Assembly (NCBI GenBank): GCA_030867685.1
Contig: JAQOWU010000003.1
Span: 310,001 to 374,000, forward strand
From: Wickerhamiella versatilis
Lineage: Eukaryota
Length of the DNA: 64,000 bases
Direction of reading: 5' to 3'
A program made the translations under genes and the position numbers. Positions 1 through 64,000 of this stretch are shown piece after piece. The number at the start of each line of letters is the position of its first letter. Position 1 is the first letter of the stretch. The notes beneath the pieces were generated by a model. That model was not told where the DNA came from, did no database searches, and saw only the letters and a list, made by a program, of their open reading frames with translations.

Positions 1-1439
1 CGTTTCTCACGGATCCTATCTACCATCCAACCCGAAGTAACTGATTTCCAAAATCCCTTCTTTTTGGAATTTATCGCGGCGCCCCGATACACCACGCCTA
101 GCTCAAGTTGGCAACGCCCCCATTCAAATACCCAAAGAAGGCATTGTTCTTCTTCCACACAGGCCTGTTTGCAGGCTTCCTTGCTACTGGCCGCGTTATC
201 GCCGTTAAATACGCGACTAGTTTTTTCTTCCCAACGGCCACTCGTATGCTGCATGATGGCATTCCAATCACTGCGCTCGTCGACAACGTAGGGCATAATA
301 AAGTCTCGGTAGATATCCGCGAACGTAACATGAGATTTTGACATGGGTATAGTTTGTTCATAGTTGTATAGCAGATCAATCTCGCTGGGGTTTAAGTGGT
401 GCCAGGAGATAAGTGGCAAGCACCACCCATTGGGACCGACGGCAATGTCCCTTGTATTTGAACCTTGAAACGGCGTGTCGTAGCAAGGATAGTTACCCCA
501 GGGAACTTCGACAAGTAATTCATCGACGTACATATATAGCAACATCCCCACCAACGCATCACCTGCAATATTCGGATCAGCCAAATCCATGAACTTTTCT
601 AGCACTTCATTCATTCGGCCACGATCAGAGTGAGGATTAGCCCCAAATAAAGCAGACATTGCTCCGCGGCTGACAGCCACACCAGAGCCACCATGGGCAA
701 ACTGGATCGAAATTTCTTCGCCATGTTTGTTGTTGACATGAAATGTCCAATCAGCCGCTCGGCCAATGTAATGAGGCTCTGAGTAGTTGTAGCTTTTCAG
801 ATGCTCAAGTAGTCCCCGTTGTAGAACGTAAGAATCAGCATCGATGAAGACAAACCACTCTGTATTAGCAGGCGCGTTCAGCCAAGCATGGGCCAGCATG
901 GGCACGTTTTTATACTTGTCAAGTATCCAACCTGGGTAGTCGTTAATGTCATCCAGCTCCCAAAGCCATTTGTTCTCCATTGCTTCTCTAAGTTCAAAGT
1001 ACTTGCCAAGATGAGAACGATGTCTCTCGACCAAATCCTGGGGGAGCCACTTCAAAATGTCGATAACAGGAACACCACACACCTCTGTCTCTACATCTGC
1101 ATAAACAGCATGGTGTGGCCATCGTTTGAGAGTGCTACGTATGTGGGGGGGAAGCCGACTTTGAGTAACGGTTGCCCCTGTTTTTAACATCATGAAAATT
1201 TTATCGGCATAGGCATCCAATGGACCATCTTTGACATGTGCCTCCGGTTGATATCCCGAATAATGAAACAACGGCTCCCTTGGGGGTGTGTGCCCGGTCT
1301 CAGTGGCTTGAGAAAACACAGATAACGGGTTGGCCGAGTTAGGGCCTTTTCTGAGCATCCATCCCTGACTAGCAAGTACCAAGAAAATTGCCACTAAAAT
1401 CACCAGCCCCAGCTGTATTCTAATTTTCTTGCCAAGCAT
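1..1439 (-). CDS. GT31-family glycosyltransferase (fringe/GfsA-like), 3'-truncated by the window edge; paralog of 61377..62972
   Basis: Absent from the ORF track because there is no stop inside the window. Manual translation from ATG 1439 is open to base 1: MLGKKIRIQLGLVILVAIFLVLAS (type II anchor)...FMMLKTGAT...GWILDKYKNVPMLAHAW...WFVFIDADSY (DxD)...FAHGGSG...WCLPLISWHH...INSKKKGFWKSVTSGWMVDRIREK. Colinear with the 61377 protein. Confidence 0.9.
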   Translation of the reverse strand, partial: MLGKKIRIQLGLVILVAIFLVLASQGWMLRKGPNSANPLSVFSQATETGHTPPREPLFHYSGYQPEAHVKDGPLDAYADKIFMMLKTGATVTQSRLPPHIRSTLKRWPHHAVYADVETEVCGVPVIDILKWLPQDLVERHRSHLGKYFELREAMENKWLWELDDINDYPGWILDKYKNVPMLAHAWLNAPANTEWFVFIDADSYVLQRGLLEHLKSYNYSEPHYIGRAADWTFHVNNKHGEEISIQFAHGGSGVAVSRGAMSALFGANPHSDRGRMNEVLEKFMDLADPNIAGDALVGMLLYMYVDELLVEVPWGNYPCYDTPFQGSNTRDIAVGPNGWCLPLISWHHLNPSEIDLLYNYEQTIPMSKSHVTFADIYRDFIMPYVVDERSDWNAIMQHTSGRWEEKTSRVFNGDNAASSKEACKQACVEEEQCLLWVFEWGRCQLELGVVYRGAAINSKKKGFWKSVTSGWMVDRIREK

Positions 1440-1655
1440 TTTGACCGGGGGTGCGTGACCTAGTAGGCCTTATCTTACTTCACTGTTTAGTAAACTGACA
1501 TTTTGATACGGCACCAGCATGCTAACTACTACGTTAAATATGTACTGAATCATATTTGAACAAGATGACTGAAAGCCTAGCACATTGCGAAGAACCTGCC
1601 TTGTGATAGCTCAGACATCGGTCTAGGATAATTTTCTTTATAAATCAGAACTTTC

Positions 1656-1775
1656 AGCTACGGCCATATCCAGCAGGTAACTGGGCTTCCCGTCCGATCA
1701 GCCATACATAAGCTGCTGAGAGCCTGATTCAGTATTACGGTGGGAGACCACGTGAGAACGGCAGGTGCTGTAGTT
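1656..1775 (+). rRNA. RDN5: 5S rRNA gene, dispersed copy
   Basis: 120 nt AGCTACGGCCATATC...TTCCCGTCCGATCA...TAAGCTG...AGAGCCTGA...AGTA...GTGGGAGACCA...CAGGTGCTGTAGTT follows the yeast 5S consensus. The ends pair (AGCTAC/GTAGTT) and a T-run follows. Confidence 0.95.
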
Positions 1776-1787
1776 TTTCCTTTTTTT
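1774..1787 (+). terminator. RNA polymerase III oligo-T terminator of the 5S gene
   Basis: TTTTTCCTTTTTTT directly after the 5S 3' end. Confidence 0.8.
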
Positions 1788-1798
1788 GCTGCCTATTA

Positions 1799-2911
1799 CT
1801 ATGGAATTTCTAGGACTAACTGGCCTGGATATTTTTTGGCAATAAAGTCCTTCTGTGCCTCAACGATATTTCCCAACGGATAAACCTTGCCAATCCGCGG
1901 CTGGATCTCGCCCTTATCTATGTAAGATACCAAGTTCTCAAACACAACGTCATCCTGAAATGCGCATCCAAAAAAGTACAGGTCCTTCAGATACACAGTG
2001 CGCATATCGAGCTGGACTATGGGCCCACCGATAGCACCGGCCACTGCATACCTGCCACCCTTCTTTAAGACATCCAGCATGTGATTGAAACCACTTCCCG
2101 CGACAACATCCAGAATCACATCGACTGATTCGTGGCCCACGGCCTTGACGATGTCCATGCCTCGCTCAACAACGTCATCCGCGCCGAGCTGCTGCACTTC
2201 CTGGAATTTTGGCCGGGCAGATATTGCGGTCACGGTTGCGCCTCTACGTTTCACTAGCTGGATGGCAGCTGTGCCAACTCCTCCAGATGCCCCAGTTATC
2301 AGCACATGTTCCCCTTTCTTGACACCTGCCCTATGGATCATACCCTCTGCCGTGGAATACGAACAGGGCACTGAGGCGAGTTCCACGCATGACAGGGGGG
2401 AGATAACCTTGAACACATCACTGGAGGGCGCTTTGGTATACTGGGCAAATGCCCCATCGCATTCCGAGCCATAAGTCCAACATTCGTAGGGTCGAAAGTC
2501 CACGCACGAGCGAAGCATCGTACGAACAAGCACCATTTCGCCAATACGTGACGAATTGACGCTGGTACCGACGGCCACGATGATACCACAACAATCTGCA
2601 CCCTGAATGCGTGGGAATTTCAGGGGCTCCCCCGACCATGTGGCGTCCTCGTCATTTATTGTGTTAAACCCCTCAGACCCTTTGTTGGTGCCATCAGTGA
2701 CTTTCTTTGAGTACCAGCCTATTCTGGTGTTTATGTCCGTGTTGTTAATGCCTGCAGCTGACACGCGAATGAGGACCTCATTCGGGCTGGGCTCAGGCAC
2801 GGGGATGTCATGGCGGTACTGGAGCTTATCGTATCCACCGTGGCCAGTGAGGTATACACCTGTCATTTTATTTGGAAGCGGGCTGGTGCCACCAAGTGAT
2901 TTTAATTCCAT
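1799..2911 (-). CDS. Medium-chain dehydrogenase/reductase (alcohol dehydrogenase/quinone reductase-like, MDR9-type), bacterial-like
   Basis: 370 aa; LTGHGG start, AAGINNTDINTRIGWYS, FPRIQGAD, GSECDGAFAQY, ITGASGGVG Rossmann motif, YLKDL. Confidence 0.85.
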   Translation of the reverse strand: MELKSLGGTSPLPNKMTGVYLTGHGGYDKLQYRHDIPVPEPSPNEVLIRVSAAGINNTDINTRIGWYSKKVTDGTNKGSEGFNTINDEDATWSGEPLKFPRIQGADCCGIIVAVGTSVNSSRIGEMVLVRTMLRSCVDFRPYECWTYGSECDGAFAQYTKAPSSDVFKVISPLSCVELASVPCSYSTAEGMIHRAGVKKGEHVLITGASGGVGTAAIQLVKRRGATVTAISARPKFQEVQQLGADDVVERGMDIVKAVGHESVDVILDVVAGSGFNHMLDVLKKGGRYAVAGAIGGPIVQLDMRTVYLKDLYFFGCAFQDDVVFENLVSYIDKGEIQPRIGKVYPLGNIVEAQKDFIAKKYPGQLVLEIP

Positions 2912-3116
2912 TAGAACCTCAGGTGATATGCTATCAAGGAGTTATTATACTGTGCACTGACTAATTTATCGCTTATCGATAGATGATTGTTCTCGGTTAT
3001 CGTTATTAGCCTGGAATTCACCGGCTAGGCAGCCTGATATACAGCCTGTGAAGTGCCAGGAAAACCAGAAAGCTCGGGCTTAATACCTTACTGATGTGAG
3101 TTCCCAACAGACCCGA

Positions 3117-3671
3117 TTAAGGCAGGTCACGGTTGGCATCAATTTCCTGATCGCCATCATGATAAGGCTCGTCGACGTTTGTAGCTTCAAGTGGATTGTT
3201 CCTCACCTCCTGAACCTTCAAGTAGACATATGTGGCTGCCGCCAGAATGTAGGGACCAAAGAAAAGGAAGAAAAGAAACCAGTAGCGAAAGTTATCGGCT
3301 TGCATAGGCAGCAGAATGACAAAAACAATGGCTTCCATGATCTCTGAGAGAAGAACAAGTGAGAACATTGTATTTTCAATGTTAGCTAGTCTGGGATCCC
3401 TTAAGATGTCTGCGTACCCAAGTGTGAACACTGCCAATTGGATAAAAATAATGATAGCTACTCCAAAGGCCCAGCCTTGGCCATGTCTCCATTCATATCT
3501 TCTTATCCCGACACCGAGGGAGAACAGGAGGAAGAAAAGCCCAGCCAAACCGTGAGTCGCATAGACCGTACGGACAGCTATTCGCTCCAGGTACGACATC
3601 CTTGCTCGATTCTTGTAAACTCTCTCCTTTGCATAGATCACGAGAGGCCACAATGTCTCCACAGATGGCAT
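3117..3671 (-). CDS. Hypothetical membrane protein (about 4 TM)
   Basis: 184 aa ATG ORF with four hydrophobic segments and an acidic tail; no family recognised. Confidence 0.6.
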   Translation of the reverse strand: MPSVETLWPLVIYAKERVYKNRARMSYLERIAVRTVYATHGLAGLFFLLFSLGVGIRRYEWRHGQGWAFGVAIIIFIQLAVFTLGYADILRDPRLANIENTMFSLVLLSEIMEAIVFVILLPMQADNFRYWFLFFLFFGPYILAAATYVYLKVQEVRNNPLEATNVDEPYHDGDQEIDANRDLP

Positions 3672-3768
3672 TGCTGAATGCGATGCAGTGTATGGCTATG
3701 ACTAAATGCACATGACGTCACGATTTCGAATAATTTGATAGGACTGATACGGATTAATCTAGATGCTA

Positions 3769-4548
3769 TTACTTAGTGGTGAATCCACCATTCAACAAGA
3801 TTGTCTGGCCTGTCATCCACCACCCATCAGAAATGAGGGTATGCACAAATGGAACGACGTCCTTCGCATCAGTGAGGCCCACCCCATTGTTGAATGACGA
3901 CAGTGCAGCGGCAGACTTGAGGTATGCCACAGACTCGGGCGTCTCCTGGCCATAGAAAAAGGGCGTGTCCATAGGACCCGGTCCAATGGCATTGACAGAG
4001 ATGCCTCGAGACCCATACTCCTGGGATGCTGCCCGGGTGAAATGCTCAACTGCTGCCTTGGATCCGGCATACGTCGAGTAGAATGGAGTGTATGCACCCA
4101 GGAGCGAGGTCACAATGTTCAAGATCTTGCCGTTGTCATTGACATATTTGCCGGCCTCCTTGACGAAGAAGAATGCCACCTTGGTGTTCACGGCGAACAT
4201 TTCGTCGTACTCCTCCTCGTCAATTTCGAGAATCGGCTTCTTTAGCACCTTGCCAACCGTATTAATTGCGATATCTGGCTTGCCAATGGCCCGCACCGTG
4301 TCCTTGAATAGACCTTCAACGGCCTTTGCGGTGGTCAAATCAGCCTGGATTGCCACAACCTTGCTGACGCCAGCACTTTCTAGCTCTGTGACAAGCTTAT
4401 CCGCAGACTCCTTGGTGGCCGCAGAATTGTAGTGAATGGCAATGGCCCTAGCCCCTGATGTAGCAACATCGCGGGCAATGAGAGCACCCAGGTTCTTGGC
4501 ACCCCCAGTAATTAGTACAGTTTTGTCCTTAATAGTGTGAGAAACCAT
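3769..4548 (-). CDS. Short-chain dehydrogenase/reductase, bacterial PRK12744-like
   Basis: 259 aa; TGGAKNLG, AIHYNS, PDIAINTVGKVLKKP, YAGSK catalytic YxxxK, GPGPMDTPFFY, GWWMTGQTILLNGGFTTK C-terminus. Confidence 0.9.
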   Translation of the reverse strand: MVSHTIKDKTVLITGGAKNLGALIARDVATSGARAIAIHYNSAATKESADKLVTELESAGVSKVVAIQADLTTAKAVEGLFKDTVRAIGKPDIAINTVGKVLKKPILEIDEEEYDEMFAVNTKVAFFFVKEAGKYVNDNGKILNIVTSLLGAYTPFYSTYAGSKAAVEHFTRAASQEYGSRGISVNAIGPGPMDTPFFYGQETPESVAYLKSAAALSSFNNGVGLTDAKDVVPFVHTLISDGWWMTGQTILLNGGFTTK

Positions 4549-4602
4549 GGTAAAACTTAAAGATCAACGAGGTCCCGGTGCACTCTTATATATTTATGCA
4601 GG

Positions 4603-4614
4603 CGGAGCGAGCCG
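4603..4614. promoter_or_regulatory. CGG-N6-CCG candidate Zn2Cys6 binding site in the SDR/TF divergent promoter
   Basis: CGGAGCGAGCCG, about 10 nt upstream of the SDR TATA element (TATATAAG on the minus strand, 4585-4592). Confidence 0.35.
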
Positions 4615-4963
4615 CCCGCGATTTCACCTTATTCATATAGATGTAAGCGTTTTTGCTGCTGCGATTTAGGACCATTTCTTGGATAAAATGCAGTATAAAT
4701 TGGTTTAATGGTGTTTCTGTTGTCATATATCCTTGTAAATGAGTTTTTATATCCGCCAATAAATCTGATCTTTCGAAACATCAATGGATATTCATGACAT
4801 AAAAACGCCCCGAACAAGCACATTCAAGCATTTCCAGAAGACTTAAGACAATGAGATTTGTGTTAAAATAGCACAGAAATACTTATCAGCTTGCCTGCCA
4901 TGAGCTCGGCTGTGATATCGAATGATTAACTAATAAACCTATTTAGTCGACGTTGGGCATGGA

Positions 4964-6640
4964 ATGAGCGATGAGCCGGCTAACAAACGGTATCGAAGCT
5001 CTCGCTACCTCACCCTGTCTTGTGAACGCTGCTTTACCATCAAGAAGAAATGTGACCGAGAAGTTCCCTGTGGAAGATGCGTCAAGGCCCACAAGGAATG
5101 CAGGTACACATACCCCGGGACCCAGGCAGTCCAAAATAGCTCTTCTGACCCATTGCATACCCCTTCATACTTATTGCAGAAACTGAACATGTCCGTACGC
5201 CTAGCTGTACAAAACTTTGATCAGGGCGAGGATCCCAGCGCCGTGTTACAGCGTCTGAAAAAAAGCTACTCAGGCATCGGTTCTGATCACCAGGCCCACG
5301 GGTACCAGGCCACACCACTAAAGAACCTTCCTGAGAGGAGTGAGGCTGCTCAGTTTGCCCGAAGCTATTTTGAGAATCAGTATGTATGGACGCCATTTCT
5401 CGACATTAGGGCCTGGTTCCAGGCTTTTGATACCGCATACGAGCCAGAAACCACTCTAACTACCCATGAAGCATTCCAGGTGTATATGGTACTGGCCATA
5501 GGTGCCCTTGTCCGTCCAACCAACTCGAATTCGGACTCAGACCCCCATGCTGATTGGTACAGGACGGCAATGGCTTTGGCATTGGGTGCCAAGGGAGCAT
5601 CCCCTCAGCAGCACGAAGCAATTGAGCGAGTAATACTGCAAGTTTCCTATGGCATTTTAAGTCCCCACAGTAGTCTATCTGACATGTGGACCATGGTGAA
5701 TACCGCGTTATGCCAAACTATGTCCTTGGGATACCACACCAAACATCACCCCAGTGTTGATCCTCATACTGCTGAATTGCACAAAAGAACTTTTTGGAGC
5801 CTCTACAATCTTGATCGATTGCTGTGCATGACCCTGGGCTTGCCCGCAAACGTGCAGGATGAGTACGTTGATGCGGAAATGCCCGAGGCTACTGAATATT
5901 TAGCAGACTATCCAGCAAGCAGCTGGCTTCCTGCCGTGGATCACATACCTTCCATCATTCGATTGAGTTATACCATGGGCTACATCAGTAGATGTGTGAA
6001 CACTCATGGAACGGACCTGATGGGTAATGTGAAACCCCCGCAGCTCACAGACCTCCTGATTATTGCCAATGAGTGGTTTGACAGCCTGAAGTCCCTGTCG
6101 AATCCCCCTTCCCCACTGCTTCAGCAGTTCGAGCTATATTATCACAACCTCATTGCGCTCAGCCTGCGACCCTCGCCATCCCATCCGGCAACACCGTCGG
6201 AACTTTTGGGATGGCTCCTCCATAGCGTGCACAAGAAAATCTCTATTTGCCATGATCTGCTGGTGAATGGCAAGGTGAGCTGGAATTGGGTATTCCTCTA
6301 CGGGACCATGCGAGCTGCGGTCGTGCTGCTATACATCCGCTTCAACAGCTCAATTGACACAAACATGGCTCTGTATCTTAACCTTATTTATGAGACGTTT
6401 GCAGCCTTTCCGGCCGACTGGCGAGTTGCTCACAACGCTGGTCGATGCATTGAGAAAATAACCGAGGAATTTGCGGCTGGCGACTGGTCCACGGCGGGGC
6501 AGGAAATTCTGGCGTTCCTAAGGGAATCACATGGCTCAGGAAGTGTCTACAACTCCGGACCTGATCTTCTTGGCAACTACGAAATGGTGACCAGTCTGCT
6601 GGCAGATTGGTTTGACCTTGTGAATGGTCTAGGTATTTAG
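4964..6640 (+). CDS. Zn(II)2Cys6 transcription factor with fungal MHR domain
   Basis: CERCFTIKKKCDREVPCGRCVKAHKEC binuclear cluster; MHR motif RTFWSLYNLDRLLCMTLGLP. Confidence 0.92.
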   Translation: MSDEPANKRYRSSRYLTLSCERCFTIKKKCDREVPCGRCVKAHKECRYTYPGTQAVQNSSSDPLHTPSYLLQKLNMSVRLAVQNFDQGEDPSAVLQRLKKSYSGIGSDHQAHGYQATPLKNLPERSEAAQFARSYFENQYVWTPFLDIRAWFQAFDTAYEPETTLTTHEAFQVYMVLAIGALVRPTNSNSDSDPHADWYRTAMALALGAKGASPQQHEAIERVILQVSYGILSPHSSLSDMWTMVNTALCQTMSLGYHTKHHPSVDPHTAELHKRTFWSLYNLDRLLCMTLGLPANVQDEYVDAEMPEATEYLADYPASSWLPAVDHIPSIIRLSYTMGYISRCVNTHGTDLMGNVKPPQLTDLLIIANEWFDSLKSLSNPPSPLLQQFELYYHNLIALSLRPSPSHPATPSELLGWLLHSVHKKISICHDLLVNGKVSWNWVFLYGTMRAAVVLLYIRFNSSIDTNMALYLNLIYETFAAFPADWRVAHNAGRCIEKITEEFAAGDWSTAGQEILAFLRESHGSGSVYNSGPDLLGNYEMVTSLLADWFDLVNGLGI

Positions 6641-7002
6641 ATAGATGATACAGTGCAACTAGCTGGTCCACCTGTTCATCAATGCCTAGTTCTTCAAATC
6701 TCTGTGCATGTTATTCCTACTTTATTCTCAGTGGATAACCATAACTAAATGATATATATCGCCGGTGCGATATCTTCTGTGGCAGAAATCGACATATGAG
6801 CAGATCATCGCATCGCTAGAAGTAGAAGAATTCACGATTGCTGCAACAAAATTTAGCGTATTCCCATTTTTAAAATACATTAATCATGTAGGCTAATGCC
6901 ATATAGCTTTGCATGCAGCCTACTCTCTGGAACATATATCTAGCATCTGCTCTATATGAAACAACGCCATGAAACCTCGCTGCATGGACGGTTTGCCTGG
7001 GC

Positions 7003-8238
7003 TCATGCAGGCAGCTGAGAACAGATAATCTCCAGCAAAGCCTTTCCTTCACCATTCTTGCCTGGCACGTTCACTATTTCGGCATGGGCATCCTTTTTCT
7101 CGAACCTGACTGCATATTTCTGCCATGGTAGCGTGTTCAGTGCTCTTAATTGCGCCTTTTTGACTTTTGACAGCGCAACAATCTTCGATGAGTAGGCTTC
7201 GGTTACAGGCTGGACAAGCGGTGAATTAGGATCGCCAGCAACAGTACTAGTAGTAACATTACTTTCGCCATTCTTGGTGGGTTCATCATTGCTCACCTCA
7301 GGTGCCGTAAGGCGCCGTGAAGAGAATAACGTATGCAATCGATCTATAGCCCGCTGATTATGGTAGCGGCCAAACGTCTTGTACCAGGCTTCCACCACGT
7401 ACCCCTTTATTGTAAGACCCACCACGGCACAGAGAGTGCACAGCTCGAGTAGAAGCGCAATGGGAACCGCTGGGATCGAAAATAGAGTTAGCACGATATA
7501 GCCCATGGGAGTTCTCTCAAAAGAAGCATGAAGTGGCCAAAGCGATAGGTTTAAGGGACGAGGTTCGGGGCTCTTTTCCACACTACCCGAATTGGTTAGC
7601 TCCTTTGTGCTATCTGGAGTATTGCAGAACGTCACCCCAGGCGGACATTCGAACGAATCCTCGTCCGTTATAAATGACGTCCAAAACGGCACTGCAGCAT
7701 CATTAACAGTATTAGAGATGAGATAAAGTTTGAATCTGCCCAATCCGCGCATTGCAGGTCCCGATAGATCTGCCAATCCCACCAGTAAGCCTTTCCTTCC
7801 ATCGGAGATCAGGTCGCGCCCTGTAGGGCCAAGAAGCGTTGATACTCCACAATTGAACATTTTTGACATAAAATCTACGTTCCAAGCCCTTGAACCAAGA
7901 TGAGGCGTGGCAAATGTGGCAAGAAAGCCCGCTTGGATACCAGTAGTCCCCCAGAAATCGGAATCCTCCAGGATTCCTACTAAATAGCGGGAAATTAGTC
8001 CACCAAGAGAGTAGCCAATGATCGAGAGCTTGCTCACCCCTTCCAGCTGTTCTATCAAATCACGATAAACCCGCCATGCATTCACAGAAATGCCATCAAA
8101 TGTAAGCACGCCTCTGATAGACTCGATTATGATGGTTTTAAACTTTCCGGTCGCTTCAAGAGTATCTCTTAAGGACCTCATATCATTCTTGTTTCCTAAG
8201 AGGCCATGGATTAGCACAACCAGGTGCAAGGAAGCCAT
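7003..8238 (-). CDS. DUF676 putative serine lipase (Rog1/Lpl1-like)
   Basis: HLVVLIHGLLG, GYSLGGLISRY (GxSxG), TFATPHLG, NDAAVPFWTS, AHAEIV. First ATG is at 8238; the track start is non-ATG. Confidence 0.85.
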   Translation of the reverse strand: MASLHLVVLIHGLLGNKNDMRSLRDTLEATGKFKTIIIESIRGVLTFDGISVNAWRVYRDLIEQLEGVSKLSIIGYSLGGLISRYLVGILEDSDFWGTTGIQAGFLATFATPHLGSRAWNVDFMSKMFNCGVSTLLGPTGRDLISDGRKGLLVGLADLSGPAMRGLGRFKLYLISNTVNDAAVPFWTSFITDEDSFECPPGVTFCNTPDSTKELTNSGSVEKSPEPRPLNLSLWPLHASFERTPMGYIVLTLFSIPAVPIALLLELCTLCAVVGLTIKGYVVEAWYKTFGRYHNQRAIDRLHTLFSSRRLTAPEVSNDEPTKNGESNVTTSTVAGDPNSPLVQPVTEAYSSKIVALSKVKKAQLRALNTLPWQKYAVRFEKKDAHAEIVNVPGKNGEGKALLEIICSQLPA

Positions 8239-9675
8239 CCTGTCGCGCCTTGCAGCACGAACCAAACAAGGGTTGGTTGGTTTGTGATGACTTACGCGAT
8301 ATGCAGATTAATGTTAATAACGGTCTCACCGGCATCTGAGATCACTAGACGTGGAATAAGCTTCCGTTTAACTCAAAGCCCTCACTCTACATGCTGCATA
8401 CACAAGAAGTATGTCTGATCTGCAATTCAGCATGTTTTGGGCTATTCCGCTTAGACCCACAATCTTTCACTACTAGACGCAGCCTGAGTGTATCGGATAA
8501 ATGTACTGTATGGAGTGGTATTCTGAAGTTGAATACTATTCCATCTACCAGAGTTTAATACGCGACTAAAGCCATTGATTCCTAGGAGAACTTTTTGATC
8601 TACATCTCCTTTATGCCGCATTACTCAATATGGTAGCGTTTCAGCATATAACCCAAATAAAAATAAACGAATATTAACGATGTCCACTACTGCAGATCTC
8701 ACATTACCTGTCATCATTTGGTCTTGATGCCTACTTCCTGAATCTTTACAGATTGTGGGACTATCACCTGGATGGTGATATGCTATAGGAAATGGTGAAA
8801 GAATTGGCCGACGAGGTTTCTGGTATGCTAACGCTCGGAGAATCCTAATTGATCCCCAAATGAATTTTATTCCCATGAATCAGGCCGAACGTATATCATC
8901 GTAGAGACGAGCATACTGATATGTTGTGATCTCATTCAGACACCTTAGCTAGCTAGCATCTTTAGATTAATTGGTACTCAGAAGATCGCTTTCAGTGCAT
9001 ACTAGCCTGTTGAGGACAGGATAAGAATGATTCCAGCTATCACCTTCGCGCATGACATTTTTACTGAGAACCGTGAATCTCGTGCTGAAAGACAGGAAAT
9101 CGAGAAATCCCGGTTACTGTATCGTGGTAATATGATCGACACCTAGTATAATTGTGCACATGTGTTTTTCTATCAATCACACGTACTGCATGTGCATATA
9201 TGTATACGCCTATGAGTGTGTGTAAAACAAGCTGATAGTGCTATAGCAAAATATTCCAATGCACCAGCGCTATTGTAACACGCCAGCTATCCCTATATCA
9301 GTCAATCCATTTAAATACGTGCTTAAATCAGGCAAGAGCCAGCGTAGCCTGATGAAAATCGTAGCTAATTAGCCAGCCCTTACCACCCGCACTCTTCCGT
9401 ACCCCTAACCTTGATGGTATCAAGCATCCGAGTGAAACTTGGCCCTGACTTGTAGTTTGATGCCTTTTCCACACCAATATAGCCTCAATTAAGAGGTTTT
9501 CTTATAAACCCGTCGAAAAAAACGCGTGAATATCTACATGAACACCTTGAAATTCTTAATCTCAATACACGTGTGAAAGACGGTATGTAGGGTTTGGTTT
9601 ATAAACAGATAGAAATTCCAACATTTAGGCAAGAAGCTATCCGATTAACTTATTGTTTATCCTAGGCATCTGCAG

Positions 9676-11607
9676 ATGGTGATCGCCATGCGTTTTATAA
9701 CATTTCCAGCAGCCTTAGGATTAGCACTAGCGGGTTCTTCATCCATCAGGCCGTCCGCTGCGAATTGGTCGATTCCCGCGACTCCTACCTTCCAAAGTCA
9801 TAATACCACGGTGTTAACCCTTACGAGCACATCGGAAACAGTCTCGACTTTCACTTCATGGTCTTCTGAGACGCCATCTGAGTTGGTAATTACCGAAACC
9901 AGTTGGTCCCCAGGCCATCCCGTCGCCTACACGTCGATAGAATCCATTCCTGGATCAGTTTATCCCGTAGAGAGCGTGGAAACGTTTTCGAGCAGCGGGT
10001 CTGAGACGCCAGCTGCCACGACTTCCAGTGAAGGTTCAGGTAGTAACTCCGGTAATGGATCTGGCTCTGGCTCGGGTTCTGGGTCCAGCTCCGGCTCTGG
10101 CTCTGGTAGTGGATCCGGCTCTGGCTCGGGTTCTGGGTCCAGCTCTGGATCCGGCTCTGGCTCTGGCTCTGAGTCTGGATCCGGCTCTGGAAGTGGTTCG
10201 GGTAATGGCGGTACTGGCTCTGGTCAGGGTGGATCTGGCTCTGGCTCTGGCTCGGGTTCTGGTGAAGGTGGTTATGGAGGACAAAATAATAATGGAGGCG
10301 AAGTCGCGACTACCATAGAGTGGGAGTCTGCTCAGCCAACAGAATCACTGGTCACAGGTCATAGCTGGGCCTCTGGAAGCGAAGTAGTGTCAAAATTGAC
10401 GCTCACGATTCACTCTTCCGATGGTCCCATCTATCCCATAATTGGATCATCCACTTTGTTTCTACCAGCCACGACTACGATCACAATTGGGGAAGATTTA
10501 CGCCCAACTGGTACGGCATCTGCAACAAGTACAAGTACAAGCTCGTCACTCCCAACTGCGCACTCCAATAATGGGACCAGGTCCAGTTCAGCGCCCCGGA
10601 TATCTTCCCCACCATCGGCCTCCGCATCGTCATCTGCGCCTGCGTCGTCGACCCGTCCACCCGTTAGCTCGTGTGTCCCATTCCCATATGTTGGCCCTGG
10701 AATGAACGTAACAGAATTTAGACTTGAACAGGCACAGTGGACGATCGACCAAGAGCAAACCTCGCGAATAGATATTGAATACTATGCTGACTGTGAACCT
10801 CTCTACAGGACTGGTCAAATTATGGATGACCTTGACATAAATCTACCGAACAAGGCCAAGAAGTTCCCTGTAGACGGATACGTGAATGGCGAAGCAGTCT
10901 GGTTCACAGAAACACCCAACCGTACTAGAAGCGACCCAGTTATTCTGTATCTCCACGGAGGTGGTTATATGTGGGGATTGCTGCCAAACCAAATAGATAC
11001 CTTGAGAGAACTGAATGAACGAATCGACAACCCTCGTCTATCCTGGTTGATTGTTGATTACACGCTGACGAACAAGGAAAAGTTCCCTCAGCAATTCAAG
11101 GAAACCGTTAACACCTTCAACGAGTTGCTTAAAACGTCGGATAATATCATAATTTTCGCCGACTCGAACGGCTGTCACCTGGCCTTGCTCCTCTTGTGGC
11201 AAATGCACCACGCACTGAACTATGAGATTGCCCCAATTCCTAAGAATAATGCAACTAGGGCGATTGCTCTTGCTTCCCCATGGACAGACTACACTGGTTA
11301 CGAACTTGTACTATGGGTATACGCAGCGGGAATAGATATCTTTAGCCAAAACTGGCAATTCCCAACCTATAACATGGCTCAGCATTCGGACCCAGCCTGG
11401 AGTGAAATTTTCCCTAAAGAGGTGTTACTTGGGTACGGCCAGGATGATAGTGTGGTCAATACATCTCAATCTATCATCAATATGGCGGGGTTGAGACCTG
11501 ACCAGTATTACGTGGAGCCAAATGGACAACATGATGAAATGGTTGTCAAGGGCAATGAGACAGTTATTGAAAAATTCGCAACGTTCTTGTCGAAGGTGGC
11601 TGCTTAG
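9676..11607 (+). CDS. Secreted alpha/beta-hydrolase (Say1/HSL-like esterase) with Ser/Thr- and Gly-Ser-rich N-terminal half
   Basis: Signal peptide, ~300 aa low-complexity stalk, then [23 protein letters not shown] nucleophile elbow, ASPW, GQHD. Confidence 0.85.
10033..10265 (+). repeat. Coding Gly-Ser repeat (GGCTCT units) with a 54-bp higher-order duplication
   Basis: GGATC(T/C)GGCTCTGGCTCGGGTTCTGGGTCCAGCTC recurs at 10057 and 10111. Confidence 0.9.
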
Positions 11608-12469
11608 TCTGCAGCTTCTGAAAAATATCTATCATCATATTGATTGCCTGAATTTCTAAGAAACAATATGGAAAGTTAGTTCGATGCTACCTTAGTTCAC
11701 CGATGCACCTGATGATGAGTCATTCAATGTTTTTCTTAGATGGTGCAAGATGCCCCTTTAAACGACTAAACATTATTCTTTACCTGTAATTTTTTTAATA
11801 TAATGCTTTCAGCTTCTTATGATATATTTTAGTACAAGAATCTAGTTCCACTCCGCATCTGATAATATGAGTGTTGATTAAACATTGTACTTAGAGTGTC
11901 TTTTATTAACATCATTAGTATCACAATACCATGATGAAAAAAGTCATGCTACGCCTATGATTATATTTATCATGAGTTAAGAGGAATTAACTCTAAAAAC
12001 TTTCTCAGTCGCCTAGAAACAACTCACCAGTGTTGGCTAGGCACTTAATAGGCAGACTGCACCAAGGATCCGAGCATATGCAGCAGTTGACAACTTGTTG
12101 TTATGCGTGTGGGAAAAGACGCTGATGATGTTGCGCGATCGCCTCTTTCCTATTCAGAGACTTGGGCCACCCACGTACATACGCGTACGTAGCGCATGGC
12201 CGCCCGACACCAATACCTTCCAATCAAGGATACAAGCTATTGCAGCGCCCTGCACGAAGATATCGTCTTATGTTCACTTTTCATCGGTACATGGTGTGCA
12301 GCAGAGTCCTATTAGTGCCGAAACGTCGTGAAGGCTATGAGACAAGTGCCAACTTCGAGCGTCTGCTCCTGATGTAGCGCAAAATTGCTAGAATTTACTA
12401 CGAATGATACAAATAGTATAGTTTTGAATGGGAATCATGGTTCATTCGTCTAGCTGGGTAGCTGGTTGA

Positions 12470-12505
12470 GGTCAGTCGAGGCCAGTCGAGGCCAATCGAG
12501 GCCAG
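12470..12505. repeat. Short 10-bp tandem repeat (GGCCAGTCGA-like, about 3.5 copies)
   Basis: ggtcagtcga ggccagtcga ggccaatcga ggccag. Confidence 0.7.
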
Positions 12506-12637
12506 GCCAGGATTGGCACTGTCCTTAGGTCCAAGCATAGGAAAGCACTATATAGCATGTCGGCATTCTACCAATGAATACTTTTATCTATATTATTCTT
12601 AGAGACAAATTCATTGCAGCAGCTCTATTATAGTGGT

Positions 12638-12949
12638 TTACTGACCTTCAAACACTTTCCCAAAATGGTACGCCAGTAGCAGACCGCATGAAAAAGATCC
12701 ACTAACTACGGCAATCATGTGCTCTAGATTATGAAGGGAGAAGTTCCCTATTATGACTAGGAGGCAGTATGCAAGCACGAGGTTTCCATAACCCCACAAA
12801 AAATTAAGGACTGGTGAGGAGAGTCCCACACCTCTTGGGGAGGAGAAAGGCGATGGAAATGGGCGACCTGTCAGTCCCGACGTGAGATGAGGAATGGAAT
12901 TTATCAGGCAAACACCACCAAATGCGTGAGCTACGGTATACAAAGACAT
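12638..12949 (-). CDS. Small 3-TM membrane protein resembling a conserved bacterial hypothetical family
   Basis: 103 aa from ATG 12949; FGGVCLINSIPHLTSGLTGRPFPSPFSSPRGVGLSSPVLNFLWGYGNL...HFG matches a recalled bacterial pattern N.(V/I)PH..G..G.PF.SPFA.P.G.GLSS..N.LWG..N. Confidence 0.7.
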   Translation of the reverse strand: MSLYTVAHAFGGVCLINSIPHLTSGLTGRPFPSPFSSPRGVGLSSPVLNFLWGYGNLVLAYCLLVIIGNFSLHNLEHMIAVVSGSFSCGLLLAYHFGKVFEGQ

Positions 12950-13751
12950 TATTAATAACGTTAAGTACACCGGAGCGTGGTGTCGTAAGATTTATCGTAG
13001 TAGCGGAGGCAGGTGGCAACAATAAACCCATTAAATTTGATGTTATAAAGAAATAAGATAGACAGGTATGTAATCACAACAAATAAAGCCAAAAATGCTT
13101 GGAATGTGTTTCAAGGCCGCATCAGCAACTACTAGAACGGAGCTGGTTGGCATGTACTGAGATTGTGGTAAAGCTCGATCCACCTACAGATGTGTTCGAC
13201 GAATATGTCTGAGACGCTTAGCTTATCGTTGCGGAGCTCACTATGAACAGTCATGCTACCGCCAATTTCATTATCAGCCACAAGGAAATGGGCAATTCCA
13301 TACCCAGGGCAACAAAAGGCCTCATTCTATATTGCATGCCCTCGTTTTGTGGTCTACACATGGCAGCTGTATAAATGACAGTGATGGTGGGCCATTGAAG
13401 TGCATAGCATCCTAAGACTTCTGGTATATGACATTTGCCTCGGATCTATCTTGGCCCCTACTTGTATACTTGTAGTACAGACTATTTTATAGAACCGAGG
13501 CTGTAGGCCGAATTGAGGAACCTCCAAGTTCTTCAAATCGAGCCAATATTTTTAAGAGGTGAGCGGTGTAATCCGAAAACTCGATCTTGGTGGGGTGTGA
13601 GTACGCTATCACAGAGATTGTCGTGCTTGTGGTTAGATCGTACAATGCATATCTTTTTTATATTTCTAACTAAAAAAACAATTAACTTAGCGATGTAACA
13701 GTAAGTGGATAGAGAATTGAAGGACGGACCCGCGCCAGAAGTCACTTTACT

Positions 13752-15516
13752 TCATTTCTTTGATCTGCGATTCTTGAACCACAGATAAACGGGATCCGTC
13801 TTGAATGCCCACTCATGCGAATCAAAGATTAATGCCATTTCTTCCAGGGACTTACCATGAGTTTCCGGGAAGCAAATAAAGATATGAATCATAGAAACGA
13901 ATCCGAAAACGGCGAAAATCACATACATCTTCCAGGTGATGTTAATGAATCCTGGCGGCGTTGCGAGACTGATGGCAAAATTAAACAGCCAATTCGATGC
14001 ACTGCCCCAACCGTTTCCCAGTGATCGCTGACTTGGAGGGAAAATTTCCGACAAATAGGTCCAGGGAATAGGTCCAGGGAATAGGTGCCCATGAAATACC
14101 ATAAACTCCGAAGAAGATCATCGTGAACGCAATTGCTGCCTTACTTCCGGCCTTACCTCTCTGGCTATCCTGAGGCATCTGGATACGAACCGTGGGATCC
14201 GACGCCACGCCATGCGGAGCGGGCTCGCCAACTGCACCCAATATCGCTGCAAGAATAATCATGCAGGACATCATACCAAATGAACCAAGAAGGAATGTCC
14301 ACCGCCTTGACCAGCGATCCAGCCAAAATACCGTTGGCAGCGTCATGCCGATAAATATTGCGTAAATTAAGACTGAAAACCGGAAAACATCGTCATGACG
14401 GCCGCTCATATCAAATAGCGAAGTGGTGTAGAAAAGAACGATTCCTGAACCCAATAGTTGCTGGTAGGCTTGTGCAGACAACGCACTGAACGTGCGGCCA
14501 AAACTAACGCCTTTCCACATTGCAAGCACACTAGTCTTCTCCGAAGACTCCTTAATGATCGTCTGCTTGTACTCCAGCAGCTCTGTTTGAACCCGCTGCG
14601 ACTCCATATCCTGGCCACGCAGGAAGACCAAAATTTCCTGAGCCCTGTCCCAGTATCCAATTGTACCCAGCCATCTGGGAGATTCTGGTAGCATCAACGA
14701 ACCAATCCACATGATTCCACCTGGAATCATCTCAAGGCCCCACGCTAGCCTCATTCCTGTCCAATGGTTGCCATTCTGAATCTTGGAGCAACCGTACGCG
14801 ATAACATACATGACCAGCATGCCAATGTCGACCGCCAATTGGAAGCATGCAGTGAGACGACCCCGAATTTCACTGGGACTCAATTCTGCAAGATAAAGGG
14901 GTACATTAGATGAAGCAATACCGACACTGGCACCCATAATCAACCGGCCCCATACCAGCGAGGCCCGGTTGATGCAGGAGCACTGGATGGCACAACCTAC
15001 AAGCCAGGTTAGACCACAGACTTGCATCATAATATTACGACCGAGCAAGCCAGCAATACCACTGGAAATCATTGAGCCAATAAAGGCGCCGCCTGGCATG
15101 GCACTGGAAATACCACCCTGGTCGACCGCATTCACTGTCTTGCCGTCAGGACCATCGTAACCGAATGCTGCATTATAGTCGTCATTACCTATAAATGGAG
15201 ACATGTTTGTGCACGCAAAGCCAAATAATAGCCCACCCATTGTGGATATTGCTGCAATAATATAGGGGTTTCGAATTTTCCAAGGGCAGGAAACGAACCG
15301 GAATGGGCTGTAATCATAAAGTCGTGAATCTTTTGGCTTTGGAAGCTGACTGTCAATGTTGGATTGGAGTTTGAAGTCGAGCTCCTTTGGATGGGCCTCG
15401 TGCACAGACATAACTGACGCTGTGGGGGTCCTCACAATCTCGTCATCGTTAGTCGAGACAGTAGATGATCTCTCCATCCCCGCACTGCCGGGGAGATAAT
15501 CCTCTTTCTCTTTCAT
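13752..15516 (-). pseudogene. HGT1-like sugar porter (MFS), frameshifted by a 13-bp tandem duplication; 583 aa if repaired
   Basis: ORF 13981..15516 has sugar-porter motifs (GGLLFGF, LAELSP..IRG, PESPRWL, QQLLG, DRWSRR). ORF 13752..14102 carries the C-terminus (YLSEIFP, NWLFNF, PETHGKSLEEM). Removing one AATAGGTCCAGGG copy gives continuous GISWAPIPWTYLSEIFP. Confidence 0.9.
14054..14086. repeat. 13-bp tandem duplication causing the frameshift
   Basis: AATAGGTCCAGGG at 14054-14066 and 14067-14079, followed by AATAGGT at 14080-14086. Confidence 0.95.
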
Positions 15517-16264
15517 TATCGTGTTTTATCAATCAACAATTAGGTGAGTTCCTGAGCCAAAATCACAATTTATGTCATTTGTGGGTGGTAATCCGCGGGT
15601 ACGAGATAGGTTAGGGTTATACTGCCTTGTCGTTCGTTCGCTGGTACTTAACAAACATGCTCTGATTTACCCAGTTATGATACGAATATTCTTGTAGTGA
15701 AAGAATGTTGAAGTTGCCAGCGTATTTTCCCGAGTCGGAATATTGCCGTGCATGCCCTTAAAATTACTAAGCCAAGCTCATGCATTATAAGATTTGAGTT
15801 TACTATCACATACATTTTGCCTTGATTGAGTTAAAAAAGTTCCGTAAAAATAACCAAATAAAACCAATAAGCAACCATATAAACTTACGCAGTCTTCGAA
15901 ATTTCTCTTACAGCGAGAATCTAAGCTTCGTAGGCAGCCTCTCGTCCAGCGCCGTGCGCTCGGCTGACTAACAACACCTCCGATATCTATACGAGCATCG
16001 TCGTTTTGTGGAGTGGTAGGTGGGGTAAATGCAGAGATATGTGGTAGAGGGTTTTGGATAGTTCGTGATTTAGAAGTTGTTTAAGTGAAACTAAGCCCAG
16101 AAATAAGTCTTCACTAGTAACAATAACGTCAAATATTTCAGTGCCTAAAGCCTGGAGACCGGAAGATGCTAACCCCCTAGTAAAGCTTGGATATATATTA
16201 CAGTTGCCAATAGTGATATAGCATTTTATTTGAGAGCAGAAAAAATTATAGCGCTACTACTAGC

Positions 16265-17716
16265 CTAGGACTTAAAGTAATTAGATTTTGCTTTGAGGTA
16301 ATTCTGGAATACGTCCTTCACAGTACTAGGGGCCAATTCACGGTCTGTTGGCAAATCCCATTTTGGAAGGTGTCCCAACAGGATCCAAGCAGCTTGAACG
16401 GCACCGCCTCTGGCAACATACTCACCTGGAGTGGGGACAACAATGGGTGCTTCCTCGAAAACCTTGGCAGCACACTCCTGGATTGCGGGACTTGCAGCAG
16501 CACCACCAATTAATAGAATCCGCTTAATCTGTGTTCCAGGCAACTCGCGGCGGATGGCCTCTAGACCATCTGCCATGGAGCATACAACACCCTCGATAAA
16601 TGCCCGTGCTATATTGGGGCGAGTTGCATTATATAGGTCAATGTTCTGCAGTGATCCTTTTGCGTAAGGTAGATTCGGAGTACGCTCACCCTGGAAGTAT
16701 GGGATCAGCACCAGTCCACCAGCGCCGGGCTGGGCCTCCCTGAAAAGCTTGTCAAGCCCATCGAAGTCAACATCGAGAATTCTGCATGCTGCATCAATGC
16801 ACCGTGCTGCGTTAAGGGTACAAATTAAAGGCAGTTGTTGCCCAGTACAGTCACAGAATCCGCATACGGTTCCAGTGGGATCCGCTACATGTTGTGGTGA
16901 TGGCGTGAATACTGTACCACTTGTCCCAATAGATATAATAACATCACCTGCATGGGCTTGTAGCCCAATTGCACCTCCTGCATTGTCACCAGCACCGGGT
17001 CCCACGAGGATTCCTGCTGGAGTTACACCGGCTTTTTCGTCCCATCTGAGCACACGGGGTAGCGTTATCTCACCTATGTCATTCGACCCGGCCTCTCGAG
17101 CTGTCTTTCCGAATGCGAACTTGAACATGTCATAATCGTACTTATCTGTAACACTGGACCAGTACGCAGTCCCGGATGCCTCACTGCGATCGGTCGTTAA
17201 TGCTTCAAAGTCCGGACCACGCGGGCTTGTGGCAGCCGGACCGTATCCCAGAATCCTCCAGGTCAAATAGTCGTGGGGCAGGCATACTGCACATACCTCA
17301 GCCGCATTTTCAGGCTCATGGGTCTTGAGCCAACGAAGCTTTGAGGCCGTAAAACTTGTTACGGGTACAATTCCAATTCTCTTAGCATATGTATCTGCAC
17401 CTGCCTCTTGCACGAGGTCTCGGGCTGCCTCTGCGCTTTTTGTGTCATTCCACAGAAGGGCCGGACGGACGACGTTACCCTCTTTATTTAGAGCCACCAT
17501 GCCATGTTGTTGACCACCAACGCTTATTGCCTTGACATCATGAAGTCCACCTGCATTTTCTACAGCGGTTTGGAATGCCTTCCACCATACCTCAGGCGGA
17601 CATTCAGTACCTTCGGGATGTTGACACTTGCCGAACCTTACCAGCTTTCCAGTTTCTGCATCAACTATGAGCACCTTGCATGCTTGTGTAGAGGTATCAA
17701 CTCCTGCTACCAGCAT
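16265..17716 (-). CDS. xylB: Xylulokinase, bacterial XylB type (FGGY family)
   Basis: LVAGVDTSTQACK, ISVGGQQHGMV, RPALLWNDT, SFTASKLRWL..HEPENAA, LPHDYLTWR, TDRSEASGT, GAGDNA, SIGTSG, PYFQGERTPNLP. This is bacterial XylB architecture, unlike fungal Xks1. Confidence 0.9.
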   Translation of the reverse strand: MLVAGVDTSTQACKVLIVDAETGKLVRFGKCQHPEGTECPPEVWWKAFQTAVENAGGLHDVKAISVGGQQHGMVALNKEGNVVRPALLWNDTKSAEAARDLVQEAGADTYAKRIGIVPVTSFTASKLRWLKTHEPENAAEVCAVCLPHDYLTWRILGYGPAATSPRGPDFEALTTDRSEASGTAYWSSVTDKYDYDMFKFAFGKTAREAGSNDIGEITLPRVLRWDEKAGVTPAGILVGPGAGDNAGGAIGLQAHAGDVIISIGTSGTVFTPSPQHVADPTGTVCGFCDCTGQQLPLICTLNAARCIDAACRILDVDFDGLDKLFREAQPGAGGLVLIPYFQGERTPNLPYAKGSLQNIDLYNATRPNIARAFIEGVVCSMADGLEAIRRELPGTQIKRILLIGGAAASPAIQECAAKVFEEAPIVVPTPGEYVARGGAVQAAWILLGHLPKWDLPTDRELAPSTVKDVFQNYLKAKSNYFKS

Positions 17717-18695
17717 TATCGTATATTTCTTGAGATTACTTCATGTGGAAAAACTCCACGCTATTTAAAATGCACTCGAATGATATGGATTGAGTAATCA
17801 CATACATATTGGACGTAGTATTCCCCATATTTACGAGGAGTTCAGGCATCCTGTACCATCTAATTTTTGTTAGCAATGGCATTAATATTTATTTTCCAGT
17901 AGTATTTACCCTGATGGTTTTGCCGTAGATCCGCCATTTCCAGGTGGTTCGTTTCGCTCGGTTCATAGGTCATCAGTGAAATTCTATAAAGACTATTGCG
18001 GCACTTTAAGGCGGGAGTTTCAAAGTGGAAAAAAAATTAATACTCTCCAAAAATATCTGGAATGCTACGGACATACCAATAGCTAGTTAAATGGCCAGCG
18101 CCCCAGTCTTTGGGGGAGACGTGCCGTGTCCATGATTACTAACATCGCGCCGATTTCTAGTGATAAAGTAGGGTTTTAAATAGTAGTCGAAATGAGATTA
18201 GGCTCGATGGAGAAGTATAGTATTATAGGTAATAAATGTACGCGTCAGAGTTTGGACTTAGTATGTGATCTGCAGAAACGGCTATCTGCACTAGGCAATA
18301 GGCACGCATTCCGACCCCGGGGAATTCGCATGCGGGGTTTTAGTCAGTCTGGGTACCGGGAGCGCATGCTCATCAGGGGACCGGGATGCCGCCGAGTATA
18401 GTAGGGTTTTCTCGGGCCCGCGTGCATACACCTAAGCTAGCATCTTGGCTACTCAGTTGAGGGTGTTCCAATAATAATATAGCCTTATGCTAGAAATGCA
18501 TATAATCAAGACATACCACGAATCTATCCACAATATCCGGGGTACCTAGATTCTCCACAATTATTTACCCTACCCCGCAATATTGTTTTTACGAGATATT
18601 CCACTACCCGGATAAACAGGAACACCTAAAGCTTCTAATTACCCTGATATATAAGGTGGGAGATTCGGCTTAGCAAAGACTCCAGCGAACATAAG

Positions 18696-19766
18696 ATGAC
18701 AGTGACAACAGCAGAAAATATCGGCGTTCAGACGAACCCAGCTAATGATTTGTGGGTGGGACCAGTCCCAGCCCCCGGCACGCCAAAGCCCGATGAGGTT
18801 ACGGTACACGTTAGAGCCTGTGGTATCTGCGGATCCGACGTTCATTTCTGGAAGGAGGGTCGTATTGGACCCATGGTCGTCCAAGGAGAGCAAGTTCTTG
18901 GCCACGAGGCAAGTGGCGAGGTTGTAGAGGTCGGCAGTAACGTCAAAGATCTCAAACCCGGTGACAGGGTGGCATTTGAGCCTGGTGAGGCATGCATGGC
19001 CTGTGAGACCTGTAAGAGCGGTGCCTACAACGGTTGTGACAAGGTTTTGTTCAAGTCCACGCCACCCGTGCCTGGTGAGCTGCGCAGGTTCATGAACCAT
19101 CCCGCCAGCCTCTGCTACAAGCTTGGTGATCTCTCGTATGCAGAGGGTGCATTGCTGGAGCCCTTGAGTGTTGCCATTGCCGGTGCGGACCTTTCAGGCC
19201 TTAAATTTGGCGACTCTGTGTTTGTTGCCGGTGCCGGCCCCATTGGTATTCTTTCTGCCCTACTTTCGGTGGCTGCTGGTGCGACCGCTGTTGTAATTAG
19301 TGATCTCAATGAAAAGAGACTGGACTTCGTGAGAAAGCTTAACCCTAAAATCAAGACTCTTACGATTCAAAAGGGCTGGGATTCCCAGCGTGTGGCTGAC
19401 GAGGCCAAGAAGTTAGCAGGTGGTTTGAGGTTCAAGAGGACCCTGGAGTGCACGGGTATTGAATCCTCGGTTGCTGCAGGAATCCTCGCTTTGGACTTCC
19501 GTGGAACGATCCAGTTGCTTGGTGTGGGTAAAGACGAGATCAAGATCCCATTCATGTACGTCAGCGTAAACGAGATAACAATTCGTGGACTTTACCGTTA
19601 CACTAACACCTGGCCAAAGGCCATCCGTATGGTCGAGTCTGGGTTGATTGACTTGAAGCCCTTAATCTCTTACGAGGTACCAATTGAGGAGGGTGATCGT
19701 GCTTTCGAGATTGTGACCGACCCTAGTAAGGGCTCGATTAAGGTTCTGATCGTCGATAGGTCATGA
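18696..19766 (+). CDS. LAD1: L-arabinitol 4-dehydrogenase (Zn-dependent polyol dehydrogenase)
   Basis: NIGVQTNPANDLW LAD-type N-terminus, GICGSDVHFW, IGPM, LGHE, four-Cys structural Zn, GAGPIG, LECTG, YRYTNTWP. Confidence 0.85.
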   Translation: MTVTTAENIGVQTNPANDLWVGPVPAPGTPKPDEVTVHVRACGICGSDVHFWKEGRIGPMVVQGEQVLGHEASGEVVEVGSNVKDLKPGDRVAFEPGEACMACETCKSGAYNGCDKVLFKSTPPVPGELRRFMNHPASLCYKLGDLSYAEGALLEPLSVAIAGADLSGLKFGDSVFVAGAGPIGILSALLSVAAGATAVVISDLNEKRLDFVRKLNPKIKTLTIQKGWDSQRVADEAKKLAGGLRFKRTLECTGIESSVAAGILALDFRGTIQLLGVGKDEIKIPFMYVSVNEITIRGLYRYTNTWPKAIRMVESGLIDLKPLISYEVPIEEGDRAFEIVTDPSKGSIKVLIVDRS

Positions 19767-20466
19767 TTGTCTAATATATGCTGCACTATGAGTAAAAGTA
19801 ATAATGTAGTCGAGATGATAATGTAAATCGCTTTCGGATTGTAAAACTAAAGACATGATCCGACAAGGTGCACTCTGGTTGATGCATCAAAGATCTTACG
19901 CAATATTAAAGCAAAAAATACAGTGGAAAGTGGTGGAATGCACTATCTTGTTGAGTGTTCACTAATCAGCAAAGGCCTAAATAGTCGTCTCAATATTTTA
20001 TCCGTAGAGAAATCCATAGTTTTAGTAGTCCGCCAAAATTGTGGGATACATAAATAACCTTATCCTGTTATTTGCGATGTTTCACAAATATTTGGTGCCG
20101 TGCGTAGACTTATTACGTCGTTATATGCATCATACGTCGGATTCCCCGGATATGTTACTAATACAAGCGGAGTAAGACGAGGGGTACGTGGTGATGGCTT
20201 CCCCACCCGATAGGAGGGACACATCGAGCAGATCTTTAGAAATCTTAAGAAAAAAAGGGGATAAATTGAATAAATATAGGCATATACGAGAAATAACTCT
20301 GGCTCAGTCTAATTTTGTGGCTGACGTATTTATCGCCGGTCAAATGCTGATGCCGGTGCCGTGTGGGGATGATTAAGCCATAATGTAGGTATAAGAGAGG
20401 TACATCTTCTGGGTAGTTTATCGAAATTTGTTTTAAGACAAACCAAAAGAAACAGAAAATTTACAA

Positions 20467-21420
20467 ATGGGTGAAACAAAACTTGCACCGACCACTACGC
20501 TTAATACCGGCGTGAAGATGCCAATGATCGCTCTGGGTACCTGGCAATCAGGGCCTAAGGAGGTCGAGGAGGCCGTGTACTATGCTATAAAAAATGGCTA
20601 TCGGATGTTTGACACGGCAACCGACTACGCAAATGAGGAAGAGGTTGGTAATGGTATTAAAAAGGCCATCAAGGAGGGCCTTGTGAAGCGGGAAGATCTA
20701 TTTATTCAGACAAAACTTGACGTCTTCGACTTCCATCGGGTACCTGATGGATTTAATGAGTCTCTGGAAAAGCTGGGAACGGGCTATATTGACTCCTATC
20801 TCATGCATTGGCCGTTTGGATTGATGCCAGGTGATCGCAGTGACTACGGCCTGCAGCATGCCCCCATTGACGGCAGCATTACTTTTAATGAGGTATGGGC
20901 AGAAATGGAGAAGCTTCCTACTGACAAGTGCCGCTCTATCGGTGTCTCCAACTTTACGATTGCTAACATCAAGAGATTGCTGAAGACTGCGAAAGTAATT
21001 CCCACAATTAACCAGGTCGAGCTTCATGTGAACCTGCCGCAGCAAAAACTCGTTGACTTCCTTCACTCTGGCGACTATGGGGTTAACACTGGTGGAAAGA
21101 AGATCTTGCCTCAGGCCTACTCGCCATTGGCACATGGTACTGCTGGTCTGAATAACCCAATAATTAAGAAGATTGCCGCGAAGCATGGGGCAACCACTGC
21201 CTCTGTTCTTCTCTCATGGAATATCCAGCGTGGTGTGCCTCTCTGTGTAAAGTCGACTACTCCAGATAAGATTTCGTCCAATCTCAATTTGATCAAACTA
21301 GATGCCGAGGATTTTGCTGATATCAAGGAAATTTCGAAGGATCCTAAGAATCTAATTAGGTTCTCGCAGTTCCTCAGCAACCGTATGGATGTGTTTGACA
21401 GTAATGCCGATTCGTTTTAG
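20467..21420 (+). CDS. Aldo-keto reductase (Gcy1/Ypr1-like; candidate aldose/L-arabinose reductase)
   Basis: LGTWQS, catalytic tetrad in FDTATDY / TKL / MHWP, SIGVSNF, NQVELH, AYSPL, VKS. Confidence 0.88.
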   Translation: MGETKLAPTTTLNTGVKMPMIALGTWQSGPKEVEEAVYYAIKNGYRMFDTATDYANEEEVGNGIKKAIKEGLVKREDLFIQTKLDVFDFHRVPDGFNESLEKLGTGYIDSYLMHWPFGLMPGDRSDYGLQHAPIDGSITFNEVWAEMEKLPTDKCRSIGVSNFTIANIKRLLKTAKVIPTINQVELHVNLPQQKLVDFLHSGDYGVNTGGKKILPQAYSPLAHGTAGLNNPIIKKIAAKHGATTASVLLSWNIQRGVPLCVKSTTPDKISSNLNLIKLDAEDFADIKEISKDPKNLIRFSQFLSNRMDVFDSNADSF

Positions 21421-21745
21421 GCTTAAGTAACCATTTTAGTTTAGCTTAGGATACGTTAACGATTTTGACACTACATTCTGTGAACCAGGAAAGGTGATCA
21501 GTTACCGAGAGCAACGCTCTGTCATCGATATGGACAATGCCCGTCAATTGTTATTGTATACTTTAAAATGGCCCTAGCACGTGTCTAGACATAGTAGATC
21601 ATCTTAGGCATACACAGGAGATCATAACGCTATATACCTGTCCACTCATTACTTCATAGTTTGAAACTTCTGCATTAAGGAACGGAGATATGCACTTAGA
21701 GACATGAACTAGTATCGTGTATTGCTAATTCAGGTTCAAAGCTTT

Positions 21746-22801
21746 TTAAGAATTGACGATCATCGTCTTAATAGAATGCTTGCTGGGATCCGCTGCAATC
21801 TTGAAAGCCTCATCGCCCTCCTCAAGCTTGATCTTATAAGACACAAGAGGACTAATGTCAATCAATTTCTCTCTCAGGATTCGAATGCCCTTTGGCCAAG
21901 TGTTAGTGTAACGGAACAACCCCTTGACCGTGACTTCATTGAAGCATTGATAATTGAAGGGAACGTCAATCACGTCCTTACTGGAAACACCAAGGACTTC
22001 GACGGTACCTCGGAAATCAGATGCCAAAATGCCAGCACAGACAGACTGCGCAAATCCCGTGCACTCAAGAACGCGCTTCAACTTGCCACCTGCAGCTTTC
22101 TCCACCTTTTCGGCAACGCTTTCAGGGGATTCCTTGGGGTCAACAAGAACAGTACGGATACCAGGGATCATTTTCTTGGCGAACTCAAGCTTTGGTCCAG
22201 ATATGTCAGTCATAACAAGTGGAACAGCTCCTGCCGCGCGAGCCAACATGGCAGTAAGAGTGCCGATCGGACCTGCGCCAGCAACAAGGGTTGGCTCACC
22301 TAGCCTGAGTCCAGATTGCTCAATTCCCGCGAGACCAACACTCATGGGTTCCAACATGGCACCCTCCTCGTATGTCAAGCCATCGATCTTATAGCACAGC
22401 TTAGCTGGATGGGTCCAGTATTTCCGCAACATACCTTGGTAAGGTGGGGTACTCTTGAAAATTACATGGGGGCAGCCATTGTAGGCACCAGACTTGCATC
22501 TCTCGCACTGACCACAGGTTTCCTCTGGCTCTACAGCTACCCTATCACCAACTTTCAATGAGGTCACATTACTTCCAAGCTTTACGACATCACCAGCAGC
22601 TTCATGACCCAGTGCTAAGGGCTCACGTACCCAATAAGGCCCGCTGTGACCTTCTTTCCAGAAATGGACGTCAGACCCACAAATACCACATGCACGCATT
22701 TTGATCAACACTTCATCAGGACCAGGCTCCTCGGGTGCAGCTGCATCTCCGACATAAATGTCTCTTTTCGGGCTCGTATAAACGCCAATGTTCTTTTCCA
22801 T
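21746..22801 (-). CDS. Second LAD-family Zn polyol dehydrogenase; candidate xylitol/sorbitol dehydrogenase
   Basis: 351 aa from ATG 22801 (MEKNIGVYTSP); GICGSDVHFWKEG, LGHE, CKSGAYNGC, FKSTPP, GAGPIG, GLFRYTNTWPK. Close paralog of 18696..19766. Confidence 0.85.
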   Translation of the reverse strand: MEKNIGVYTSPKRDIYVGDAAAPEEPGPDEVLIKMRACGICGSDVHFWKEGHSGPYWVREPLALGHEAAGDVVKLGSNVTSLKVGDRVAVEPEETCGQCERCKSGAYNGCPHVIFKSTPPYQGMLRKYWTHPAKLCYKIDGLTYEEGAMLEPMSVGLAGIEQSGLRLGEPTLVAGAGPIGTLTAMLARAAGAVPLVMTDISGPKLEFAKKMIPGIRTVLVDPKESPESVAEKVEKAAGGKLKRVLECTGFAQSVCAGILASDFRGTVEVLGVSSKDVIDVPFNYQCFNEVTVKGLFRYTNTWPKGIRILREKLIDISPLVSYKIKLEEGDEAFKIAADPSKHSIKTMIVNS

Positions 22802-23823
22802 GATTGAATGTGTAAATTGTATAATCTGTGGAAGCTTTCTTATAGGGCTAGAGCTCACACCTGATTAATCATCACGATCGCATTGTATCCGGGGTTTGCT
22901 CCCGGACCCCGAAACGCCCCCAACTTCAGAGCGTGACTTGGTTTTTTTTGCACCACGTAATAGCTTCATGTCCATTTTACAGTTAGGAAAACTCAATAGT
23001 GTTTACCTTAGACTAGTAGTTTGGAAATCTTTTCGTGACCTATGATGAGGTAAGTGCGTAGAAATTAATCCAGGTATTGTTTCGGATTATCATGCTGATT
23101 GTTGCGCCAAGTCGGTAGCGATTTTAAAGCTCATTTCATAAAAGTATAACAAATATTAGTCTATTTGTTAGCAGTAGAGCTGTTTTAAAGAAAGTATTCA
23201 CCCCTATTTTTTTAGCTTCACGCCTTATCCCCCGGTGCCGCACGTTACCCGTCCCCACAGGGAACTGTTATTAATTGCATCCGACCAATGCGACGTGACG
23301 TGGCAAAATTGAGAGCATTAGGTTCTTATTATCGTAGTTGATTTACAGTTGCCTTAAATTAATCGGATTAACACCCCTGTAGTGTCCATTTAAGGATCTG
23401 TACACTGTGACGTTCTTGTTCACTCACAGCTGAGAAGCAACAATCACGTATTGCATCATTTTGAAACAGCTATCGATTATAATAAATTTCGAATTGCTTG
23501 AGTAGCTAGTGAACCGCATTTTCCCCGGCCTGTTGACATTCACTTGGTGACTCAGGCTTTACGTACGAACGGCACCAATCTGAACCTGAGAAACTCACAA
23601 GATAACGCCCACTACCGCATGAAATTTTCCCCGGTATATTTGAATCTGAAACATTTTCTTCCCAGCCTTTGTTCAGTCCGCCTGGCCGTGAAAATCTAGA
23701 GTGACCCCACATACAGGTTTAGGTTCTGATCACATCGTATCGCTGATATTAATAATTACAGTCGGAAATCTTTATTTATTTATATATAGCCTCTGAGCAG
23801 AAATATTCATTAATTATAATAAT

Positions 23824-24666
23824 ATGCCTGTAAACTTTGCTGGTGTCAAATATCCTGCAGAAGTTCCTGCTTTTGCCACGGATCCTAATGTTACAACCCC
23901 AAGTTTGTTCAGTTTAAAGGGCAAAGTCTCAAGTATTACGGGTGCCTCACAAGGTATTGGGTATGCTGTTGCAGAGGCCTTTGCCCAAGCAGGCTCTGAC
24001 TTAGCCCTTTGGTATATCGGCAAACAGAATGATCCATCTGAAAAGGCAGAATTCCTGTCGAGTAAGTATGGTGTAAAAGTGAAGTGTTATGATGGTGATG
24101 TGACCAACGTTGAAAATGTTAAGTCGATTATTGAACGACAGGTGGAGGATTTCGGAAAAATTGATGTGTTCGTTGCCAACGCGGGTATTGCATGGACCAG
24201 TGGATCACTTGTGGACAACGATGATGATAGTGCGTGGCAGAAGGTTATGTCTGTAAATGTTGATGGCGTTTACAATTGCGCTAAATATATTGGAAGGCAG
24301 TTTAAGAAGCAGGGAAGTGGATCTCTTATTTTCACTGCTTCGATTTCAGCTCACATTGTCAATCAGCCCCAGAAGCAGGCCTGCTACAATGCCTCCAAAG
24401 CATGTGTACTTCATTTAATGAAGTGTCTGGCAGTTGAGTATGCTCCGTTTGCCCGTGTTAACTCAGTTAGCCCAGGGTACATTTTAACAGATATCATTCA
24501 TTTCGCACCTGAGGATATGCTTAACAACTGGTGGTCACAAGTTCCTCTTGGACGCGGTGGAACTCCCAAAGAACTCACAGGTGCATATCTGTATCTTGCC
24601 TCTGATGCATCGTCATTTACCACGGGCACCGACATTAAGGTCGCCGGTGGTATTTCTCTAGCTTAA
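23824..24666 (+). CDS. SOU1: SDR carbonyl reductase, SOU1/L-xylulose reductase-like
   Basis: LFSLKGKV..ITGASQGIG, FVANAGIAW, SISAHIVNQPQKQACYNASK, ARVNSVSPGYILT, GAYLYLASDAS. Follows Candida Sou1/Sou2 and fungal LXR/mannitol dehydrogenase SDRs. Confidence 0.82.
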   Translation: MPVNFAGVKYPAEVPAFATDPNVTTPSLFSLKGKVSSITGASQGIGYAVAEAFAQAGSDLALWYIGKQNDPSEKAEFLSSKYGVKVKCYDGDVTNVENVKSIIERQVEDFGKIDVFVANAGIAWTSGSLVDNDDDSAWQKVMSVNVDGVYNCAKYIGRQFKKQGSGSLIFTASISAHIVNQPQKQACYNASKACVLHLMKCLAVEYAPFARVNSVSPGYILTDIIHFAPEDMLNNWWSQVPLGRGGTPKELTGAYLYLASDASSFTTGTDIKVAGGISLA

Positions 24667-24870
24667 AATTGAGACAGTGATCAGGTATGACAAGTATAAC
24701 CAACTACTTTCATAATAAATGAAGTGAAATAGGTTTGATTGATGTATCTCATGAGATAAAATCAATATAAAAGGTTCTTGTAGAGGTTATTTCTATGGTG
24801 GAGATGAATATCTTCACATATTAGGAACTATTACGTATCAATTCAATAGCGTAGCTTCACATAATTAGGT

Positions 24871-26865
24871 TTACCAAATCTGGTATTCTTCAAAGTACTC
24901 TATCCGTCTGTTTGGAAAGTGCGATATAGCTCTCGCCACTGAACTCCGAGCTTCATCATTGAAACCTGGAGGACCACAGCACGACACAGCAAGGGATGAT
25001 GTATTGGACGCAAAGTCTTCAATTATCTGATCCAAGTTAGGCCGACCATGATTCGTGTGAACACCAGGTAAATCAAAAGAGTCCGATTCAAGCCCTGTCA
25101 TATACAACTGGACATGGAGCCCTTTGAGACGAATCATTTGTTCTCGGAAAGCTTCCAGTATATCTAAATCCCGAGCAACAATAACAACAAATATTGTTTC
25201 AGTGGGCTTCGTCAGCGATAATTCATATGCCTCAGATAAAGGTCCTGGAAGGCCACTTCCCCCACAAAGGAACAAAGTCTGATCATAATCCAAAAGAGAT
25301 TTTGGGCTTCCATAAGGTCCTTCTACAAAAACTGGAATAGTCATGGTTCCGCCCTGTAGTTTTAGTCTCTGAAGTATCACACCAGTAGCACCTTCCTTGG
25401 CTTTGATAACAAAATAGAGTTCATCACCCATGTCAGTGAAGGTGAATGGATGCGATTGCCAGAACGTTGATGCTGTAAGAAAATACAGGAACACATACTG
25501 CCCAGGAACTGAATTCCACGCACGATATTTTGGCTTTGGTACCTTGACAGTAAAGAGATCAGAACCCGCTTGCTGGAGTACAGCATGGGCAAGCCCGAAT
25601 TTCGAAATGTATATGATTCGAAGAGACCGCTCAATGGCCCAGATTATACATGATGAATAAATAAACCAAAGCCATCCAAACTTTTTGGCGTGTATCCAAC
25701 AGAGATAGAAAAATACCATTGCAAATGCAATATGAAGATATAGAAATACCTCGTAGCATTTTTTCCTTAATGTACCTAAGGAAAGGATACATATCACGCA
25801 AGACAAGTATGTAGCGTATACTCCTCGACGCCAGAAAAGCTCTTGACTTTCTTTGACGATCTTTCCTGTCAATTGGCCGTGGATCTCGAAAGCCACGCTA
25901 TGGACCACTGCATCAAAGACCATAATCCTGCTAATCCACTTATGAAATACCACGACTGTGGAGAATTTAATGCCAGCCAGGAGTTCAAGTATGTTACTAC
26001 GCGTACCAAGGGCCATTAGTAGTGGAAACTGCCAAAACGCTACAATTCCGCTGCGCACACCAAATACCCTCAAGTATTGAAATCCAACTGGGTCTAAAGT
26101 GCCTTTCTCATCAATATCATATCCATAAAAAAGCGCCAATGTGTGCAGCACGGAATAAATAGCAATTAAGAAAATCTCAAACCTAGTTGGGACAAATCCG
26201 CTTAATGTGGAGCGCGCTGTATGTGTCTTGTGGAAAGGTGGTATTTCAATAGATGCTCGTGCAATGTTGACAGGCTTTGCACGGAATAAAAATCGGTTCA
26301 CTGATTTCAGCTGGGAAACAAGCAGCAAGACAAGGCTGATGGCACAAAAGTAATATAATATGGAAGAGGCGCTATTACTTGACGCAAAATTGGCAAAATT
26401 TTTTCTGACCGCACTAACAATGTTTTGGCGAGTCTCTGTGTTGAGTTCCACGGGGTACGAGATGGATTGGGTGAGATTCAGTTTTGAGATGTCGACTATA
26501 TAGTTGGTCGCATTCTCAAGCGAGCTATTGAAATCTTTTTGGGATAGCTGTGCCAACCCTCCCCCGGCCATCGCACAACACATATTGATAGTGTTCAAAG
26601 TCTTTGCTAGCATCTTACCATACTCCCGCTCATCGTAATTTTCCACCAATATTTCGTGGATGCAGGTAGTCCATGAGCCTAATGCCGGTTCGTAGTTACA
26701 GATGTCAGCATATGATCCCCGAACGTCCGGCTCAAAACGCCAAGGAAGAGAATTTAACTGTATTCCACAACCCAGCGGAGCCGCCCATTCCCAGCTAGCC
26801 CACGGCTTAGCCTCACTGATGCCCAACAGCTGGGCTATAATGAGGGTAAAGCAAAGAACGAACAT
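24871..26865 (-). CDS. Ferric/cupric reductase (FRE family)
   Basis: Signal peptide, Cys-containing N-domain, heme His (FHKWISR, VHS, LHI, WIH), QSHPFT, VEGPYG, GGSGLPG, CCGPPGF, EEYQIW end. Confidence 0.92.
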   Translation of the reverse strand: MFVLCFTLIIAQLLGISEAKPWASWEWAAPLGCGIQLNSLPWRFEPDVRGSYADICNYEPALGSWTTCIHEILVENYDEREYGKMLAKTLNTINMCCAMAGGGLAQLSQKDFNSSLENATNYIVDISKLNLTQSISYPVELNTETRQNIVSAVRKNFANFASSNSASSILYYFCAISLVLLLVSQLKSVNRFLFRAKPVNIARASIEIPPFHKTHTARSTLSGFVPTRFEIFLIAIYSVLHTLALFYGYDIDEKGTLDPVGFQYLRVFGVRSGIVAFWQFPLLMALGTRSNILELLAGIKFSTVVVFHKWISRIMVFDAVVHSVAFEIHGQLTGKIVKESQELFWRRGVYATYLSCVICILSLGTLRKKCYEVFLYLHIAFAMVFFYLCWIHAKKFGWLWFIYSSCIIWAIERSLRIIYISKFGLAHAVLQQAGSDLFTVKVPKPKYRAWNSVPGQYVFLYFLTASTFWQSHPFTFTDMGDELYFVIKAKEGATGVILQRLKLQGGTMTIPVFVEGPYGSPKSLLDYDQTLFLCGGSGLPGPLSEAYELSLTKPTETIFVVIVARDLDILEAFREQMIRLKGLHVQLYMTGLESDSFDLPGVHTNHGRPNLDQIIEDFASNTSSLAVSCCGPPGFNDEARSSVARAISHFPNRRIEYFEEYQIW

Positions 26866-27465
26866 GCGCGTCAGGGAGCAGAAAAAATTAGTAATACGTA
26901 GTATCTATCCAATCATGTCTAATAGGATATGCAAAACTAACACAAAGCAGTGACGCTATGAGCGGATAAATTTAAATATGACATACAGCTATGGTGTATA
27001 TGGTAATAGTAATTTGTTACAAGATGCAGAAGCGGGAAAAGGGGTGAAAGATACTTTATGACATAATGTAACTCTTTATGTAAAGCCTCTTTTTTACGAT
27101 TATGTAGGCCAAGCAATACAAAACTGCCAACAAAGTCATTGGATTGTCAACCCGTGTTCCGTGAATGCCATGATTACTTTGGCTAGCTAAACGTGTACAG
27201 AGTAACAATTACTGCGAAATTCATGCATTCGACACACATGGACTGCTAGATAGTTGAAGATTATTATTCACTACTACATTTTCGTGCGAGATATATTTAC
27301 TTACATAAGAAGTACATATACTCAGATTAAAGCGATATCGCAATCAAATCAAACACATCGCTCGATTTTTTTATTTTTTCCCCTTGTACTAGAACTGAAT
27401 CAGGCCAAATATAGGATATGAATGTTTACTTATATCATGAATAACTTCACTCAAAATTCTAGCTT

Positions 27466-29325
27466 TTAGCATCCAAATTTTTCGCAGGCAGACACATTGC
27501 GGTGACCCTGTAGGTTCTGTCCTGCAAGATTAAAGAAATCAGCGGTATTTCCTGCGGCATTTCCCTCATATGGTACGCCGCTTAAGGAACATGAGTCAAA
27601 TGCATTCTGAGGTACAAGCTGATTAGAGTTTCTGATCTGCTTCGGTGCCTCCACAAATTGCGAAGCCATACCTGCCGACAGATGCCAGCTTAGGTGGCAG
27701 TGGAAGACCCAGACACCAGGATTATCTGCCCGGAAGCGAATAACCATATAAGAATAAGGATTGACATATGCCACGTCTCGCCGCACAGGATATTGCGGGA
27801 ATGTATGATTTGCTTTGGTAGAGTTGAAGAACACAGGAGTTCCCGAGAACAAGGTGCTTGGATTTGTGAAATCTGGGCCACGGGCCACGACTTGAAAATT
27901 ATGACCGTGGAGATGCAAGCCGTGAATCTGGGGCCCTACGTTATTGATCACAACCTGAACAACCTCATTATGCTTCAGGACTGTGGTTTGCGTATTATTA
28001 CCATAGATGGTCGCATTCTCTGCCGTCTCGTCATCAGGTGCGCTCAGAACAGTATAGAGAGCCGGTACCTTCGGAGCAGTATAGGCGATATTGTTGAAGC
28101 CGGTGTAGGTGACATTGTCAGGCATAAGTCTGAAGAAATTAATGTCATAAACAACTTCCCGGTCCGGTTTAGGCAAGAGTTTCTGGTGATCATACGGAAC
28201 CAGTTCCATGTCATCAAAATAATCAATGTTGGTAGAAATATATTTTTCCAGGGAGTACTTCGTGCGATTTATGGGGGCAGTCTGGTATATCGAAGTGTTG
28301 TTCAAGTACTCAAAATCGCTCTCAGATACATTTCCCGTGTACAGGAATGCGGTCATGTTCTGCTGAGGGAAGGTATTCGGGGTGAAAGCTGTACGATATA
28401 CCTCAGCCATTTGATATACTGCTGGTGTTTTTTCTGGGATTTTCACTAAAAGCGAATAGCGCTGGCCAGGAACCATCATAATGGAGTTTGTTTCGGCCGG
28501 TTCTGTGTATACACCATCAACTTCAACAATCGTGAAGTTGAGGCCGGGGATGTAAAAAATGAAGTTTGCCAGAGCCGAAACACTTGCAATACGGAGTCTA
28601 TATGTCTTCCCGGGCTGTACCTGCCACTTGGGTGATAGGGTATCATTAAACAATATCGCATTTGGCATGGGTGATGCTTCCTGTAAATTCTGAGGCACCA
28701 ACACCTGAGTATCTGTCAAGTTCTCAGCAAGATCATCATACCAATCACTAAAGGTGAACGAAAGCTCATCATCCACATCATGTGCAAAGTAAGCATCGTC
28801 ATTATCAACTAAAAACAATTGGCGGTATCCATCTGGATAAAAGTTTTCCACATGCGTATGATACCAGTAGGTCCCAGGCTGATTGACGACGAAGTCATAG
28901 AAGAACGTGACACCAGGCGCAGTTGGACACTGAGTAAAATATGGACTTCCATCCATTTGGTTTGTGCCATTATTAAATATACCATGGAAATGGATCGTGG
29001 AATTGTGATGAGGGTTTGTGAGGTTATTATAAACTCTAAGAACAACTCGATCACCTTTGTTCACACGAATGACAGGCATAGGCCATTCGTCATTTATAGC
29101 CGGAACGACGCGCGGCCGCAATCCATCTGGTTTTAGCGTCTTCCATGATACCGTCCAATCAAAAAAATGGGTGATAGGCCGAAGGCTTGCTGATGTTGAA
29201 GAGTTTTTCGAGCTTGAAGCATTCTGAAGACTATTTGCTGGGGCAAAATCTCTTGGTGCAGCAGCTCCCTCTGCAAGAGCAAGAAATGCCGCTACCAGTG
29301 TAACCAAAAACTGAATGGGCGTCAT
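27466..29325 (-). CDS. Secreted multicopper oxidase, Fet3-related, without C-terminal TM anchor
   Basis: 619 aa from ATG 29325 with signal peptide; Cu motifs IHFHG, YWYHTH, HGLHLHGH, HCHLSWHLSAGM; Fet3-like GNAAGN near the end. Confidence 0.9.
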   Translation of the reverse strand: MTPIQFLVTLVAAFLALAEGAAAPRDFAPANSLQNASSSKNSSTSASLRPITHFFDWTVSWKTLKPDGLRPRVVPAINDEWPMPVIRVNKGDRVVLRVYNNLTNPHHNSTIHFHGIFNNGTNQMDGSPYFTQCPTAPGVTFFYDFVVNQPGTYWYHTHVENFYPDGYRQLFLVDNDDAYFAHDVDDELSFTFSDWYDDLAENLTDTQVLVPQNLQEASPMPNAILFNDTLSPKWQVQPGKTYRLRIASVSALANFIFYIPGLNFTIVEVDGVYTEPAETNSIMMVPGQRYSLLVKIPEKTPAVYQMAEVYRTAFTPNTFPQQNMTAFLYTGNVSESDFEYLNNTSIYQTAPINRTKYSLEKYISTNIDYFDDMELVPYDHQKLLPKPDREVVYDINFFRLMPDNVTYTGFNNIAYTAPKVPALYTVLSAPDDETAENATIYGNNTQTTVLKHNEVVQVVINNVGPQIHGLHLHGHNFQVVARGPDFTNPSTLFSGTPVFFNSTKANHTFPQYPVRRDVAYVNPYSYMVIRFRADNPGVWVFHCHLSWHLSAGMASQFVEAPKQIRNSNQLVPQNAFDSCSLSGVPYEGNAAGNTADFFNLAGQNLQGHRNVSACEKFGC

Positions 29326-29667
29326 CAGAATGGTAAGTGGTAGGATTGAGAGGTCGTCCTCGTTTACCAATCGGGAAAATCTGTTCTTACATATATGTCT
29401 TGGACGTTACAGTAATCATTAGAAATATCTCTTTTGAAACCTGCATGTTGAGATCGATTGATGAAAAAGATTAGAGGTTCGAAAAAAAAAGTATGAAAAC
29501 ATTAATTTTTGATATATGTTCTCTATTTGCTCTGTGTGAGCTCCATATAAGCATCTCGGGAAATCTTGTATATACGAAATGACTCTTCTCGTCTTGCTCA
29601 CCCGAAGTAGGTATAGGGCATAGGGTAAATACCGGACGATCGAGATCCGGAATCGGAGAAAAAATAT

Positions 29668-29696
29668 GATAGAAATGATAAAATCGATAAAGATAA
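29668..29696 (+). promoter_or_regulatory. Cluster of four GATA(A/G) elements upstream of the multicopper oxidase
   Basis: GATAG 29668, GATAA 29677, 29686 and 29692. Confidence 0.35.
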
Positions 29697-30841
29697 ACAG
29701 GCTGCTAAAATACTTATGATTTGAAGGAGTTAGTGGGAAAACATGAAGTAGAAAAAAGGTCCCAAAGATGACAATATACTAACGTCCTCTGCTGTTGCGT
29801 ACGACCCCCGGTCATCTAATAATTAGAGAGAAAGACCTCTAAAAGATGTGAATCTGATTAATCATATGGTACAAAGAAATCTAGTCTTCAAATAATAAGT
29901 ATTAGTTACACTTTCAAATTGGCTCATATTCAAAGCAATGGAATCTCTATTCCAACTGGTATATAAGTATTACCGTGAACTTACGATGCGACGCACCATG
30001 TAGTCTAATCTAAAATATCTGGTTTTCTTATTGGTAGACTTTTTTCACCTGTAATCGACTAAACAATGACGTTCGGCAGGCCGCCGGGCCATGTGCTAAC
30101 TGGTGTCTTAGTCAGTACACAGGGCTAGGGGCGTACAATGCAAGATTACAATTATCTTTTTCAACAACGTTAGCTGCTGCTGCACCACACTATGATAGCA
30201 CTTGATGAATCGAATTACAAGACTGAGCACAGAACTACTTAGGTAAATAAGATATTCTTAAATCTTCATGGAGTTTTAAACGCCACTGATCTCGACTGCG
30301 AAGGCTTGTGCTATATCAGCTTTGACATACCATAACTAAGCATACTATGACTCATTTAATGCGGGATGGTGTGTCAGCATACCGCTAGCGTCTCTCACCT
30401 CGATGCAGTCGTCTCAGACAGCAGGAAATGTGCCATCATAGCGATCATTAGGATTTTTTGAAGCTAAAAAGTAGATGGCTTATCCCAGTCATTACATCGG
30501 CTCACTTCTGCATCAAGGACTCCACTTAAATTATTGCCACATAGGGCACGCCGTAGATAGGTGTGGCTTTGCAAATTGAAGCATTAATCATGTAATTATA
30601 ATTTGATTCATAAGGGTATTTCTTCTTGTTGATGTTACTCCAGTCACTGTTATTCCAGTCACTGTTTATCAACAAATGTTAGTAGTCGTAAGTTGCCATT
30701 AATTTAGCATAAATAGGTATGTATGTGAAAGTTAAAAATAAGAATTAATATGAGTAATCATCTAGCATATTCTGATTACAAATCTACTGAGATACCTACG
30801 TGTGGGAATTCCAGCTAGCGTGGGGGGCTGGCATATCAGAT

Positions 30842-31846
30842 ATGTTGTCGAAGTTGCGGTTTCTGACCTTGTTTAACATTTGTGTGTTACTGTTACTAGC
30901 AAGCCGTTTTGTATGTTTGCTCCATTTAATCCATGATCGATGTCCTGAAAACATGATTGAAGCGTCTGAGCTCAAAGATGTTGGCAGCATTCCTGACGAT
31001 AGCCGCCCGGACGAGATACCTAAAAGGATACATCAGGTGTTTTTCAATATTGAAAACTCCGCGATGCCCCAAGCCTGGCAGGACGGTCAGGCGTCGATCA
31101 AGCGAATGAACCCTGACTACGAATACATTTTGTGGTCAGCGGATATGGCATATGAATTGTTGGAAAAACATTATTCGTGGTTTCTACCGACATTTGAAAG
31201 CTATACTTATCCCGTTATGAAATTTGACGCGATCAGGTATATTATACTGTATCACTATGGCGGTATATACATAGACCTCGATTACGGTGCAGAAAAGGAT
31301 TTCAACAAACTTCTTGCATTTCCGGCATGGATCCCAAAGACATTTCCAGTGGGGGTTTCGAATGACTTGATGGCTGCGAAAGCTAAGCATCCCTTTTTCT
31401 GGCAGGTCATCACCAGTCTGAAGGGCAACAAGAAAAATATGTTGCTGCCTTACGCTACTGTCATGTTCTCTACAGGGTCCCTTTTTCTTTCTATCGAGCT
31501 ACAGAAGTATCAGTCCCATATGGTCGCTGATGATAATAGAGCCAGAGTTGCATACCCAAGTTTAATATACCAAGGTGATGGCAAAAGAACATTTAGCCAT
31601 CTGAAGGGCTCATCGTGGCATCGTGCTGATGCGGAGTATTTGGTTTATTTATACAAACATGGATGGGTGATATTCTGTTTGGCGAGCCTGGGTGCCTTCG
31701 TATACATTTCTCTTCAGTTGCTGTTGTACCGCATCCTGTTCAATAGGAGGTGGCAGTCCATGTGGTGTAGATTGGGGAGGAACGTGGGAATCACATTGTT
31801 CTCTTCGTCAGACAAGATATCAAAAAGTTCTGATAAGGAAGCATGA
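30842..31846 (+). CDS. GT32 mannosyltransferase, MIPC synthase catalytic subunit-like (Sur1/Csh1 family)
   Basis: IPKRIHQ, NPDYEYILW, DAIRYIILYHYGGIYIDLD, GVSNDLM, HPFF, PYATVMFSTG, GSSWH, C-terminal TM. First ATG 30842. Confidence 0.88.
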   Translation: MLSKLRFLTLFNICVLLLLASRFVCLLHLIHDRCPENMIEASELKDVGSIPDDSRPDEIPKRIHQVFFNIENSAMPQAWQDGQASIKRMNPDYEYILWSADMAYELLEKHYSWFLPTFESYTYPVMKFDAIRYIILYHYGGIYIDLDYGAEKDFNKLLAFPAWIPKTFPVGVSNDLMAAKAKHPFFWQVITSLKGNKKNMLLPYATVMFSTGSLFLSIELQKYQSHMVADDNRARVAYPSLIYQGDGKRTFSHLKGSSWHRADAEYLVYLYKHGWVIFCLASLGAFVYISLQLLLYRILFNRRWQSMWCRLGRNVGITLFSSSDKISKSSDKEA

Positions 31847-33072
31847 AAATAGGCATATTCTCAGTTTGAACTGATAATGTTGCCATCGGTGGCTAATAAT
31901 GACTATCGTAGTTTACCTCTGGACTGCACTTGATATTTAATTAGAAACGGCAGGGCTACATAATGTTATTATTCTCCTTGTCAATTATAGAGATATAGAG
32001 TTATACGAACCAAAGTACGCAACGTAAAGCAAATAAATACATTCTCAGATTGCGGAAATCCTCATGTATGGCATGATGTTTTTCACTCGATATAATGATA
32101 TCGAACCTTCGGTTTGTTAATTGTGATGGTGAATGTGGTGTGAGGGAGAAAATAGTTTGCTCAACTGCCGTTAAAAGTTAAGATGAGCCGAACTTATCTT
32201 TATAAACTGTCATGATATTAAAACTTGCCATTGACTCTGGAAAGTCTATTCCAGCATGGCTTCAACTGTGACCGCAGTTTATATTTCGCAAGTCGTTAGT
32301 CGCTACCATTGGGATAGACTTTATGTGGGGCAAGATCTCATTTATTGAGCAGTAGACTAGAAAAATGTTTTTGGTATTAACCCACAAAGCTCCCCGATAA
32401 GCCAGAGCGGTTCTGGGACAACAAAGAGTTCTGAACGGAGCTGATGGTTAGAATACCCTGAATATATCGATCTAAAAAAATCGTCAGTATTATCCCTGTG
32501 CCCGTGAAAATAAGCTTTATTTTCCAATGCTTCTTGAAAAACGTATCAACTTATTAACACCTTCGACGGTAAATTATCTAGTTATAAAAGCTTGCAGTGA
32601 AAGTATGTGAGGAAAGCTGAGTCAAATGAATACCCACATCACAAAATAAGGACGATCCGATCACATGGCACGGCATGCTGGTATCAATATCTTGTGACTA
32701 CAGTGTATGGATGCCACCATGATATGAACTACTTACAGAATTTATTTGACGAAGTTGAAAGCACTCTCTATATTGGAGGCGAAAATCCCGGCATCCCGCA
32801 TGAGACTGCCTATTTTGTAAATAATATGGGTAAGGGCGATACATATACATAATTCTATTTTTCCCGGAAGAGAGACATAATATTGCTTAATATATAGATA
32901 TTCTATTGTTACATGACTGGCATCAATCTTAACTGCGTTAGATGCAATCTTCTACTTCCTTTCGTGTCTATCAATTCTGCAAGATCGCACGGCATCGTTG
33001 AGTGTAGATAACGCTGCTGCGTCAGAGAATTACAAAGATAGAAGATCTATTGTCGTCTGAGGCACTCAACAA

Positions 33073-35337
33073 ATGCAGCTCCACTTGAACCTTGCCAATA
33101 TTGGAATATTGAGCCTTGTGGCCGCTAGTAAAGTATCTCTTGATGATGGGGTATGGGATTTACAGGAAGACTTCAGCAAACCGAATGGTTCGATTTCGTT
33201 GACGTCACCTGAGGGCAAACAATATACCCTCACACGCTATCTGGAGTCATATGCTCAGCCAGAAAACCCATACTTGGGCAATGACTTGACTACGGTTTGC
33301 GAAACACCCGAGGATATTCTAGCCAATCAGCTGTTAGAGAATGGCGATCCGGACCCCTTAGAAGTTCAAAAGGTAGCAATCCCTGTCGGCTCAGAATTTT
33401 TGGGCTACTACGGCTATACTGGGAGAGTGGGATGGACCGTATTTGTCGGCACTGTCAATTCAACCGAAGTCATGCCTATATACAATGGAGCTACCCGCAC
33501 GAACTATGATGCCTCTATGTTCATTAGTGAATTAGGTGGGAAGACACAAAATCATACTGAGGGATTTCTTGGGGGTGCGGTACCTCTTACCGTTTTCCAC
33601 TATCCTTTGGAAAACACCACAGACCCCAACCCAACATCTTATGCGGAGGTTTTAGTGTTTGCAAACGCAGATTCTGAGTCTGCTAGACTTTTTCCTACGT
33701 ACACCAGGCTTTTGGTAGTAAAGGATGGAAAGGTTTCTAATATTACATACTCGGGGCATTATAGACCTTATGGTCCATTTAGAGAGGCACCGACAGAGGA
33801 GCAGTTTAACGCAGCGTTGATCCGTACCTACCTAAAGTGGAGTGAATATCTTTCGCAAGGGATGAAACTAGCTGTTCCTGAGCAAGATGCCTCAGATTTT
33901 GCCCTTCATGCCTTTGCAAAGGAAGCAATTGTTCGAGGAAACGGCATAACTCCCCGCTACGGAGCAGTGGATAGGGACTATGATGGAACAGAGTACGACG
34001 GATTTCAGGATATCTTTACTTCATCCCTAAGAGCTAACCTTGACTGGGGTCGTTTCGATTTTGCCAAAGCACTAGTCGTTGACCAATTCGAGAATGTGGT
34101 GGGGGATGATGGGATGCCATCGATGCGAGGGCCTCAGACCGGCCAATTTGGACTTGAACTCTCTCTATTAGCCCGTTATGGCAACTTGACAGGTGACTGG
34201 AAGACGCTCTCAAAGTACGAAGAAAAAATCCAGGCTAAGGCTTACGTTCTCACCTCGTTACAAGATGCTTCCCTGAATCTCAGCTCGAAAGACCCCGGTT
34301 ATGGGCTGATACATGGATGGAGTGAAAGTGATGCTTGTCTTACCGCTGACCCTAGCATATGGTGGAAGCCATATTATGGCAACACTGGTCTTGCTTCACG
34401 TGGACTAAAGGACATTGCGGCAGTTTGGGGCAAGATATCTCAGCAAGACTCGGGAAGATCGCAAAATTGGTCTAAGCGTGCTGTTCAGCTGCAGCATCAA
34501 CTGTCGAGCTCACTCAATGCTTCCATATACTACAACATGACACCTCCTTATGTACCGATAATGCCTGGTGCAAATGAAACTTGGTGGGAATCAATGGAGA
34601 ATCAAATATATCCCGATCAGCAATGGGGCCACCGTGTATATTCTGAACTTCTCCAGTCAGGAACGCTCTCATCTGCACAAGAAAACGCAGTGTTAGACTC
34701 TTTGCGTGCCTACTACGGTACAAGTATAGGTGTCACCACAAATTTTATACCTCCCAACAATGCTTCTCGGGAGCTTTTGGGATTCATCTCTTATGGCCAT
34801 GCTCAAGCACTGCTACGACAAGACAGAATAGAGGAGTATCTTCTGTTTTTATATTCTCACCGCTTTAATACACATACCCGCGGGACCTGGACCGCATCAG
34901 AGGTGGCTGAAATTACGGGTGACATTACAACATTCTGCCTGCCTGCCCAAATGACCTCGCCTATCCTTCTGCGATGGGCTCTAGTATACGATGACGATGG
35001 AGATGCTTTACATCTTGCACGAGGTATACCGCGGCGCTGGCTTGCGGACCCTAAGGGCATTTTAGTGTCACATGTACCGACTCGCTGGGGCAAGGTGGGA
35101 TATTCACTTCACTATAATAAAAACGCCAGTGCAGTGACTGCTAGCTTGTCCCTGCCGGATACCGTGAGCCAGACCAAGCTATACCTGCGTCTTCCAGATG
35201 GATTGACCGTTAATAAAGAATCCTTGAAGAATTCCACAGGCTATTCAATTGGAAATGCCACGAATGCAACAGCATATATTCTAATCACGGGCTCACCGTC
35301 ATCCAGTAACCTCACCATTCCTGTCATCTCGCTTTAG
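33073..35337 (+). CDS. Secreted uncharacterised protein, probable (alpha/alpha)6 glycoside hydrolase-like
   Basis: 754 aa, signal peptide, many N-x-S/T sequons; PRYGAVDRDYDGTEYDGFQDIFT, GLIHGWSESDAC, and C-terminal LHLARGIPRRWL...PTRWGKVGY typical of six-hairpin glycosidase tails. Confidence 0.7.
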   Translation: MQLHLNLANIGILSLVAASKVSLDDGVWDLQEDFSKPNGSISLTSPEGKQYTLTRYLESYAQPENPYLGNDLTTVCETPEDILANQLLENGDPDPLEVQKVAIPVGSEFLGYYGYTGRVGWTVFVGTVNSTEVMPIYNGATRTNYDASMFISELGGKTQNHTEGFLGGAVPLTVFHYPLENTTDPNPTSYAEVLVFANADSESARLFPTYTRLLVVKDGKVSNITYSGHYRPYGPFREAPTEEQFNAALIRTYLKWSEYLSQGMKLAVPEQDASDFALHAFAKEAIVRGNGITPRYGAVDRDYDGTEYDGFQDIFTSSLRANLDWGRFDFAKALVVDQFENVVGDDGMPSMRGPQTGQFGLELSLLARYGNLTGDWKTLSKYEEKIQAKAYVLTSLQDASLNLSSKDPGYGLIHGWSESDACLTADPSIWWKPYYGNTGLASRGLKDIAAVWGKISQQDSGRSQNWSKRAVQLQHQLSSSLNASIYYNMTPPYVPIMPGANETWWESMENQIYPDQQWGHRVYSELLQSGTLSSAQENAVLDSLRAYYGTSIGVTTNFIPPNNASRELLGFISYGHAQALLRQDRIEEYLLFLYSHRFNTHTRGTWTASEVAEITGDITTFCLPAQMTSPILLRWALVYDDDGDALHLARGIPRRWLADPKGILVSHVPTRWGKVGYSLHYNKNASAVTASLSLPDTVSQTKLYLRLPDGLTVNKESLKNSTGYSIGNATNATAYILITGSPSSSNLTIPVISL

Positions 35338-36966
35338 AATTTATAGGTGAACTGCAGATATAAAATATTCACTATATCTGTCAAAATGCGCTCAACAAGC
35401 GGATACTGGATTTGTAGGTACGTCATGATGTTATATTGGCTTGCAATATCAATTTATTTGTGTCTAGTCAAAGTTAACGAAAGTAGAGGTAACTACTTGT
35501 TGTAATATAAAACGAACAGAACAAATGGATATAGCCAAGATAATTGCAATTTTTTTCGTATTTTTTTTAAAAGAACCAGATGGAGTACAGCTTGTCTGGC
35601 TGGACATATTGCTATTATTTCTTACCAGCAGAAAAAGCCACTATGTGATGCATTGAGAAGGTAATTGAACCATTAGTGCTCTCACAATGGTTTGTTCTTG
35701 AGACAACTCGCCCCGCAATGACTCGTTACTATCGCTTACCATAGTACTAGAAGCATTCGCCCCAAGATTTGCATTCACTCCGTGACCAAGCAATCTAATA
35801 CCATTTACTTTGTCCCTGCAACTCCATGGGGCTTGAACCAGGACGTCTCGATACTATACCGCAGCGGTCCACCACAGCAAAATACTGAGGACAAACCTAT
35901 ATTAAAAATTAATATCCAAAGCGAAGCAATTGATGCCGTAAATTATTTTAAGTTGATAGACCTGAAGCCTGGGCCATACGCACCTCCGTCATCTCGGTCT
36001 TGTTGGGCTTAAACAAGTCAATGAAGGCATACAGCTTGGACTTTAGCATGGCAATGAAGCCTTTCTCCTCATTACTTTCCTCGCTGGAGGTGTTATTCTG
36101 CACTGTTGTCTCTGGCATTGTTCTGTTACTCAGAAGGTGGTGATGAACTTTCTAGCAAAAACAACGGGTAGATCCCTTGCTTAATCAGCTATCGTTAATT
36201 ATGTAAATAAGTCGATTTATATTGCATGACCTCTATGGACTTTACAACTCATATAAACTGAATATTTACTACTCTAGGACCTAATTGAGGGATGACACTT
36301 TGGAGGATGGCGGATGACCTAAAATCTTTGCCACCTTGAGGCTGTCTTCATGCTTCTCCTCAATACGAAGCAGTCGAGTGTACTTCACCAACGTTTTTGA
36401 CAATACCTGAATTCCATTGAGCAGCCCTTTGTTTTCCGAAGCAACATTGGTATTGATTTGATCACACATATGAGACACCTGACACGCCCAGAGGTTCTTA
36501 TACCAGGAAGGTCATCGCCGTAGTGTTCCCAAAATGCCAATGTAGTATACTATCACAAGTTAAGCGGACCTCACCAGCTGTTGAATAGCCCTATATACAT
36601 CAATACAGTAGATAAGAGTAAACTATGACAACTATCTTAAATGGGGAGAATGGGATGGGGGAAGCAATTTAAGGGTAAGGATATATCATACGGAACGACT
36701 CACCCACGTCTTTCCCTGAAATAAAATTTGGTATTATAATTATCGTGGTTTTAATAGGATATTACAACTGATGTGACTAACATTAAACTGCAAGTTATAG
36801 GGATGGCCGGCGACTTCTTTAACCGCAACTGACTAACCAACGAAGCCGAGAATGTCACTTTCTAATCGATTATTAAGCATCGGAACATTCTCAACCGTTA
36901 GATTGCAGGCTCCTCAAATTCGAGGAAACCTCGTGAGACGGACTGTCAAGCCTTGATAGGGGTACT

Positions 36967-38664
36967 ATGAGGCGTCCTCAAGAATCTTTGTCGTTAGACA
37001 ATGAGGACATTTCATCAATGCACGTTCTAAGTGCACTAATCAGTATCTGTTCTCCCAAAGGTATTTATTTGGCAGATTTCGAACCTAGAACTGCTGTATT
37101 ATATGCGCTTCCATTACTGGCGAGTCCCTGTGGCTTATTGGGTAACCTTGCATCGATCATGGCCGTTGCTGATAAATGGCGTGTCGATAAAGGTGGACAC
37201 TCTATCGGTGATACATGGTGGGTTCTTTTGTTGAATTCTTTGTCCCTAGCTGCAGGATGTATATCGTCACTTGTATTTTTCCTGCATTCGAATTTCAGTC
37301 ATGTCGTGCCCTCCGTATATGGCATTGGGCTTACCGCAGTGCTGTATTTTGTTGCTGTACTGATATATATGGGCCTCATTGCAGGCTCAGAGTATGCATA
37401 CTTCCATAATACTGACTATCAGCACTCAGCAGGGTTTTGGCAAGCCGTCTGTGCAAGCGTCCTTTATTTTTCGGCTTGCTTGATGTTGGCTATATATCTA
37501 TTAACCTGCCCCTCTGGCTATGATCATCATACACTTTCTCAAAAGAAAACTGATATCAGTAGGTTTTTGCTCACAAAAGAGGGTCGAATTTACGAAGAGC
37601 ATCTGGTACGACGACTAGCTTCTATTGACCCTGCTGTGCGCCGCCATGCAATTTCGGAGCGTGAATCATCGTATGGCGACAAAATCTCCGAGAGGCAGAG
37701 ACATTTAATGTTTGTTTATATGATATGGTTTGGCTGGATCGCCATGGGTGCTGCGGTTGCCGCGTATTTATTGAATACGACCTATTCACAGGGGGTCTAT
37801 TATTGCATTGTGAGCTGCTTAACGCTCGGTTATGGGGATGTGGTTTTTAGCCAGCCCCTAGGGAAGGCGCTGACTATTCCCTATTTGTATATTGGTGTAA
37901 TTCTGAGTGGTCTTACGGCCGTCATCTTTTTCAAAGCATGGTTTCAAAGCACCCGAAATCAGACCCAAATGTCTCAGGTCCAGCATCTTCGGCGTAAGAC
38001 TCTTCTTGCCTCTCCAAAGGTCGAGGAAGAAGAAGCGTTCCGGAGAATGCGGCATATTGTGCAGGTTGTAAATATCCGAATTTCTCTAATTCGTACTCTT
38101 TTCACATTTTTGTGGTTAGCCGTGTTTTGGCTAATAGGCGCCTTCATATTTTCTCGGACAGAGGGCTGGGATTATTTTGATGCATTCTATATGTGCTCTG
38201 TTTCCCTGGCGACCGTTGGCTATGGAGATCTAGTCCCGAGGTCCCCAGGTGGACGGAGCTTCTTTATCCACTGGGCTATGGTAGCATTACCTACCATGAC
38301 TGCCGCTGTCTCGGACTTAACGTCTTTTGTAATGGCCTTGATTGAGCCCACCAGACGTAATCGCGGTCGCGGACCTCCCAGTCTGTCGTCCCTTGACTTT
38401 TTGGTTGGCGGCATGTCAAAAGACGCTAAACAATCGGCGGGCTGGGAAAAGGTTCTTGAACTCTTCCGTGACGAACCCGGGAAGATGTATTCATTTCAAG
38501 AATGGCGTGCTGCGATGCGAAACATCATGCCAGATGGGGTTGCGCCTGAATTCTGGCTAACCCAACTCTCACCCATCTCGATGCCTTATATAGATGAGCA
38601 ACAGTTTTTGATTCTGGTATGGCTTCTCAGCTACACTGCTCCACCTGTGAATGTGCATCCCTAA
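36967..38664 (+). CDS. TOK1: Outward-rectifier two-pore-domain K+ channel
   Basis: Two pore loops TLGYGD and TVGYGD, each flanked by TM helices, after four N-terminal TMs (8-TM fungal TOK layout). Confidence 0.88.
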   Translation: MRRPQESLSLDNEDISSMHVLSALISICSPKGIYLADFEPRTAVLYALPLLASPCGLLGNLASIMAVADKWRVDKGGHSIGDTWWVLLLNSLSLAAGCISSLVFFLHSNFSHVVPSVYGIGLTAVLYFVAVLIYMGLIAGSEYAYFHNTDYQHSAGFWQAVCASVLYFSACLMLAIYLLTCPSGYDHHTLSQKKTDISRFLLTKEGRIYEEHLVRRLASIDPAVRRHAISERESSYGDKISERQRHLMFVYMIWFGWIAMGAAVAAYLLNTTYSQGVYYCIVSCLTLGYGDVVFSQPLGKALTIPYLYIGVILSGLTAVIFFKAWFQSTRNQTQMSQVQHLRRKTLLASPKVEEEEAFRRMRHIVQVVNIRISLIRTLFTFLWLAVFWLIGAFIFSRTEGWDYFDAFYMCSVSLATVGYGDLVPRSPGGRSFFIHWAMVALPTMTAAVSDLTSFVMALIEPTRRNRGRGPPSLSSLDFLVGGMSKDAKQSAGWEKVLELFRDEPGKMYSFQEWRAAMRNIMPDGVAPEFWLTQLSPISMPYIDEQQFLILVWLLSYTAPPVNVHP

Positions 38665-39088
38665 TTATTAGAAACAGAAGCACAGAAAAAAACCAAGATT
38701 AAATGTAAACTATTTTAATTTGCACCGAGGTATGAATCAGAGAGTCCTTTCTAATCATTTAAACTGTCAAATTAGCTATGACATAATCCCAACATGTGAT
38801 GTCTGCATTTGTCACTGCTTATGCTTATACCGTAGTATCGAATTGACTGTAATAAGAGGCCGCGTCCAAAAAAAAATATTTATCTGCAATTTTTCTACTC
38901 TTCCACGAATATTTAAGTCCAACCAGTCTACCTAGGACCTGCCGGTGTGGCATCAACATGCTGTTTTAAATAAGCTTCGGGCCGGACTTCCGGACTCTAC
39001 TATATTTGTAAGGGTTGTCGATAAACTTTCGTTCTGTTTGTATCAGGGCTTTTTTCCAACCAATCTCAGGTATTGGGCGAAAGACTGT

Positions 39089-40618
39089 ATGACTAGCATC
39101 GGTGACTATGGCATTGATGAGAGCAAATTGCCCTGGTGGCTTCGGGATGAGGGACTTCCGGAAGAGTCGCTTCTCCATCCGGATTTGTACGAGAAATTTG
39201 AAAGCACAGATGTAGACGAAAAGCACCTTGTCCGGATTAAGGAAAATGGTAAACATCATCCAGGCTCTTGGAGTTTAAACAAGAAGCTTTATCATACGAT
39301 TTCTTATGGCTTCCTAACCATGAATGCTACGTTTGCAGCCACGTGCTTGACACCAACAGTTGAGCAGCTCGCCGAAGAGTTTCATGTGGGGAGGGAAGTA
39401 GGGGTCCTAGCTGCGTCCATTTTCTTTATTGGAAACGTAGTGGGTCCGATTATATTTGCACCGATGAGTGAGCTTTTTGGCAGGCGAGTCTCTATCCTGT
39501 TGCCAGTGTTCATATGTGGAATTTTTCTTATCCTCACAGCCAATGTCACCAGCATGTGGGCGGTGCTTGTATTAAGATTTGTTGCTGGTGTTTTTGGATC
39601 TGCACCGCTGGTAAACGGAGGTGGCGCAATGGCAGACATGTGGAATCCTCAGCAAAGGGTGGGTGCCATAGTATTGTGGGCAGTATTTATTGTGGCTGGT
39701 AGCTGTACAGGCCCGATAGTTGGGGCCGCACTGACGACCACCGGTGGTTACGGCTGGCGCTGGACACAGTGGACTGCAGGATTATATTGTGTTGTTGTTC
39801 CTCTCATAACCGTGCTTATTATTTCGGAGACATATATTCCTGTCCTGGAGCAATCGATGGCTAATATCATGCGTCAACAATTCAATCGATGGCAGGCGCA
39901 CTCAAAACAGGATGAGGTTCGAGTGAACCTGGCAGAGATTTTCCGTGTTCATCTGGCCCGGCCGATACTACTACTTTTCACGCCGGTCCTTTCTCTTATC
40001 AACTTCTATTCCTCTTTTGTGTACGGTGTGATGTTTTTACTGATAGAGAGCTCGAGCCAGGAATTTCGCCAGGTTTATGGCTTCCCGCTGGTGACGTCCT
40101 GCTTACCGGACCTCGCCATGCTGGTGGGCTTCATAATAGGAGGAATGATAAACATTGCGAATTCTGTGCGCTATGGCCGTATTGCCAGAAAGATAAACGG
40201 AAGACCAAATTCAGAGGAGTTCCTAGGGGCCCTTCTTGTGGTTGGCTGGTGGATCATGCCTGCGGGATGCTTCATCTATGGCTGGACATTATATTCGCAT
40301 GTGCACTGGATAGCACCTATAATTGGCCTTGCTGTATATGGCATCGGATTTGCGGTGGTATTCCAAGGCTGTCTTATCTATGCCATGGATGCATATTCGC
40401 ATTACGCTGCCAGTACCATGGCCTCGAACACAATCACCCGGAGTGTGTGTGCTGGCGTATTCCCGTTGTTTGCCAGCCAAATGTATAATGGAATGAACCC
40501 ACATTGGGCTAGTTCTCTTCTGGGATTTGTTTCCCTGGCGTTGGCACCTGCGCCTTTCGCTTTCTACCGGTACGGCCCGCGCCTTCGCCAGCTCAATCCC
40601 TTCAAGGGTGTGATGTAG
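39089..40618 (+). CDS. MFS drug:H+ antiporter (DHA1, Tpo/Flr1-like)
   Basis: 509 aa from ATG 39089; HPGSWSLNKK, GPIIFAPMSELFGRR, LRFVAGVFGSAP, GWRWTQW, ETYIP, YGPRLR. Confidence 0.9.
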   Translation: MTSIGDYGIDESKLPWWLRDEGLPEESLLHPDLYEKFESTDVDEKHLVRIKENGKHHPGSWSLNKKLYHTISYGFLTMNATFAATCLTPTVEQLAEEFHVGREVGVLAASIFFIGNVVGPIIFAPMSELFGRRVSILLPVFICGIFLILTANVTSMWAVLVLRFVAGVFGSAPLVNGGGAMADMWNPQQRVGAIVLWAVFIVAGSCTGPIVGAALTTTGGYGWRWTQWTAGLYCVVVPLITVLIISETYIPVLEQSMANIMRQQFNRWQAHSKQDEVRVNLAEIFRVHLARPILLLFTPVLSLINFYSSFVYGVMFLLIESSSQEFRQVYGFPLVTSCLPDLAMLVGFIIGGMINIANSVRYGRIARKINGRPNSEEFLGALLVVGWWIMPAGCFIYGWTLYSHVHWIAPIIGLAVYGIGFAVVFQGCLIYAMDAYSHYAASTMASNTITRSVCAGVFPLFASQMYNGMNPHWASSLLGFVSLALAPAPFAFYRYGPRLRQLNPFKGVM

Positions 40619-42034
40619 AATATGGCATTGAATACCCACCTGGCGGTTAATTAATAGTAGAGTTTCAGCTTGGGCACTGCTGTGTCAGTGAGTTCGACCG
40701 GCCAAGGTATAATCAAAATGAACGTTCCTCACCAATCAGTCCAGAACTAATGCAGTGTAACGTTGAAAAACACTCAAAGATTTAAGATACACGCTCGGTA
40801 TAACCTAAACTAGATTATGCATGGTCAATAGTTTTTTTTGTCCGCTGTATCATGGGCTCATTATCACTTAGTTGAAGTATTAGGACGTGGGTGTATACCG
40901 TATGCCGTAGTTCAGCATGTCTGATTCATAGAGCACTTACACCCTCTAATTGATCCTACATATCACAGGAAGCAGATTGCACGGAGTTGGGACTCGCTCC
41001 CTCGCCGCTCGTGCAGAGCGGCTGGGTCTTTAGTTATTGCTATGGGGTGGATAAGCCTATATAGGCGCATGATTTTGTGATCTGGGACTAGAATCCCCGT
41101 AACTGTTTCATTATCTTATCTTGATATCACAAGGCGTGGGATGGTCTCGTATCTGCTTTAGAACCTCCGAATTTCAAGCGCTCTCTGCAGGATGACTAAG
41201 AAGTGGTATGCGCTGAGTCCGCCGTGCTCTATGCAGAGTAGCGATACGGAACTGTAACCGAGTCGAGTAACCAAAAAAGTTCGAAGTCATCGAGTTGTGT
41301 TCCAGACATGTCATGGAGTGTACCAAATGTTTGAATGAAGAAAACTTCACCACCTAAAACTGGTAGGAGATCAGGCCCAAGCACACTATTTGGAGTCCTA
41401 GGATGATAACCAAAAGGCCCTGCAGTGCAGCACACTACAGTGATTCTGCGAAAGGGGGTTTTGTAATAAATGCCTCATTTTTCATTTGCTGGCAAACTTC
41501 TCCTCACCCTATGCAAGACCCTGAAGATTTCATGAGGTAATGTGATACCATTCTGGGGTATCCTATCATTGCCTTGCCAGCTGCTGCTCGCGTTATTAAC
41601 GGATTTCGGGCATTATACGAGTGGAAACTAACGCAAGCTTGAAAACAGCAACCACTACACCTTCTGGCAATAGAAAGTTGACTCACACGCGTTGTGGGGA
41701 AGATAATCAATGCAGATTACGTAGTTATGCATCGTGACCCTGTCCCTCTCTGTACTTCTGGATGGTGTTTTTCCCTGAGATTTGCGGATTAACTCAAAAA
41801 AAAATGTTGAGCAATATTTTTTGGAAGTAATTCAAAATGGATTTTACGATCTCCAAGCAAGCAGAGGTACCGAGACCTGTGTTGTGACCCGGAAAAAACT
41901 GAGCCCCCAACATCTGGGCTCGGTTAATAATCTGCGGGGATCCTCGTGCAAGGGTTAGGACTAAGTAATGTGGAATAGTCATATGACGTTCCATATAAAT
42001 TAGTAGCTCCTGGCTGGCTCACTTCATCCTCGCC

Positions 42035-43597
42035 ATGGCATCACGCTGGAAGATTGACCGGTCGATTATTCTGGCGTTTATTTCCGGCCTGTGCTGGATG
42101 ACCCAGGGAACAGGTCAAGCAAACCTGGGGAATTCCACCACGTTGCCGATGTATAAAAAGCACTTTGGAATGCTGAACTCCTCAGAGGAAGGGATTTCAG
42201 CCTCAGAGAAGTCCCATAGATCGCTAATTTCCGGCCTGGTTGTCGCATTGTATGAACTGGGGCTTGCTGGTGGTGGGCTTTCGACCTATTTCTTTGGCGA
42301 CAAGCTGGGAAGGAAGAATACCACGTACCTAGCCGCAGCAGTAATTATTATTGGCACCGTGCTGGAGTCCAGTGCGTTCCAGCTGGGACACTTGATTGTG
42401 GGAAGGATCGTGGCTGGACTTGGAGTCGGCGCGATCACGGCCACCGTGCCAGCGTGGATGTCAGAGACTGTTTCGCCGAAGCATCGAGGCTCGCTGGTAC
42501 TCTCGGGTGCTGGATTCGCGATTAGCGGGGTGGCCATGATGTCGTGGACTTGTTTGGGTATGTATATCCATCAGTTTGACTATGAAATAGCTTGGAGATT
42601 TCCTCTCGCGCTGCAGGGAATCTTCGCGGTCGTCAATATTGTTGCTATCACGTTTATTGACGACTCGCCACGCTCCCTAGTTAGACGGGGAAGACGTGAG
42701 AGGGCCTATAATGTGCTGTCCAAGAATCGCAGCGGTGAAGATGTGGATGCCATCGATACCGAGTTTGCCGAAATTATCCAGGCCTATGAAAACGAAATAA
42801 TGGCAAAAGATAAATCGCCCTGGTCGTTCAATCAGCACAAACAGTTCCGCCGTACCGTCAGCGCCATAATACTCTCCGGACTGTGCCAATTAGCAGGAAT
42901 CAACCTTATTACATTCTATGGCGCAATAATTTTCGAGGACGATATTGGACTGTCTGTGGTCCGATCACGGGTTGCCCTGGCTGGTTTACAAACGTGGCAG
43001 GCCATCTGCGGTGGGCTCTCGGCTTTTTTCGTGACCAAGTTTGGACGACGGAACTTGGTTCTCGGCGCATCGGCCACAATGTGTATCTGCTTCTGCTGCT
43101 GTGCAGGATTGGATTCCGTTGATTCCACGAATACGAAATACGGAATTCTAGCATTTGATGCAGTTCAACTGGCGGCCTTTCCCATTGGCTTGCTCATTAC
43201 ACCATTCCTGATTGGCAGTGAGATTTCGGGTCTTCTCTGCCGCTCAGCTGTAATGGCGTGTGTTTCTGGCATTAATTGGCTGATGAATTTTGTTCTCGCC
43301 TTCGTCACTAGCCTTGCTTTCGATAAAATTGGCTACAGGTACTATATAGTGTACGCGGCCACAAATGCAACGCTGTTTGTCTTCACTTTCTTATTTATTC
43401 CTGAGACTGGCGGCCTAACTTTGGAAGAAGTCGACCAGGCCTACGTTGATTCGCAGTCGCCTTTCGACATTGTTAAGTGCATGAAGGCGGTTAAGGATGC
43501 AGGACACGTAGCACCTGAGCCACTGTGGAGGTCCGAATCTAAGGATGAGATGAAGCCAACGGCTGAAATGATTGAGGACGTAGATGAAGGACGTTAA
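42035..43597 (+). CDS. Sugar porter (MFS), Stl1-like polyol/sugar transporter
   Basis: LYELG, GDKLGRK, GRIVAGLGVG, VPAWMSET, AWRFPLALQ, DSPRSL, QLAGINLITFY, FGRR, PETGGLTLEE. Confidence 0.88.
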   Translation: MASRWKIDRSIILAFISGLCWMTQGTGQANLGNSTTLPMYKKHFGMLNSSEEGISASEKSHRSLISGLVVALYELGLAGGGLSTYFFGDKLGRKNTTYLAAAVIIIGTVLESSAFQLGHLIVGRIVAGLGVGAITATVPAWMSETVSPKHRGSLVLSGAGFAISGVAMMSWTCLGMYIHQFDYEIAWRFPLALQGIFAVVNIVAITFIDDSPRSLVRRGRRERAYNVLSKNRSGEDVDAIDTEFAEIIQAYENEIMAKDKSPWSFNQHKQFRRTVSAIILSGLCQLAGINLITFYGAIIFEDDIGLSVVRSRVALAGLQTWQAICGGLSAFFVTKFGRRNLVLGASATMCICFCCCAGLDSVDSTNTKYGILAFDAVQLAAFPIGLLITPFLIGSEISGLLCRSAVMACVSGINWLMNFVLAFVTSLAFDKIGYRYYIVYAATNATLFVFTFLFIPETGGLTLEEVDQAYVDSQSPFDIVKCMKAVKDAGHVAPEPLWRSESKDEMKPTAEMIEDVDEGR

Positions 43598-44534
43598 GGT
43601 TCGTTCCTCCTCCATTTACGAGATAATGTCATGTCGTATGTGATGGTTAATACGTAATAATTTGCGATAGAGCTCACCTGAATATGCAGGGAGCCTACTA
43701 AAAGAAATATATTCTGTGTTAACAACTGTTTAGCGATTCTAAATTGAAAAGTCTAGGAAGCTCGCCGTTACCTCCCTGCTCATGCCTCACTTTCATCGCG
43801 TGGGTTTTCAATGATCGACAAGTGATGGCTAACTGGGATATAGAGGTCTTCGCAAAACTAGAAGGTATTGGATAGGGCTTCAACAAGGTGTATAGATAGT
43901 CCATCAGCTGATATATATATTGAATATTAAAACATCATTATTCGTTCTTCTATTGAGGTCTTATTCCGAGATTGAAATATAGGAGCTAGCTTGATATTCA
44001 GTTATTGCAGTACGACGCAGGCGGTCACGTGATGTACTTCTGGGGTGTGAAGGAGCTTTTACCTAGTTTGTACAAGCACCGCATCGCAAGCCGCCAGACT
44101 TATTTATATAGAATATACCCACCAACACTGCAAATTTCAGATTTTTGGATTCAATGTTTCATCGGCGGTGTTAGCAGCGTCGTGAAATCGATTTAAAGAT
44201 GGGTGCAAGGGGTAAGATATGGCGAGGGGTAACAGGTGATGGGGGGTCCTTCAGCCTCCAGTTCCTCAAACACTTGTCCCTCACAACCGTCCGACCTGAG
44301 TGGTAGTGGTAAAAGGCACTAAGTCGAACCAGGATGTATCGATGTGTCCCGTTAGTATTAACCAGAAATATTGTCCAACTGACCTCACTACCCTGATTTT
44401 CTAGCTGATAAATAAGTACATAGGGACATATTACATACCATAAGACTGCTACTACAGAGACCAGCATAAGCTAATAGTCTATCATATCTCCAGTAACGTT
44501 ACTTAATCGGCGATAGTCGGTTGATTGGCAAATC

Positions 44535-45470
44535 ATGGAGAGACTGGACATAGAGGAAGAGGAGGAGCCACGCAGGCATTCAATTTCCAATGCAATGGTC
44601 CTTTACTTCCTCTCTCTCGTGTTTGGTACCCTCATGACCGCATTTTCAAAGTTGGCGGTCCTCCAGACCGATCTGTTTGTTATGATGATGGGGCGCATGA
44701 TTATTACCGGGACACCAGCGCTTGTCATTCTCAGCTATACCAGGGAGCCCGGCTTTTGCTTCGGACCGCCGGGAAGTGTAAGGTGGCTATTAGTTGCACG
44801 GGGGTTTGTGGGTTTTCTCAATCTAGCGTGCCAATATTATGTTTTGCGATACATGAATCTCTCAGACTACACTTTTTTCAACTTCCTTACGCCCCTAGGA
44901 ACTGCATTTGCCGCTCACTGGCTACTCAATGAACACTATGTGTGGCAACAAGCAGCTGCATCTGCACTGTCATTGATTGGTGTGATCGTCATTGCCAGGC
45001 CATCTATTTTATTTCATGGTATAAGTGACGAGAGGCCTCCAGCCCTTGCAGTTGCTCTTCAGTTGCTTCAGGTCCTTGGATCTGTAGCGACAAATATTCT
45101 TTTGCGATGTATAGGTGGCAGAGCACATCCATTAGCTGCTGTTTCCCAGTTCGCCCTGCAGACGTTTTTGGGCTCGGCAGTTGTAACATGCTTTCGGATT
45201 AGGTCGCTGGATGGGCTTCTCCTTTCGTGGTACGAATGGCTGATCGTCATTCTGGTGGGAGTTTTCGGCCTGATATATCAGTACCTGATGACTCGGTCCT
45301 TGGCAATGGAAAAGGCGAGCACTCTTTCGCACCTGGACTACTCTAAAATATTAATGGCTATGACGTGGGGGTATCTGCTTTTCCATGACATTCCAGACCT
45401 GATATCTATCCTAGGGGGTGGAATTATTATTGCAGGAATATTCCTGTCTAATAGAGCTCGTTCACAGTAA
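44535..45470 (+). CDS. EamA/DMT-family membrane transporter
   Basis: 311 aa, about 10 TM; FGPPGSVRWLLVARGFVG, FLTP, LLNEHY, IARPSILF, LRCIGGRAHPL, EKAS, LFHDIP. Confidence 0.85.
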   Translation: MERLDIEEEEEPRRHSISNAMVLYFLSLVFGTLMTAFSKLAVLQTDLFVMMMGRMIITGTPALVILSYTREPGFCFGPPGSVRWLLVARGFVGFLNLACQYYVLRYMNLSDYTFFNFLTPLGTAFAAHWLLNEHYVWQQAAASALSLIGVIVIARPSILFHGISDERPPALAVALQLLQVLGSVATNILLRCIGGRAHPLAAVSQFALQTFLGSAVVTCFRIRSLDGLLLSWYEWLIVILVGVFGLIYQYLMTRSLAMEKASTLSHLDYSKILMAMTWGYLLFHDIPDLISILGGGIIIAGIFLSNRARSQ

Positions 45471-46652
45471 AAAACAGCCAATCATTGCTCTTAGCTGCTG
45501 ATCGGGGTGTCTGCCGATAGCCTCCTGCATCAATATAATTCAACCTCCTGGAACAGGTGCCGTGCCAGCAGTTTTTATTATTCTTATATCAAGAGATTTC
45601 AAGCACATTATGCATTCCTTATAGAGACATTCTGAGTTTTTTTCTATCTACAACTCGTCTAACGTACCCCTCCCCGGTCTAGCTTTGCAGCTGATCAGCT
45701 ACATAAAAAGGCATATTACTTATCTGTATGCAGGCTATAATCAGTCATAATGAATCCGAAGACAACCCTGGATTGAGCCTTATTCTTGTCACATTCGATA
45801 TGAATAGCCTATTTAGTGACACTTCACATGACATGCGTCCGTCATTTGTATCTGCCCGCACATCCGCCTGTCATCACCAGATAAAATCAACTTATCATAT
45901 TACTAAACCGTTTTCTTGGAGATAACGGCGCAGCTAAACACATTTAGACCATTTTTTCTACTGTTTAGCATACAAATATTATCTTGCCAGCTTCCCACTG
46001 GTGCCGGAAATTCTTCGACCCTTCTGCAGCTCGCACCCTAGGATCCAGCTAGAGGTTCTATTCTGTGGTTCTTTCCAATGAGCTTCAGGGATGTACCACC
46101 ACGCAATGATTTTGGGATCTTGACTATAAGGCTCCAAAATATGCGTACTATCCATTTTCTTGATGGAGATCATATTTAGTGTGTCCCTGGTGAGGGTCTT
46201 TGCTGAGATTGAAACAGTAATAAACTCGAACGAGTTCTTTTGGATGCTTTAGTGACAGGGACAGGCATTGACGTCGTCGTGGAACAGCACATGGAATTTC
46301 AATATTGAAGGGAAATGCCATTGCCATTCACCAATGAGTTTAAAGGGGTTTACCGTATTATTCCTACTTGGTGAAAGCCTTTTCATCTCCTCGATCGAAT
46401 CTGGGAAGGACGTGCTCACGCAGTTCAGCAATTTAGTCTCTATCTGCATTTATAGACGCAACCATAATTGGCAATGGCTAACGGTGGGTGGAGAAATTTA
46501 TTCTTTGTAAAATCTGCATAAACCTGCTAGCTCCTAGCTAGGAATACTTGTTTAACGGATCTTTATTTTCACCTGATTTTGACCAGCAACATCCAAATCT
46601 TTTTTTACTTCCACCAAGAAAGTCACCCAAGAACCTGGCTGAAATGGGTTCG

Positions 46653-48335
46653 TCAATGAAGCACCTGTAATAATTCGTAATACCACATGAGCATCGACAC
46701 ATGCCCATCAATCGAGCTATGCTCGTTCACGGTGTGCGCATTGCTATCCATCAGCAAGACGGGTCTGTATCGGTAGATGTTCCTTGTTAGGCGGGAGAAG
46801 TGGGCAGTATCCGTGTTTCCTGAATTAAGGGTTGGCGAGAAGTATACGGGCCCCATCTCTAGGATTGTCTCATAAATGTGACGCGTGGTTCCGCCCAATA
46901 AATCCCAGATAGGTCCCGAGGAGGGCGAGTTCCCCACCGGTTCCAGCGAATTAAAATTATCGACGCGCAGCAAACCGCCCGCTGTGGCCGGTATGACTGT
47001 CTCATTGTTCAGCACAAGCCCCAATCCGTATTCGGTGGCCACTGACGACGCGAGGTGCATGTACCTATTCGTGACATCCTGCACCGACGAGTCCAGGCTT
47101 ATACGATAGTTGGTGGTGACTTCCACGAGCTCCGGCAGAGCATTAACCTTTACACCACCACTAACCACATCCACAGCCTGGGTGGTGGCAACATATGCAC
47201 GGCCCCGTCTGTCGTGGGAGACCTCCTTGGCAAGCGACTGGCGCTGCCGGGAACTCGCGGCCAGATTAGACCACTTGCTACGCGAAGAGTCGTCCAGCAG
47301 TGGGGAATGCGCGGCATAGCAGCCCAGCTGCATCACCAGGGGGTGGGTCTCGCTCAGGTACGGTTGGAACAGGTCGACGTTCTCGAGCCGCCTAACCACC
47401 TCTGACGCAATGCCAATCCCGGTGTGGTCCGGTGGCATGGATGAGTGGCCGCCTGGCGTCTCGATCCGAAGTCGAATATCTGCATAGCCCCGCTCTGCTA
47501 TGGTGGGAAGCGCGTAGAGGGCGCCAGACTCATACCACAGGCCGGTTCCCTCATCAACGATGAAGTGGATCGAGTCCACGCCATACCGGGCCTCGATTTC
47601 CTCGGCCAGCGAAGCTGCGCCCCGTGGTCCACCGACCTCCTCGTCGTACCCAAAGCTTAATAGGACCGTGCGGGCCGGCGTCCAATCCTGGGCCAGTAGA
47701 CTTTCCACGGCTTCCAGAATGGCAATGAGGGAATTCTTGGTATCCGCACTACCACGGCCCCAAACGTACTCCCCATCAAAATAGCCCGAATATGGTGGAT
47801 GTGTCCACTGGTGGACAGTTTGGGGATTCACGGGCACCACGTCCTGATGGGCCATAAGGACAACCGGCGGCAGGTCAGGATCCTCACCCTGGATAGTATA
47901 AAGAAGTCCATAGTGATTCACTTTTTCCACCAATTCGGAGACCTTGGGGAACGTCTTGTTCAAGTAGGCATGGAACTCGTTAAAAATCTCGAACCGACTG
48001 TCCTCCCTGGGATCGAATGGCATATCATCATAAGCCTCAGTAGGGATACGAACGGCAGCTCCCAGTATCTCAGCACTCTTTTGCTTGTATTCTGGGCTTA
48101 GGAATATCGTGGAGTTGTCGTAGACATCCTGTCGAGGCGCCACAACAGGAGGTTGGGGGCAATTGGGGCTCTCGGTGGTGCCTAGATGGCCCCAGGATGC
48201 GTAGATGCCGCACAGCAGCAGAACGCCAGCAACCAATGCAGCCACATTGCCCCTCCTCCTGAACTTCCCCGACGGTTCGCCGGCACCAGGAAGCTCGATA
48301 GGCATAGCCTGACTAATTGGGAATCGCCCTAACAT
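46653..48335 (-). CDS. CPS1: Gly-Xaa carboxypeptidase (M20 family, vacuolar type II membrane)
   Basis: N-terminal TM; LMAHQDVVP, WGRGSADTK, GYDEE, VDEG, PGGHSSMPP, GGVKVNALPE, GNTDT, AHTVNE. Confidence 0.9.
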   Translation of the reverse strand: MLGRFPISQAMPIELPGAGEPSGKFRRRGNVAALVAGVLLLCGIYASWGHLGTTESPNCPQPPVVAPRQDVYDNSTIFLSPEYKQKSAEILGAAVRIPTEAYDDMPFDPREDSRFEIFNEFHAYLNKTFPKVSELVEKVNHYGLLYTIQGEDPDLPPVVLMAHQDVVPVNPQTVHQWTHPPYSGYFDGEYVWGRGSADTKNSLIAILEAVESLLAQDWTPARTVLLSFGYDEEVGGPRGAASLAEEIEARYGVDSIHFIVDEGTGLWYESGALYALPTIAERGYADIRLRIETPGGHSSMPPDHTGIGIASEVVRRLENVDLFQPYLSETHPLVMQLGCYAAHSPLLDDSSRSKWSNLAASSRQRQSLAKEVSHDRRGRAYVATTQAVDVVSGGVKVNALPELVEVTTNYRISLDSSVQDVTNRYMHLASSVATEYGLGLVLNNETVIPATAGGLLRVDNFNSLEPVGNSPSSGPIWDLLGGTTRHIYETILEMGPVYFSPTLNSGNTDTAHFSRLTRNIYRYRPVLLMDSNAHTVNEHSSIDGHVSMLMWYYELLQVLH

Positions 48336-49391
48336 CGGATTTTTCTGAGGGAATATTCAGAAACCCTGGTTGGCCCCCTGTGCTAAGGAAAATAATCATA
48401 TAGTTTTTTTTTGAACCGGGTGCCTAAATTACTTGAATAAACATCAGAAAAAAAAATTAGGATGCAGTCTAATGTGAACCACTTTGTCGACACATCCAGT
48501 CCACGACACACGGACACAGGTCCGCGCGTCTCTGCGACGTGGCCACTCATACGCATTTTGAGAAAGAGGATGAAAAATACACGAGCAGAGTTACATCGCT
48601 ATAGCCAAATGAAACAGGGAAATTTTTGCTGGCCTTATCGCGTGGTGCCCGCGATCTCACCTCTAGACCATCTGGGGCAGCCGTTAATCATCCCCAGGCA
48701 CCAGCGATGAAACTGGTAATCTGGATGACTCAGCGGCCTAAAATAGGAAATGTCTTGTTTTCACGATTGTCGTCGTCAAGGCTAGGGATCGGTCTGATCG
48801 CGTCCAGGAACGGCCACGGGGAGATTTTTTGACGGTATAGACATCTACATATATATATTAAAAAGGTCCTGCTCAGCTCTAGCCTGGATCTTTTTTGCGT
48901 ACGCTTATCGGCAAGCTGATACGGAGGCCCGGACCACCTCAACCGGAAGGATAAATTTTAAGCGAAGCAAAAATTGGATATCTCGGGTACCATACCCAAT
49001 GGCAATTTATTATTGTAAGAAAGCGTTTACCTGGCCCGCGAATAATCCCGTAAAGCCAGCAAAGGTATCTTCTTCACACTGGACAAGGATAAGGGCAGGG
49101 TAGAGACACGTGCATACCAGCGAAAAGTGACAAACGTGAACTAGGGCGCTTCCAACCAGTGTACGACCTTATTTATTTCATATATAAATTCACTAGAGTT
49201 TTCTTCAGGTAACCCGATAATAGTCAATTGCCGGAATTGGGCCCACATCTTCTTTTCGAAAACGATCGATTTTCGTGTAGTCGGTAATGACGTAATACCC
49301 TTGCCCATCTGAAAACCTTTTACCGAAGAACTGCCATATTTATATAGAATAAATCCACCACCCATCGAAAACAACAGAAATACAGATAAAC

Positions 49392-50879
49392 ATGGCTCAG
49401 GTATTATCTGCTAAGACATTGAACAACCTTCCTTCCCAGGTGCATGTGCCTTCATATGATAGAACGAAAGTCACCCCCGGCTACGTTCACATTGGGGCAG
49501 GAAACTTCCACAGAATGCACCAGGAAGTCATAATGAACAAGGTACTCTCGCAGCCTGGTAATGAGCATTGGGGTGTTGTTGGCGCCGAGATGCTGAGCAC
49601 ACCTGGCTCTGTGCAAAAGTCGGCGAGCCTGAAGGCCCAGGATGGCCTATACACCTCCACAGAATACGACTTCGAGGGTAAGCCTAGTACGCAGGTTATC
49701 GGCTCGATGATCGACTACGTCCATGTGCCTGACGATCCTGCGGGTTTTATTAACCTGCTCAGCTCGCCAAACATCCGCATCGTTGGTCTTACCATCACGG
49801 AGGGTGGCTACAACATTGATGAGGCCACCGGCAAGTTCCGTGTCAACTCTGAGGATGTGCAGCACGATTTGAAGAGTGATATTCCTAAGACGGCATTTGG
49901 CTTTATCGTCAAGGCTCTGGAGCGTCGTCGCCGGGCCGGGATCCCGCCGTTCACTGTTATGTCCTGTGACAACCTCCGTCATAACGGTGACACTGCTCGC
50001 AAGGCCTTGCTCGGATTTTCTGAAGCCGTGAGCCCTTCACTTGCTGAATGGGTTGAGGACAACGTCTCGTTCCCTAACAGCATGGTGGACCGGATTGTGC
50101 CTTTTGTGACGGAGAAGGAGTCCCATCGTCTAAACCAGCGCAGCGGTATAAACGACCAAGCTCCGGTTTATGGCGAAACTTTCTTGGAATGGGTTATGGA
50201 GGACAAGTTCTGTAATGGCAGGCCGGATCTCGCTGCTTTCGGGGTGCGGTTGCGCAATGACGTGTCACTCTTCGAGACGAAGAAGGGCCGCATTTTGAAC
50301 GCGTGCCATACATTCCTCTCGTACCCCGCTATCCTGAGTGGTATTGAGATTGTTTCTGATGCGATGAACAACCAGCCGATATATGGCTTCCTGACCCGTT
50401 TGTTGGGCCGGGATATTCTGCCAATTCTTGAAGGTCCACCTGGTGTGAACTTGCACGAGTATGCCGATATCGTCCTCCAGAGGTTCGGCAACGCCGCTAT
50501 TGAGGACCAGACCTTGCGTCTTGGCCACTTCGGCTCTGCCAAGATCCCGGTCTTCCTCCGGGCCACCATCGAAACTCTTATTGAGGAAGACAAGGACATC
50601 GACGGAATTGCGTTCTTCATCGTATGCTTTGCCCGTTACCTCAACGGTGTTGATGACAAGGGCAACAAGTTTAAGGTTGTCGAACCGGCCCTTTCAAAAG
50701 AGGACTGGGAGGAGCTGAAAGCTGCAGATGGTCTTGGCGTACTTCGTACCTCAGTACTCTCTCCTCTGCATCTTGATAAGAACCAAAAATTTGTGAAGGC
50801 ATTCCATCACGCTAATGAGACAATTGCCAAGGTTGGTGTTCAGCAGGCCATCATTGATGATACGACTGGCCGGTGGTAA
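49392..50879 (+). CDS. Long-chain mannitol/D-arabitol/sorbitol dehydrogenase (polyol-specific family), bacterial-like
   Basis: VHIGAGNFHRMHQ, LKAQDGLYT, LTITEGGY, FTVMSCDNLRHNG, FPNSMVDRIVP, EWVMEDKFCNGRP, KGRILNACH, RFGN.AIEDQ. Confidence 0.9.
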   Translation: MAQVLSAKTLNNLPSQVHVPSYDRTKVTPGYVHIGAGNFHRMHQEVIMNKVLSQPGNEHWGVVGAEMLSTPGSVQKSASLKAQDGLYTSTEYDFEGKPSTQVIGSMIDYVHVPDDPAGFINLLSSPNIRIVGLTITEGGYNIDEATGKFRVNSEDVQHDLKSDIPKTAFGFIVKALERRRRAGIPPFTVMSCDNLRHNGDTARKALLGFSEAVSPSLAEWVEDNVSFPNSMVDRIVPFVTEKESHRLNQRSGINDQAPVYGETFLEWVMEDKFCNGRPDLAAFGVRLRNDVSLFETKKGRILNACHTFLSYPAILSGIEIVSDAMNNQPIYGFLTRLLGRDILPILEGPPGVNLHEYADIVLQRFGNAAIEDQTLRLGHFGSAKIPVFLRATIETLIEEDKDIDGIAFFIVCFARYLNGVDDKGNKFKVVEPALSKEDWEELKAADGLGVLRTSVLSPLHLDKNQKFVKAFHHANETIAKVGVQQAIIDDTTGRW

Positions 50880-51282
50880 ATGCCATCCTCAACTGGGATG
50901 ACTTAAAAAAAACTCAAAATGCGATCAAGGATTGCTGCTGTATTATTTAATATCTTCGGAAAACAGATGTGCTCAATTAGATGTAGTTTTAAGTAATTTA
51001 TTCTATCTTTTAAGGAAACACCCGAGGCAGGCAGGCCAGCAGAAGTAGAATTGGTGGTGAAGCAGTATCCTCACACGATGTGAGTACACTATTCCTTTCA
51101 TTTCTCCAATCACTATGCAATAAGACACAATATTCTTATCACTACCCCGGATTAATTGCGCGAATCCGGAGGTTTTAATATGACAGTAACACCGATACCG
51201 GGCCGACACCGGTATCAATCTGACTAATGACTCGTAATAAAAGTCGATGCTCGCATTGCGTTGCAGCCATTCGTAATTGACA

Positions 51283-52104
51283 ATGACAACTTTCAGTGAA
51301 AATTCGTATAATTTTGAGAACTACCTAAAGTTTCGGCCCACGTATCCATTGTCACTATTCCAGTGTCTGCAGGATTACATAGGAGAGCCGGTTATCGAGG
51401 CAGTCGACCTTGCTTGTGGGACAGGCCAAGCCGCCCAGGAGATAGCGAAATTTTCCAAACACGTCACTGGTATAGATCCATCTGCAGGTATGATTCAACA
51501 AGCCCCTAAGTTGCCAAATGTTGACTATATGGTTGGAAGCGATGCTACCATCACCGAGCTAGTTCCCCCACACTCGGTGGATTTAGTTACAATAGCAGAA
51601 GCCCTGCACTGGATGGATTTTCCGACGTCGTGGTCGCGAATACATCAGATTTTAAAACCTGGTGGGGTCTTTGCCGCCTTTTCATACTACCTTTTCACTT
51701 TTGTTGACCACCCGGAGTCAGGCCCCATTATTGCAGACTTCTTTCTCGGCGAGGATAAATGTGCACCGTACTGGGATAAAGGACAACGCCAATTAAACGA
51801 CCTGTATGCCGAAATTAAAGTGCCAACCCAATACTTTTCTGACGAGGTCCGTGTGATCAATTCGAAAGATCAATTGGCCCGTGACCATCCTTTTGAAATC
51901 ATTAAATACGACGTTCCAGTGAGACAAATGATAAATATGATGGCAACCTGCTCCGGCTACCACAACTGGAGAAAGGCCAACCCGGGCAAACCGGACATAG
52001 TTGCAGAAACCGAAAAGAGGCTCTTAGCCGCAACAAAACTTTCCCTTGATTCAAAGGTCACCGTTAAATATGAGTCAGTTTATATATTTGCAAAGGCTAA
52101 GTAA
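51283..52104 (+). CDS. Class I SAM-dependent methyltransferase (Tmt1/Crg1-like)
   Basis: Y..FRPTYP, VDLACGTGQ, GIDPSAGMI, SVDLVTIAEALHW, LKPGG, PYWDKG, TCSGYHNW. First ATG 51283. Confidence 0.88.
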   Translation: MTTFSENSYNFENYLKFRPTYPLSLFQCLQDYIGEPVIEAVDLACGTGQAAQEIAKFSKHVTGIDPSAGMIQQAPKLPNVDYMVGSDATITELVPPHSVDLVTIAEALHWMDFPTSWSRIHQILKPGGVFAAFSYYLFTFVDHPESGPIIADFFLGEDKCAPYWDKGQRQLNDLYAEIKVPTQYFSDEVRVINSKDQLARDHPFEIIKYDVPVRQMINMMATCSGYHNWRKANPGKPDIVAETEKRLLAATKLSLDSKVTVKYESVYIFAKAK

Positions 52105-52157
52105 GTGCTGGACGTAATATTATATAGTTGTTTCTAAATCAATATAGCGCGTCGCCT

Positions 52158-54431
52158 TTAGTTATGGAGGTCGAAGCGGTCAAGGTTCATAACATGGTTC
52201 CAAGCACTGATGAAGTCCTTGACAAACCGCTCCTGACCATTTGCGCTGCCATAAACTTCGCATACCGCGCGAAGCTGGGCGTCATGGCCGAAGATAAGGT
52301 CAACTCTGGTAGCATCCCAAAGGTGTTTGCCAGATTCACTATCAATACCTTGGAAACGGGTCTTCTTCTCATCGACTGGCTTCCAGGACGTGAATGGGGT
52401 TAGAAGATTTACGAAGAAATCGTTCGTGAGAGCACCTGGCTTATCAGTGAACACACCAAGCTTCGAGTTGTCCCAGTTCATGCCCAAGACACGGAGACCA
52501 CCGACAAGTGCCACCAGCTGTGGGGGGGTCAAGCCGAGCAGCTGCGCACGGTCAACAAGGAATGCTTCAGGAGTAACCTTGGTGGCGACGTTGTCCAGTT
52601 TTTCGTAGTTCCTGAAGCCATCGATGATGGGACGTAGCCACTCAAAGCTCTCAATATCCGTATCCTCCTGGGTGGTGTCGGCACGGCCAGGGACGAACGG
52701 CACCTTCAAATCTAGACCGCCCTTCTTGATGGCGCCCTCGATAGCAGCAGCACCTCCAAGGATGATCAGGTCAGCCAGTGATACCTGCTTGTCGCCAGAC
52801 TGCTTACCATTGAACGACTTTTGTACGCCTTCCAGAGCGCTTAGGACCTCCTCAAGCTCAGCAGGGTTGTTCACTTCCCAGTCCTTCTGAGGCGAAAGAC
52901 GGATACGTGCACCGTTGGCACCACCACGATAATCAGTAACGCGGTGGGTGGATGCAGATGCCCACGCGACCTTGGCGAACTTGATAGGCTCAACACCTGT
53001 CTCAAGGATGGCGTGCTTCAAGCTTGCGATATCCGAGTCATCAATAAGGGTGTGGGTGACAGGGGGAATCGGGTCTTGCCAGATAAAGTCCCTCTTGGGC
53101 ACCTCAGGACCCAGATACCTTATCTTGGGACCCATATCACGGTGAGTGAGCTTGAACCAGGCCTGGGCAAATGCCTCAAGGAACACTTCGGGCTCATCAC
53201 GGTACCTGCGGATAATCTTGTTAAACTCAGGGTCGTCCTTCAGCGCAATATCCGAAGTCATCATCATAAGTGGGTTCTCTTTACCGGCGATGTGGGCATC
53301 AGGAGTTAGCTCCTCCTTCTTGATCACCTTTGGCTTCCACTGATTGGCGCCAGCAGGACTCTTTGTCACCTCCCACTCGAGGTCAAGCAAGTTGTCGAGA
53401 TACTCACTATCCCATCTAGTAGGGTGCTGTACCCATGATCCCTCAATACCGTTCGTCATGGTGTACTGAGCATTACCTGTGCCGGCCTTATTGATCCAGC
53501 CCAGTCCCTGGTGCTCAATTGACGCGTTGGTGGGAGGGGGTCCAACATTGTCCTTAGAAACGGCACCGTGACTCTTACCGAAGGTGTGGCCACCAGCAAT
53601 TAGCGCTACAGTCTCCTCATCATTCATCGCCATGCGCCTGAACGTGTTACGAATATCACGGGCAGATCCAATTGGGTCCGGGTTCGCCGCAGGACCTTCG
53701 GGATTGACGTAGATCAGGGCAGCTTCCGAATTAGAGAGAGGGTCCTCAAGGTCATAGTACTTGTCCTTGGGGGTTCCGTGCCAGCGGCCACGGCCAAAGT
53801 CCTCGGCAACCTCTGGTCCCCAGTATGTATCGAGATCGGGTTCCCAGGCATCAACTCGTCCGCCGCCAAAGCCAATGGTCTTGGCGCCCATGCTCTCAAA
53901 TGCAACGTTGCCTGCGAGCACTAGCAGGTCTGCCCAGCTCAGAGAATCACCGTACTTCTGCTTGATGGGCCACAGAAGTCTACGAGTCTTATCAGTATTT
54001 CCGTTGTCAATCCAACTGTTGATAGGCAGGAAGCGCTGCAACGCATTGCCTGCACCACCACGACCATCAGCAACCCGATAAGTACCGGCAGAGTGCCACG
54101 AGGTACGAATCATCTGCGGTCCATAGTGGCCGTAGTCGGCTGGCCACCAACTTTGCGAGGTGTGCATCCACTCGTGAAGGTCCTTCTTGAGCTGAGCGAA
54201 GTCGATCTTGCTGAAAGCTTCCGCATAGTTGAAGTCTGGTCCATATGGATTAGATTTTGGCGAAGGCCTGCTAAGGATTTCCACATGAACGTCCCGAGGA
54301 TACCAGGCCTCAACGGCAGGTCCAGTGCCTTGAACACCACCTATCCTGGTTCCTCCAAATGGGCAGGCTGAAGCCTTGTTCTCACGTGTTGAGAGTTTTG
54401 GCGAAGAGCTGTCGAGATATGGGCAACTCAT
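52158..54431 (-). CDS. katG: Catalase-peroxidase
   Basis: CPF N-terminus, WWPADYGHYGP, RTSWHSAGTYR (distal R/W/H), LIYVNPEGP, RMAMNDEETVALIAGGHTFGKSHG, AWFKLTHRDMGP, GGANGARIRL, VMNLDRFD. ATG 54431 is preferred over 54479 because a TATTTAA element lies at ~54494-54500. Confidence 0.95.
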   Translation of the reverse strand: MSCPYLDSSSPKLSTRENKASACPFGGTRIGGVQGTGPAVEAWYPRDVHVEILSRPSPKSNPYGPDFNYAEAFSKIDFAQLKKDLHEWMHTSQSWWPADYGHYGPQMIRTSWHSAGTYRVADGRGGAGNALQRFLPINSWIDNGNTDKTRRLLWPIKQKYGDSLSWADLLVLAGNVAFESMGAKTIGFGGGRVDAWEPDLDTYWGPEVAEDFGRGRWHGTPKDKYYDLEDPLSNSEAALIYVNPEGPAANPDPIGSARDIRNTFRRMAMNDEETVALIAGGHTFGKSHGAVSKDNVGPPPTNASIEHQGLGWINKAGTGNAQYTMTNGIEGSWVQHPTRWDSEYLDNLLDLEWEVTKSPAGANQWKPKVIKKEELTPDAHIAGKENPLMMMTSDIALKDDPEFNKIIRRYRDEPEVFLEAFAQAWFKLTHRDMGPKIRYLGPEVPKRDFIWQDPIPPVTHTLIDDSDIASLKHAILETGVEPIKFAKVAWASASTHRVTDYRGGANGARIRLSPQKDWEVNNPAELEEVLSALEGVQKSFNGKQSGDKQVSLADLIILGGAAAIEGAIKKGGLDLKVPFVPGRADTTQEDTDIESFEWLRPIIDGFRNYEKLDNVATKVTPEAFLVDRAQLLGLTPPQLVALVGGLRVLGMNWDNSKLGVFTDKPGALTNDFFVNLLTPFTSWKPVDEKKTRFQGIDSESGKHLWDATRVDLIFGHDAQLRAVCEVYGSANGQERFVKDFISAWNHVMNLDRFDLHN

Positions 54432-54987
54432 CTTCTCAATTGATCTAGAGGTATACGCTGTGCGACGAAAAGCCTTCATTTAAGGGAGATGTCTTAAATA
54501 ACGCGAATATCGTTCTAGGCCCTTGACCCTTACCTTTGCTGTCAGTGGTTAGGGCTATGGAAACGGTGGGAAGTCCCCACGTCCGACAATGCCTAGATTT
54601 TAACAGGAAACAATTATATATAATGTATCCTATTGCTTAACCACACACTGGGCAATATATTTCAAATGTCTACTGTGCCATAGGAGTCGCTCAATGAGAC
54701 TAAATGCGAGTCTAGGGATTCATATATGACTAAACACGTTTGTAACGGAAATTGCTAGTCCTGGATTGGTTGCGGCCAGGGATCTGGTGGGGGAGGCGCA
54801 ACAAATTCTAGACGAGTAAGACAATTTGAAATCAAAATATTCTAGAATTCATGATAATTACTCATCTAAGTTTAAGCACCGTGGAGAAAACAAAACAAAA
54901 CAAAAGAGAAAATTAAAGGGCATAACGAAATAAATCATAAATAAAACGTCTATAGATTGCATCATAGTAGATAGTGGTATCCAAGTG

Positions 54988-55509
54988 TCATACAGATATA
55001 GTGCTGGGATGGTGGGATTCCTTGAATCTCTCAGCTTCGACCCATTCCTTCACCCACGCAGCATAAGCCATCTTGACACGGTCTTTGAGACAGAGGTCGC
55101 TGACGATCAGCAGTACACTGAACAAAAGTGTTGCAATAATTACGTGGGTGTTCCACCCACCAGTGATCGATATTGAACCAAGAAAAATCAAGATTCTGGC
55201 AGGCACAACAAGCTTAAAGTTAATGGCCCGGATAAATGGGTCATTCGCCTGGATCTCGTAATAGTTGTACCATTCATCTTCCCAATTCTCACCACAAAGC
55301 TCCTCCATTTTTCGGTTCTCATAGCCTTTGCCCTTAGCCTCCAGCACCAGACCTATCGTACATGTGACTTGAGAAAATAGCAGAGCCTTAAAGCCAGAGA
55401 AGAAATTTATCACACTCCCCAGCATGAGTGCAGCACCTGTCAACCATATTTTCTTATTTCCTTCCACGTAGGACCGTAGTGGGTAGTTTTTGGCGCGCGA
55501 ATCACCCAT
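54988..55509 (-). CDS. Hypothetical membrane protein
   Basis: ORF with two pairs of hydrophobic segments; first ATG 55509. The 5' end is uncertain (possible 3' splice site at ~55532). Confidence 0.55.
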   Translation of the reverse strand: MGDSRAKNYPLRSYVEGNKKIWLTGAALMLGSVINFFSGFKALLFSQVTCTIGLVLEAKGKGYENRKMEELCGENWEDEWYNYYEIQANDPFIRAINFKLVVPARILIFLGSISITGGWNTHVIIATLLFSVLLIVSDLCLKDRVKMAYAAWVKEWVEAERFKESHHPSTISV

Positions 55510-56022
55510 TGGTGGCAGGGGAGCACTCAAGCTGTAAGATTTATTTTTATTAGTAATAACTAGCCACTGGATTGTAGATCTGTCTTGTTGTCATAACGTC
55601 CTGAAACATTCTTTTTGCATAATTTCAGCTATGTTACACAATACCTAACTTCCTAACCCCTTTATTATTTAACATTTAGTGGCACCCATCAGCGCCACTG
55701 GGATCTGTAACCAGTCACAAGATCTACTGAGGAAAGTTCGTTAAAGTCAATATTGATTCTAATCTAAGCGAAAAGTAACATAACAATGTTGGCAATTGCT
55801 TAAAATTTTTCACTATGCATTGTACTATATAAAATTGGCAACTGCCTCACCTGTCCCTCTGCAAATGGTTACGTACGATAACGTCATTTTGGGGAAAGAA
55901 ACCTGTGAGAAGCTAATATGTGTGGCTAGTTATGTAGCGGGACTAGAAGGTGATTCAAAAGAAATTAGGACATAGCAAGTCTACTGTAGTTTAGCTTTTA
56001 TACTCTACTTTAGTTAACGCAC

Positions 56023-57054
56023 TTAATTCCAATTCTTTTCCTGTTCCAGAATGCTCTTCGCAGTGTCCACAATTGTCTGCTCGAGCGTGTGATACTTGAG
56101 TCCAGATTGTTCATTGGTCTGAGAATTGTCGTACTTGGCCCAATTCGCAGCATCTGCAGCGAGATCGTAGCCCGCAGGTGCATGGGCTATCTTGAGATCC
56201 GGGAAATTCTTGTTGAGAATCTGCAAACCCGCATTGGGAGACATGTATCCAGCAACAACAAACCAGCGTTGTTCCTTAGCAGTCTCTTTCTCTAGAGCAA
56301 TGACATGGGCCAGCGCCACCTCGCGGACATCAACCTCCAAGGACTTTAAGCTGTTGTCAGTATTTTCACCTGGGGAAGATTTAAGCCACTGATACACGAA
56401 CTTGTTCGAGGTATTGAGCTGATCCGCCGATTTAAGTGGCTGAATCAAAGGCCCAATGACAAGAGGAGGGTTAACGGTAGTGGCGGTGAAATTCGGCTTG
56501 TTCTCCTCGATAAAAGTCCAGAGAACTTCCTCAGCAAGTTTCTTCGACGCGGTGTAGGTAATCTTAGGATCCTTCGTGGCCTCTTCGTAAGTGAAAGGGT
56601 TCCAGCTCTTCTCCGTATATTTATCCTCCGGGTTGCTCATCCGGGTGGGCTTGGTGATCGCCGCGAACGACGAAGTCACCACAACGTGCTTTACCTGCGG
56701 GCCATATGCCTTGATCGCCTTTAGGATATTGGTGGTTCCATGAATCGCAGGCTTCAGGATCTTGTTCTCAACATCCTCACTCGGATGATAAAATGGAGAA
56801 GCAGTGTGCAGGACGTAGGTGATCTCCTTGTGATTCTTGATGACCTCGTCGAATGCGCCCTCCTTAGCAATATCCTCAACTGTCACCAGCTTGAAACGGT
56901 CTTGACGGGACTTATAGGCGTCCACGAGCCATTGGGCCCTCTCAAGCGACCTCACTGTACCAATCACGTAGTAGCCGTGATCAAGCAGTATTCCCAAGAT
57001 GTGGGACGCAATGAAGCCAGTGGCGCCTGTCAACAATACAGTTTCTCCTGCCAT
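56023..57054 (-). CDS. NADPH-dependent aldehyde/methylglyoxal reductase (Gre2/Ari1-like extended SDR)
   Basis: VLLTGATGFIA, VIGTVRS, VLHTASPF, VVVTSSFAAI, YTASKKLAE, VNPPLVIGP, LNTSN, VDVREVALAH. Confidence 0.9.
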   Translation of the reverse strand: MAGETVLLTGATGFIASHILGILLDHGYYVIGTVRSLERAQWLVDAYKSRQDRFKLVTVEDIAKEGAFDEVIKNHKEITYVLHTASPFYHPSEDVENKILKPAIHGTTNILKAIKAYGPQVKHVVVTSSFAAITKPTRMSNPEDKYTEKSWNPFTYEEATKDPKITYTASKKLAEEVLWTFIEENKPNFTATTVNPPLVIGPLIQPLKSADQLNTSNKFVYQWLKSSPGENTDNSLKSLEVDVREVALAHVIALEKETAKEQRWFVVAGYMSPNAGLQILNKNFPDLKIAHAPAGYDLAADAANWAKYDNSQTNEQSGLKYHTLEQTIVDTAKSILEQEKNWN

Positions 57055-58176
57055 TCCGAATGTGTGAGTGATACAATCACTTGATTTGTAAAGCTATTTA
57101 TAATGATAACCTGGCAGTACCCGCCGGCGGCTATTGCCCTTCGCACTGACAATCACGTGATACTATCCCTATGGATACCGCAAACGAGTCGACCAGAGAA
57201 AGATCTGAACGCAGGCAGAAGCCGTGGTTTGATTTTAAACTTAAATTTATCTCCATTAATTAACCATAGCCTCAAGTGAAATGCTAGATTCGTTAGTCAG
57301 TGGTATGAATTGAACTTCGTGGTGCATGACAGAAAGAAACTGAGATCTTAGGGAATTGCATTGCGTTATTAGGTCCCGGCCCGGCTGGCATCCAGCTCAA
57401 CCAAACAATACTGTCCACAAAACTTAAGACGAAATACGTTAAGGCAATAGAAACCTCAATTTAGATTAAGGAAAGGACACCCTGTCCCCATGAGATATGC
57501 CTATAAAGATACATTAAACTCCAAGGCCTGAATGGTCATTTGGCTCTGAATCTAACAAGTTCTCGAAAGTTCGCTTGTGAGCTCTAAAATGCTGCAAGAG
57601 TGTGGCTTAACGTAATCAGCTCCGGTCTAGACCCTCGCTAATGTATATTACTCAGACTTCGGGAAAATTGTTGTCCCATACTTTCGAAAGCCGATCCGCA
57701 TTGGCATTGCAAGACCATACATAGCAATGATGTAGGTCGTTGGTACAACCCATAAAAATTTAGGTTCCTAAAACCACCAATAGCGAAAGTGAAGATAATT
57801 ATATTCTAAAATGCTTCTCGGCAGTCGAACTTGTCGGTGTTTAACACGATAACGTCGGATGACTAGTGAAAAAAAGGCTAAGAGACTTGGGATTTCATGC
57901 GAAATGTGTAGCTGGATCCGTAGTTTTCACAATGGCAAGGAAGGTTAAGCGGTATTTGATATTCTTTTGACCCTACAACTGCTTGTATCTCCTCAATGTT
58001 ACTGGTTACAAGCGCATATCGTATTACTCCCTTCGAATTCAAATTGTCGTTAGAACCGTCGGGAATTAGTTGTTATCGAGGTAAGGTTAGGATATCATCA
58101 ATCTATTACAAAAGCACATAGGTTAGTTGCTATATAAGGCTTAGTGTAAACCTACTTCCTGTCCGGATCAGAAACA

Positions 58177-59052
58177 ATGAGCAAACCGACAGTTGCAGTA
58201 TTGGGATTGGGTACAATGGGCCACCCATTCGCGGCTAACCTGATCAAAGGTGGGTTTGACGTCTGGGTGTGGAACCGCTCACCTGGTAAGGACGAGGATC
58301 TCGTAAATGCTGGTGGCAAACGTGCTAGCTCAGCAGCCGAGGCAGCAAGTAAGGCTGAGGTGGTGATCAGCATTCTTTCCACAGCCGAGGTGACGGAATC
58401 AGTACTGCTGGGCCCTAATGGCGCTCTCTCTGCCATGGCAGATGGAAGCGTGCTCGTACAGATGGGCACCATTGGCGTTGAGGCTACTGAGCAACTCGAT
58501 AAGAAGGTCAGTGCTGATTTCCCGAAAATTGTGTTGGTAGATGCGCCTGTTTCAGGAAGCAAGGTGCCTGCTGAGAAGGCCCTTATTCTTGTCCTCGCAA
58601 GTGGTGATGAGGAAAAGGCCAAGGCGACTGAGCCTATTTTCAAGACCATTGGCAAAGGAGCTCGCTGGCTTGGTCCGGTTGGCGCTGGAAGCCGCATGAA
58701 GCTAGCAGTGAATGCTTGGTTGATCGTTATGATGCAGGGAACCATCGAATCAGCTATGTTGGCTAAAAGCTATGGCTTCTCTCCTAATGACTTCTGGTCT
58801 GTCCTCGAAGGCGGTCCACTGGCTGCACCTTTCCAGAAGCCAAAGCTGGCTAAGATTGCTGAGGAGAACTATTCAACCGAGATGGCCCTCGAGTGGGGTC
58901 TCAAGGACGCTATTCTTGCCCTGGATACATACAACCCAGAACAACTCCCCAGCCTTTCGCGCATTACAGAAGTCTGGAAGCAGGCCGTGGATGCCGGTTT
59001 GGGTGAAGAAGATATTAGCGTTGTGAACAAGTACCTCGAGGAAAAGAAATAG
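58177..59052 (+). CDS. NAD(P)-dependent beta-hydroxyacid dehydrogenase (3-hydroxyisobutyrate DH/GarR family), bacterial-like
   Basis: VAVLGLGTMG, WNRS, QMGTIG, DAPVSGSKVPAE, MKLAVNAWL, GGPLAAP, LKDA; no mitochondrial presequence. Confidence 0.88.
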   Translation: MSKPTVAVLGLGTMGHPFAANLIKGGFDVWVWNRSPGKDEDLVNAGGKRASSAAEAASKAEVVISILSTAEVTESVLLGPNGALSAMADGSVLVQMGTIGVEATEQLDKKVSADFPKIVLVDAPVSGSKVPAEKALILVLASGDEEKAKATEPIFKTIGKGARWLGPVGAGSRMKLAVNAWLIVMMQGTIESAMLAKSYGFSPNDFWSVLEGGPLAAPFQKPKLAKIAEENYSTEMALEWGLKDAILALDTYNPEQLPSLSRITEVWKQAVDAGLGEEDISVVNKYLEEKK

Positions 59053-60053
59053 AGTCGGGTAGTAATAGAGTGTGTGTCACTTTTCAGGAATTTCTGGAGT
59101 ATGAACTTCTTGTAGTGGTACGAGTTTAGAGGCCGTTATTTTTTACATAGAGTTGCCTATCTAGTAGGTTTATGACTTCGATTTCTAGCAGCTCAAGGAA
59201 ACGAACCACAAGTCTATATATGGCATTGGTCGATTGAATCGAGTGAGCAGCCAGCACAGAGGCCGAACGTCGTATAAGTATTACGAGGAGAGCAAGGTGT
59301 TTCCAATCCCAATTACCAATCCTTCACATTATTTTTAACGGACCACAAAATTGGGAAATAATCTGAGATCAAAGGGCAAGATTTTATTAAATACCCAATT
59401 AATATTCCCAATACAGCCGCACCTTGCCTCTCGAAGACGGCCCTGCTGCTGAGGTAGATGCAAGACAACTCCTAATCTACATTAAATGCGTCCTAAATAA
59501 TTATGCAAGGTGGCCCACTTCACTACCTGAGACTGGTTGGACAAAAAACTAGTTGGCACTCTCTTGCTTTCGATTACCTACTCTCAGTTCCGTGAGGATG
59601 CGTTCTGATGGATCTTCAGAAATCATCCTTGAAAGTAATCTGATGTACACACAAATTAAAATCAGTCTCAGATAACGAATAAATCAGGTTTTACGTGCAA
59701 ATCAGTAACCCACATGTCGTTTCTCTGAACATCGCCAATCCCCTACCCTAAAAGATAAAGAAATTTTCTATCTAATGCACAATAGAGATCATTTTCGTTG
59801 CAATGCCGTATATAGTTTTTTTTCTGAAATTCCTAGCTTTTCGCCGTGCTCATAATCCTCTCTTTGATCCCCAATATCGTCAGTTCTCCGCATCATTCCT
59901 ACCCTGGCTCTGCATTGATGCCTAAGATTTCCCAACCTCGTACAGTGATCAACACAGCCTCATTAATTTTTTTTGTTCAATACTGTCCGATTCACTGCAC
60001 AGCGCTTCAGAGCGAGTTGAGATCCGATACTTACCGAAGACCCAGTATGCGTA

Positions 60054-61109
60054 ATGTTTTCGAACCAAGAAATGAAACCGAAGCGCACAGTCATTATTGG
60101 TCTCGATGGAGCAGGAAAGACGAGTATATTATTTCACTTAAAATTTGATGATTATGCCAAATCGAAACCCACAATAGGGATAAACATATCAGATGTCACC
60201 GTGAAGGGTATACCTTTCACTATTTGGGATCTTGGGGGGAGTAGAATGATTCGCCAACTATGGTGCCATCACTATGTGAATTTGCAGGCGCTCATATATG
60301 TGATAGACAGTACTGATTTGAAACGTGTTGGCGACGTAAAGCAGAGTTTATCTGGCGTCATTAATCGAACCACGTCTACCAGTGCACCAATTCTAATCTA
60401 TGCGAATAAGCAGGACCAGAAGGGGGCTCGCAGTATCCAGGACATTATTGCAAAAATAGATCTTGGCGGAATAGCCAGGCATAGAGAATGGTGCATTGTG
60501 GGCTCTTCAGCTATAACAGGAGAAGGACTTAATGAGGGCTTAGAGTGGTTGTCAAAAGCAATTTCCAAGAATACCCAAAAGATGCAGAACAGTTCTGCAA
60601 GCCTGAACACTCAAAGTGCTAATCTGAAACAAAGTGGTTCATGCACTAGTTTGGATACAGATGAAAGTTATTTGGCCAGTCTCGACGGACTAAGCTATGA
60701 TAGGAGTTTGTACACCCAAGATAGTGACTTCACAATTCCAGGAGACCAGGAACTGTGGCAGGTAACTACAGCAGAGTATGAGAGCGATGACGCAGATGAA
60801 ATTAGCCATTGCACCTCGCAGTCGGTGCCCTGGAGTCAAGAAAGCAGGCCTGTGTCCGCTTGTATAAAAGATGATTACCACGAGACTAGCCGGAAAGTAC
60901 AAGAAAGCAGGCCTATGTCCGCGTATATGAAAAATGATTACCACGAGACTAGCCGGAAAGTACCAGAAAGCTACCAATCCAGCCTATCCAGCAATGAATG
61001 CAGCGTATCTAATGATCAAAAACGAGGTCCTCAGAGAAAGAAAAAGGCGAGGAAGTACGCTGTGACAGCACTGAAGGCAATAGCTTTCGCCGTAGCTGAT
61101 TATCGCTAG
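60054..61109 (+). CDS. Atypical Arf-family small GTPase with long Ser-rich C-terminal extension
   Basis: GLDGAGKTS (G1), PTIG (G2), WDLGGS (G3), ANKQD (G4), SAITGEGLNEGLEWL, then about 180 extra residues. Confidence 0.85.
   Translation: MFSNQEMKPKRTVIIGLDGAGKTSILFHLKFDDYAKSKPTIGINISDVTVKGIPFTIWDLGGSRMIRQLWCHHYVNLQALIYVIDSTDLKRVGDVKQSLSGVINRTTSTSAPILIYANKQDQKGARSIQDIIAKIDLGGIARHREWCIVGSSAITGEGLNEGLEWLSKAISKNTQKMQNSSASLNTQSANLKQSGSCTSLDTDESYLASLDGLSYDRSLYTQDSDFTIPGDQELWQVTTAEYESDDADEISHCTSQSVPWSQESRPVSACIKDDYHETSRKVQESRPMSAYMKNDYHETSRKVPESYQSSLSSNECSVSNDQKRGPQRKKKARKYAVTALKAIAFAVADYR
60837..60971 (+). repeat. 63-bp (21-aa) coding tandem duplication in the Arf tail
   Basis: QESRPVSACIKDDYHETSRKV (60837-60899), QESRPMSAYMKNDYHETSRKV (60900-60962), then partial PES. 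Confidence 0.92.
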
Positions 61110-61376
61110 ATTCTTATTCTCTCGAGAACATTTTTCAATTTTGTACATATGATTTTGACCTTAGCCTTGACTTGATTACTTAAATTTGCGTCAATAAGCG
61201 TATCGACGCCTGGAAATCGTGGGTATAATATTAAAATAAGCTTTCAACTGACGGAAAACGTAATATATTTTATTGTTAAATGTAATTAAGAGCTCCGAAA
61301 GAGGCTTCGGAAAGGGCATTCACAATCATCACAAATTAAGACTTGAATAGTTGTCTGGACTTCTCAGTGTTGACTA

Positions 61377-62972
61377 TTACTTTGTGGAGGGTGTCTCCTG
61401 GAACAAATAACCTTCTGAAAGAACGCCGGTGTCACTCCAGCTACCATTCTCGAACCTTTGCAGGGGGTCGCATTCTGCCTTCAACCTGCGTTCACGAATT
61501 CTCTCAACCATCCATCCCGAATCCACTGGTTTATTATACCCCTTTTTCTTGGAATTGATTGCAGAACCACGATAAACGACGCCAAGCTCCAATTGGCAAT
61601 GACCATCTTCATATACCCATAGCAAACAATTTGAATCCTTCTTGCATTCCTCAACACACAGTTGTTTACTATGGGCCAACTCGCCATCCGTGAATGTGCG
61701 GGCAGTTCCATCCACCCAGGGCCCACCCCTATGTTGCATCACTGCATTCCAACCCTGAAGCTCATCGACAACGTACGGCATAATAAAGTCACGATAGATA
61801 TCCGCAAACGTCACATGACTTTTGGAGAGAGGAATGCTTTGTTCGTATTCATATATCAAATCTACCTCGCTCGGGGTAATATGATGCCATGAAAAGAAAG
61901 GCAAGCACCACCCCGAAGGACCAACAGCAATATCTCTGGTATTTGACCCTTGAAATGGTATATCGTAAAATGCATGTTGACCCCATGGCATTTCAACCAA
62001 AAGCTCATCTACATACTGATAAAGCATAACAGCAACCAGCGCATCTCCTGCAATATTGGGATCTGCCAAATCCATAAATTCATCTAGCACCATATCCATT
62101 CGGCTACGGTCTGAATGAGGATCTGGGCCAAACATAGCACTCATAGCACCCCGACTCACAGCAACGCCAGAGCCACCATGAGCAAACTTAATTTCCACTT
62201 TCTCGCCTTTCTTGTTACGAGCTCCCTGCACCCAGTCAGCTGCTCGGCCAATGTAGTGAGGCTCGGAAGAGTTGTAGCTCCTTAAATGTTCAAGCAGGCC
62301 CATTTGCAACATATAAGTATCCGCATCGATAAATACAAACCATTCCGTATCTGACGGTGCATTAATCCAAGCATGAGCTAGCATAGGTATGTTTTTGTAC
62401 TTGTCAAGATGCCAGCCCGGATAGCCATTAAGATCATCCAGCTCCCACATCCAGTGGTTCTCTAATGCTTCTCTGAGGTCAAAATAGTTTCCAAGATTGG
62501 AGCGATGTTTTTCCAATAAGGCCTCAGGCAACCACTTTAAAATATCAATAACGGGAACGCCACAAATTTCAGTTTCGACCTCAGCATATACTGCATGATG
62601 TGGCCACCTCCGGAGAGTGGTACGTATATGGGGAGGGAGTCTCTCCTGGATCACCGTTGATCCACTTTTCAACATCATAAAAACCTTATCTGCATAAGGG
62701 TCAAGTGGCCCATCAGAGACATCTTGATTAGGCACAAGCCCTGCATAATGAAAGAGAGATTTCTGTGGCCCTGATTCCATGGGGCGTACAAGAGAGGACC
62801 CATCCCGACCCTCATCCGAAGAACCACCCTCATTTTCTGGATTTGGAGCTTCTGATTTTGGGGTCGTAAGGTGAAATCTCCTACCACTCGGGATCCACAT
62901 ACTATTCAGAAGCACAAGGAGAATGCCCACTACAACTATAGTGGTCAGTACCGTGATTCTCCTGCTCAACAT
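61377..62972 (-). CDS. GT31-family glycosyltransferase (fringe/GfsA-like) with C-terminal Cys-rich module
   Basis: ATG 62972 (MLSRRITVL, type II TM); GWHLDKYKNIPML, WFVFIDADTY, FAHGGSG, WCLPFFSWHH, C..EC..D..CLLW.Y..G.C. Confidence 0.88.
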   Translation of the reverse strand: MLSRRITVLTTIVVVGILLVLLNSMWIPSGRRFHLTTPKSEAPNPENEGGSSDEGRDGSSLVRPMESGPQKSLFHYAGLVPNQDVSDGPLDPYADKVFMMLKSGSTVIQERLPPHIRTTLRRWPHHAVYAEVETEICGVPVIDILKWLPEALLEKHRSNLGNYFDLREALENHWMWELDDLNGYPGWHLDKYKNIPMLAHAWINAPSDTEWFVFIDADTYMLQMGLLEHLRSYNSSEPHYIGRAADWVQGARNKKGEKVEIKFAHGGSGVAVSRGAMSAMFGPDPHSDRSRMDMVLDEFMDLADPNIAGDALVAVMLYQYVDELLVEMPWGQHAFYDIPFQGSNTRDIAVGPSGWCLPFFSWHHITPSEVDLIYEYEQSIPLSKSHVTFADIYRDFIMPYVVDELQGWNAVMQHRGGPWVDGTARTFTDGELAHSKQLCVEECKKDSNCLLWVYEDGHCQLELGVVYRGSAINSKKKGYNKPVDSGWMVERIRERRLKAECDPLQRFENGSWSDTGVLSEGYLFQETPSTK

Positions 62973-64000
62973 CGTAGGACCTCGCGAACGAAACACAGCC
63001 GTCTTACGTCACGTTTAGTAACGCGACATCTACTGTCAAAAAAGACAACTTTAATACCAAATTCGAATACTATGACCTCCAAGTAGTGCCAATCTGTATA
63101 CTTACTGGGTTTCTATACGTATTTCACTATGACTGCTAGTTGCATGGTCATATCAGAGAAATATTATTCTGTCATACCTAACCCTTAATTATTTCCTGCG
63201 CGAAGATGCCAAGAAAAGCGCGTCAAATATTGGTCTTGCAGAAGATAACAGCCTGATTTTAGGAGAACGAAATAATAATTCTAAGAATAAATATATAACA
63301 ATTGTGAAACGCCTCATTCACCTTGAAACGGTCATACTTCCCTACTACCTGACCAACAATGTATGATAGGCCTCAGAATCCAGACTGATTATTTTAATAT
63401 CATGATTATCACCAGAGTTGCTGACGTATTTATTCGGAGTCTAATCGACCATATCATTTCTAATACTCTTTAAACGTTTGTATTGTAAACTCCACCTAAA
63501 AACGACTCTATACTGACTGCCAACTATAGTTTGAAGGGCTCTAGAAGGAAGCTAGTTCTCAATGTACAAGCTAAAGGTGAAAAATAAATCTGAAAAGATC
63601 ATGTCTGATAAGGAGCCTAATTTGCCCCCGCAGCTTTCGTGTATTAAGAACACACAATATTGATCAAGAAAAAAACTTTGATGATCGATTTTAGGGACGC
63701 ATCATAACTATAACAAACCACTGTATTTTTTTTACGTCTCGAAACCTTGAACTGCCTCCCTTTATATATCGAGCCACTACTTTAGCTATCTTCCCCTTAC
63801 CTTACCCATACGGAACGAATCCAGTTGAATTTCGATCTAACAAATAAGCGGCATAAATACCGGAAGAGTGCCTATACAGTGCATATATAAGGATCCACAA
63901 TTCCAATTTCGTTGTAGTACGTAACTATATTGAGTTAATTCGAACACCAGTCTATGTTTAGATGTGATGCAAGATGCTCTCGTAGCAAACAAACCTAATA

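Follow-up and report, generated by a model that had tools for sequence, protein, structure and literature searches.

Bacterial-type genes in a distal chromosome 3 block that the published Wickerhamiella versatilis strain appears to lack

Yeasts of the clade formed by Wickerhamiella and Starmerella (W/S) have received operons by horizontal transfer, including those for enterobactin and thiamine. Wine strains of Saccharomyces cerevisiae carry the subtelomeric regions A, B, and C: large, strain-variable blocks of horizontally acquired metabolic genes at chromosome ends.

The closest described system comes from the species studied here. Brito et al. (2026; PMC13376923) list 222 bacterial and 133 Pezizomycotina genes in W. 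versatilis, and describe End domains that are long, AT-rich, weakly expressed, and piled with xenologs. Their tables give xylB as a xenolog in all three published species, and katG as a bacterial xenolog in W. domercqiae and St. bombicola, not in W. versatilis.

The stretch analyzed here (the window, 64,000 nucleotides) is C3:310001-374000 of a 9.88-Mb W. versatilis genome, and contains 31 ORFs that do not overlap and are 100 aa or longer. A first-pass annotation had read it as a landing zone for repeated, independent transfers from different bacterial donors. Its features, in window coordinates, are:

1..64000, no strand: the whole window, inside a distal block of ~376 kb missing from the published strain's chromosome 3 (by its gene tables)
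1656..1776, plus strand: dispersed 5S rRNA gene directly 3' of the MDR gene (RF00001, 77.6 bits)
1799..2911, minus strand: MDR, NADPH:quinone-reductase-like, Rhizobiales-type (homologs at 63-70% identity)
3769..4548, minus strand: SDR of family PRK12744, Acetobacteraceae donor (435.9 bits against a cut-off of 296)
12638..12949, minus strand: 103-aa membrane protein belonging to a functionally uncharacterized proteobacterial family (plasmid records, Atlas clusters)
16265..17716, minus strand: XylB, Actinobacterial-type xylulokinase, a second genome copy (44-50% to Actinobacteria)
18696..24666, no strand: fungal-type pentitol genes adjoining XylB, namely two LAD genes, AKR, and SDR (profile search)
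36967..38664, plus strand: two-pore K+ channel, a fungal marker gene (profile search), without counterpart in the published strain's table
39055-39072: 18-bp fragment of a 41-bp repeat
49392..50879, plus strand: MtlK-type mannitol 2-dehydrogenase, a second genome copy (profile search, tree)
52158..54479, minus strand: KatG catalase-peroxidase, catalytic motifs intact (993.5 bits against a cut-off of 770.25)
58177..59052, plus strand: beta-HAD, a beta-hydroxyacid dehydrogenase (GLYR/HIBADH-like) of bacterial type (50.7% to Klebsiella records)
59503..59544, plus strand: isolated copy of the 41-bp repeat (0 matches in each of 10 shuffled windows)

All seven ORFs that the first-pass annotation had singled out for bacterial-family signatures (MDR, SDR, the 103-aa protein, XylB, MtlK, KatG, and beta-HAD) are open and intact, and Pfam/NCBIfam profiles mostly confirm their families. 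Five are redox enzymes, as had been said; so, by profile search, are 7 of the window's remaining 24 genes. The seven are intronless as ORFs, but this is no diagnostic sign, because neighboring genes also are long single ORFs. Those neighbors include Zn-cluster, ferric reductase, Say1, Arf-like, GT31, and two-pore K+ channel genes (Pfam/NCBIfam), and the top PDB match of the first LAD in the pentitol group is L-arabinitol 4-dehydrogenase. The described interleaving with fungal genes holds, except that two spacers, ORFs 3117 and 54988, are not clearly fungal: both are orphans with no Pfam family, and ORF 3117 has no plasmid match. ORF 33073, a possible eighth bacterial gene, has a top Atlas cluster that is 87% eukaryotic and a Granulicella homolog at 39.7%. 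The GC3 of the seven bacterial-type genes is not separable from that of the other 24 (0.54 versus 0.50, p=0.17). Copies of the 5S rRNA gene elsewhere in the genome are up to 100% identical; a 133-bp dispersed repeat (1655-1787) considered as a mobile element proved to be this gene. No tRNA genes were found in the window. (A guess from ID spacing that the seven correspond to published genes 02763-02789 failed, as the annotations in the published table do not match.)

Judged by their homologs, the seven genes appear to be of bacterial origin, from several groups, and to sit singly among fungal genes. The clearest donor is that of the SDR, which is identical to an Acetobacter senegalensis protein at 195 of 259 positions (75%) and, in a tree with 80 bacterial loci, joins all 15 Acetobacteraceae rows (SH-aLRT 100). 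Donor identity reaches 70% for the MDR and is at most 65% for the remaining five, so that the SDR falls outside the published pattern of under 70%. Brito et al. (2026) sampled one strain per species. At 75%, the SDR tops their 70% ceiling and may have come to this site later. Among the best 120 MDR matches, 33 of the 35 organism-named rows are bacterial, mostly Rhizobiales; the other two are Aureobasidium (65-66%). The best MDR tree (42 of 118 rows, with the MFS portion of both Aureobasidium proteins trimmed) does not group the gene with Aureobasidium, nor do any of 200 bootstrap trees (0%), and the AU test leaves that grouping unrejected (p=0.089), so a fungal relay of the MDR may have occurred. 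Per-gene trees had been proposed as a check; of the three genes for which trees were built (SDR, MtlK, and MDR), the SDR and MtlK nest in bacteria. The 103-aa protein has no family in the Pfam/NCBIfam profile search, and matches 13 plasmid records of Rhizobiales and Burkholderiales (best 50.5%); its three top Atlas clusters are 100% Bacteria, with a recognition score under threshold. No DNA-level paralog of the MDR, SDR, or KatG genes was found in the genome, and likewise none was seen for the 103-aa gene.

KatG contains both domains and the motifs R-W-H, Y, M, H, W, and D, which we take to be the distal R-W-H, the M-Y-W adduct, and the proximal H-W-D. Among its best 120 matches, the 120th of which still scores 971, all 22 organism-named rows are bacterial; the best non-self rows stand at 85% and 65%. 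A donor scan gave 80 loci at 50-58% and no donor. Chamaesiphon is the sole organism named, by one cluster, among the nearest KatG and MtlK homologs.

For MtlK, all 19 organism-named rows among the best 120 matches are bacterial, and four yeast-like rows (99, 73, 67, and 65%) precede matches at no more than 55%. The MtlK tree has 55 rows: 53 of the 120 matches and two yeast rows. (P0154 and P0155, which have internal duplications, were excluded from trees.) It unites the four yeast-like rows in one clade (SH-aLRT 100) with the structure ((window, P0273),(W. versatilis resident, P0274)). The resident copy, on C7, is identical to W. versatilis BBD06025.1 at 493 of 495 positions, in keeping with the W/S host that had been recognized from sequence; it is 63.8% identical to the window copy and 77.8% to P0274, and the window copy is 72.7% identical to P0273. 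Because the window and resident lineages each have a sister, the duplication would be older than a species split, and the probable history is one transfer followed by this old duplication. The 85% KatG homolog and the P0273 MtlK have the same longest contig, of 94,809 bp, which suggests that katG and the window-type mtlK have long been linked.

XylB is 44-50% identical to proteins of Streptomyces, Nonomuraea, and Arthrobacter, and 44% to that of Varibaculum. Its TIGR01312 score falls just below the cut-off (374.2 versus 380.25); since its top PDB match is a xylulose kinase (434.5 bits), it should work like a xylulokinase. It has a 78% paralog at C1:758004, whose neighbors match gene 04184 of the published table, and beta-HAD has a 71% paralog at C8:170179. 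Gene runs on C1, as on C3, keep the order of that table. Donor scans gave one distant locus for XylB and five for beta-HAD. Matches for XylB, beta-HAD, and the 103-aa gene come from bacteria-only collections, and those for the MDR, SDR, MtlK, and KatG from all-source libraries; the bacterial origin of the former three rests also on the published xenolog tables, Atlas clusters, and PDB scores.

That the seven come from different donors was borne out: Acetobacteraceae for the SDR, Rhizobiales-type for the MDR, Actinobacteria for XylB. Nor do they form a single operon, or descend as adjacent genes from one donor operon. Besides the difference in donors, none of 160 bacterial loci (80 for the SDR, 80 for KatG) holds a homolog, at 45% identity or more, of another of the seven.

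Bacterial genes are denser here (7/31) than across the species (222/5603, p=1.7e-4) or in the middle run of the published table (18/2512, p=8e-9). The density equals that of the end-type runs, 71/330 in all (p=0.82), from 14/65, 38/174, and 19/91; the counts for the runs are taken from tables of Brito et al. (2026). Thus, the density singled out in the first-pass annotation is real, yet ordinary for W. versatilis chromosome ends, and the pattern was already known. The window shows the xenolog enrichment of an End domain and its low gene density (coding fraction 0.63, versus 0.67-0.90 in 18 inner 10-kb samples). Its GC content of 45.7% is neither low nor AT-rich; the block as a whole has 43.8%, versus 45.3% in the 18 inner samples.

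The new element is the absence of ~376 kb at the level of strains; the mixing of bacterial and fungal genes itself was already published. The window's right flank is colinear, with few local differences, with genes 05301-05276 of the published table. Scaffold03 of the published long-read assembly has its telomere at 1-410, the midpoint of 05301 at 3232, and that of 05277 at 56766; here, the same genes lie at ~C3:379.3 kb and ~433.4 kb. The offsets are 376.0 and 376.7 kb, which therefore place the window beyond the published end of chromosome 3. Consistently, neither katG nor the K+ channel occurs in the published W. versatilis table, which lists xylB, mtlK, and LAD once each, xylB and mtlK being double here. 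Three further genes of the block's ~170 (alpha-galactosidase, arabinofuranosidase, and RIB5) are extra copies at 60-68%, each listed once in that table, and the nuclear contigs here exceed the published chromosomes by ~0.43 Mb. (The boundary between 05301 and 05302 was considered as a translocation point; 05302 onward lie on C7 here and 05308 on published scaffold02, so it is a numbering boundary only.)

Other samples also show the block attached to chromosome 3. In runs X5 and X8, which come from two independent studies, single 59.8-kb contigs cross the entire junction (C3:371-381 kb) with 140 differences, so that it is spanned in two of four runs compared; runs with shares below 0.2 were excluded. 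A ~95%-identical contig of run X16 crosses the predicted break, and run X12 is uninformative, with 12 of 30 junction bins covered. Half or more of the words of 49301-59100 occur in 15 of the 24 runs listed; these 15 are mostly food fermentations, and four of them may be the source. With the published strain represented by its gene tables, we regard a presence/absence difference of ~376 kb between strains as very probable. No account of a strain difference of this kind turned up in a literature search outside subscription journals, and the excerpted text of PMC11140947 mentions neither xylulokinase nor mtlK.

End-domain content therefore appears to vary between strains by hundreds of kilobases, most likely through terminal loss in the published strain. 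We infer the direction, loss there rather than gain here; loss is favored because the predicted break, at ~C3:376.5 kb, lies close to the 3' end of a GH127 gene that is intact and of bacterial type. No telomere seed longer than 10 bases was found near that break.

The window is thus probably part of an End domain on an accessory distal block, in which old transfers have been retained and whose arm the published strain has lost. Most transfers would be old and would have brought single genes into W/S ancestors. End regions that are poor in genes, weakly expressed, and non-essential would then keep, duplicate, and reshuffle the transferred genes, and the published strain would have lost the arm through a terminal break, healed by a new telomere close to the 3' end of GH127. 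High density would thus be a sign of retention within a dispensable compartment and not of targeted integration.

A true landing zone, with repeated integration at this site (for example, at breaks near the end that telomerase seeds and that are then rejoined), is unlikely. Besides the diversity of donors, it draws on the 41-bp repeat, the unit of the terminal arrays on C1 and C4; the telomere tracts in the published assembly (410, 121, 329, 410, and 206 bp) are near multiples of 41. Isolated copies concentrate on small contigs or no farther than 420 kb from inferred ends (35 of 41, in 27% of the sequence), and 29 of 36 have the telomere polarity of their arm. The 310 kb of block contain 32 fragments, 18 of which end within one 5-base register (p=3e-9), like a template boundary; an apparent clustering of start registers was set aside, the search pattern having biased it. 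However, polarity is weak in the C3 block (19/32), and the fragments do not mark the seven genes: the window has two, one of them beside a bacterial gene. Moreover, XylB, MtlK, and beta-HAD have paralogs elsewhere in the genome (64-78%), and katG and xylB are tabulated as xenologs in other W/S species. For these reasons the landing zone of the first-pass annotation stands in part, for bacterial origin and several donors and not for arrival here; for XylB, MtlK, beta-HAD, and katG, the site would be one where they were retained, and that they arrived there is not demonstrable. We hold as tentative, and rather doubtful, a broader version, in which End domains are an accessory compartment turning over by hundreds of kilobases and 41-bp copies mark telomerase-treated, rejoined breaks. 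Within it, the ~376-kb arm, ~4% of the genome, would occur in populations from food fermentations and be missing from the published strain; growth of ends seeded by telomerase and collecting foreign genes is a much weaker proposition than that presence/absence.

It is similarly improbable that another W/S yeast supplied the whole block, by introgression or transfer, together with the donor's xenologs and second copies, including native RIB5. All six paralog pairs tested show 60-78% identity, and the window MtlK is nearer to P0273 than to the resident copy, as such an origin would predict. Against it, the 32 fragments are of the genome's own end repeat and partly decayed, which indicates that the block is long resident; published tract lengths suggest other units in the two other published species. 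The block's 5S gene matches resident copies, and a run diverged by ~4% differs equally on the two sides of the junction (86/2000 versus 70/1617). No near-identical donor was seen. The fragments also would place C3:1 near a chromosome end. Along C3 there are 20 in the first 100 kb, two in the window, and two in 180 kb of inner samples; they thus rise towards C3:1, where no terminal repeat array was found, and the window lies distal to the published telomere position.

Very unlikely is the arrival of several genes via filamentous fungi, or their being ordinary fungal orthologs. KatG and mannitol dehydrogenase families exist in molds, and the two Aureobasidium MDRs, with their AU result, fit a fungal route. 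Yet the named top homologs of KatG, MtlK, and the MDR are bacterial rather than widespread fungal orthologs, with no fungal name among those of KatG or MtlK. The 120th KatG homolog retains its high score, and the SDR nests in Acetobacteraceae. Fungal sequences entered the KatG, XylB, SDR, MtlK, and beta-HAD comparisons through database rank and PDB scores; the latter are higher for the best entries than for the presumably fungal 5whq (KatG, 903.8 versus 853 bits) and 7rk4 (mannitol dehydrogenase, 401 versus 295 bits). Contamination or chimeric assembly, which the annotation had already rejected, is scarcely credible, no evidence for it having been found: fungal genes and the 5S gene interleave, of the eight window proteins present in the sequence collection, seven have cluster members on a contig of 57,783 bp and six on one of 1,348,231 bp, and 15 of the 24 listed runs contain half or more of the words of 49301-59100, four perhaps as source.

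If an accessory End-domain block lost from the published strain is the correct reading, the 222 tabulated bacterial genes are a lower limit for the species. Strains of a food-fermentation yeast then differ in KatG, in extra enzymes for polyols and pentoses, and in a K+ channel. Genes 05301-05276 lie 3-57 kb from a telomere in one strain and more than 376 kb away in another; the strain pair therefore offers a direct way to tell whether repression in End domains arises as a telomere position effect or belongs to the domain itself.

Like the wine-yeast regions A, B, and C, the block is a large, strain-variable chromosome-end set of metabolic genes; those regions are recent and near-identical to their donor yeast, whereas here paralogs stand at 60-78% and the block looks long resident. 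The operon transfers of W/S yeasts share clade and donor types with the window, but its seven genes are unlinked in donors, whose groups differ. The katG, xylB, and mtlK xenologs of W/S yeasts (PMC13376923, Supplementary Data 6-8) belong to the same families, and are classed there as transfers from bacteria. Closest are the End domains of the same paper: same species, interleaved bacterial and fungal genes, mostly metabolic enzymes, a xenolog density of ~22%, and low gene density. The block adjoins the left End domain of chromosome 3, which is published as 76 kb and would be ~450 kb long with the block included. Unlike the published End domains, it is missing from the strain studied, so its copies lie outside the published list.

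Directly to the right of the window lies a probable eighth xenolog, a GH127 gene at the predicted break (~C3:376.5 kb, where chromosome 3 of the published strain would end). This gene and further features of the window and of contig C3 are as follows (L numbers denote stretches of C3 outside the window):

C3:374328-376652 (L011:328-2652): GH127 of bacterial type that carries bacterial Ig domains; 42.8% to Paenibacillus
Window 33073-35337: secreted 754-aa protein, no Pfam family
C3:51.6-52.3 kb (L029:1621-2304): secreted 228-aa ORF
Window 16265-24666: mosaic pentose/pentitol cluster, with bacterial XylB adjoining fungal LAD, AKR, LAD and SDR genes
C3:122-145 kb (L088, L087, L086): four riboflavin-synthesis genes clustered together with genes for a multicopper oxidase, a ferric reductase, an ABC transporter and a ferroportin
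Window 1656-1776: dispersed 5S rRNA gene, separated from the MDR stop by 23 bases
Window 10047-10262: Gly-Ser repeat within a Say1-like secreted hydrolase
Window 60837-60971: 63-bp duplication in an Arf-like gene, within its long tail
Window 59503-59544, also C1 and C4 ends: 41-bp chromosome-end repeat

Atlas ties the 754-aa protein to clusters of ascomycetes and of bacteria; its tie to GDE_C glycosidases is weak. The 228-aa ORF presumably resembles the NLP/NPP1 family. Near-identical copies of the 5S rRNA gene are numerous throughout the genome.

As in the pentose/pentitol cluster, the resident xylB on C1 adjoins a LAD. The C-terminal part of a sugar transporter gene (window 13752-15516) carries on in a different frame, and the locus includes a 13-bp tandem repeat (14054-14086); the frame change could reflect a lesion in this strain or a mistake in the assembly.

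KatG bears an N-terminal, Arg/Lys/Ser-rich extension ahead of its second Met (window 54432-54479), as does its 85% identical homolog, P0035. This extension possibly serves in organelle targeting. The riboflavin and iron genes of distal C3, among which RIB5 is a second genome copy (68%), possibly form a flavin-based iron uptake cluster.

The chromosome-end repeat gave 69 and 146 matches in pattern searches across the whole genome. Its unit, 41 bp, is long by yeast telomere standards. Perfect, isolated copies of 46-50 bases, each a single unit plus a short overlap, occur at C7:2634272, C7:2636513 and C8:309261, and one among them could be the telomerase RNA template. The right end of C7 and the start of C8 also have an inverted subtelomeric stretch in common. 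Relative to the published strain, the C7 right arm is ~200 kb shorter and the left arm ~95 kb longer, so the strains differ at further chromosome ends too.

Follow-up and report, generated by a model that had tools for sequence, protein, structure and literature searches.

A candidate pentitol/L-arabinose catabolic gene cluster with an actinobacterial-type xylulokinase in a budding yeast, Wickerhamiella versatilis

Six adjacent genes and their surroundings

The window, that is, the whole 64-kb stretch of DNA analysed here, contains six genes between positions 13752 and 24666, the coordinates of which were confirmed with the ORF listing and Pfam. The gene of an MFS sugar porter with a broken frame (13752-15516, minus strand; Sugar_tr in two frames) is followed by that of a 483 aa xylulokinase of the XylB type (16265-17716, minus strand; FGGY_N and FGGY_C), which a divergent promoter region of 979 bp (17717-18695) separates from the gene of LAD1, a 356 aa NAD-type Zn-MDR polyol dehydrogenase of the L-arabinitol 4-dehydrogenase (LAD) family (18696-19766, plus strand; ADH_N and ADH_zinc_N). 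Further along are the genes of a 317 aa GCY1/YPR1-like AKR (20467-21420, plus strand; Aldo_ket_red, profile positions 2-290 of 291), of LAD2, a LAD-family dehydrogenase of 351 aa (21746-22801, minus strand; ADH_N and ADH_zinc_N), and of a 280 aa SDR of the SOU1/carbonyl reductase type (23824-24666, plus strand; adh_short_C2, profile positions 1-235 of 236), with the last two genes forming a second divergent pair (1022-bp spacer). All further ORFs of at least 100 aa in this region lie within the six genes, in antisense or overlapping them, and the whole 64-kb window is free of tRNA genes. The ORF listing, Pfam and the tRNA scan bear out the original prediction of six adjacent genes, two divergent pairs among them, with nothing unrelated in between, and Pfam agrees with the enzyme classes that it named.

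The genes flanking the cluster, assigned with Pfam, are unrelated to it: a Say1-like hydrolase (9676-11607) on one side, and a ferric reductase (24871-26865) and a multicopper oxidase (27466-29325) on the other. There is no regulator gene inside the cluster, the nearest Zn2Cys6 gene being at 4964-6640 with unrelated genes between, and no hexokinase or ketohexokinase was found within it by Pfam. Beyond the cluster, the window encodes another MDR, a second SDR, which matches a bacterial-type equivalog, a member of the mannitol_dh family, a catalase-peroxidase, HIBADH-like and epimerase-like proteins, and three more transporters of the MFS or EamA type. While it is very unlikely that the enzyme classes of the cluster lie side by side by chance, the richness of the window in oxidoreductases and transporters weakens a naive chance argument for their adjacency.

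Five of the six genes, all but that of the porter, are intact: their products match the profiles over the full length and carry catalytic motifs. In the porter gene, the N-terminal ORF (13981-15516, 511 aa; Sugar_tr 9.5e-69, profile positions 2-382) ends with a stop of frame 1 at 13981, and the remainder of the Sugar_tr match is in frame 2 (13752-14102; 6.5e-21, profile positions 362-452). When the two frames are aligned to P0371 (51% identity, 607 aa) and P0372 (42%, 582 aa), the representatives nearest to the porter, frame 1 departs after ...PIPWTY, and frame 2 matches the C-termini of both. The frame shift falls within the conserved PIPWTY..SEIFP stretch and is explained by a perfect 13-bp tandem duplication at 14054-14086 (period 13, 2.5 copies, 100% matches, Tandem Repeats Finder score 66), so that the dedicated porter is, as read from this assembly, inactivated, and the claim of a complete pathway with its own uptake does not hold. 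Only 87 of 1.84 billion representatives match the porter at E<=1e-30, and its nearest named relatives (33-37% identity) bear generic names only.

Xylulokinase and oxidoreductases of the cluster

The best solved structure for the kinase is 3i8b, annotated as 'Xylulose kinase' (4.5e-129). Its homologues comprise two relatives at 78% identity and, next, proteins named xylulokinase at 53-61%, with about 60% identity to Leifsonia XylB/xylulokinases. Among the best 120 matches, every one with a named organism came from Actinomycetota (the genera include Leifsonia, Arthrobacter, Mycetocola, and Nakamurella) or else from an unidentified organism. With the TIGR01312 XylB model, the score was 374.2 bits, 6 bits below the curated equivalog cut-off of 380.25. 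In the tree, the kinase and its two 78% relatives form a group with a support of 100, outside the named bacterial groups, and its GC3 of 0.43 is inside the range of its neighbours. By these comparisons, the kinase gene was acquired from Actinomycetota long ago and has since been fully ameliorated, in line with the predicted bacterial origin, which the 3i8b match, the best 120 homologues and the tree all favour.

Transfer of an actinobacterial xylulokinase is already listed for the clade of Wickerhamiella and Starmerella (W/S): 'Xylulokinase, Actinobacteria, K00854' is tabulated as transferred in five species (Goncalves et al., eLife 2018, supplement file 5). In the accessible part of a more recent supplement (Commun Biol 2026, supplement file 12), xylB is marked 'HGT Bacteria / Replacement' in both Wickerhamiella annotations, i.e., scored as replacing a lost native function. 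The tabulated xenolog and the kinase of the window are both actinobacterial XylB-type kinases in yeast and are presumably orthologous, whereas the six-gene arrangement is absent from those published tables.

LAD1 has L-arabinitol 4-dehydrogenase 3m6i as its best solved structure (5.1e-116), the match to xylitol dehydrogenase 7y9p being only 4.6e-55. Two relatives are 81% identical to it, and named LADs of Blastobotrys, Sugiyamaella, Trichomonascus, and many Pezizomycotina are about 50-53% identical. LAD2, with 56% identity to LAD1, likewise matches 3m6i (5.8e-100) better than 7y9p (3.9e-53) and, when aligned to the former, keeps GICGSD, GHE, LEP, the Cys-rich loop and the ..TDI.. stretch. The tree places LAD2, together with its own relative P0125 (85% identity), as sister to the LAD1 group (SH-aLRT 95). 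From identity and tree, LAD1 and LAD2 emerge as sister paralogues within the LAD clade of yeasts, in keeping with the local duplication proposed originally, and the duplicates are retained in tandem about 2 kb apart. Neither dehydrogenase is XDH-like, and a xylitol dehydrogenase of the XYL2/XdhA type is absent from the six genes. Within the cluster, the xylitol step could be filled only by the second LAD paralogue, with LAD2 as a plausible candidate; LadA of Aspergillus niger, which has a part in xylitol oxidation, makes such a role plausible, the step from xylitol to D-xylulose being catalysed also by LAD enzymes of A. niger and Trichoderma reesei (PMC8601170).

The AKR matches the full Aldo_ket_red profile (1.1e-39), and its best solved structures are those of plant AKR4 (5.7e-54), followed by yeast xylose reductases (about 1e-47). 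Its residues Asp49, Tyr54, Lys83, and His114 are at the positions expected for the Asp/Tyr/Lys/His combination that we take to be the AKR catalytic tetrad. Homologues were found at 97% and then at 57% identity, the first named one being the Starmerella bacillaris 'glycerol 2-dehydrogenase (NADP+)' (53%). No orthologue at about 80% appeared, although there are relatives with 78-85% identity for the kinase as well as for LAD1 and LAD2. Structure and homologue matches led us to reject an XYL1/LarA-type pentose reductase; the protein is GCY1/YPR1-like and nearer to AKRs of the glycerol dehydrogenase type than to xylose or arabinose reductases, and we regard it as a candidate aldose (L-arabinose) reductase.

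For the SDR (adh_short_C2, 6e-60), the best solved structures are 'Carbonyl Reductase' entries 7dld, 7dlm, and 3ctm (about 3e-90), followed by NADP-dependent mannitol dehydrogenases (7e-67), and its Atlas neighbours, from Ascomycota, are named 'Carbonyl reductase' and 'sorbitol utilization protein SOU2'. It carries TGASQGIG and a Ser173/Tyr188/Lys192 pattern. While the structure matches agree with the SOU1/LXR-type class predicted, specifically as a SOU1/carbonyl reductase-like protein, the family takes in fructose/mannitol and sorbose reductases, with several copies in the clade according to the accessible K17742 rows, and includes mannitol dehydrogenases of the W/S clade (PMC6838020). The protein is a candidate L-xylulose reductase, with a ketose/mannitol reductase as the rival assignment.

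Linkage in relatives and a shared upstream 9-mer

The 90% clusters of the SDR, AKR, and LAD2 have matching longest contigs (57783, 42618, and 1348231) in three assemblies, and the 78% kinase relative P0003 shares a longest contig of 66821 with the 81% LAD1 relative P0122. For one Wickerhamiella, file 12 of the Commun Biol 2026 supplement gives the number right after xylB to an L-arabinitol 4-dehydrogenase scored as 'Native', while a SOU1-like gene is found away from these two, amid unrelated genes; in the other, xylB has unrelated neighbours, and the six-gene order was seen in neither of the tables as far as they are accessible. Of the conserved linkage looked for, only that of xylB and LAD extends beyond close relatives. 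Since these two genes are adjacent in one Wickerhamiella and not in the other, the xylB-LAD pair is, on gene order, the older part; the arrangement of six genes seems to be specific to the lineage. No XR or XDH is annotated in the available part of file 12: K05351, K00008, and K17743 have 0 rows there, while K17742 and K18097 occur six times each.

In their main texts, the W/S-clade papers searched mention no xylulokinase, arabitol, xylitol, arabinose or pentose catabolism (0 occurrences of 'xylulokinase' in the eLife paper), and our literature searches brought up no description of such a cluster. The novelty claimed for the cluster stands in this respect; it does not extend to the xylulokinase transfer, which is tabulated, or to its adjacency to LAD, readable from the supplement.

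The 9-mer TATCCGGGG, picked post hoc, has copies at 18534-18542 (plus strand, 162 bp upstream of the LAD1 ATG), 20144-20152 (minus strand, 315 bp upstream of the AKR ATG), and 22886-22894 (plus strand, in the divergent promoter that LAD2 and the SDR gene share, 85 bp upstream of the ATG of LAD2), so that LAD1, AKR, and LAD2 each have a copy 85-315 bp upstream. A one-mismatch copy is in the kinase/LAD1 divergent promoter (18606-18614, minus strand), and the porter promoter is without the 9-mer. Its four copies per 64-kb window compare with 0.30 expected, at least four being reached in 0/100 shuffles, for a motif found post hoc. Among control intergenic quartets, 6/500 share any GC-rich 9-mer in three of four members; the total number of shared 9-mers, two, is unremarkable, as 14% of control quartets get there. 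The sharing of this 9-mer suggests that LAD1, AKR, and LAD2 are regulated in common.

Proposed pathway, alternatives, and known systems

We consider the locus, with a probability of about one half, to be a lineage-specific pentitol/L-arabinose catabolic cluster feeding D-xylulose-5-phosphate, which would turn five-carbon polyols, and probably also L-arabinose, into this product. All substrates are assigned from enzyme class only. The GCY1-type AKR would use NADPH to reduce L-arabinose to L-arabitol, which one LAD paralogue would oxidize with NAD+ to L-xylulose, and the SOU1-type SDR would reduce L-xylulose to xylitol; the other LAD paralogue, in place of the missing XYL2-type enzyme, would yield D-xylulose, to be phosphorylated by the XylB kinase. 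The divergent xylB-LAD pair, which would be enough by itself for xylitol, may be the older core around which a duplicate LAD and the AKR and SDR genes were added later, with a presumed division of labour between LAD1 and LAD2 and presumed co-regulation. The proposed one-to-one mapping of steps onto genes thus holds by enzyme class and not by shown specificity, and the original prediction, confirmed as an observation, is partly supported as an interpretation.

A smaller pentitol module, comprising xylB with one or both LADs and acting on xylitol or L-arabitol, is the most credible of the alternatives, if still unlikely. The AKR and SDR would then serve fructose-mannitol, sorbose-sorbitol or glycerol/dihydroxyacetone conversions in a loose polyol neighbourhood and not a linear pathway. 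It would account for xylB-LAD being the sole adjacency that recurs in a published Wickerhamiella table, as far as accessible, for the lack of an approximately 80% AKR orthologue in relatives having the kinase and LADs, and for the glycerol 2-dehydrogenase as the nearest named AKR relative; the mannitol dehydrogenase matches of the SDR (7e-67) point the same way, as do the paralogous SDR mannitol dehydrogenases of W/S-clade yeasts, one of them of unknown role (PMC6838020). Such a module does not explain, however, why the shared 9-mer is upstream of the AKR as well as both LADs, why LAD2 and the SDR have one divergent promoter, or why the SDR, AKR, and LAD2 keep matching longest contigs in three assemblies. 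Moreover, the L-arabinose route is the only known pathway whose steps call for precisely this set of four oxidoreductase classes and a xylulokinase (PMC8601170).

The same enzyme classes are employed in the oxidoreductive galactose pathway of filamentous fungi, found also in some yeasts with its genes still unidentified (PMC11067038), and the SDR family bears the name of sorbose reductase. A hexitol route could accordingly lead from galactose to galactitol (AKR), L-xylo-3-hexulose (LAD), D-sorbitol (SDR), and D-fructose (second MDR), or L-sorbose could be used via the SOU1-type reductase, the kinase being an unrelated neighbour. We find this improbable: the kinase belongs to the XylB-type pentulokinases, its gene forms a divergent pair with that of LAD1 and is numbered beside LAD in another species, the cluster is without hexokinase or ketohexokinase, and alternative galactose use, in the accessible text of PMC11067038, is shown in Serinales and Ogataea and not in the W/S clade. 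Least probable of all, by a little, is that the six genes form no functional unit and are largely coincidental neighbours in an accessory region gathering oxidoreductases, transporters, and xenologs. Such a region would fit the similar gene content of the window outside the cluster, the decaying porter and the reported gathering of xenologs in particular low-expression regions (Commun Biol 2026), but not the two divergent pairs, the LAD duplication retained at close range, the shared upstream 9-mer, the recurring xylB-LAD numbering in another species, and the intactness of five of the six genes.

Compared with the LarA-LadA-LxrA/LxrB-XdhA-XkiA pathway of A. niger and its T. reesei equivalents, the pentitol/L-arabinose cluster covers the same five reaction classes, with two well-supported LAD-family genes. 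While pentose pathway genes are scattered in Aspergillus and Trichoderma, they would here be clustered, with candidate assignments by family: a GCY1-like reductase and not a LarA/XyrA-like one, no XdhA-type enzyme, and a bacterial XylB kinase in place of XkiA/XKS1. In the fungal pathway, LAD takes a share in xylitol oxidation, and L-xylulose reduction is known to be carried out by non-orthologous SDRs (PMC8601170).

With regard to gene order, the cluster resembles the GAL, DAL, LRA, and Candida intermedia lactose/galactose clusters in having adjacent, partly divergent genes for successive steps in the use of one sugar, in some cases together with a transporter and a paralogue of aldose reductase. 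GAL, DAL, and L-rhamnose LRA are known yeast catabolic gene clusters; the present one differs from such clusters in its predicted pathway, in the inclusion of a bacterial xenolog and in lacking an internal regulator gene, its regulation being presumed. Bacterial polyol operons, such as the Klebsiella dal operon, pair a pentitol dehydrogenase with a xylulokinase. The xylB-LAD core follows a similar logic, from pentitol to xylulose with subsequent phosphorylation, but of its two enzymes only the kinase has a bacterial origin, the dehydrogenase being a Zn-MDR that is native and fungal, and the two genes are transcribed separately and not as an operon.

Composition of the cluster and the state of its porter

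Six genes follow one another at 13752-24666: a Sugar_tr porter of the MFS type with a broken reading frame (13752-15516, minus strand), an FGGY kinase (16265-17716, minus strand, 483 aa), the Zn-MDR dehydrogenase LAD1 (18696-19766, plus strand, 356 aa), an aldo-keto reductase, AKR (20467-21420, plus strand, 317 aa), a second Zn-MDR dehydrogenase, LAD2 (21746-22801, minus strand, 351 aa), and a short-chain dehydrogenase, SDR (23824-24666, plus strand, 280 aa), all assigned with the use of Pfam. The ORF listing and the Pfam assignments agree in this with the original prediction, which had placed six adjacent genes at this position with no unrelated gene between them; the only other ORFs of at least 100 aa within this interval are antisense or overlapping ones inside the six genes. 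Two gene pairs are divergent, kinase/LAD1 with a 979-bp spacer and LAD2/SDR with a 1022-bp spacer. The flanking genes (Pfam: Say1-like hydrolase, ferric reductase, multicopper oxidase) are unrelated, and no tRNA gene was found in the 64-kb window. Provided that the assignment of pathway steps by enzyme class is correct, genes for successive steps are adjacent.

The porter was aligned in both of its frames with its two closest library representatives, P0371 and P0372. The first frame tracks P0371 (51% identity, 607 aa) and P0372 (42%, 582 aa) up to a conserved PIPWTY..SEIFP stretch, after which a stop at 13981 ends it, and the second aligns with both proteins through their C-termini. A 13-bp unit is present here in 2.5 perfect copies at 14054-14086, as seen by reading the sequence and with Tandem Repeats Finder, and its extra copy falls within the conserved stretch. 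An intron is ruled out as the cause of the break, since the site of the break is that of a perfect 13-bp duplication in a conserved motif. The porter in this assembly is therefore a frameshifted allele that lacks approximately its last hundred residues, and the claim that the cluster provides uptake in addition to the enzymatic steps does not hold for it. At E<=1e-30, the porter has only 87 homologs among 1.84 billion representatives, which places it by sequence in what appears to be a small, divergent branch of its family. Seven of the ten best full-length matches that were looked up carry a name, in all cases a generic one (e.g., "general substrate transporter" or "high affinity glucose transporter"), with identities of 33-37%, and the porter substrate cannot be read from such homology. 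In an exact look-up in a collection of 15 billion proteins, both porter ORF translations were absent; those of SDR, AKR, and LAD2 were present. This absence is no proof of an intact allele elsewhere, as a gene caller may bridge the break with a false intron. A second sugar porter of the window, intact and of 520 aa (42035-43597, plus strand), is merely 22% identical to that of the cluster.

Descent and predicted functions of the enzymes

The best match of the kinase among solved structures is 3i8b, "Xylulose kinase" (4.5e-129), and the E. coli-type kinase 2itm follows at 3.7e-46. Among the best 120 rows of a search of 5.8 billion clusters, the kinase found its own cluster, two unnamed proteins at 78% identity, and then proteins at 53-61%; all organism-named rows among these 120 are of Actinomycetota (Leifsonia, Arthrobacter, Gryllotalpicola, Mycetocola, Paramicrobacterium, Nakamurella, and a Microbacteriaceae bacterium). 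Proteins that carry the name xylulokinase are about 60% identical to it. In a tree of 36 rows, the window protein groups with its two 78% relatives with a support of 100, and two long-branched unnamed proteins join this yeast group, outside the named bacterial groups, with a support of 99. Results of this analysis point to a bacterial descent of the kinase, and not to a descent from the fungal XKS1/XkiA, which bears out the original prediction of a bacterial kinase. The GC3 of its gene, 0.43, is inside the range of the neighbors, and the transfer would therefore be old. The kinase matches the NCBIfam XylB equivalog TIGR01312 over profile positions 2-439 of 481 with 374.2 bits, narrowly below the cut-off of 380.25. 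An L-xylulokinase (LyxK) was considered and rejected, as no NCBIfam family but XylB attained 1e-20. The D-xylulokinase step is thus accounted for by class, namely by a XylB-type FGGY kinase. The two long-branched proteins (P0039, 57% identity, and P0102, 54%) are xylulokinases, one of which shares the odd amino acid make-up of the yeast kinases, and both may represent additional copies of this transfer in eukaryotes.

A transfer of this kind is already on record. Supplementary file 5 of the 2018 study of the clade of Wickerhamiella and Starmerella (W/S clade) lists "Xylulokinase, Actinobacteria, K00854, FGGY" as acquired horizontally in five species of the clade (PMC5897096), and the rows of supplementary file 12 of a later study label xylB, in each of the two Wickerhamiella annotations, "HGT Bacteria ... 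Replacement", where "Replacement" denotes species without a native orthologue (PMC13376923). We infer that the window kinase is the same xenolog and that the window derives from this clade, because the first organism-named relative of the cluster AKR is a protein of Starmerella bacillaris. The sections of the main texts on W/S-clade yeasts that were covered (PMC5897096, which was checked for xylulokinase, PMC13376923, and others) mention neither xylulokinase nor arabitol, xylitol, arabinose, or pentose catabolism.

The best structural match of both LAD1 (5.1e-116) and LAD2 (5.8e-100) is the L-arabinitol 4-dehydrogenase of N. crassa, 3m6i; xylitol dehydrogenase 7y9p is a far weaker match (4.6e-55 and 3.9e-53, respectively). 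Both proteins carry ADH_N and ADH_zinc_N domains, and their GICGSD, GHE, and LEP motifs and Cys-rich loop align with 3m6i, as does a ..TDI.. stretch in LAD2 or ..SDL.. in LAD1. We take the aligned stretches to be those of the zinc ligands and of the acidic residue that ends the second Rossmann strand in enzymes of the NAD type. By homology alone, the L-arabinitol 4-dehydrogenase step could be assigned to either of the two. They are 56% identical to each other, and their closest relatives are two unnamed proteins at 81% in the case of LAD1 and one at 85% in the case of LAD2. A tree was built of 43 of 120 matches (77 were omitted for size), namely the closest unnamed proteins, every named yeast, and a varied selection of named Pezizomycotina. 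The LAD1 and LAD2 groups are sisters in it (SH-aLRT 95) within a nine-row clade of unnamed yeast proteins (support 98), and the LADs of Pezizomycotina form a separate clade (support 100), which rules out an origin of the two genes from the latter. The duplication thus appears to be native and to predate the split from the relatives of about 80% identity, in agreement with the local duplication that had been proposed.

The pathway of the original prediction was called complete, and this does not stand with respect to xylitol dehydrogenase: no gene of the XYL2/XdhA type is present among the cluster genes, and both MDRs fit LAD far better than 7y9p. LAD enzymes have been described to convert xylitol to D-xylulose as well (PMC8601170, in the part consulted), and one of the LAD paralogues could carry out this step, although no feature of the LAD1 and LAD2 sequences shows which copy, if either, prefers xylitol. 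The residue that follows GICGSDVH fails as a marker of LAD versus XDH, as 3m6i and 7y9p both have Phe, and Tyr is found only in sorbitol dehydrogenases.

AKR (GCY1/YPR1-like), the candidate for the NADPH aldose reductase of the L-arabinose route (LarA/XYL1/GRE3 type in fungi), has the expected residues at the positions of the catalytic tetrad. Its structural matches rank plant AKR4 enzymes above yeast xylose reductases, and its relatives comprise one protein at 97% and the next at 57%, the first named one being a Starmerella bacillaris "glycerol 2-dehydrogenase (NADP+)" at 53%, so that AKR does not appear to be of the XYL1 type. The homolog search returned no orthologue of AKR at about 80% identity, though the kinase and both LADs each have one; AKR may accordingly have joined the cluster recently, or the relatives may have lost it. 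The best structural matches of SDR, which retains its cofactor and catalytic motifs, are the "Carbonyl Reductase" entries 7dld, 7dlm, and 3ctm (~3e-90), followed by NADP-dependent mannitol dehydrogenases (7e-67). Protein Atlas neighbors of SDR and AKR are generic family members only. The family of SDR includes sorbose reductase, mannitol dehydrogenases, and L-xylulose reductase-related proteins. In W/S-clade yeasts, paralogous mannitol dehydrogenases of the SDR type have been reported, one of them without an assigned role (PMC6838020, in part), and the L-xylulose reductase step of A. niger, still not fully accounted for, is performed by distant, non-orthologous SDRs (PMC8601170, in the same part). 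With such a mixed family and a step that distant SDRs can fill, homology cannot settle the assignment of L-xylulose reductase.

Linkage in relatives and promoter elements

The 90%-identity clusters of SDR, AKR, and LAD2 each have members from assemblies whose longest contigs are of 57783, 42618, and 1348231 bases, which is consistent with linkage of these genes in about three close assemblies. The 78% relative of the kinase (P0003) and the 81% relative of LAD1 (P0122) likewise agree in an assembly value, 66821 as the length of the longest contig. In the published Wickerhamiella table rows (PMC13376923), xylB of one annotation immediately precedes by its number a "Native" L-arabinitol 4-dehydrogenase and is followed by unrelated genes; only these two adjoin, the SOU1-like "L-xylulose reductase-related" gene being placed among unrelated genes. 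The xylB neighbors in the other annotation are unrelated. The rows listed in file 12 include none for K05351 (xylitol dehydrogenase), K00008, or K17743 (xylose reductase), and at least six occurrences each of K17742 (SOU1) and K18097 (GCY1). A metagenome scan with LAD1 returned 10 loci, none above 55% identity. Neither of the two longest, which were inspected, contains a comparable cluster: the LAD of one (L008) has unrelated neighbors (Velvet, ACBP, MFS, PAP2), and the SDR fragments adjoining that of the other (L002) are just 21-24% identical to the window SDR. The scan is uninformative with regard to close relatives.

Four promoter regions of the cluster (15517-16264, 17717-18695, 19767-20466, and 22802-23823) were compared by k-mers. 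Two 9-mers are common to three of the four, a number also attained in 14% of the quartets drawn as controls from other intergenic regions. The G+C-rich one, TATCCGGGG, has four copies in the window of 64 kb, against an expectation of 0.30, and none of 100 shuffles attained four. Three of its copies are located upstream of the LAD1, AKR, and LAD2 start codons, at distances of 162, 315, and 85 bp, respectively, and the remaining one falls within an unrelated ORF; in the porter promoter, none is present even if a single mismatch is tolerated. Of the 500 control quartets, 6 have some G+C-rich 9-mer common to three of their four members, a figure to be read with the post hoc choice of TATCCGGGG and of the G+C filter in mind. 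As a sign of common regulation, this element is a lead rather than a result. The second 9-mer, AAATTTCGA, is A+T-rich, and three of its five copies in the window are in the cluster promoters that have it (three of four). The RNA-seq data reported for two Wickerhamiella species concern glucose media in the part of the source consulted (PMC13376923). A Zn2Cys6 transcription factor gene (4964-6640, plus strand), 7 kb upstream of the cluster and separated from it by unrelated genes, is a candidate regulator of the CGG-containing 9-mer.

Readings of the cluster and its neighborhood

The most economical reading of these genes is a catabolic cluster for pentitols or L-arabinose that ends in D-xylulose-5-phosphate, to which we assign a probability of about 0.5. 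To our knowledge, no pathway but the L-arabinose route calls for precisely this set of four oxidoreductase classes together with a xylulokinase. The full one-to-one mapping of genes to steps that was originally proposed is less likely than this general reading, and we consider it possible but doubtful. The xylB-LAD pair would be the older core of such a cluster and could alone support the use of xylitol, given that the oxidation of xylitol to D-xylulose is likewise catalyzed by LAD enzymes; the LAD duplicate, AKR, and SDR would extend this core to L-arabitol and perhaps to L-arabinose. A more far-reaching scenario, which we put forward tentatively and regard as rather unlikely, is that native XKS1, XYL1, and XYL2 were lost by the clade's ancestor and that the whole pathway was rebuilt in one lineage as a single cluster, nucleated on an actinobacterial xylB beside a native LAD, with a LAD copy taking the xylitol dehydrogenase step and with an AKR of the glycerol dehydrogenase type and a SOU1-type SDR recruited under one new cis-element. 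If true, the fungal L-arabinose route would here be found as a natural cluster for the first time, and the case would illustrate in detail how a pathway can be reassembled from native and bacterial parts.

The alternatives differ in how many of the six genes they take as functionally connected. A pentitol module of smaller size, accompanied by polyol enzymes that do not belong to it, would retain the xylB-LAD pair, seen adjacent also in the published table, and would leave AKR and SDR outside the pathway; the signs of linkage of SDR, AKR, and LAD2 in close assemblies count against it, and we find this reading improbable. Still less probable is a hexitol or sorbose route, to which the sorbose reductase in the SDR family would be suited and in which the XylB-type kinase would be a bystander, in spite of its place next to LAD1. 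Least probable appears a coincidental adjacency in an oxidoreductase-rich accessory region; further oxidoreductase genes do occur in the window. If the preferred reading of a pentitol/L-arabinose cluster is not true, what is left is an ordinary polyol-oxidoreductase neighborhood around an already catalogued transfer.

Yeast catabolic gene clusters as a kind, the pathway chemistry, and the kinase transfer are already known, and xylB next to LAD can be seen in one published table. The statement of the original prediction that no description was known thus holds for the whole cluster as far as the literature searched goes but not for the kinase transfer (PMC5897096 and PMC13376923, as far as their supplements were covered) nor for the xylB-LAD adjacency (the latter source). 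Full-text literature searches, the scope of which excluded subscription journals and bioRxiv supplements, returned no description of a clustered yeast L-arabinose/pentitol pathway or of a LAD duplication replacing xylitol dehydrogenase. If the pentitol/L-arabinose reading is true, the cluster would be a compact, intron-free, five-enzyme cassette of direct interest for the engineering of pentose-using yeasts, as well as a clear example of how a bacterial xenolog can become part of a native pathway and gene cluster in a eukaryote. The LAD duplication may then replace a lost xylitol dehydrogenase, and knowledge of the W/S clade would be extended beyond alcohol fermentation, thiamine salvage, and siderophore genes.

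Several other genes of the window deserve mention. An SDR gene at 3769-4548 (minus strand, 259 aa) matches the whole profile of the bacterial NCBIfam equivalog NF009385 (PRK12744) with 435.9 bits versus a cut-off of 296 bits and is probably another bacterial xenolog. The catalase-peroxidase encoded at 52158-54479 (minus strand, 773 aa) attains 993.5 bits with TIGR00198, the bacterial HPI equivalog (cut-off 770.25), which by its sequence makes it a bacterial-type KatG in a yeast-like region. The product of a long-chain gene of the mannitol_dh family (49392-50879, plus strand) is matched best in NCBIfam by fructuronate reductase and D-arabinitol 4-dehydrogenase DalD at ~304-311 bits, both below their cut-offs; should it convert D-arabitol to D-xylulose, the XylB kinase, 25 kb away, would receive substrate from it as well. 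Two Fringe-like (GT31) genes and a gene of a PIG3-type quinone oxidoreductase are located at 3-1439, 1799-2911, and 61377-62972, all on the minus strand. By the rows of the published Wickerhamiella table, xylB has a GT31 gene at a distance of 4 genes and a PIG3 quinone oxidoreductase, marked "HGT Bacteria", at one of 15 (PMC13376923), which may be a remnant of a shared neighborhood. In the Say1-like hydrolase (9676-11607, plus strand), a long, Ser/Gly-rich (SGSGSG...) N-terminal half of low complexity precedes the hydrolase domain.
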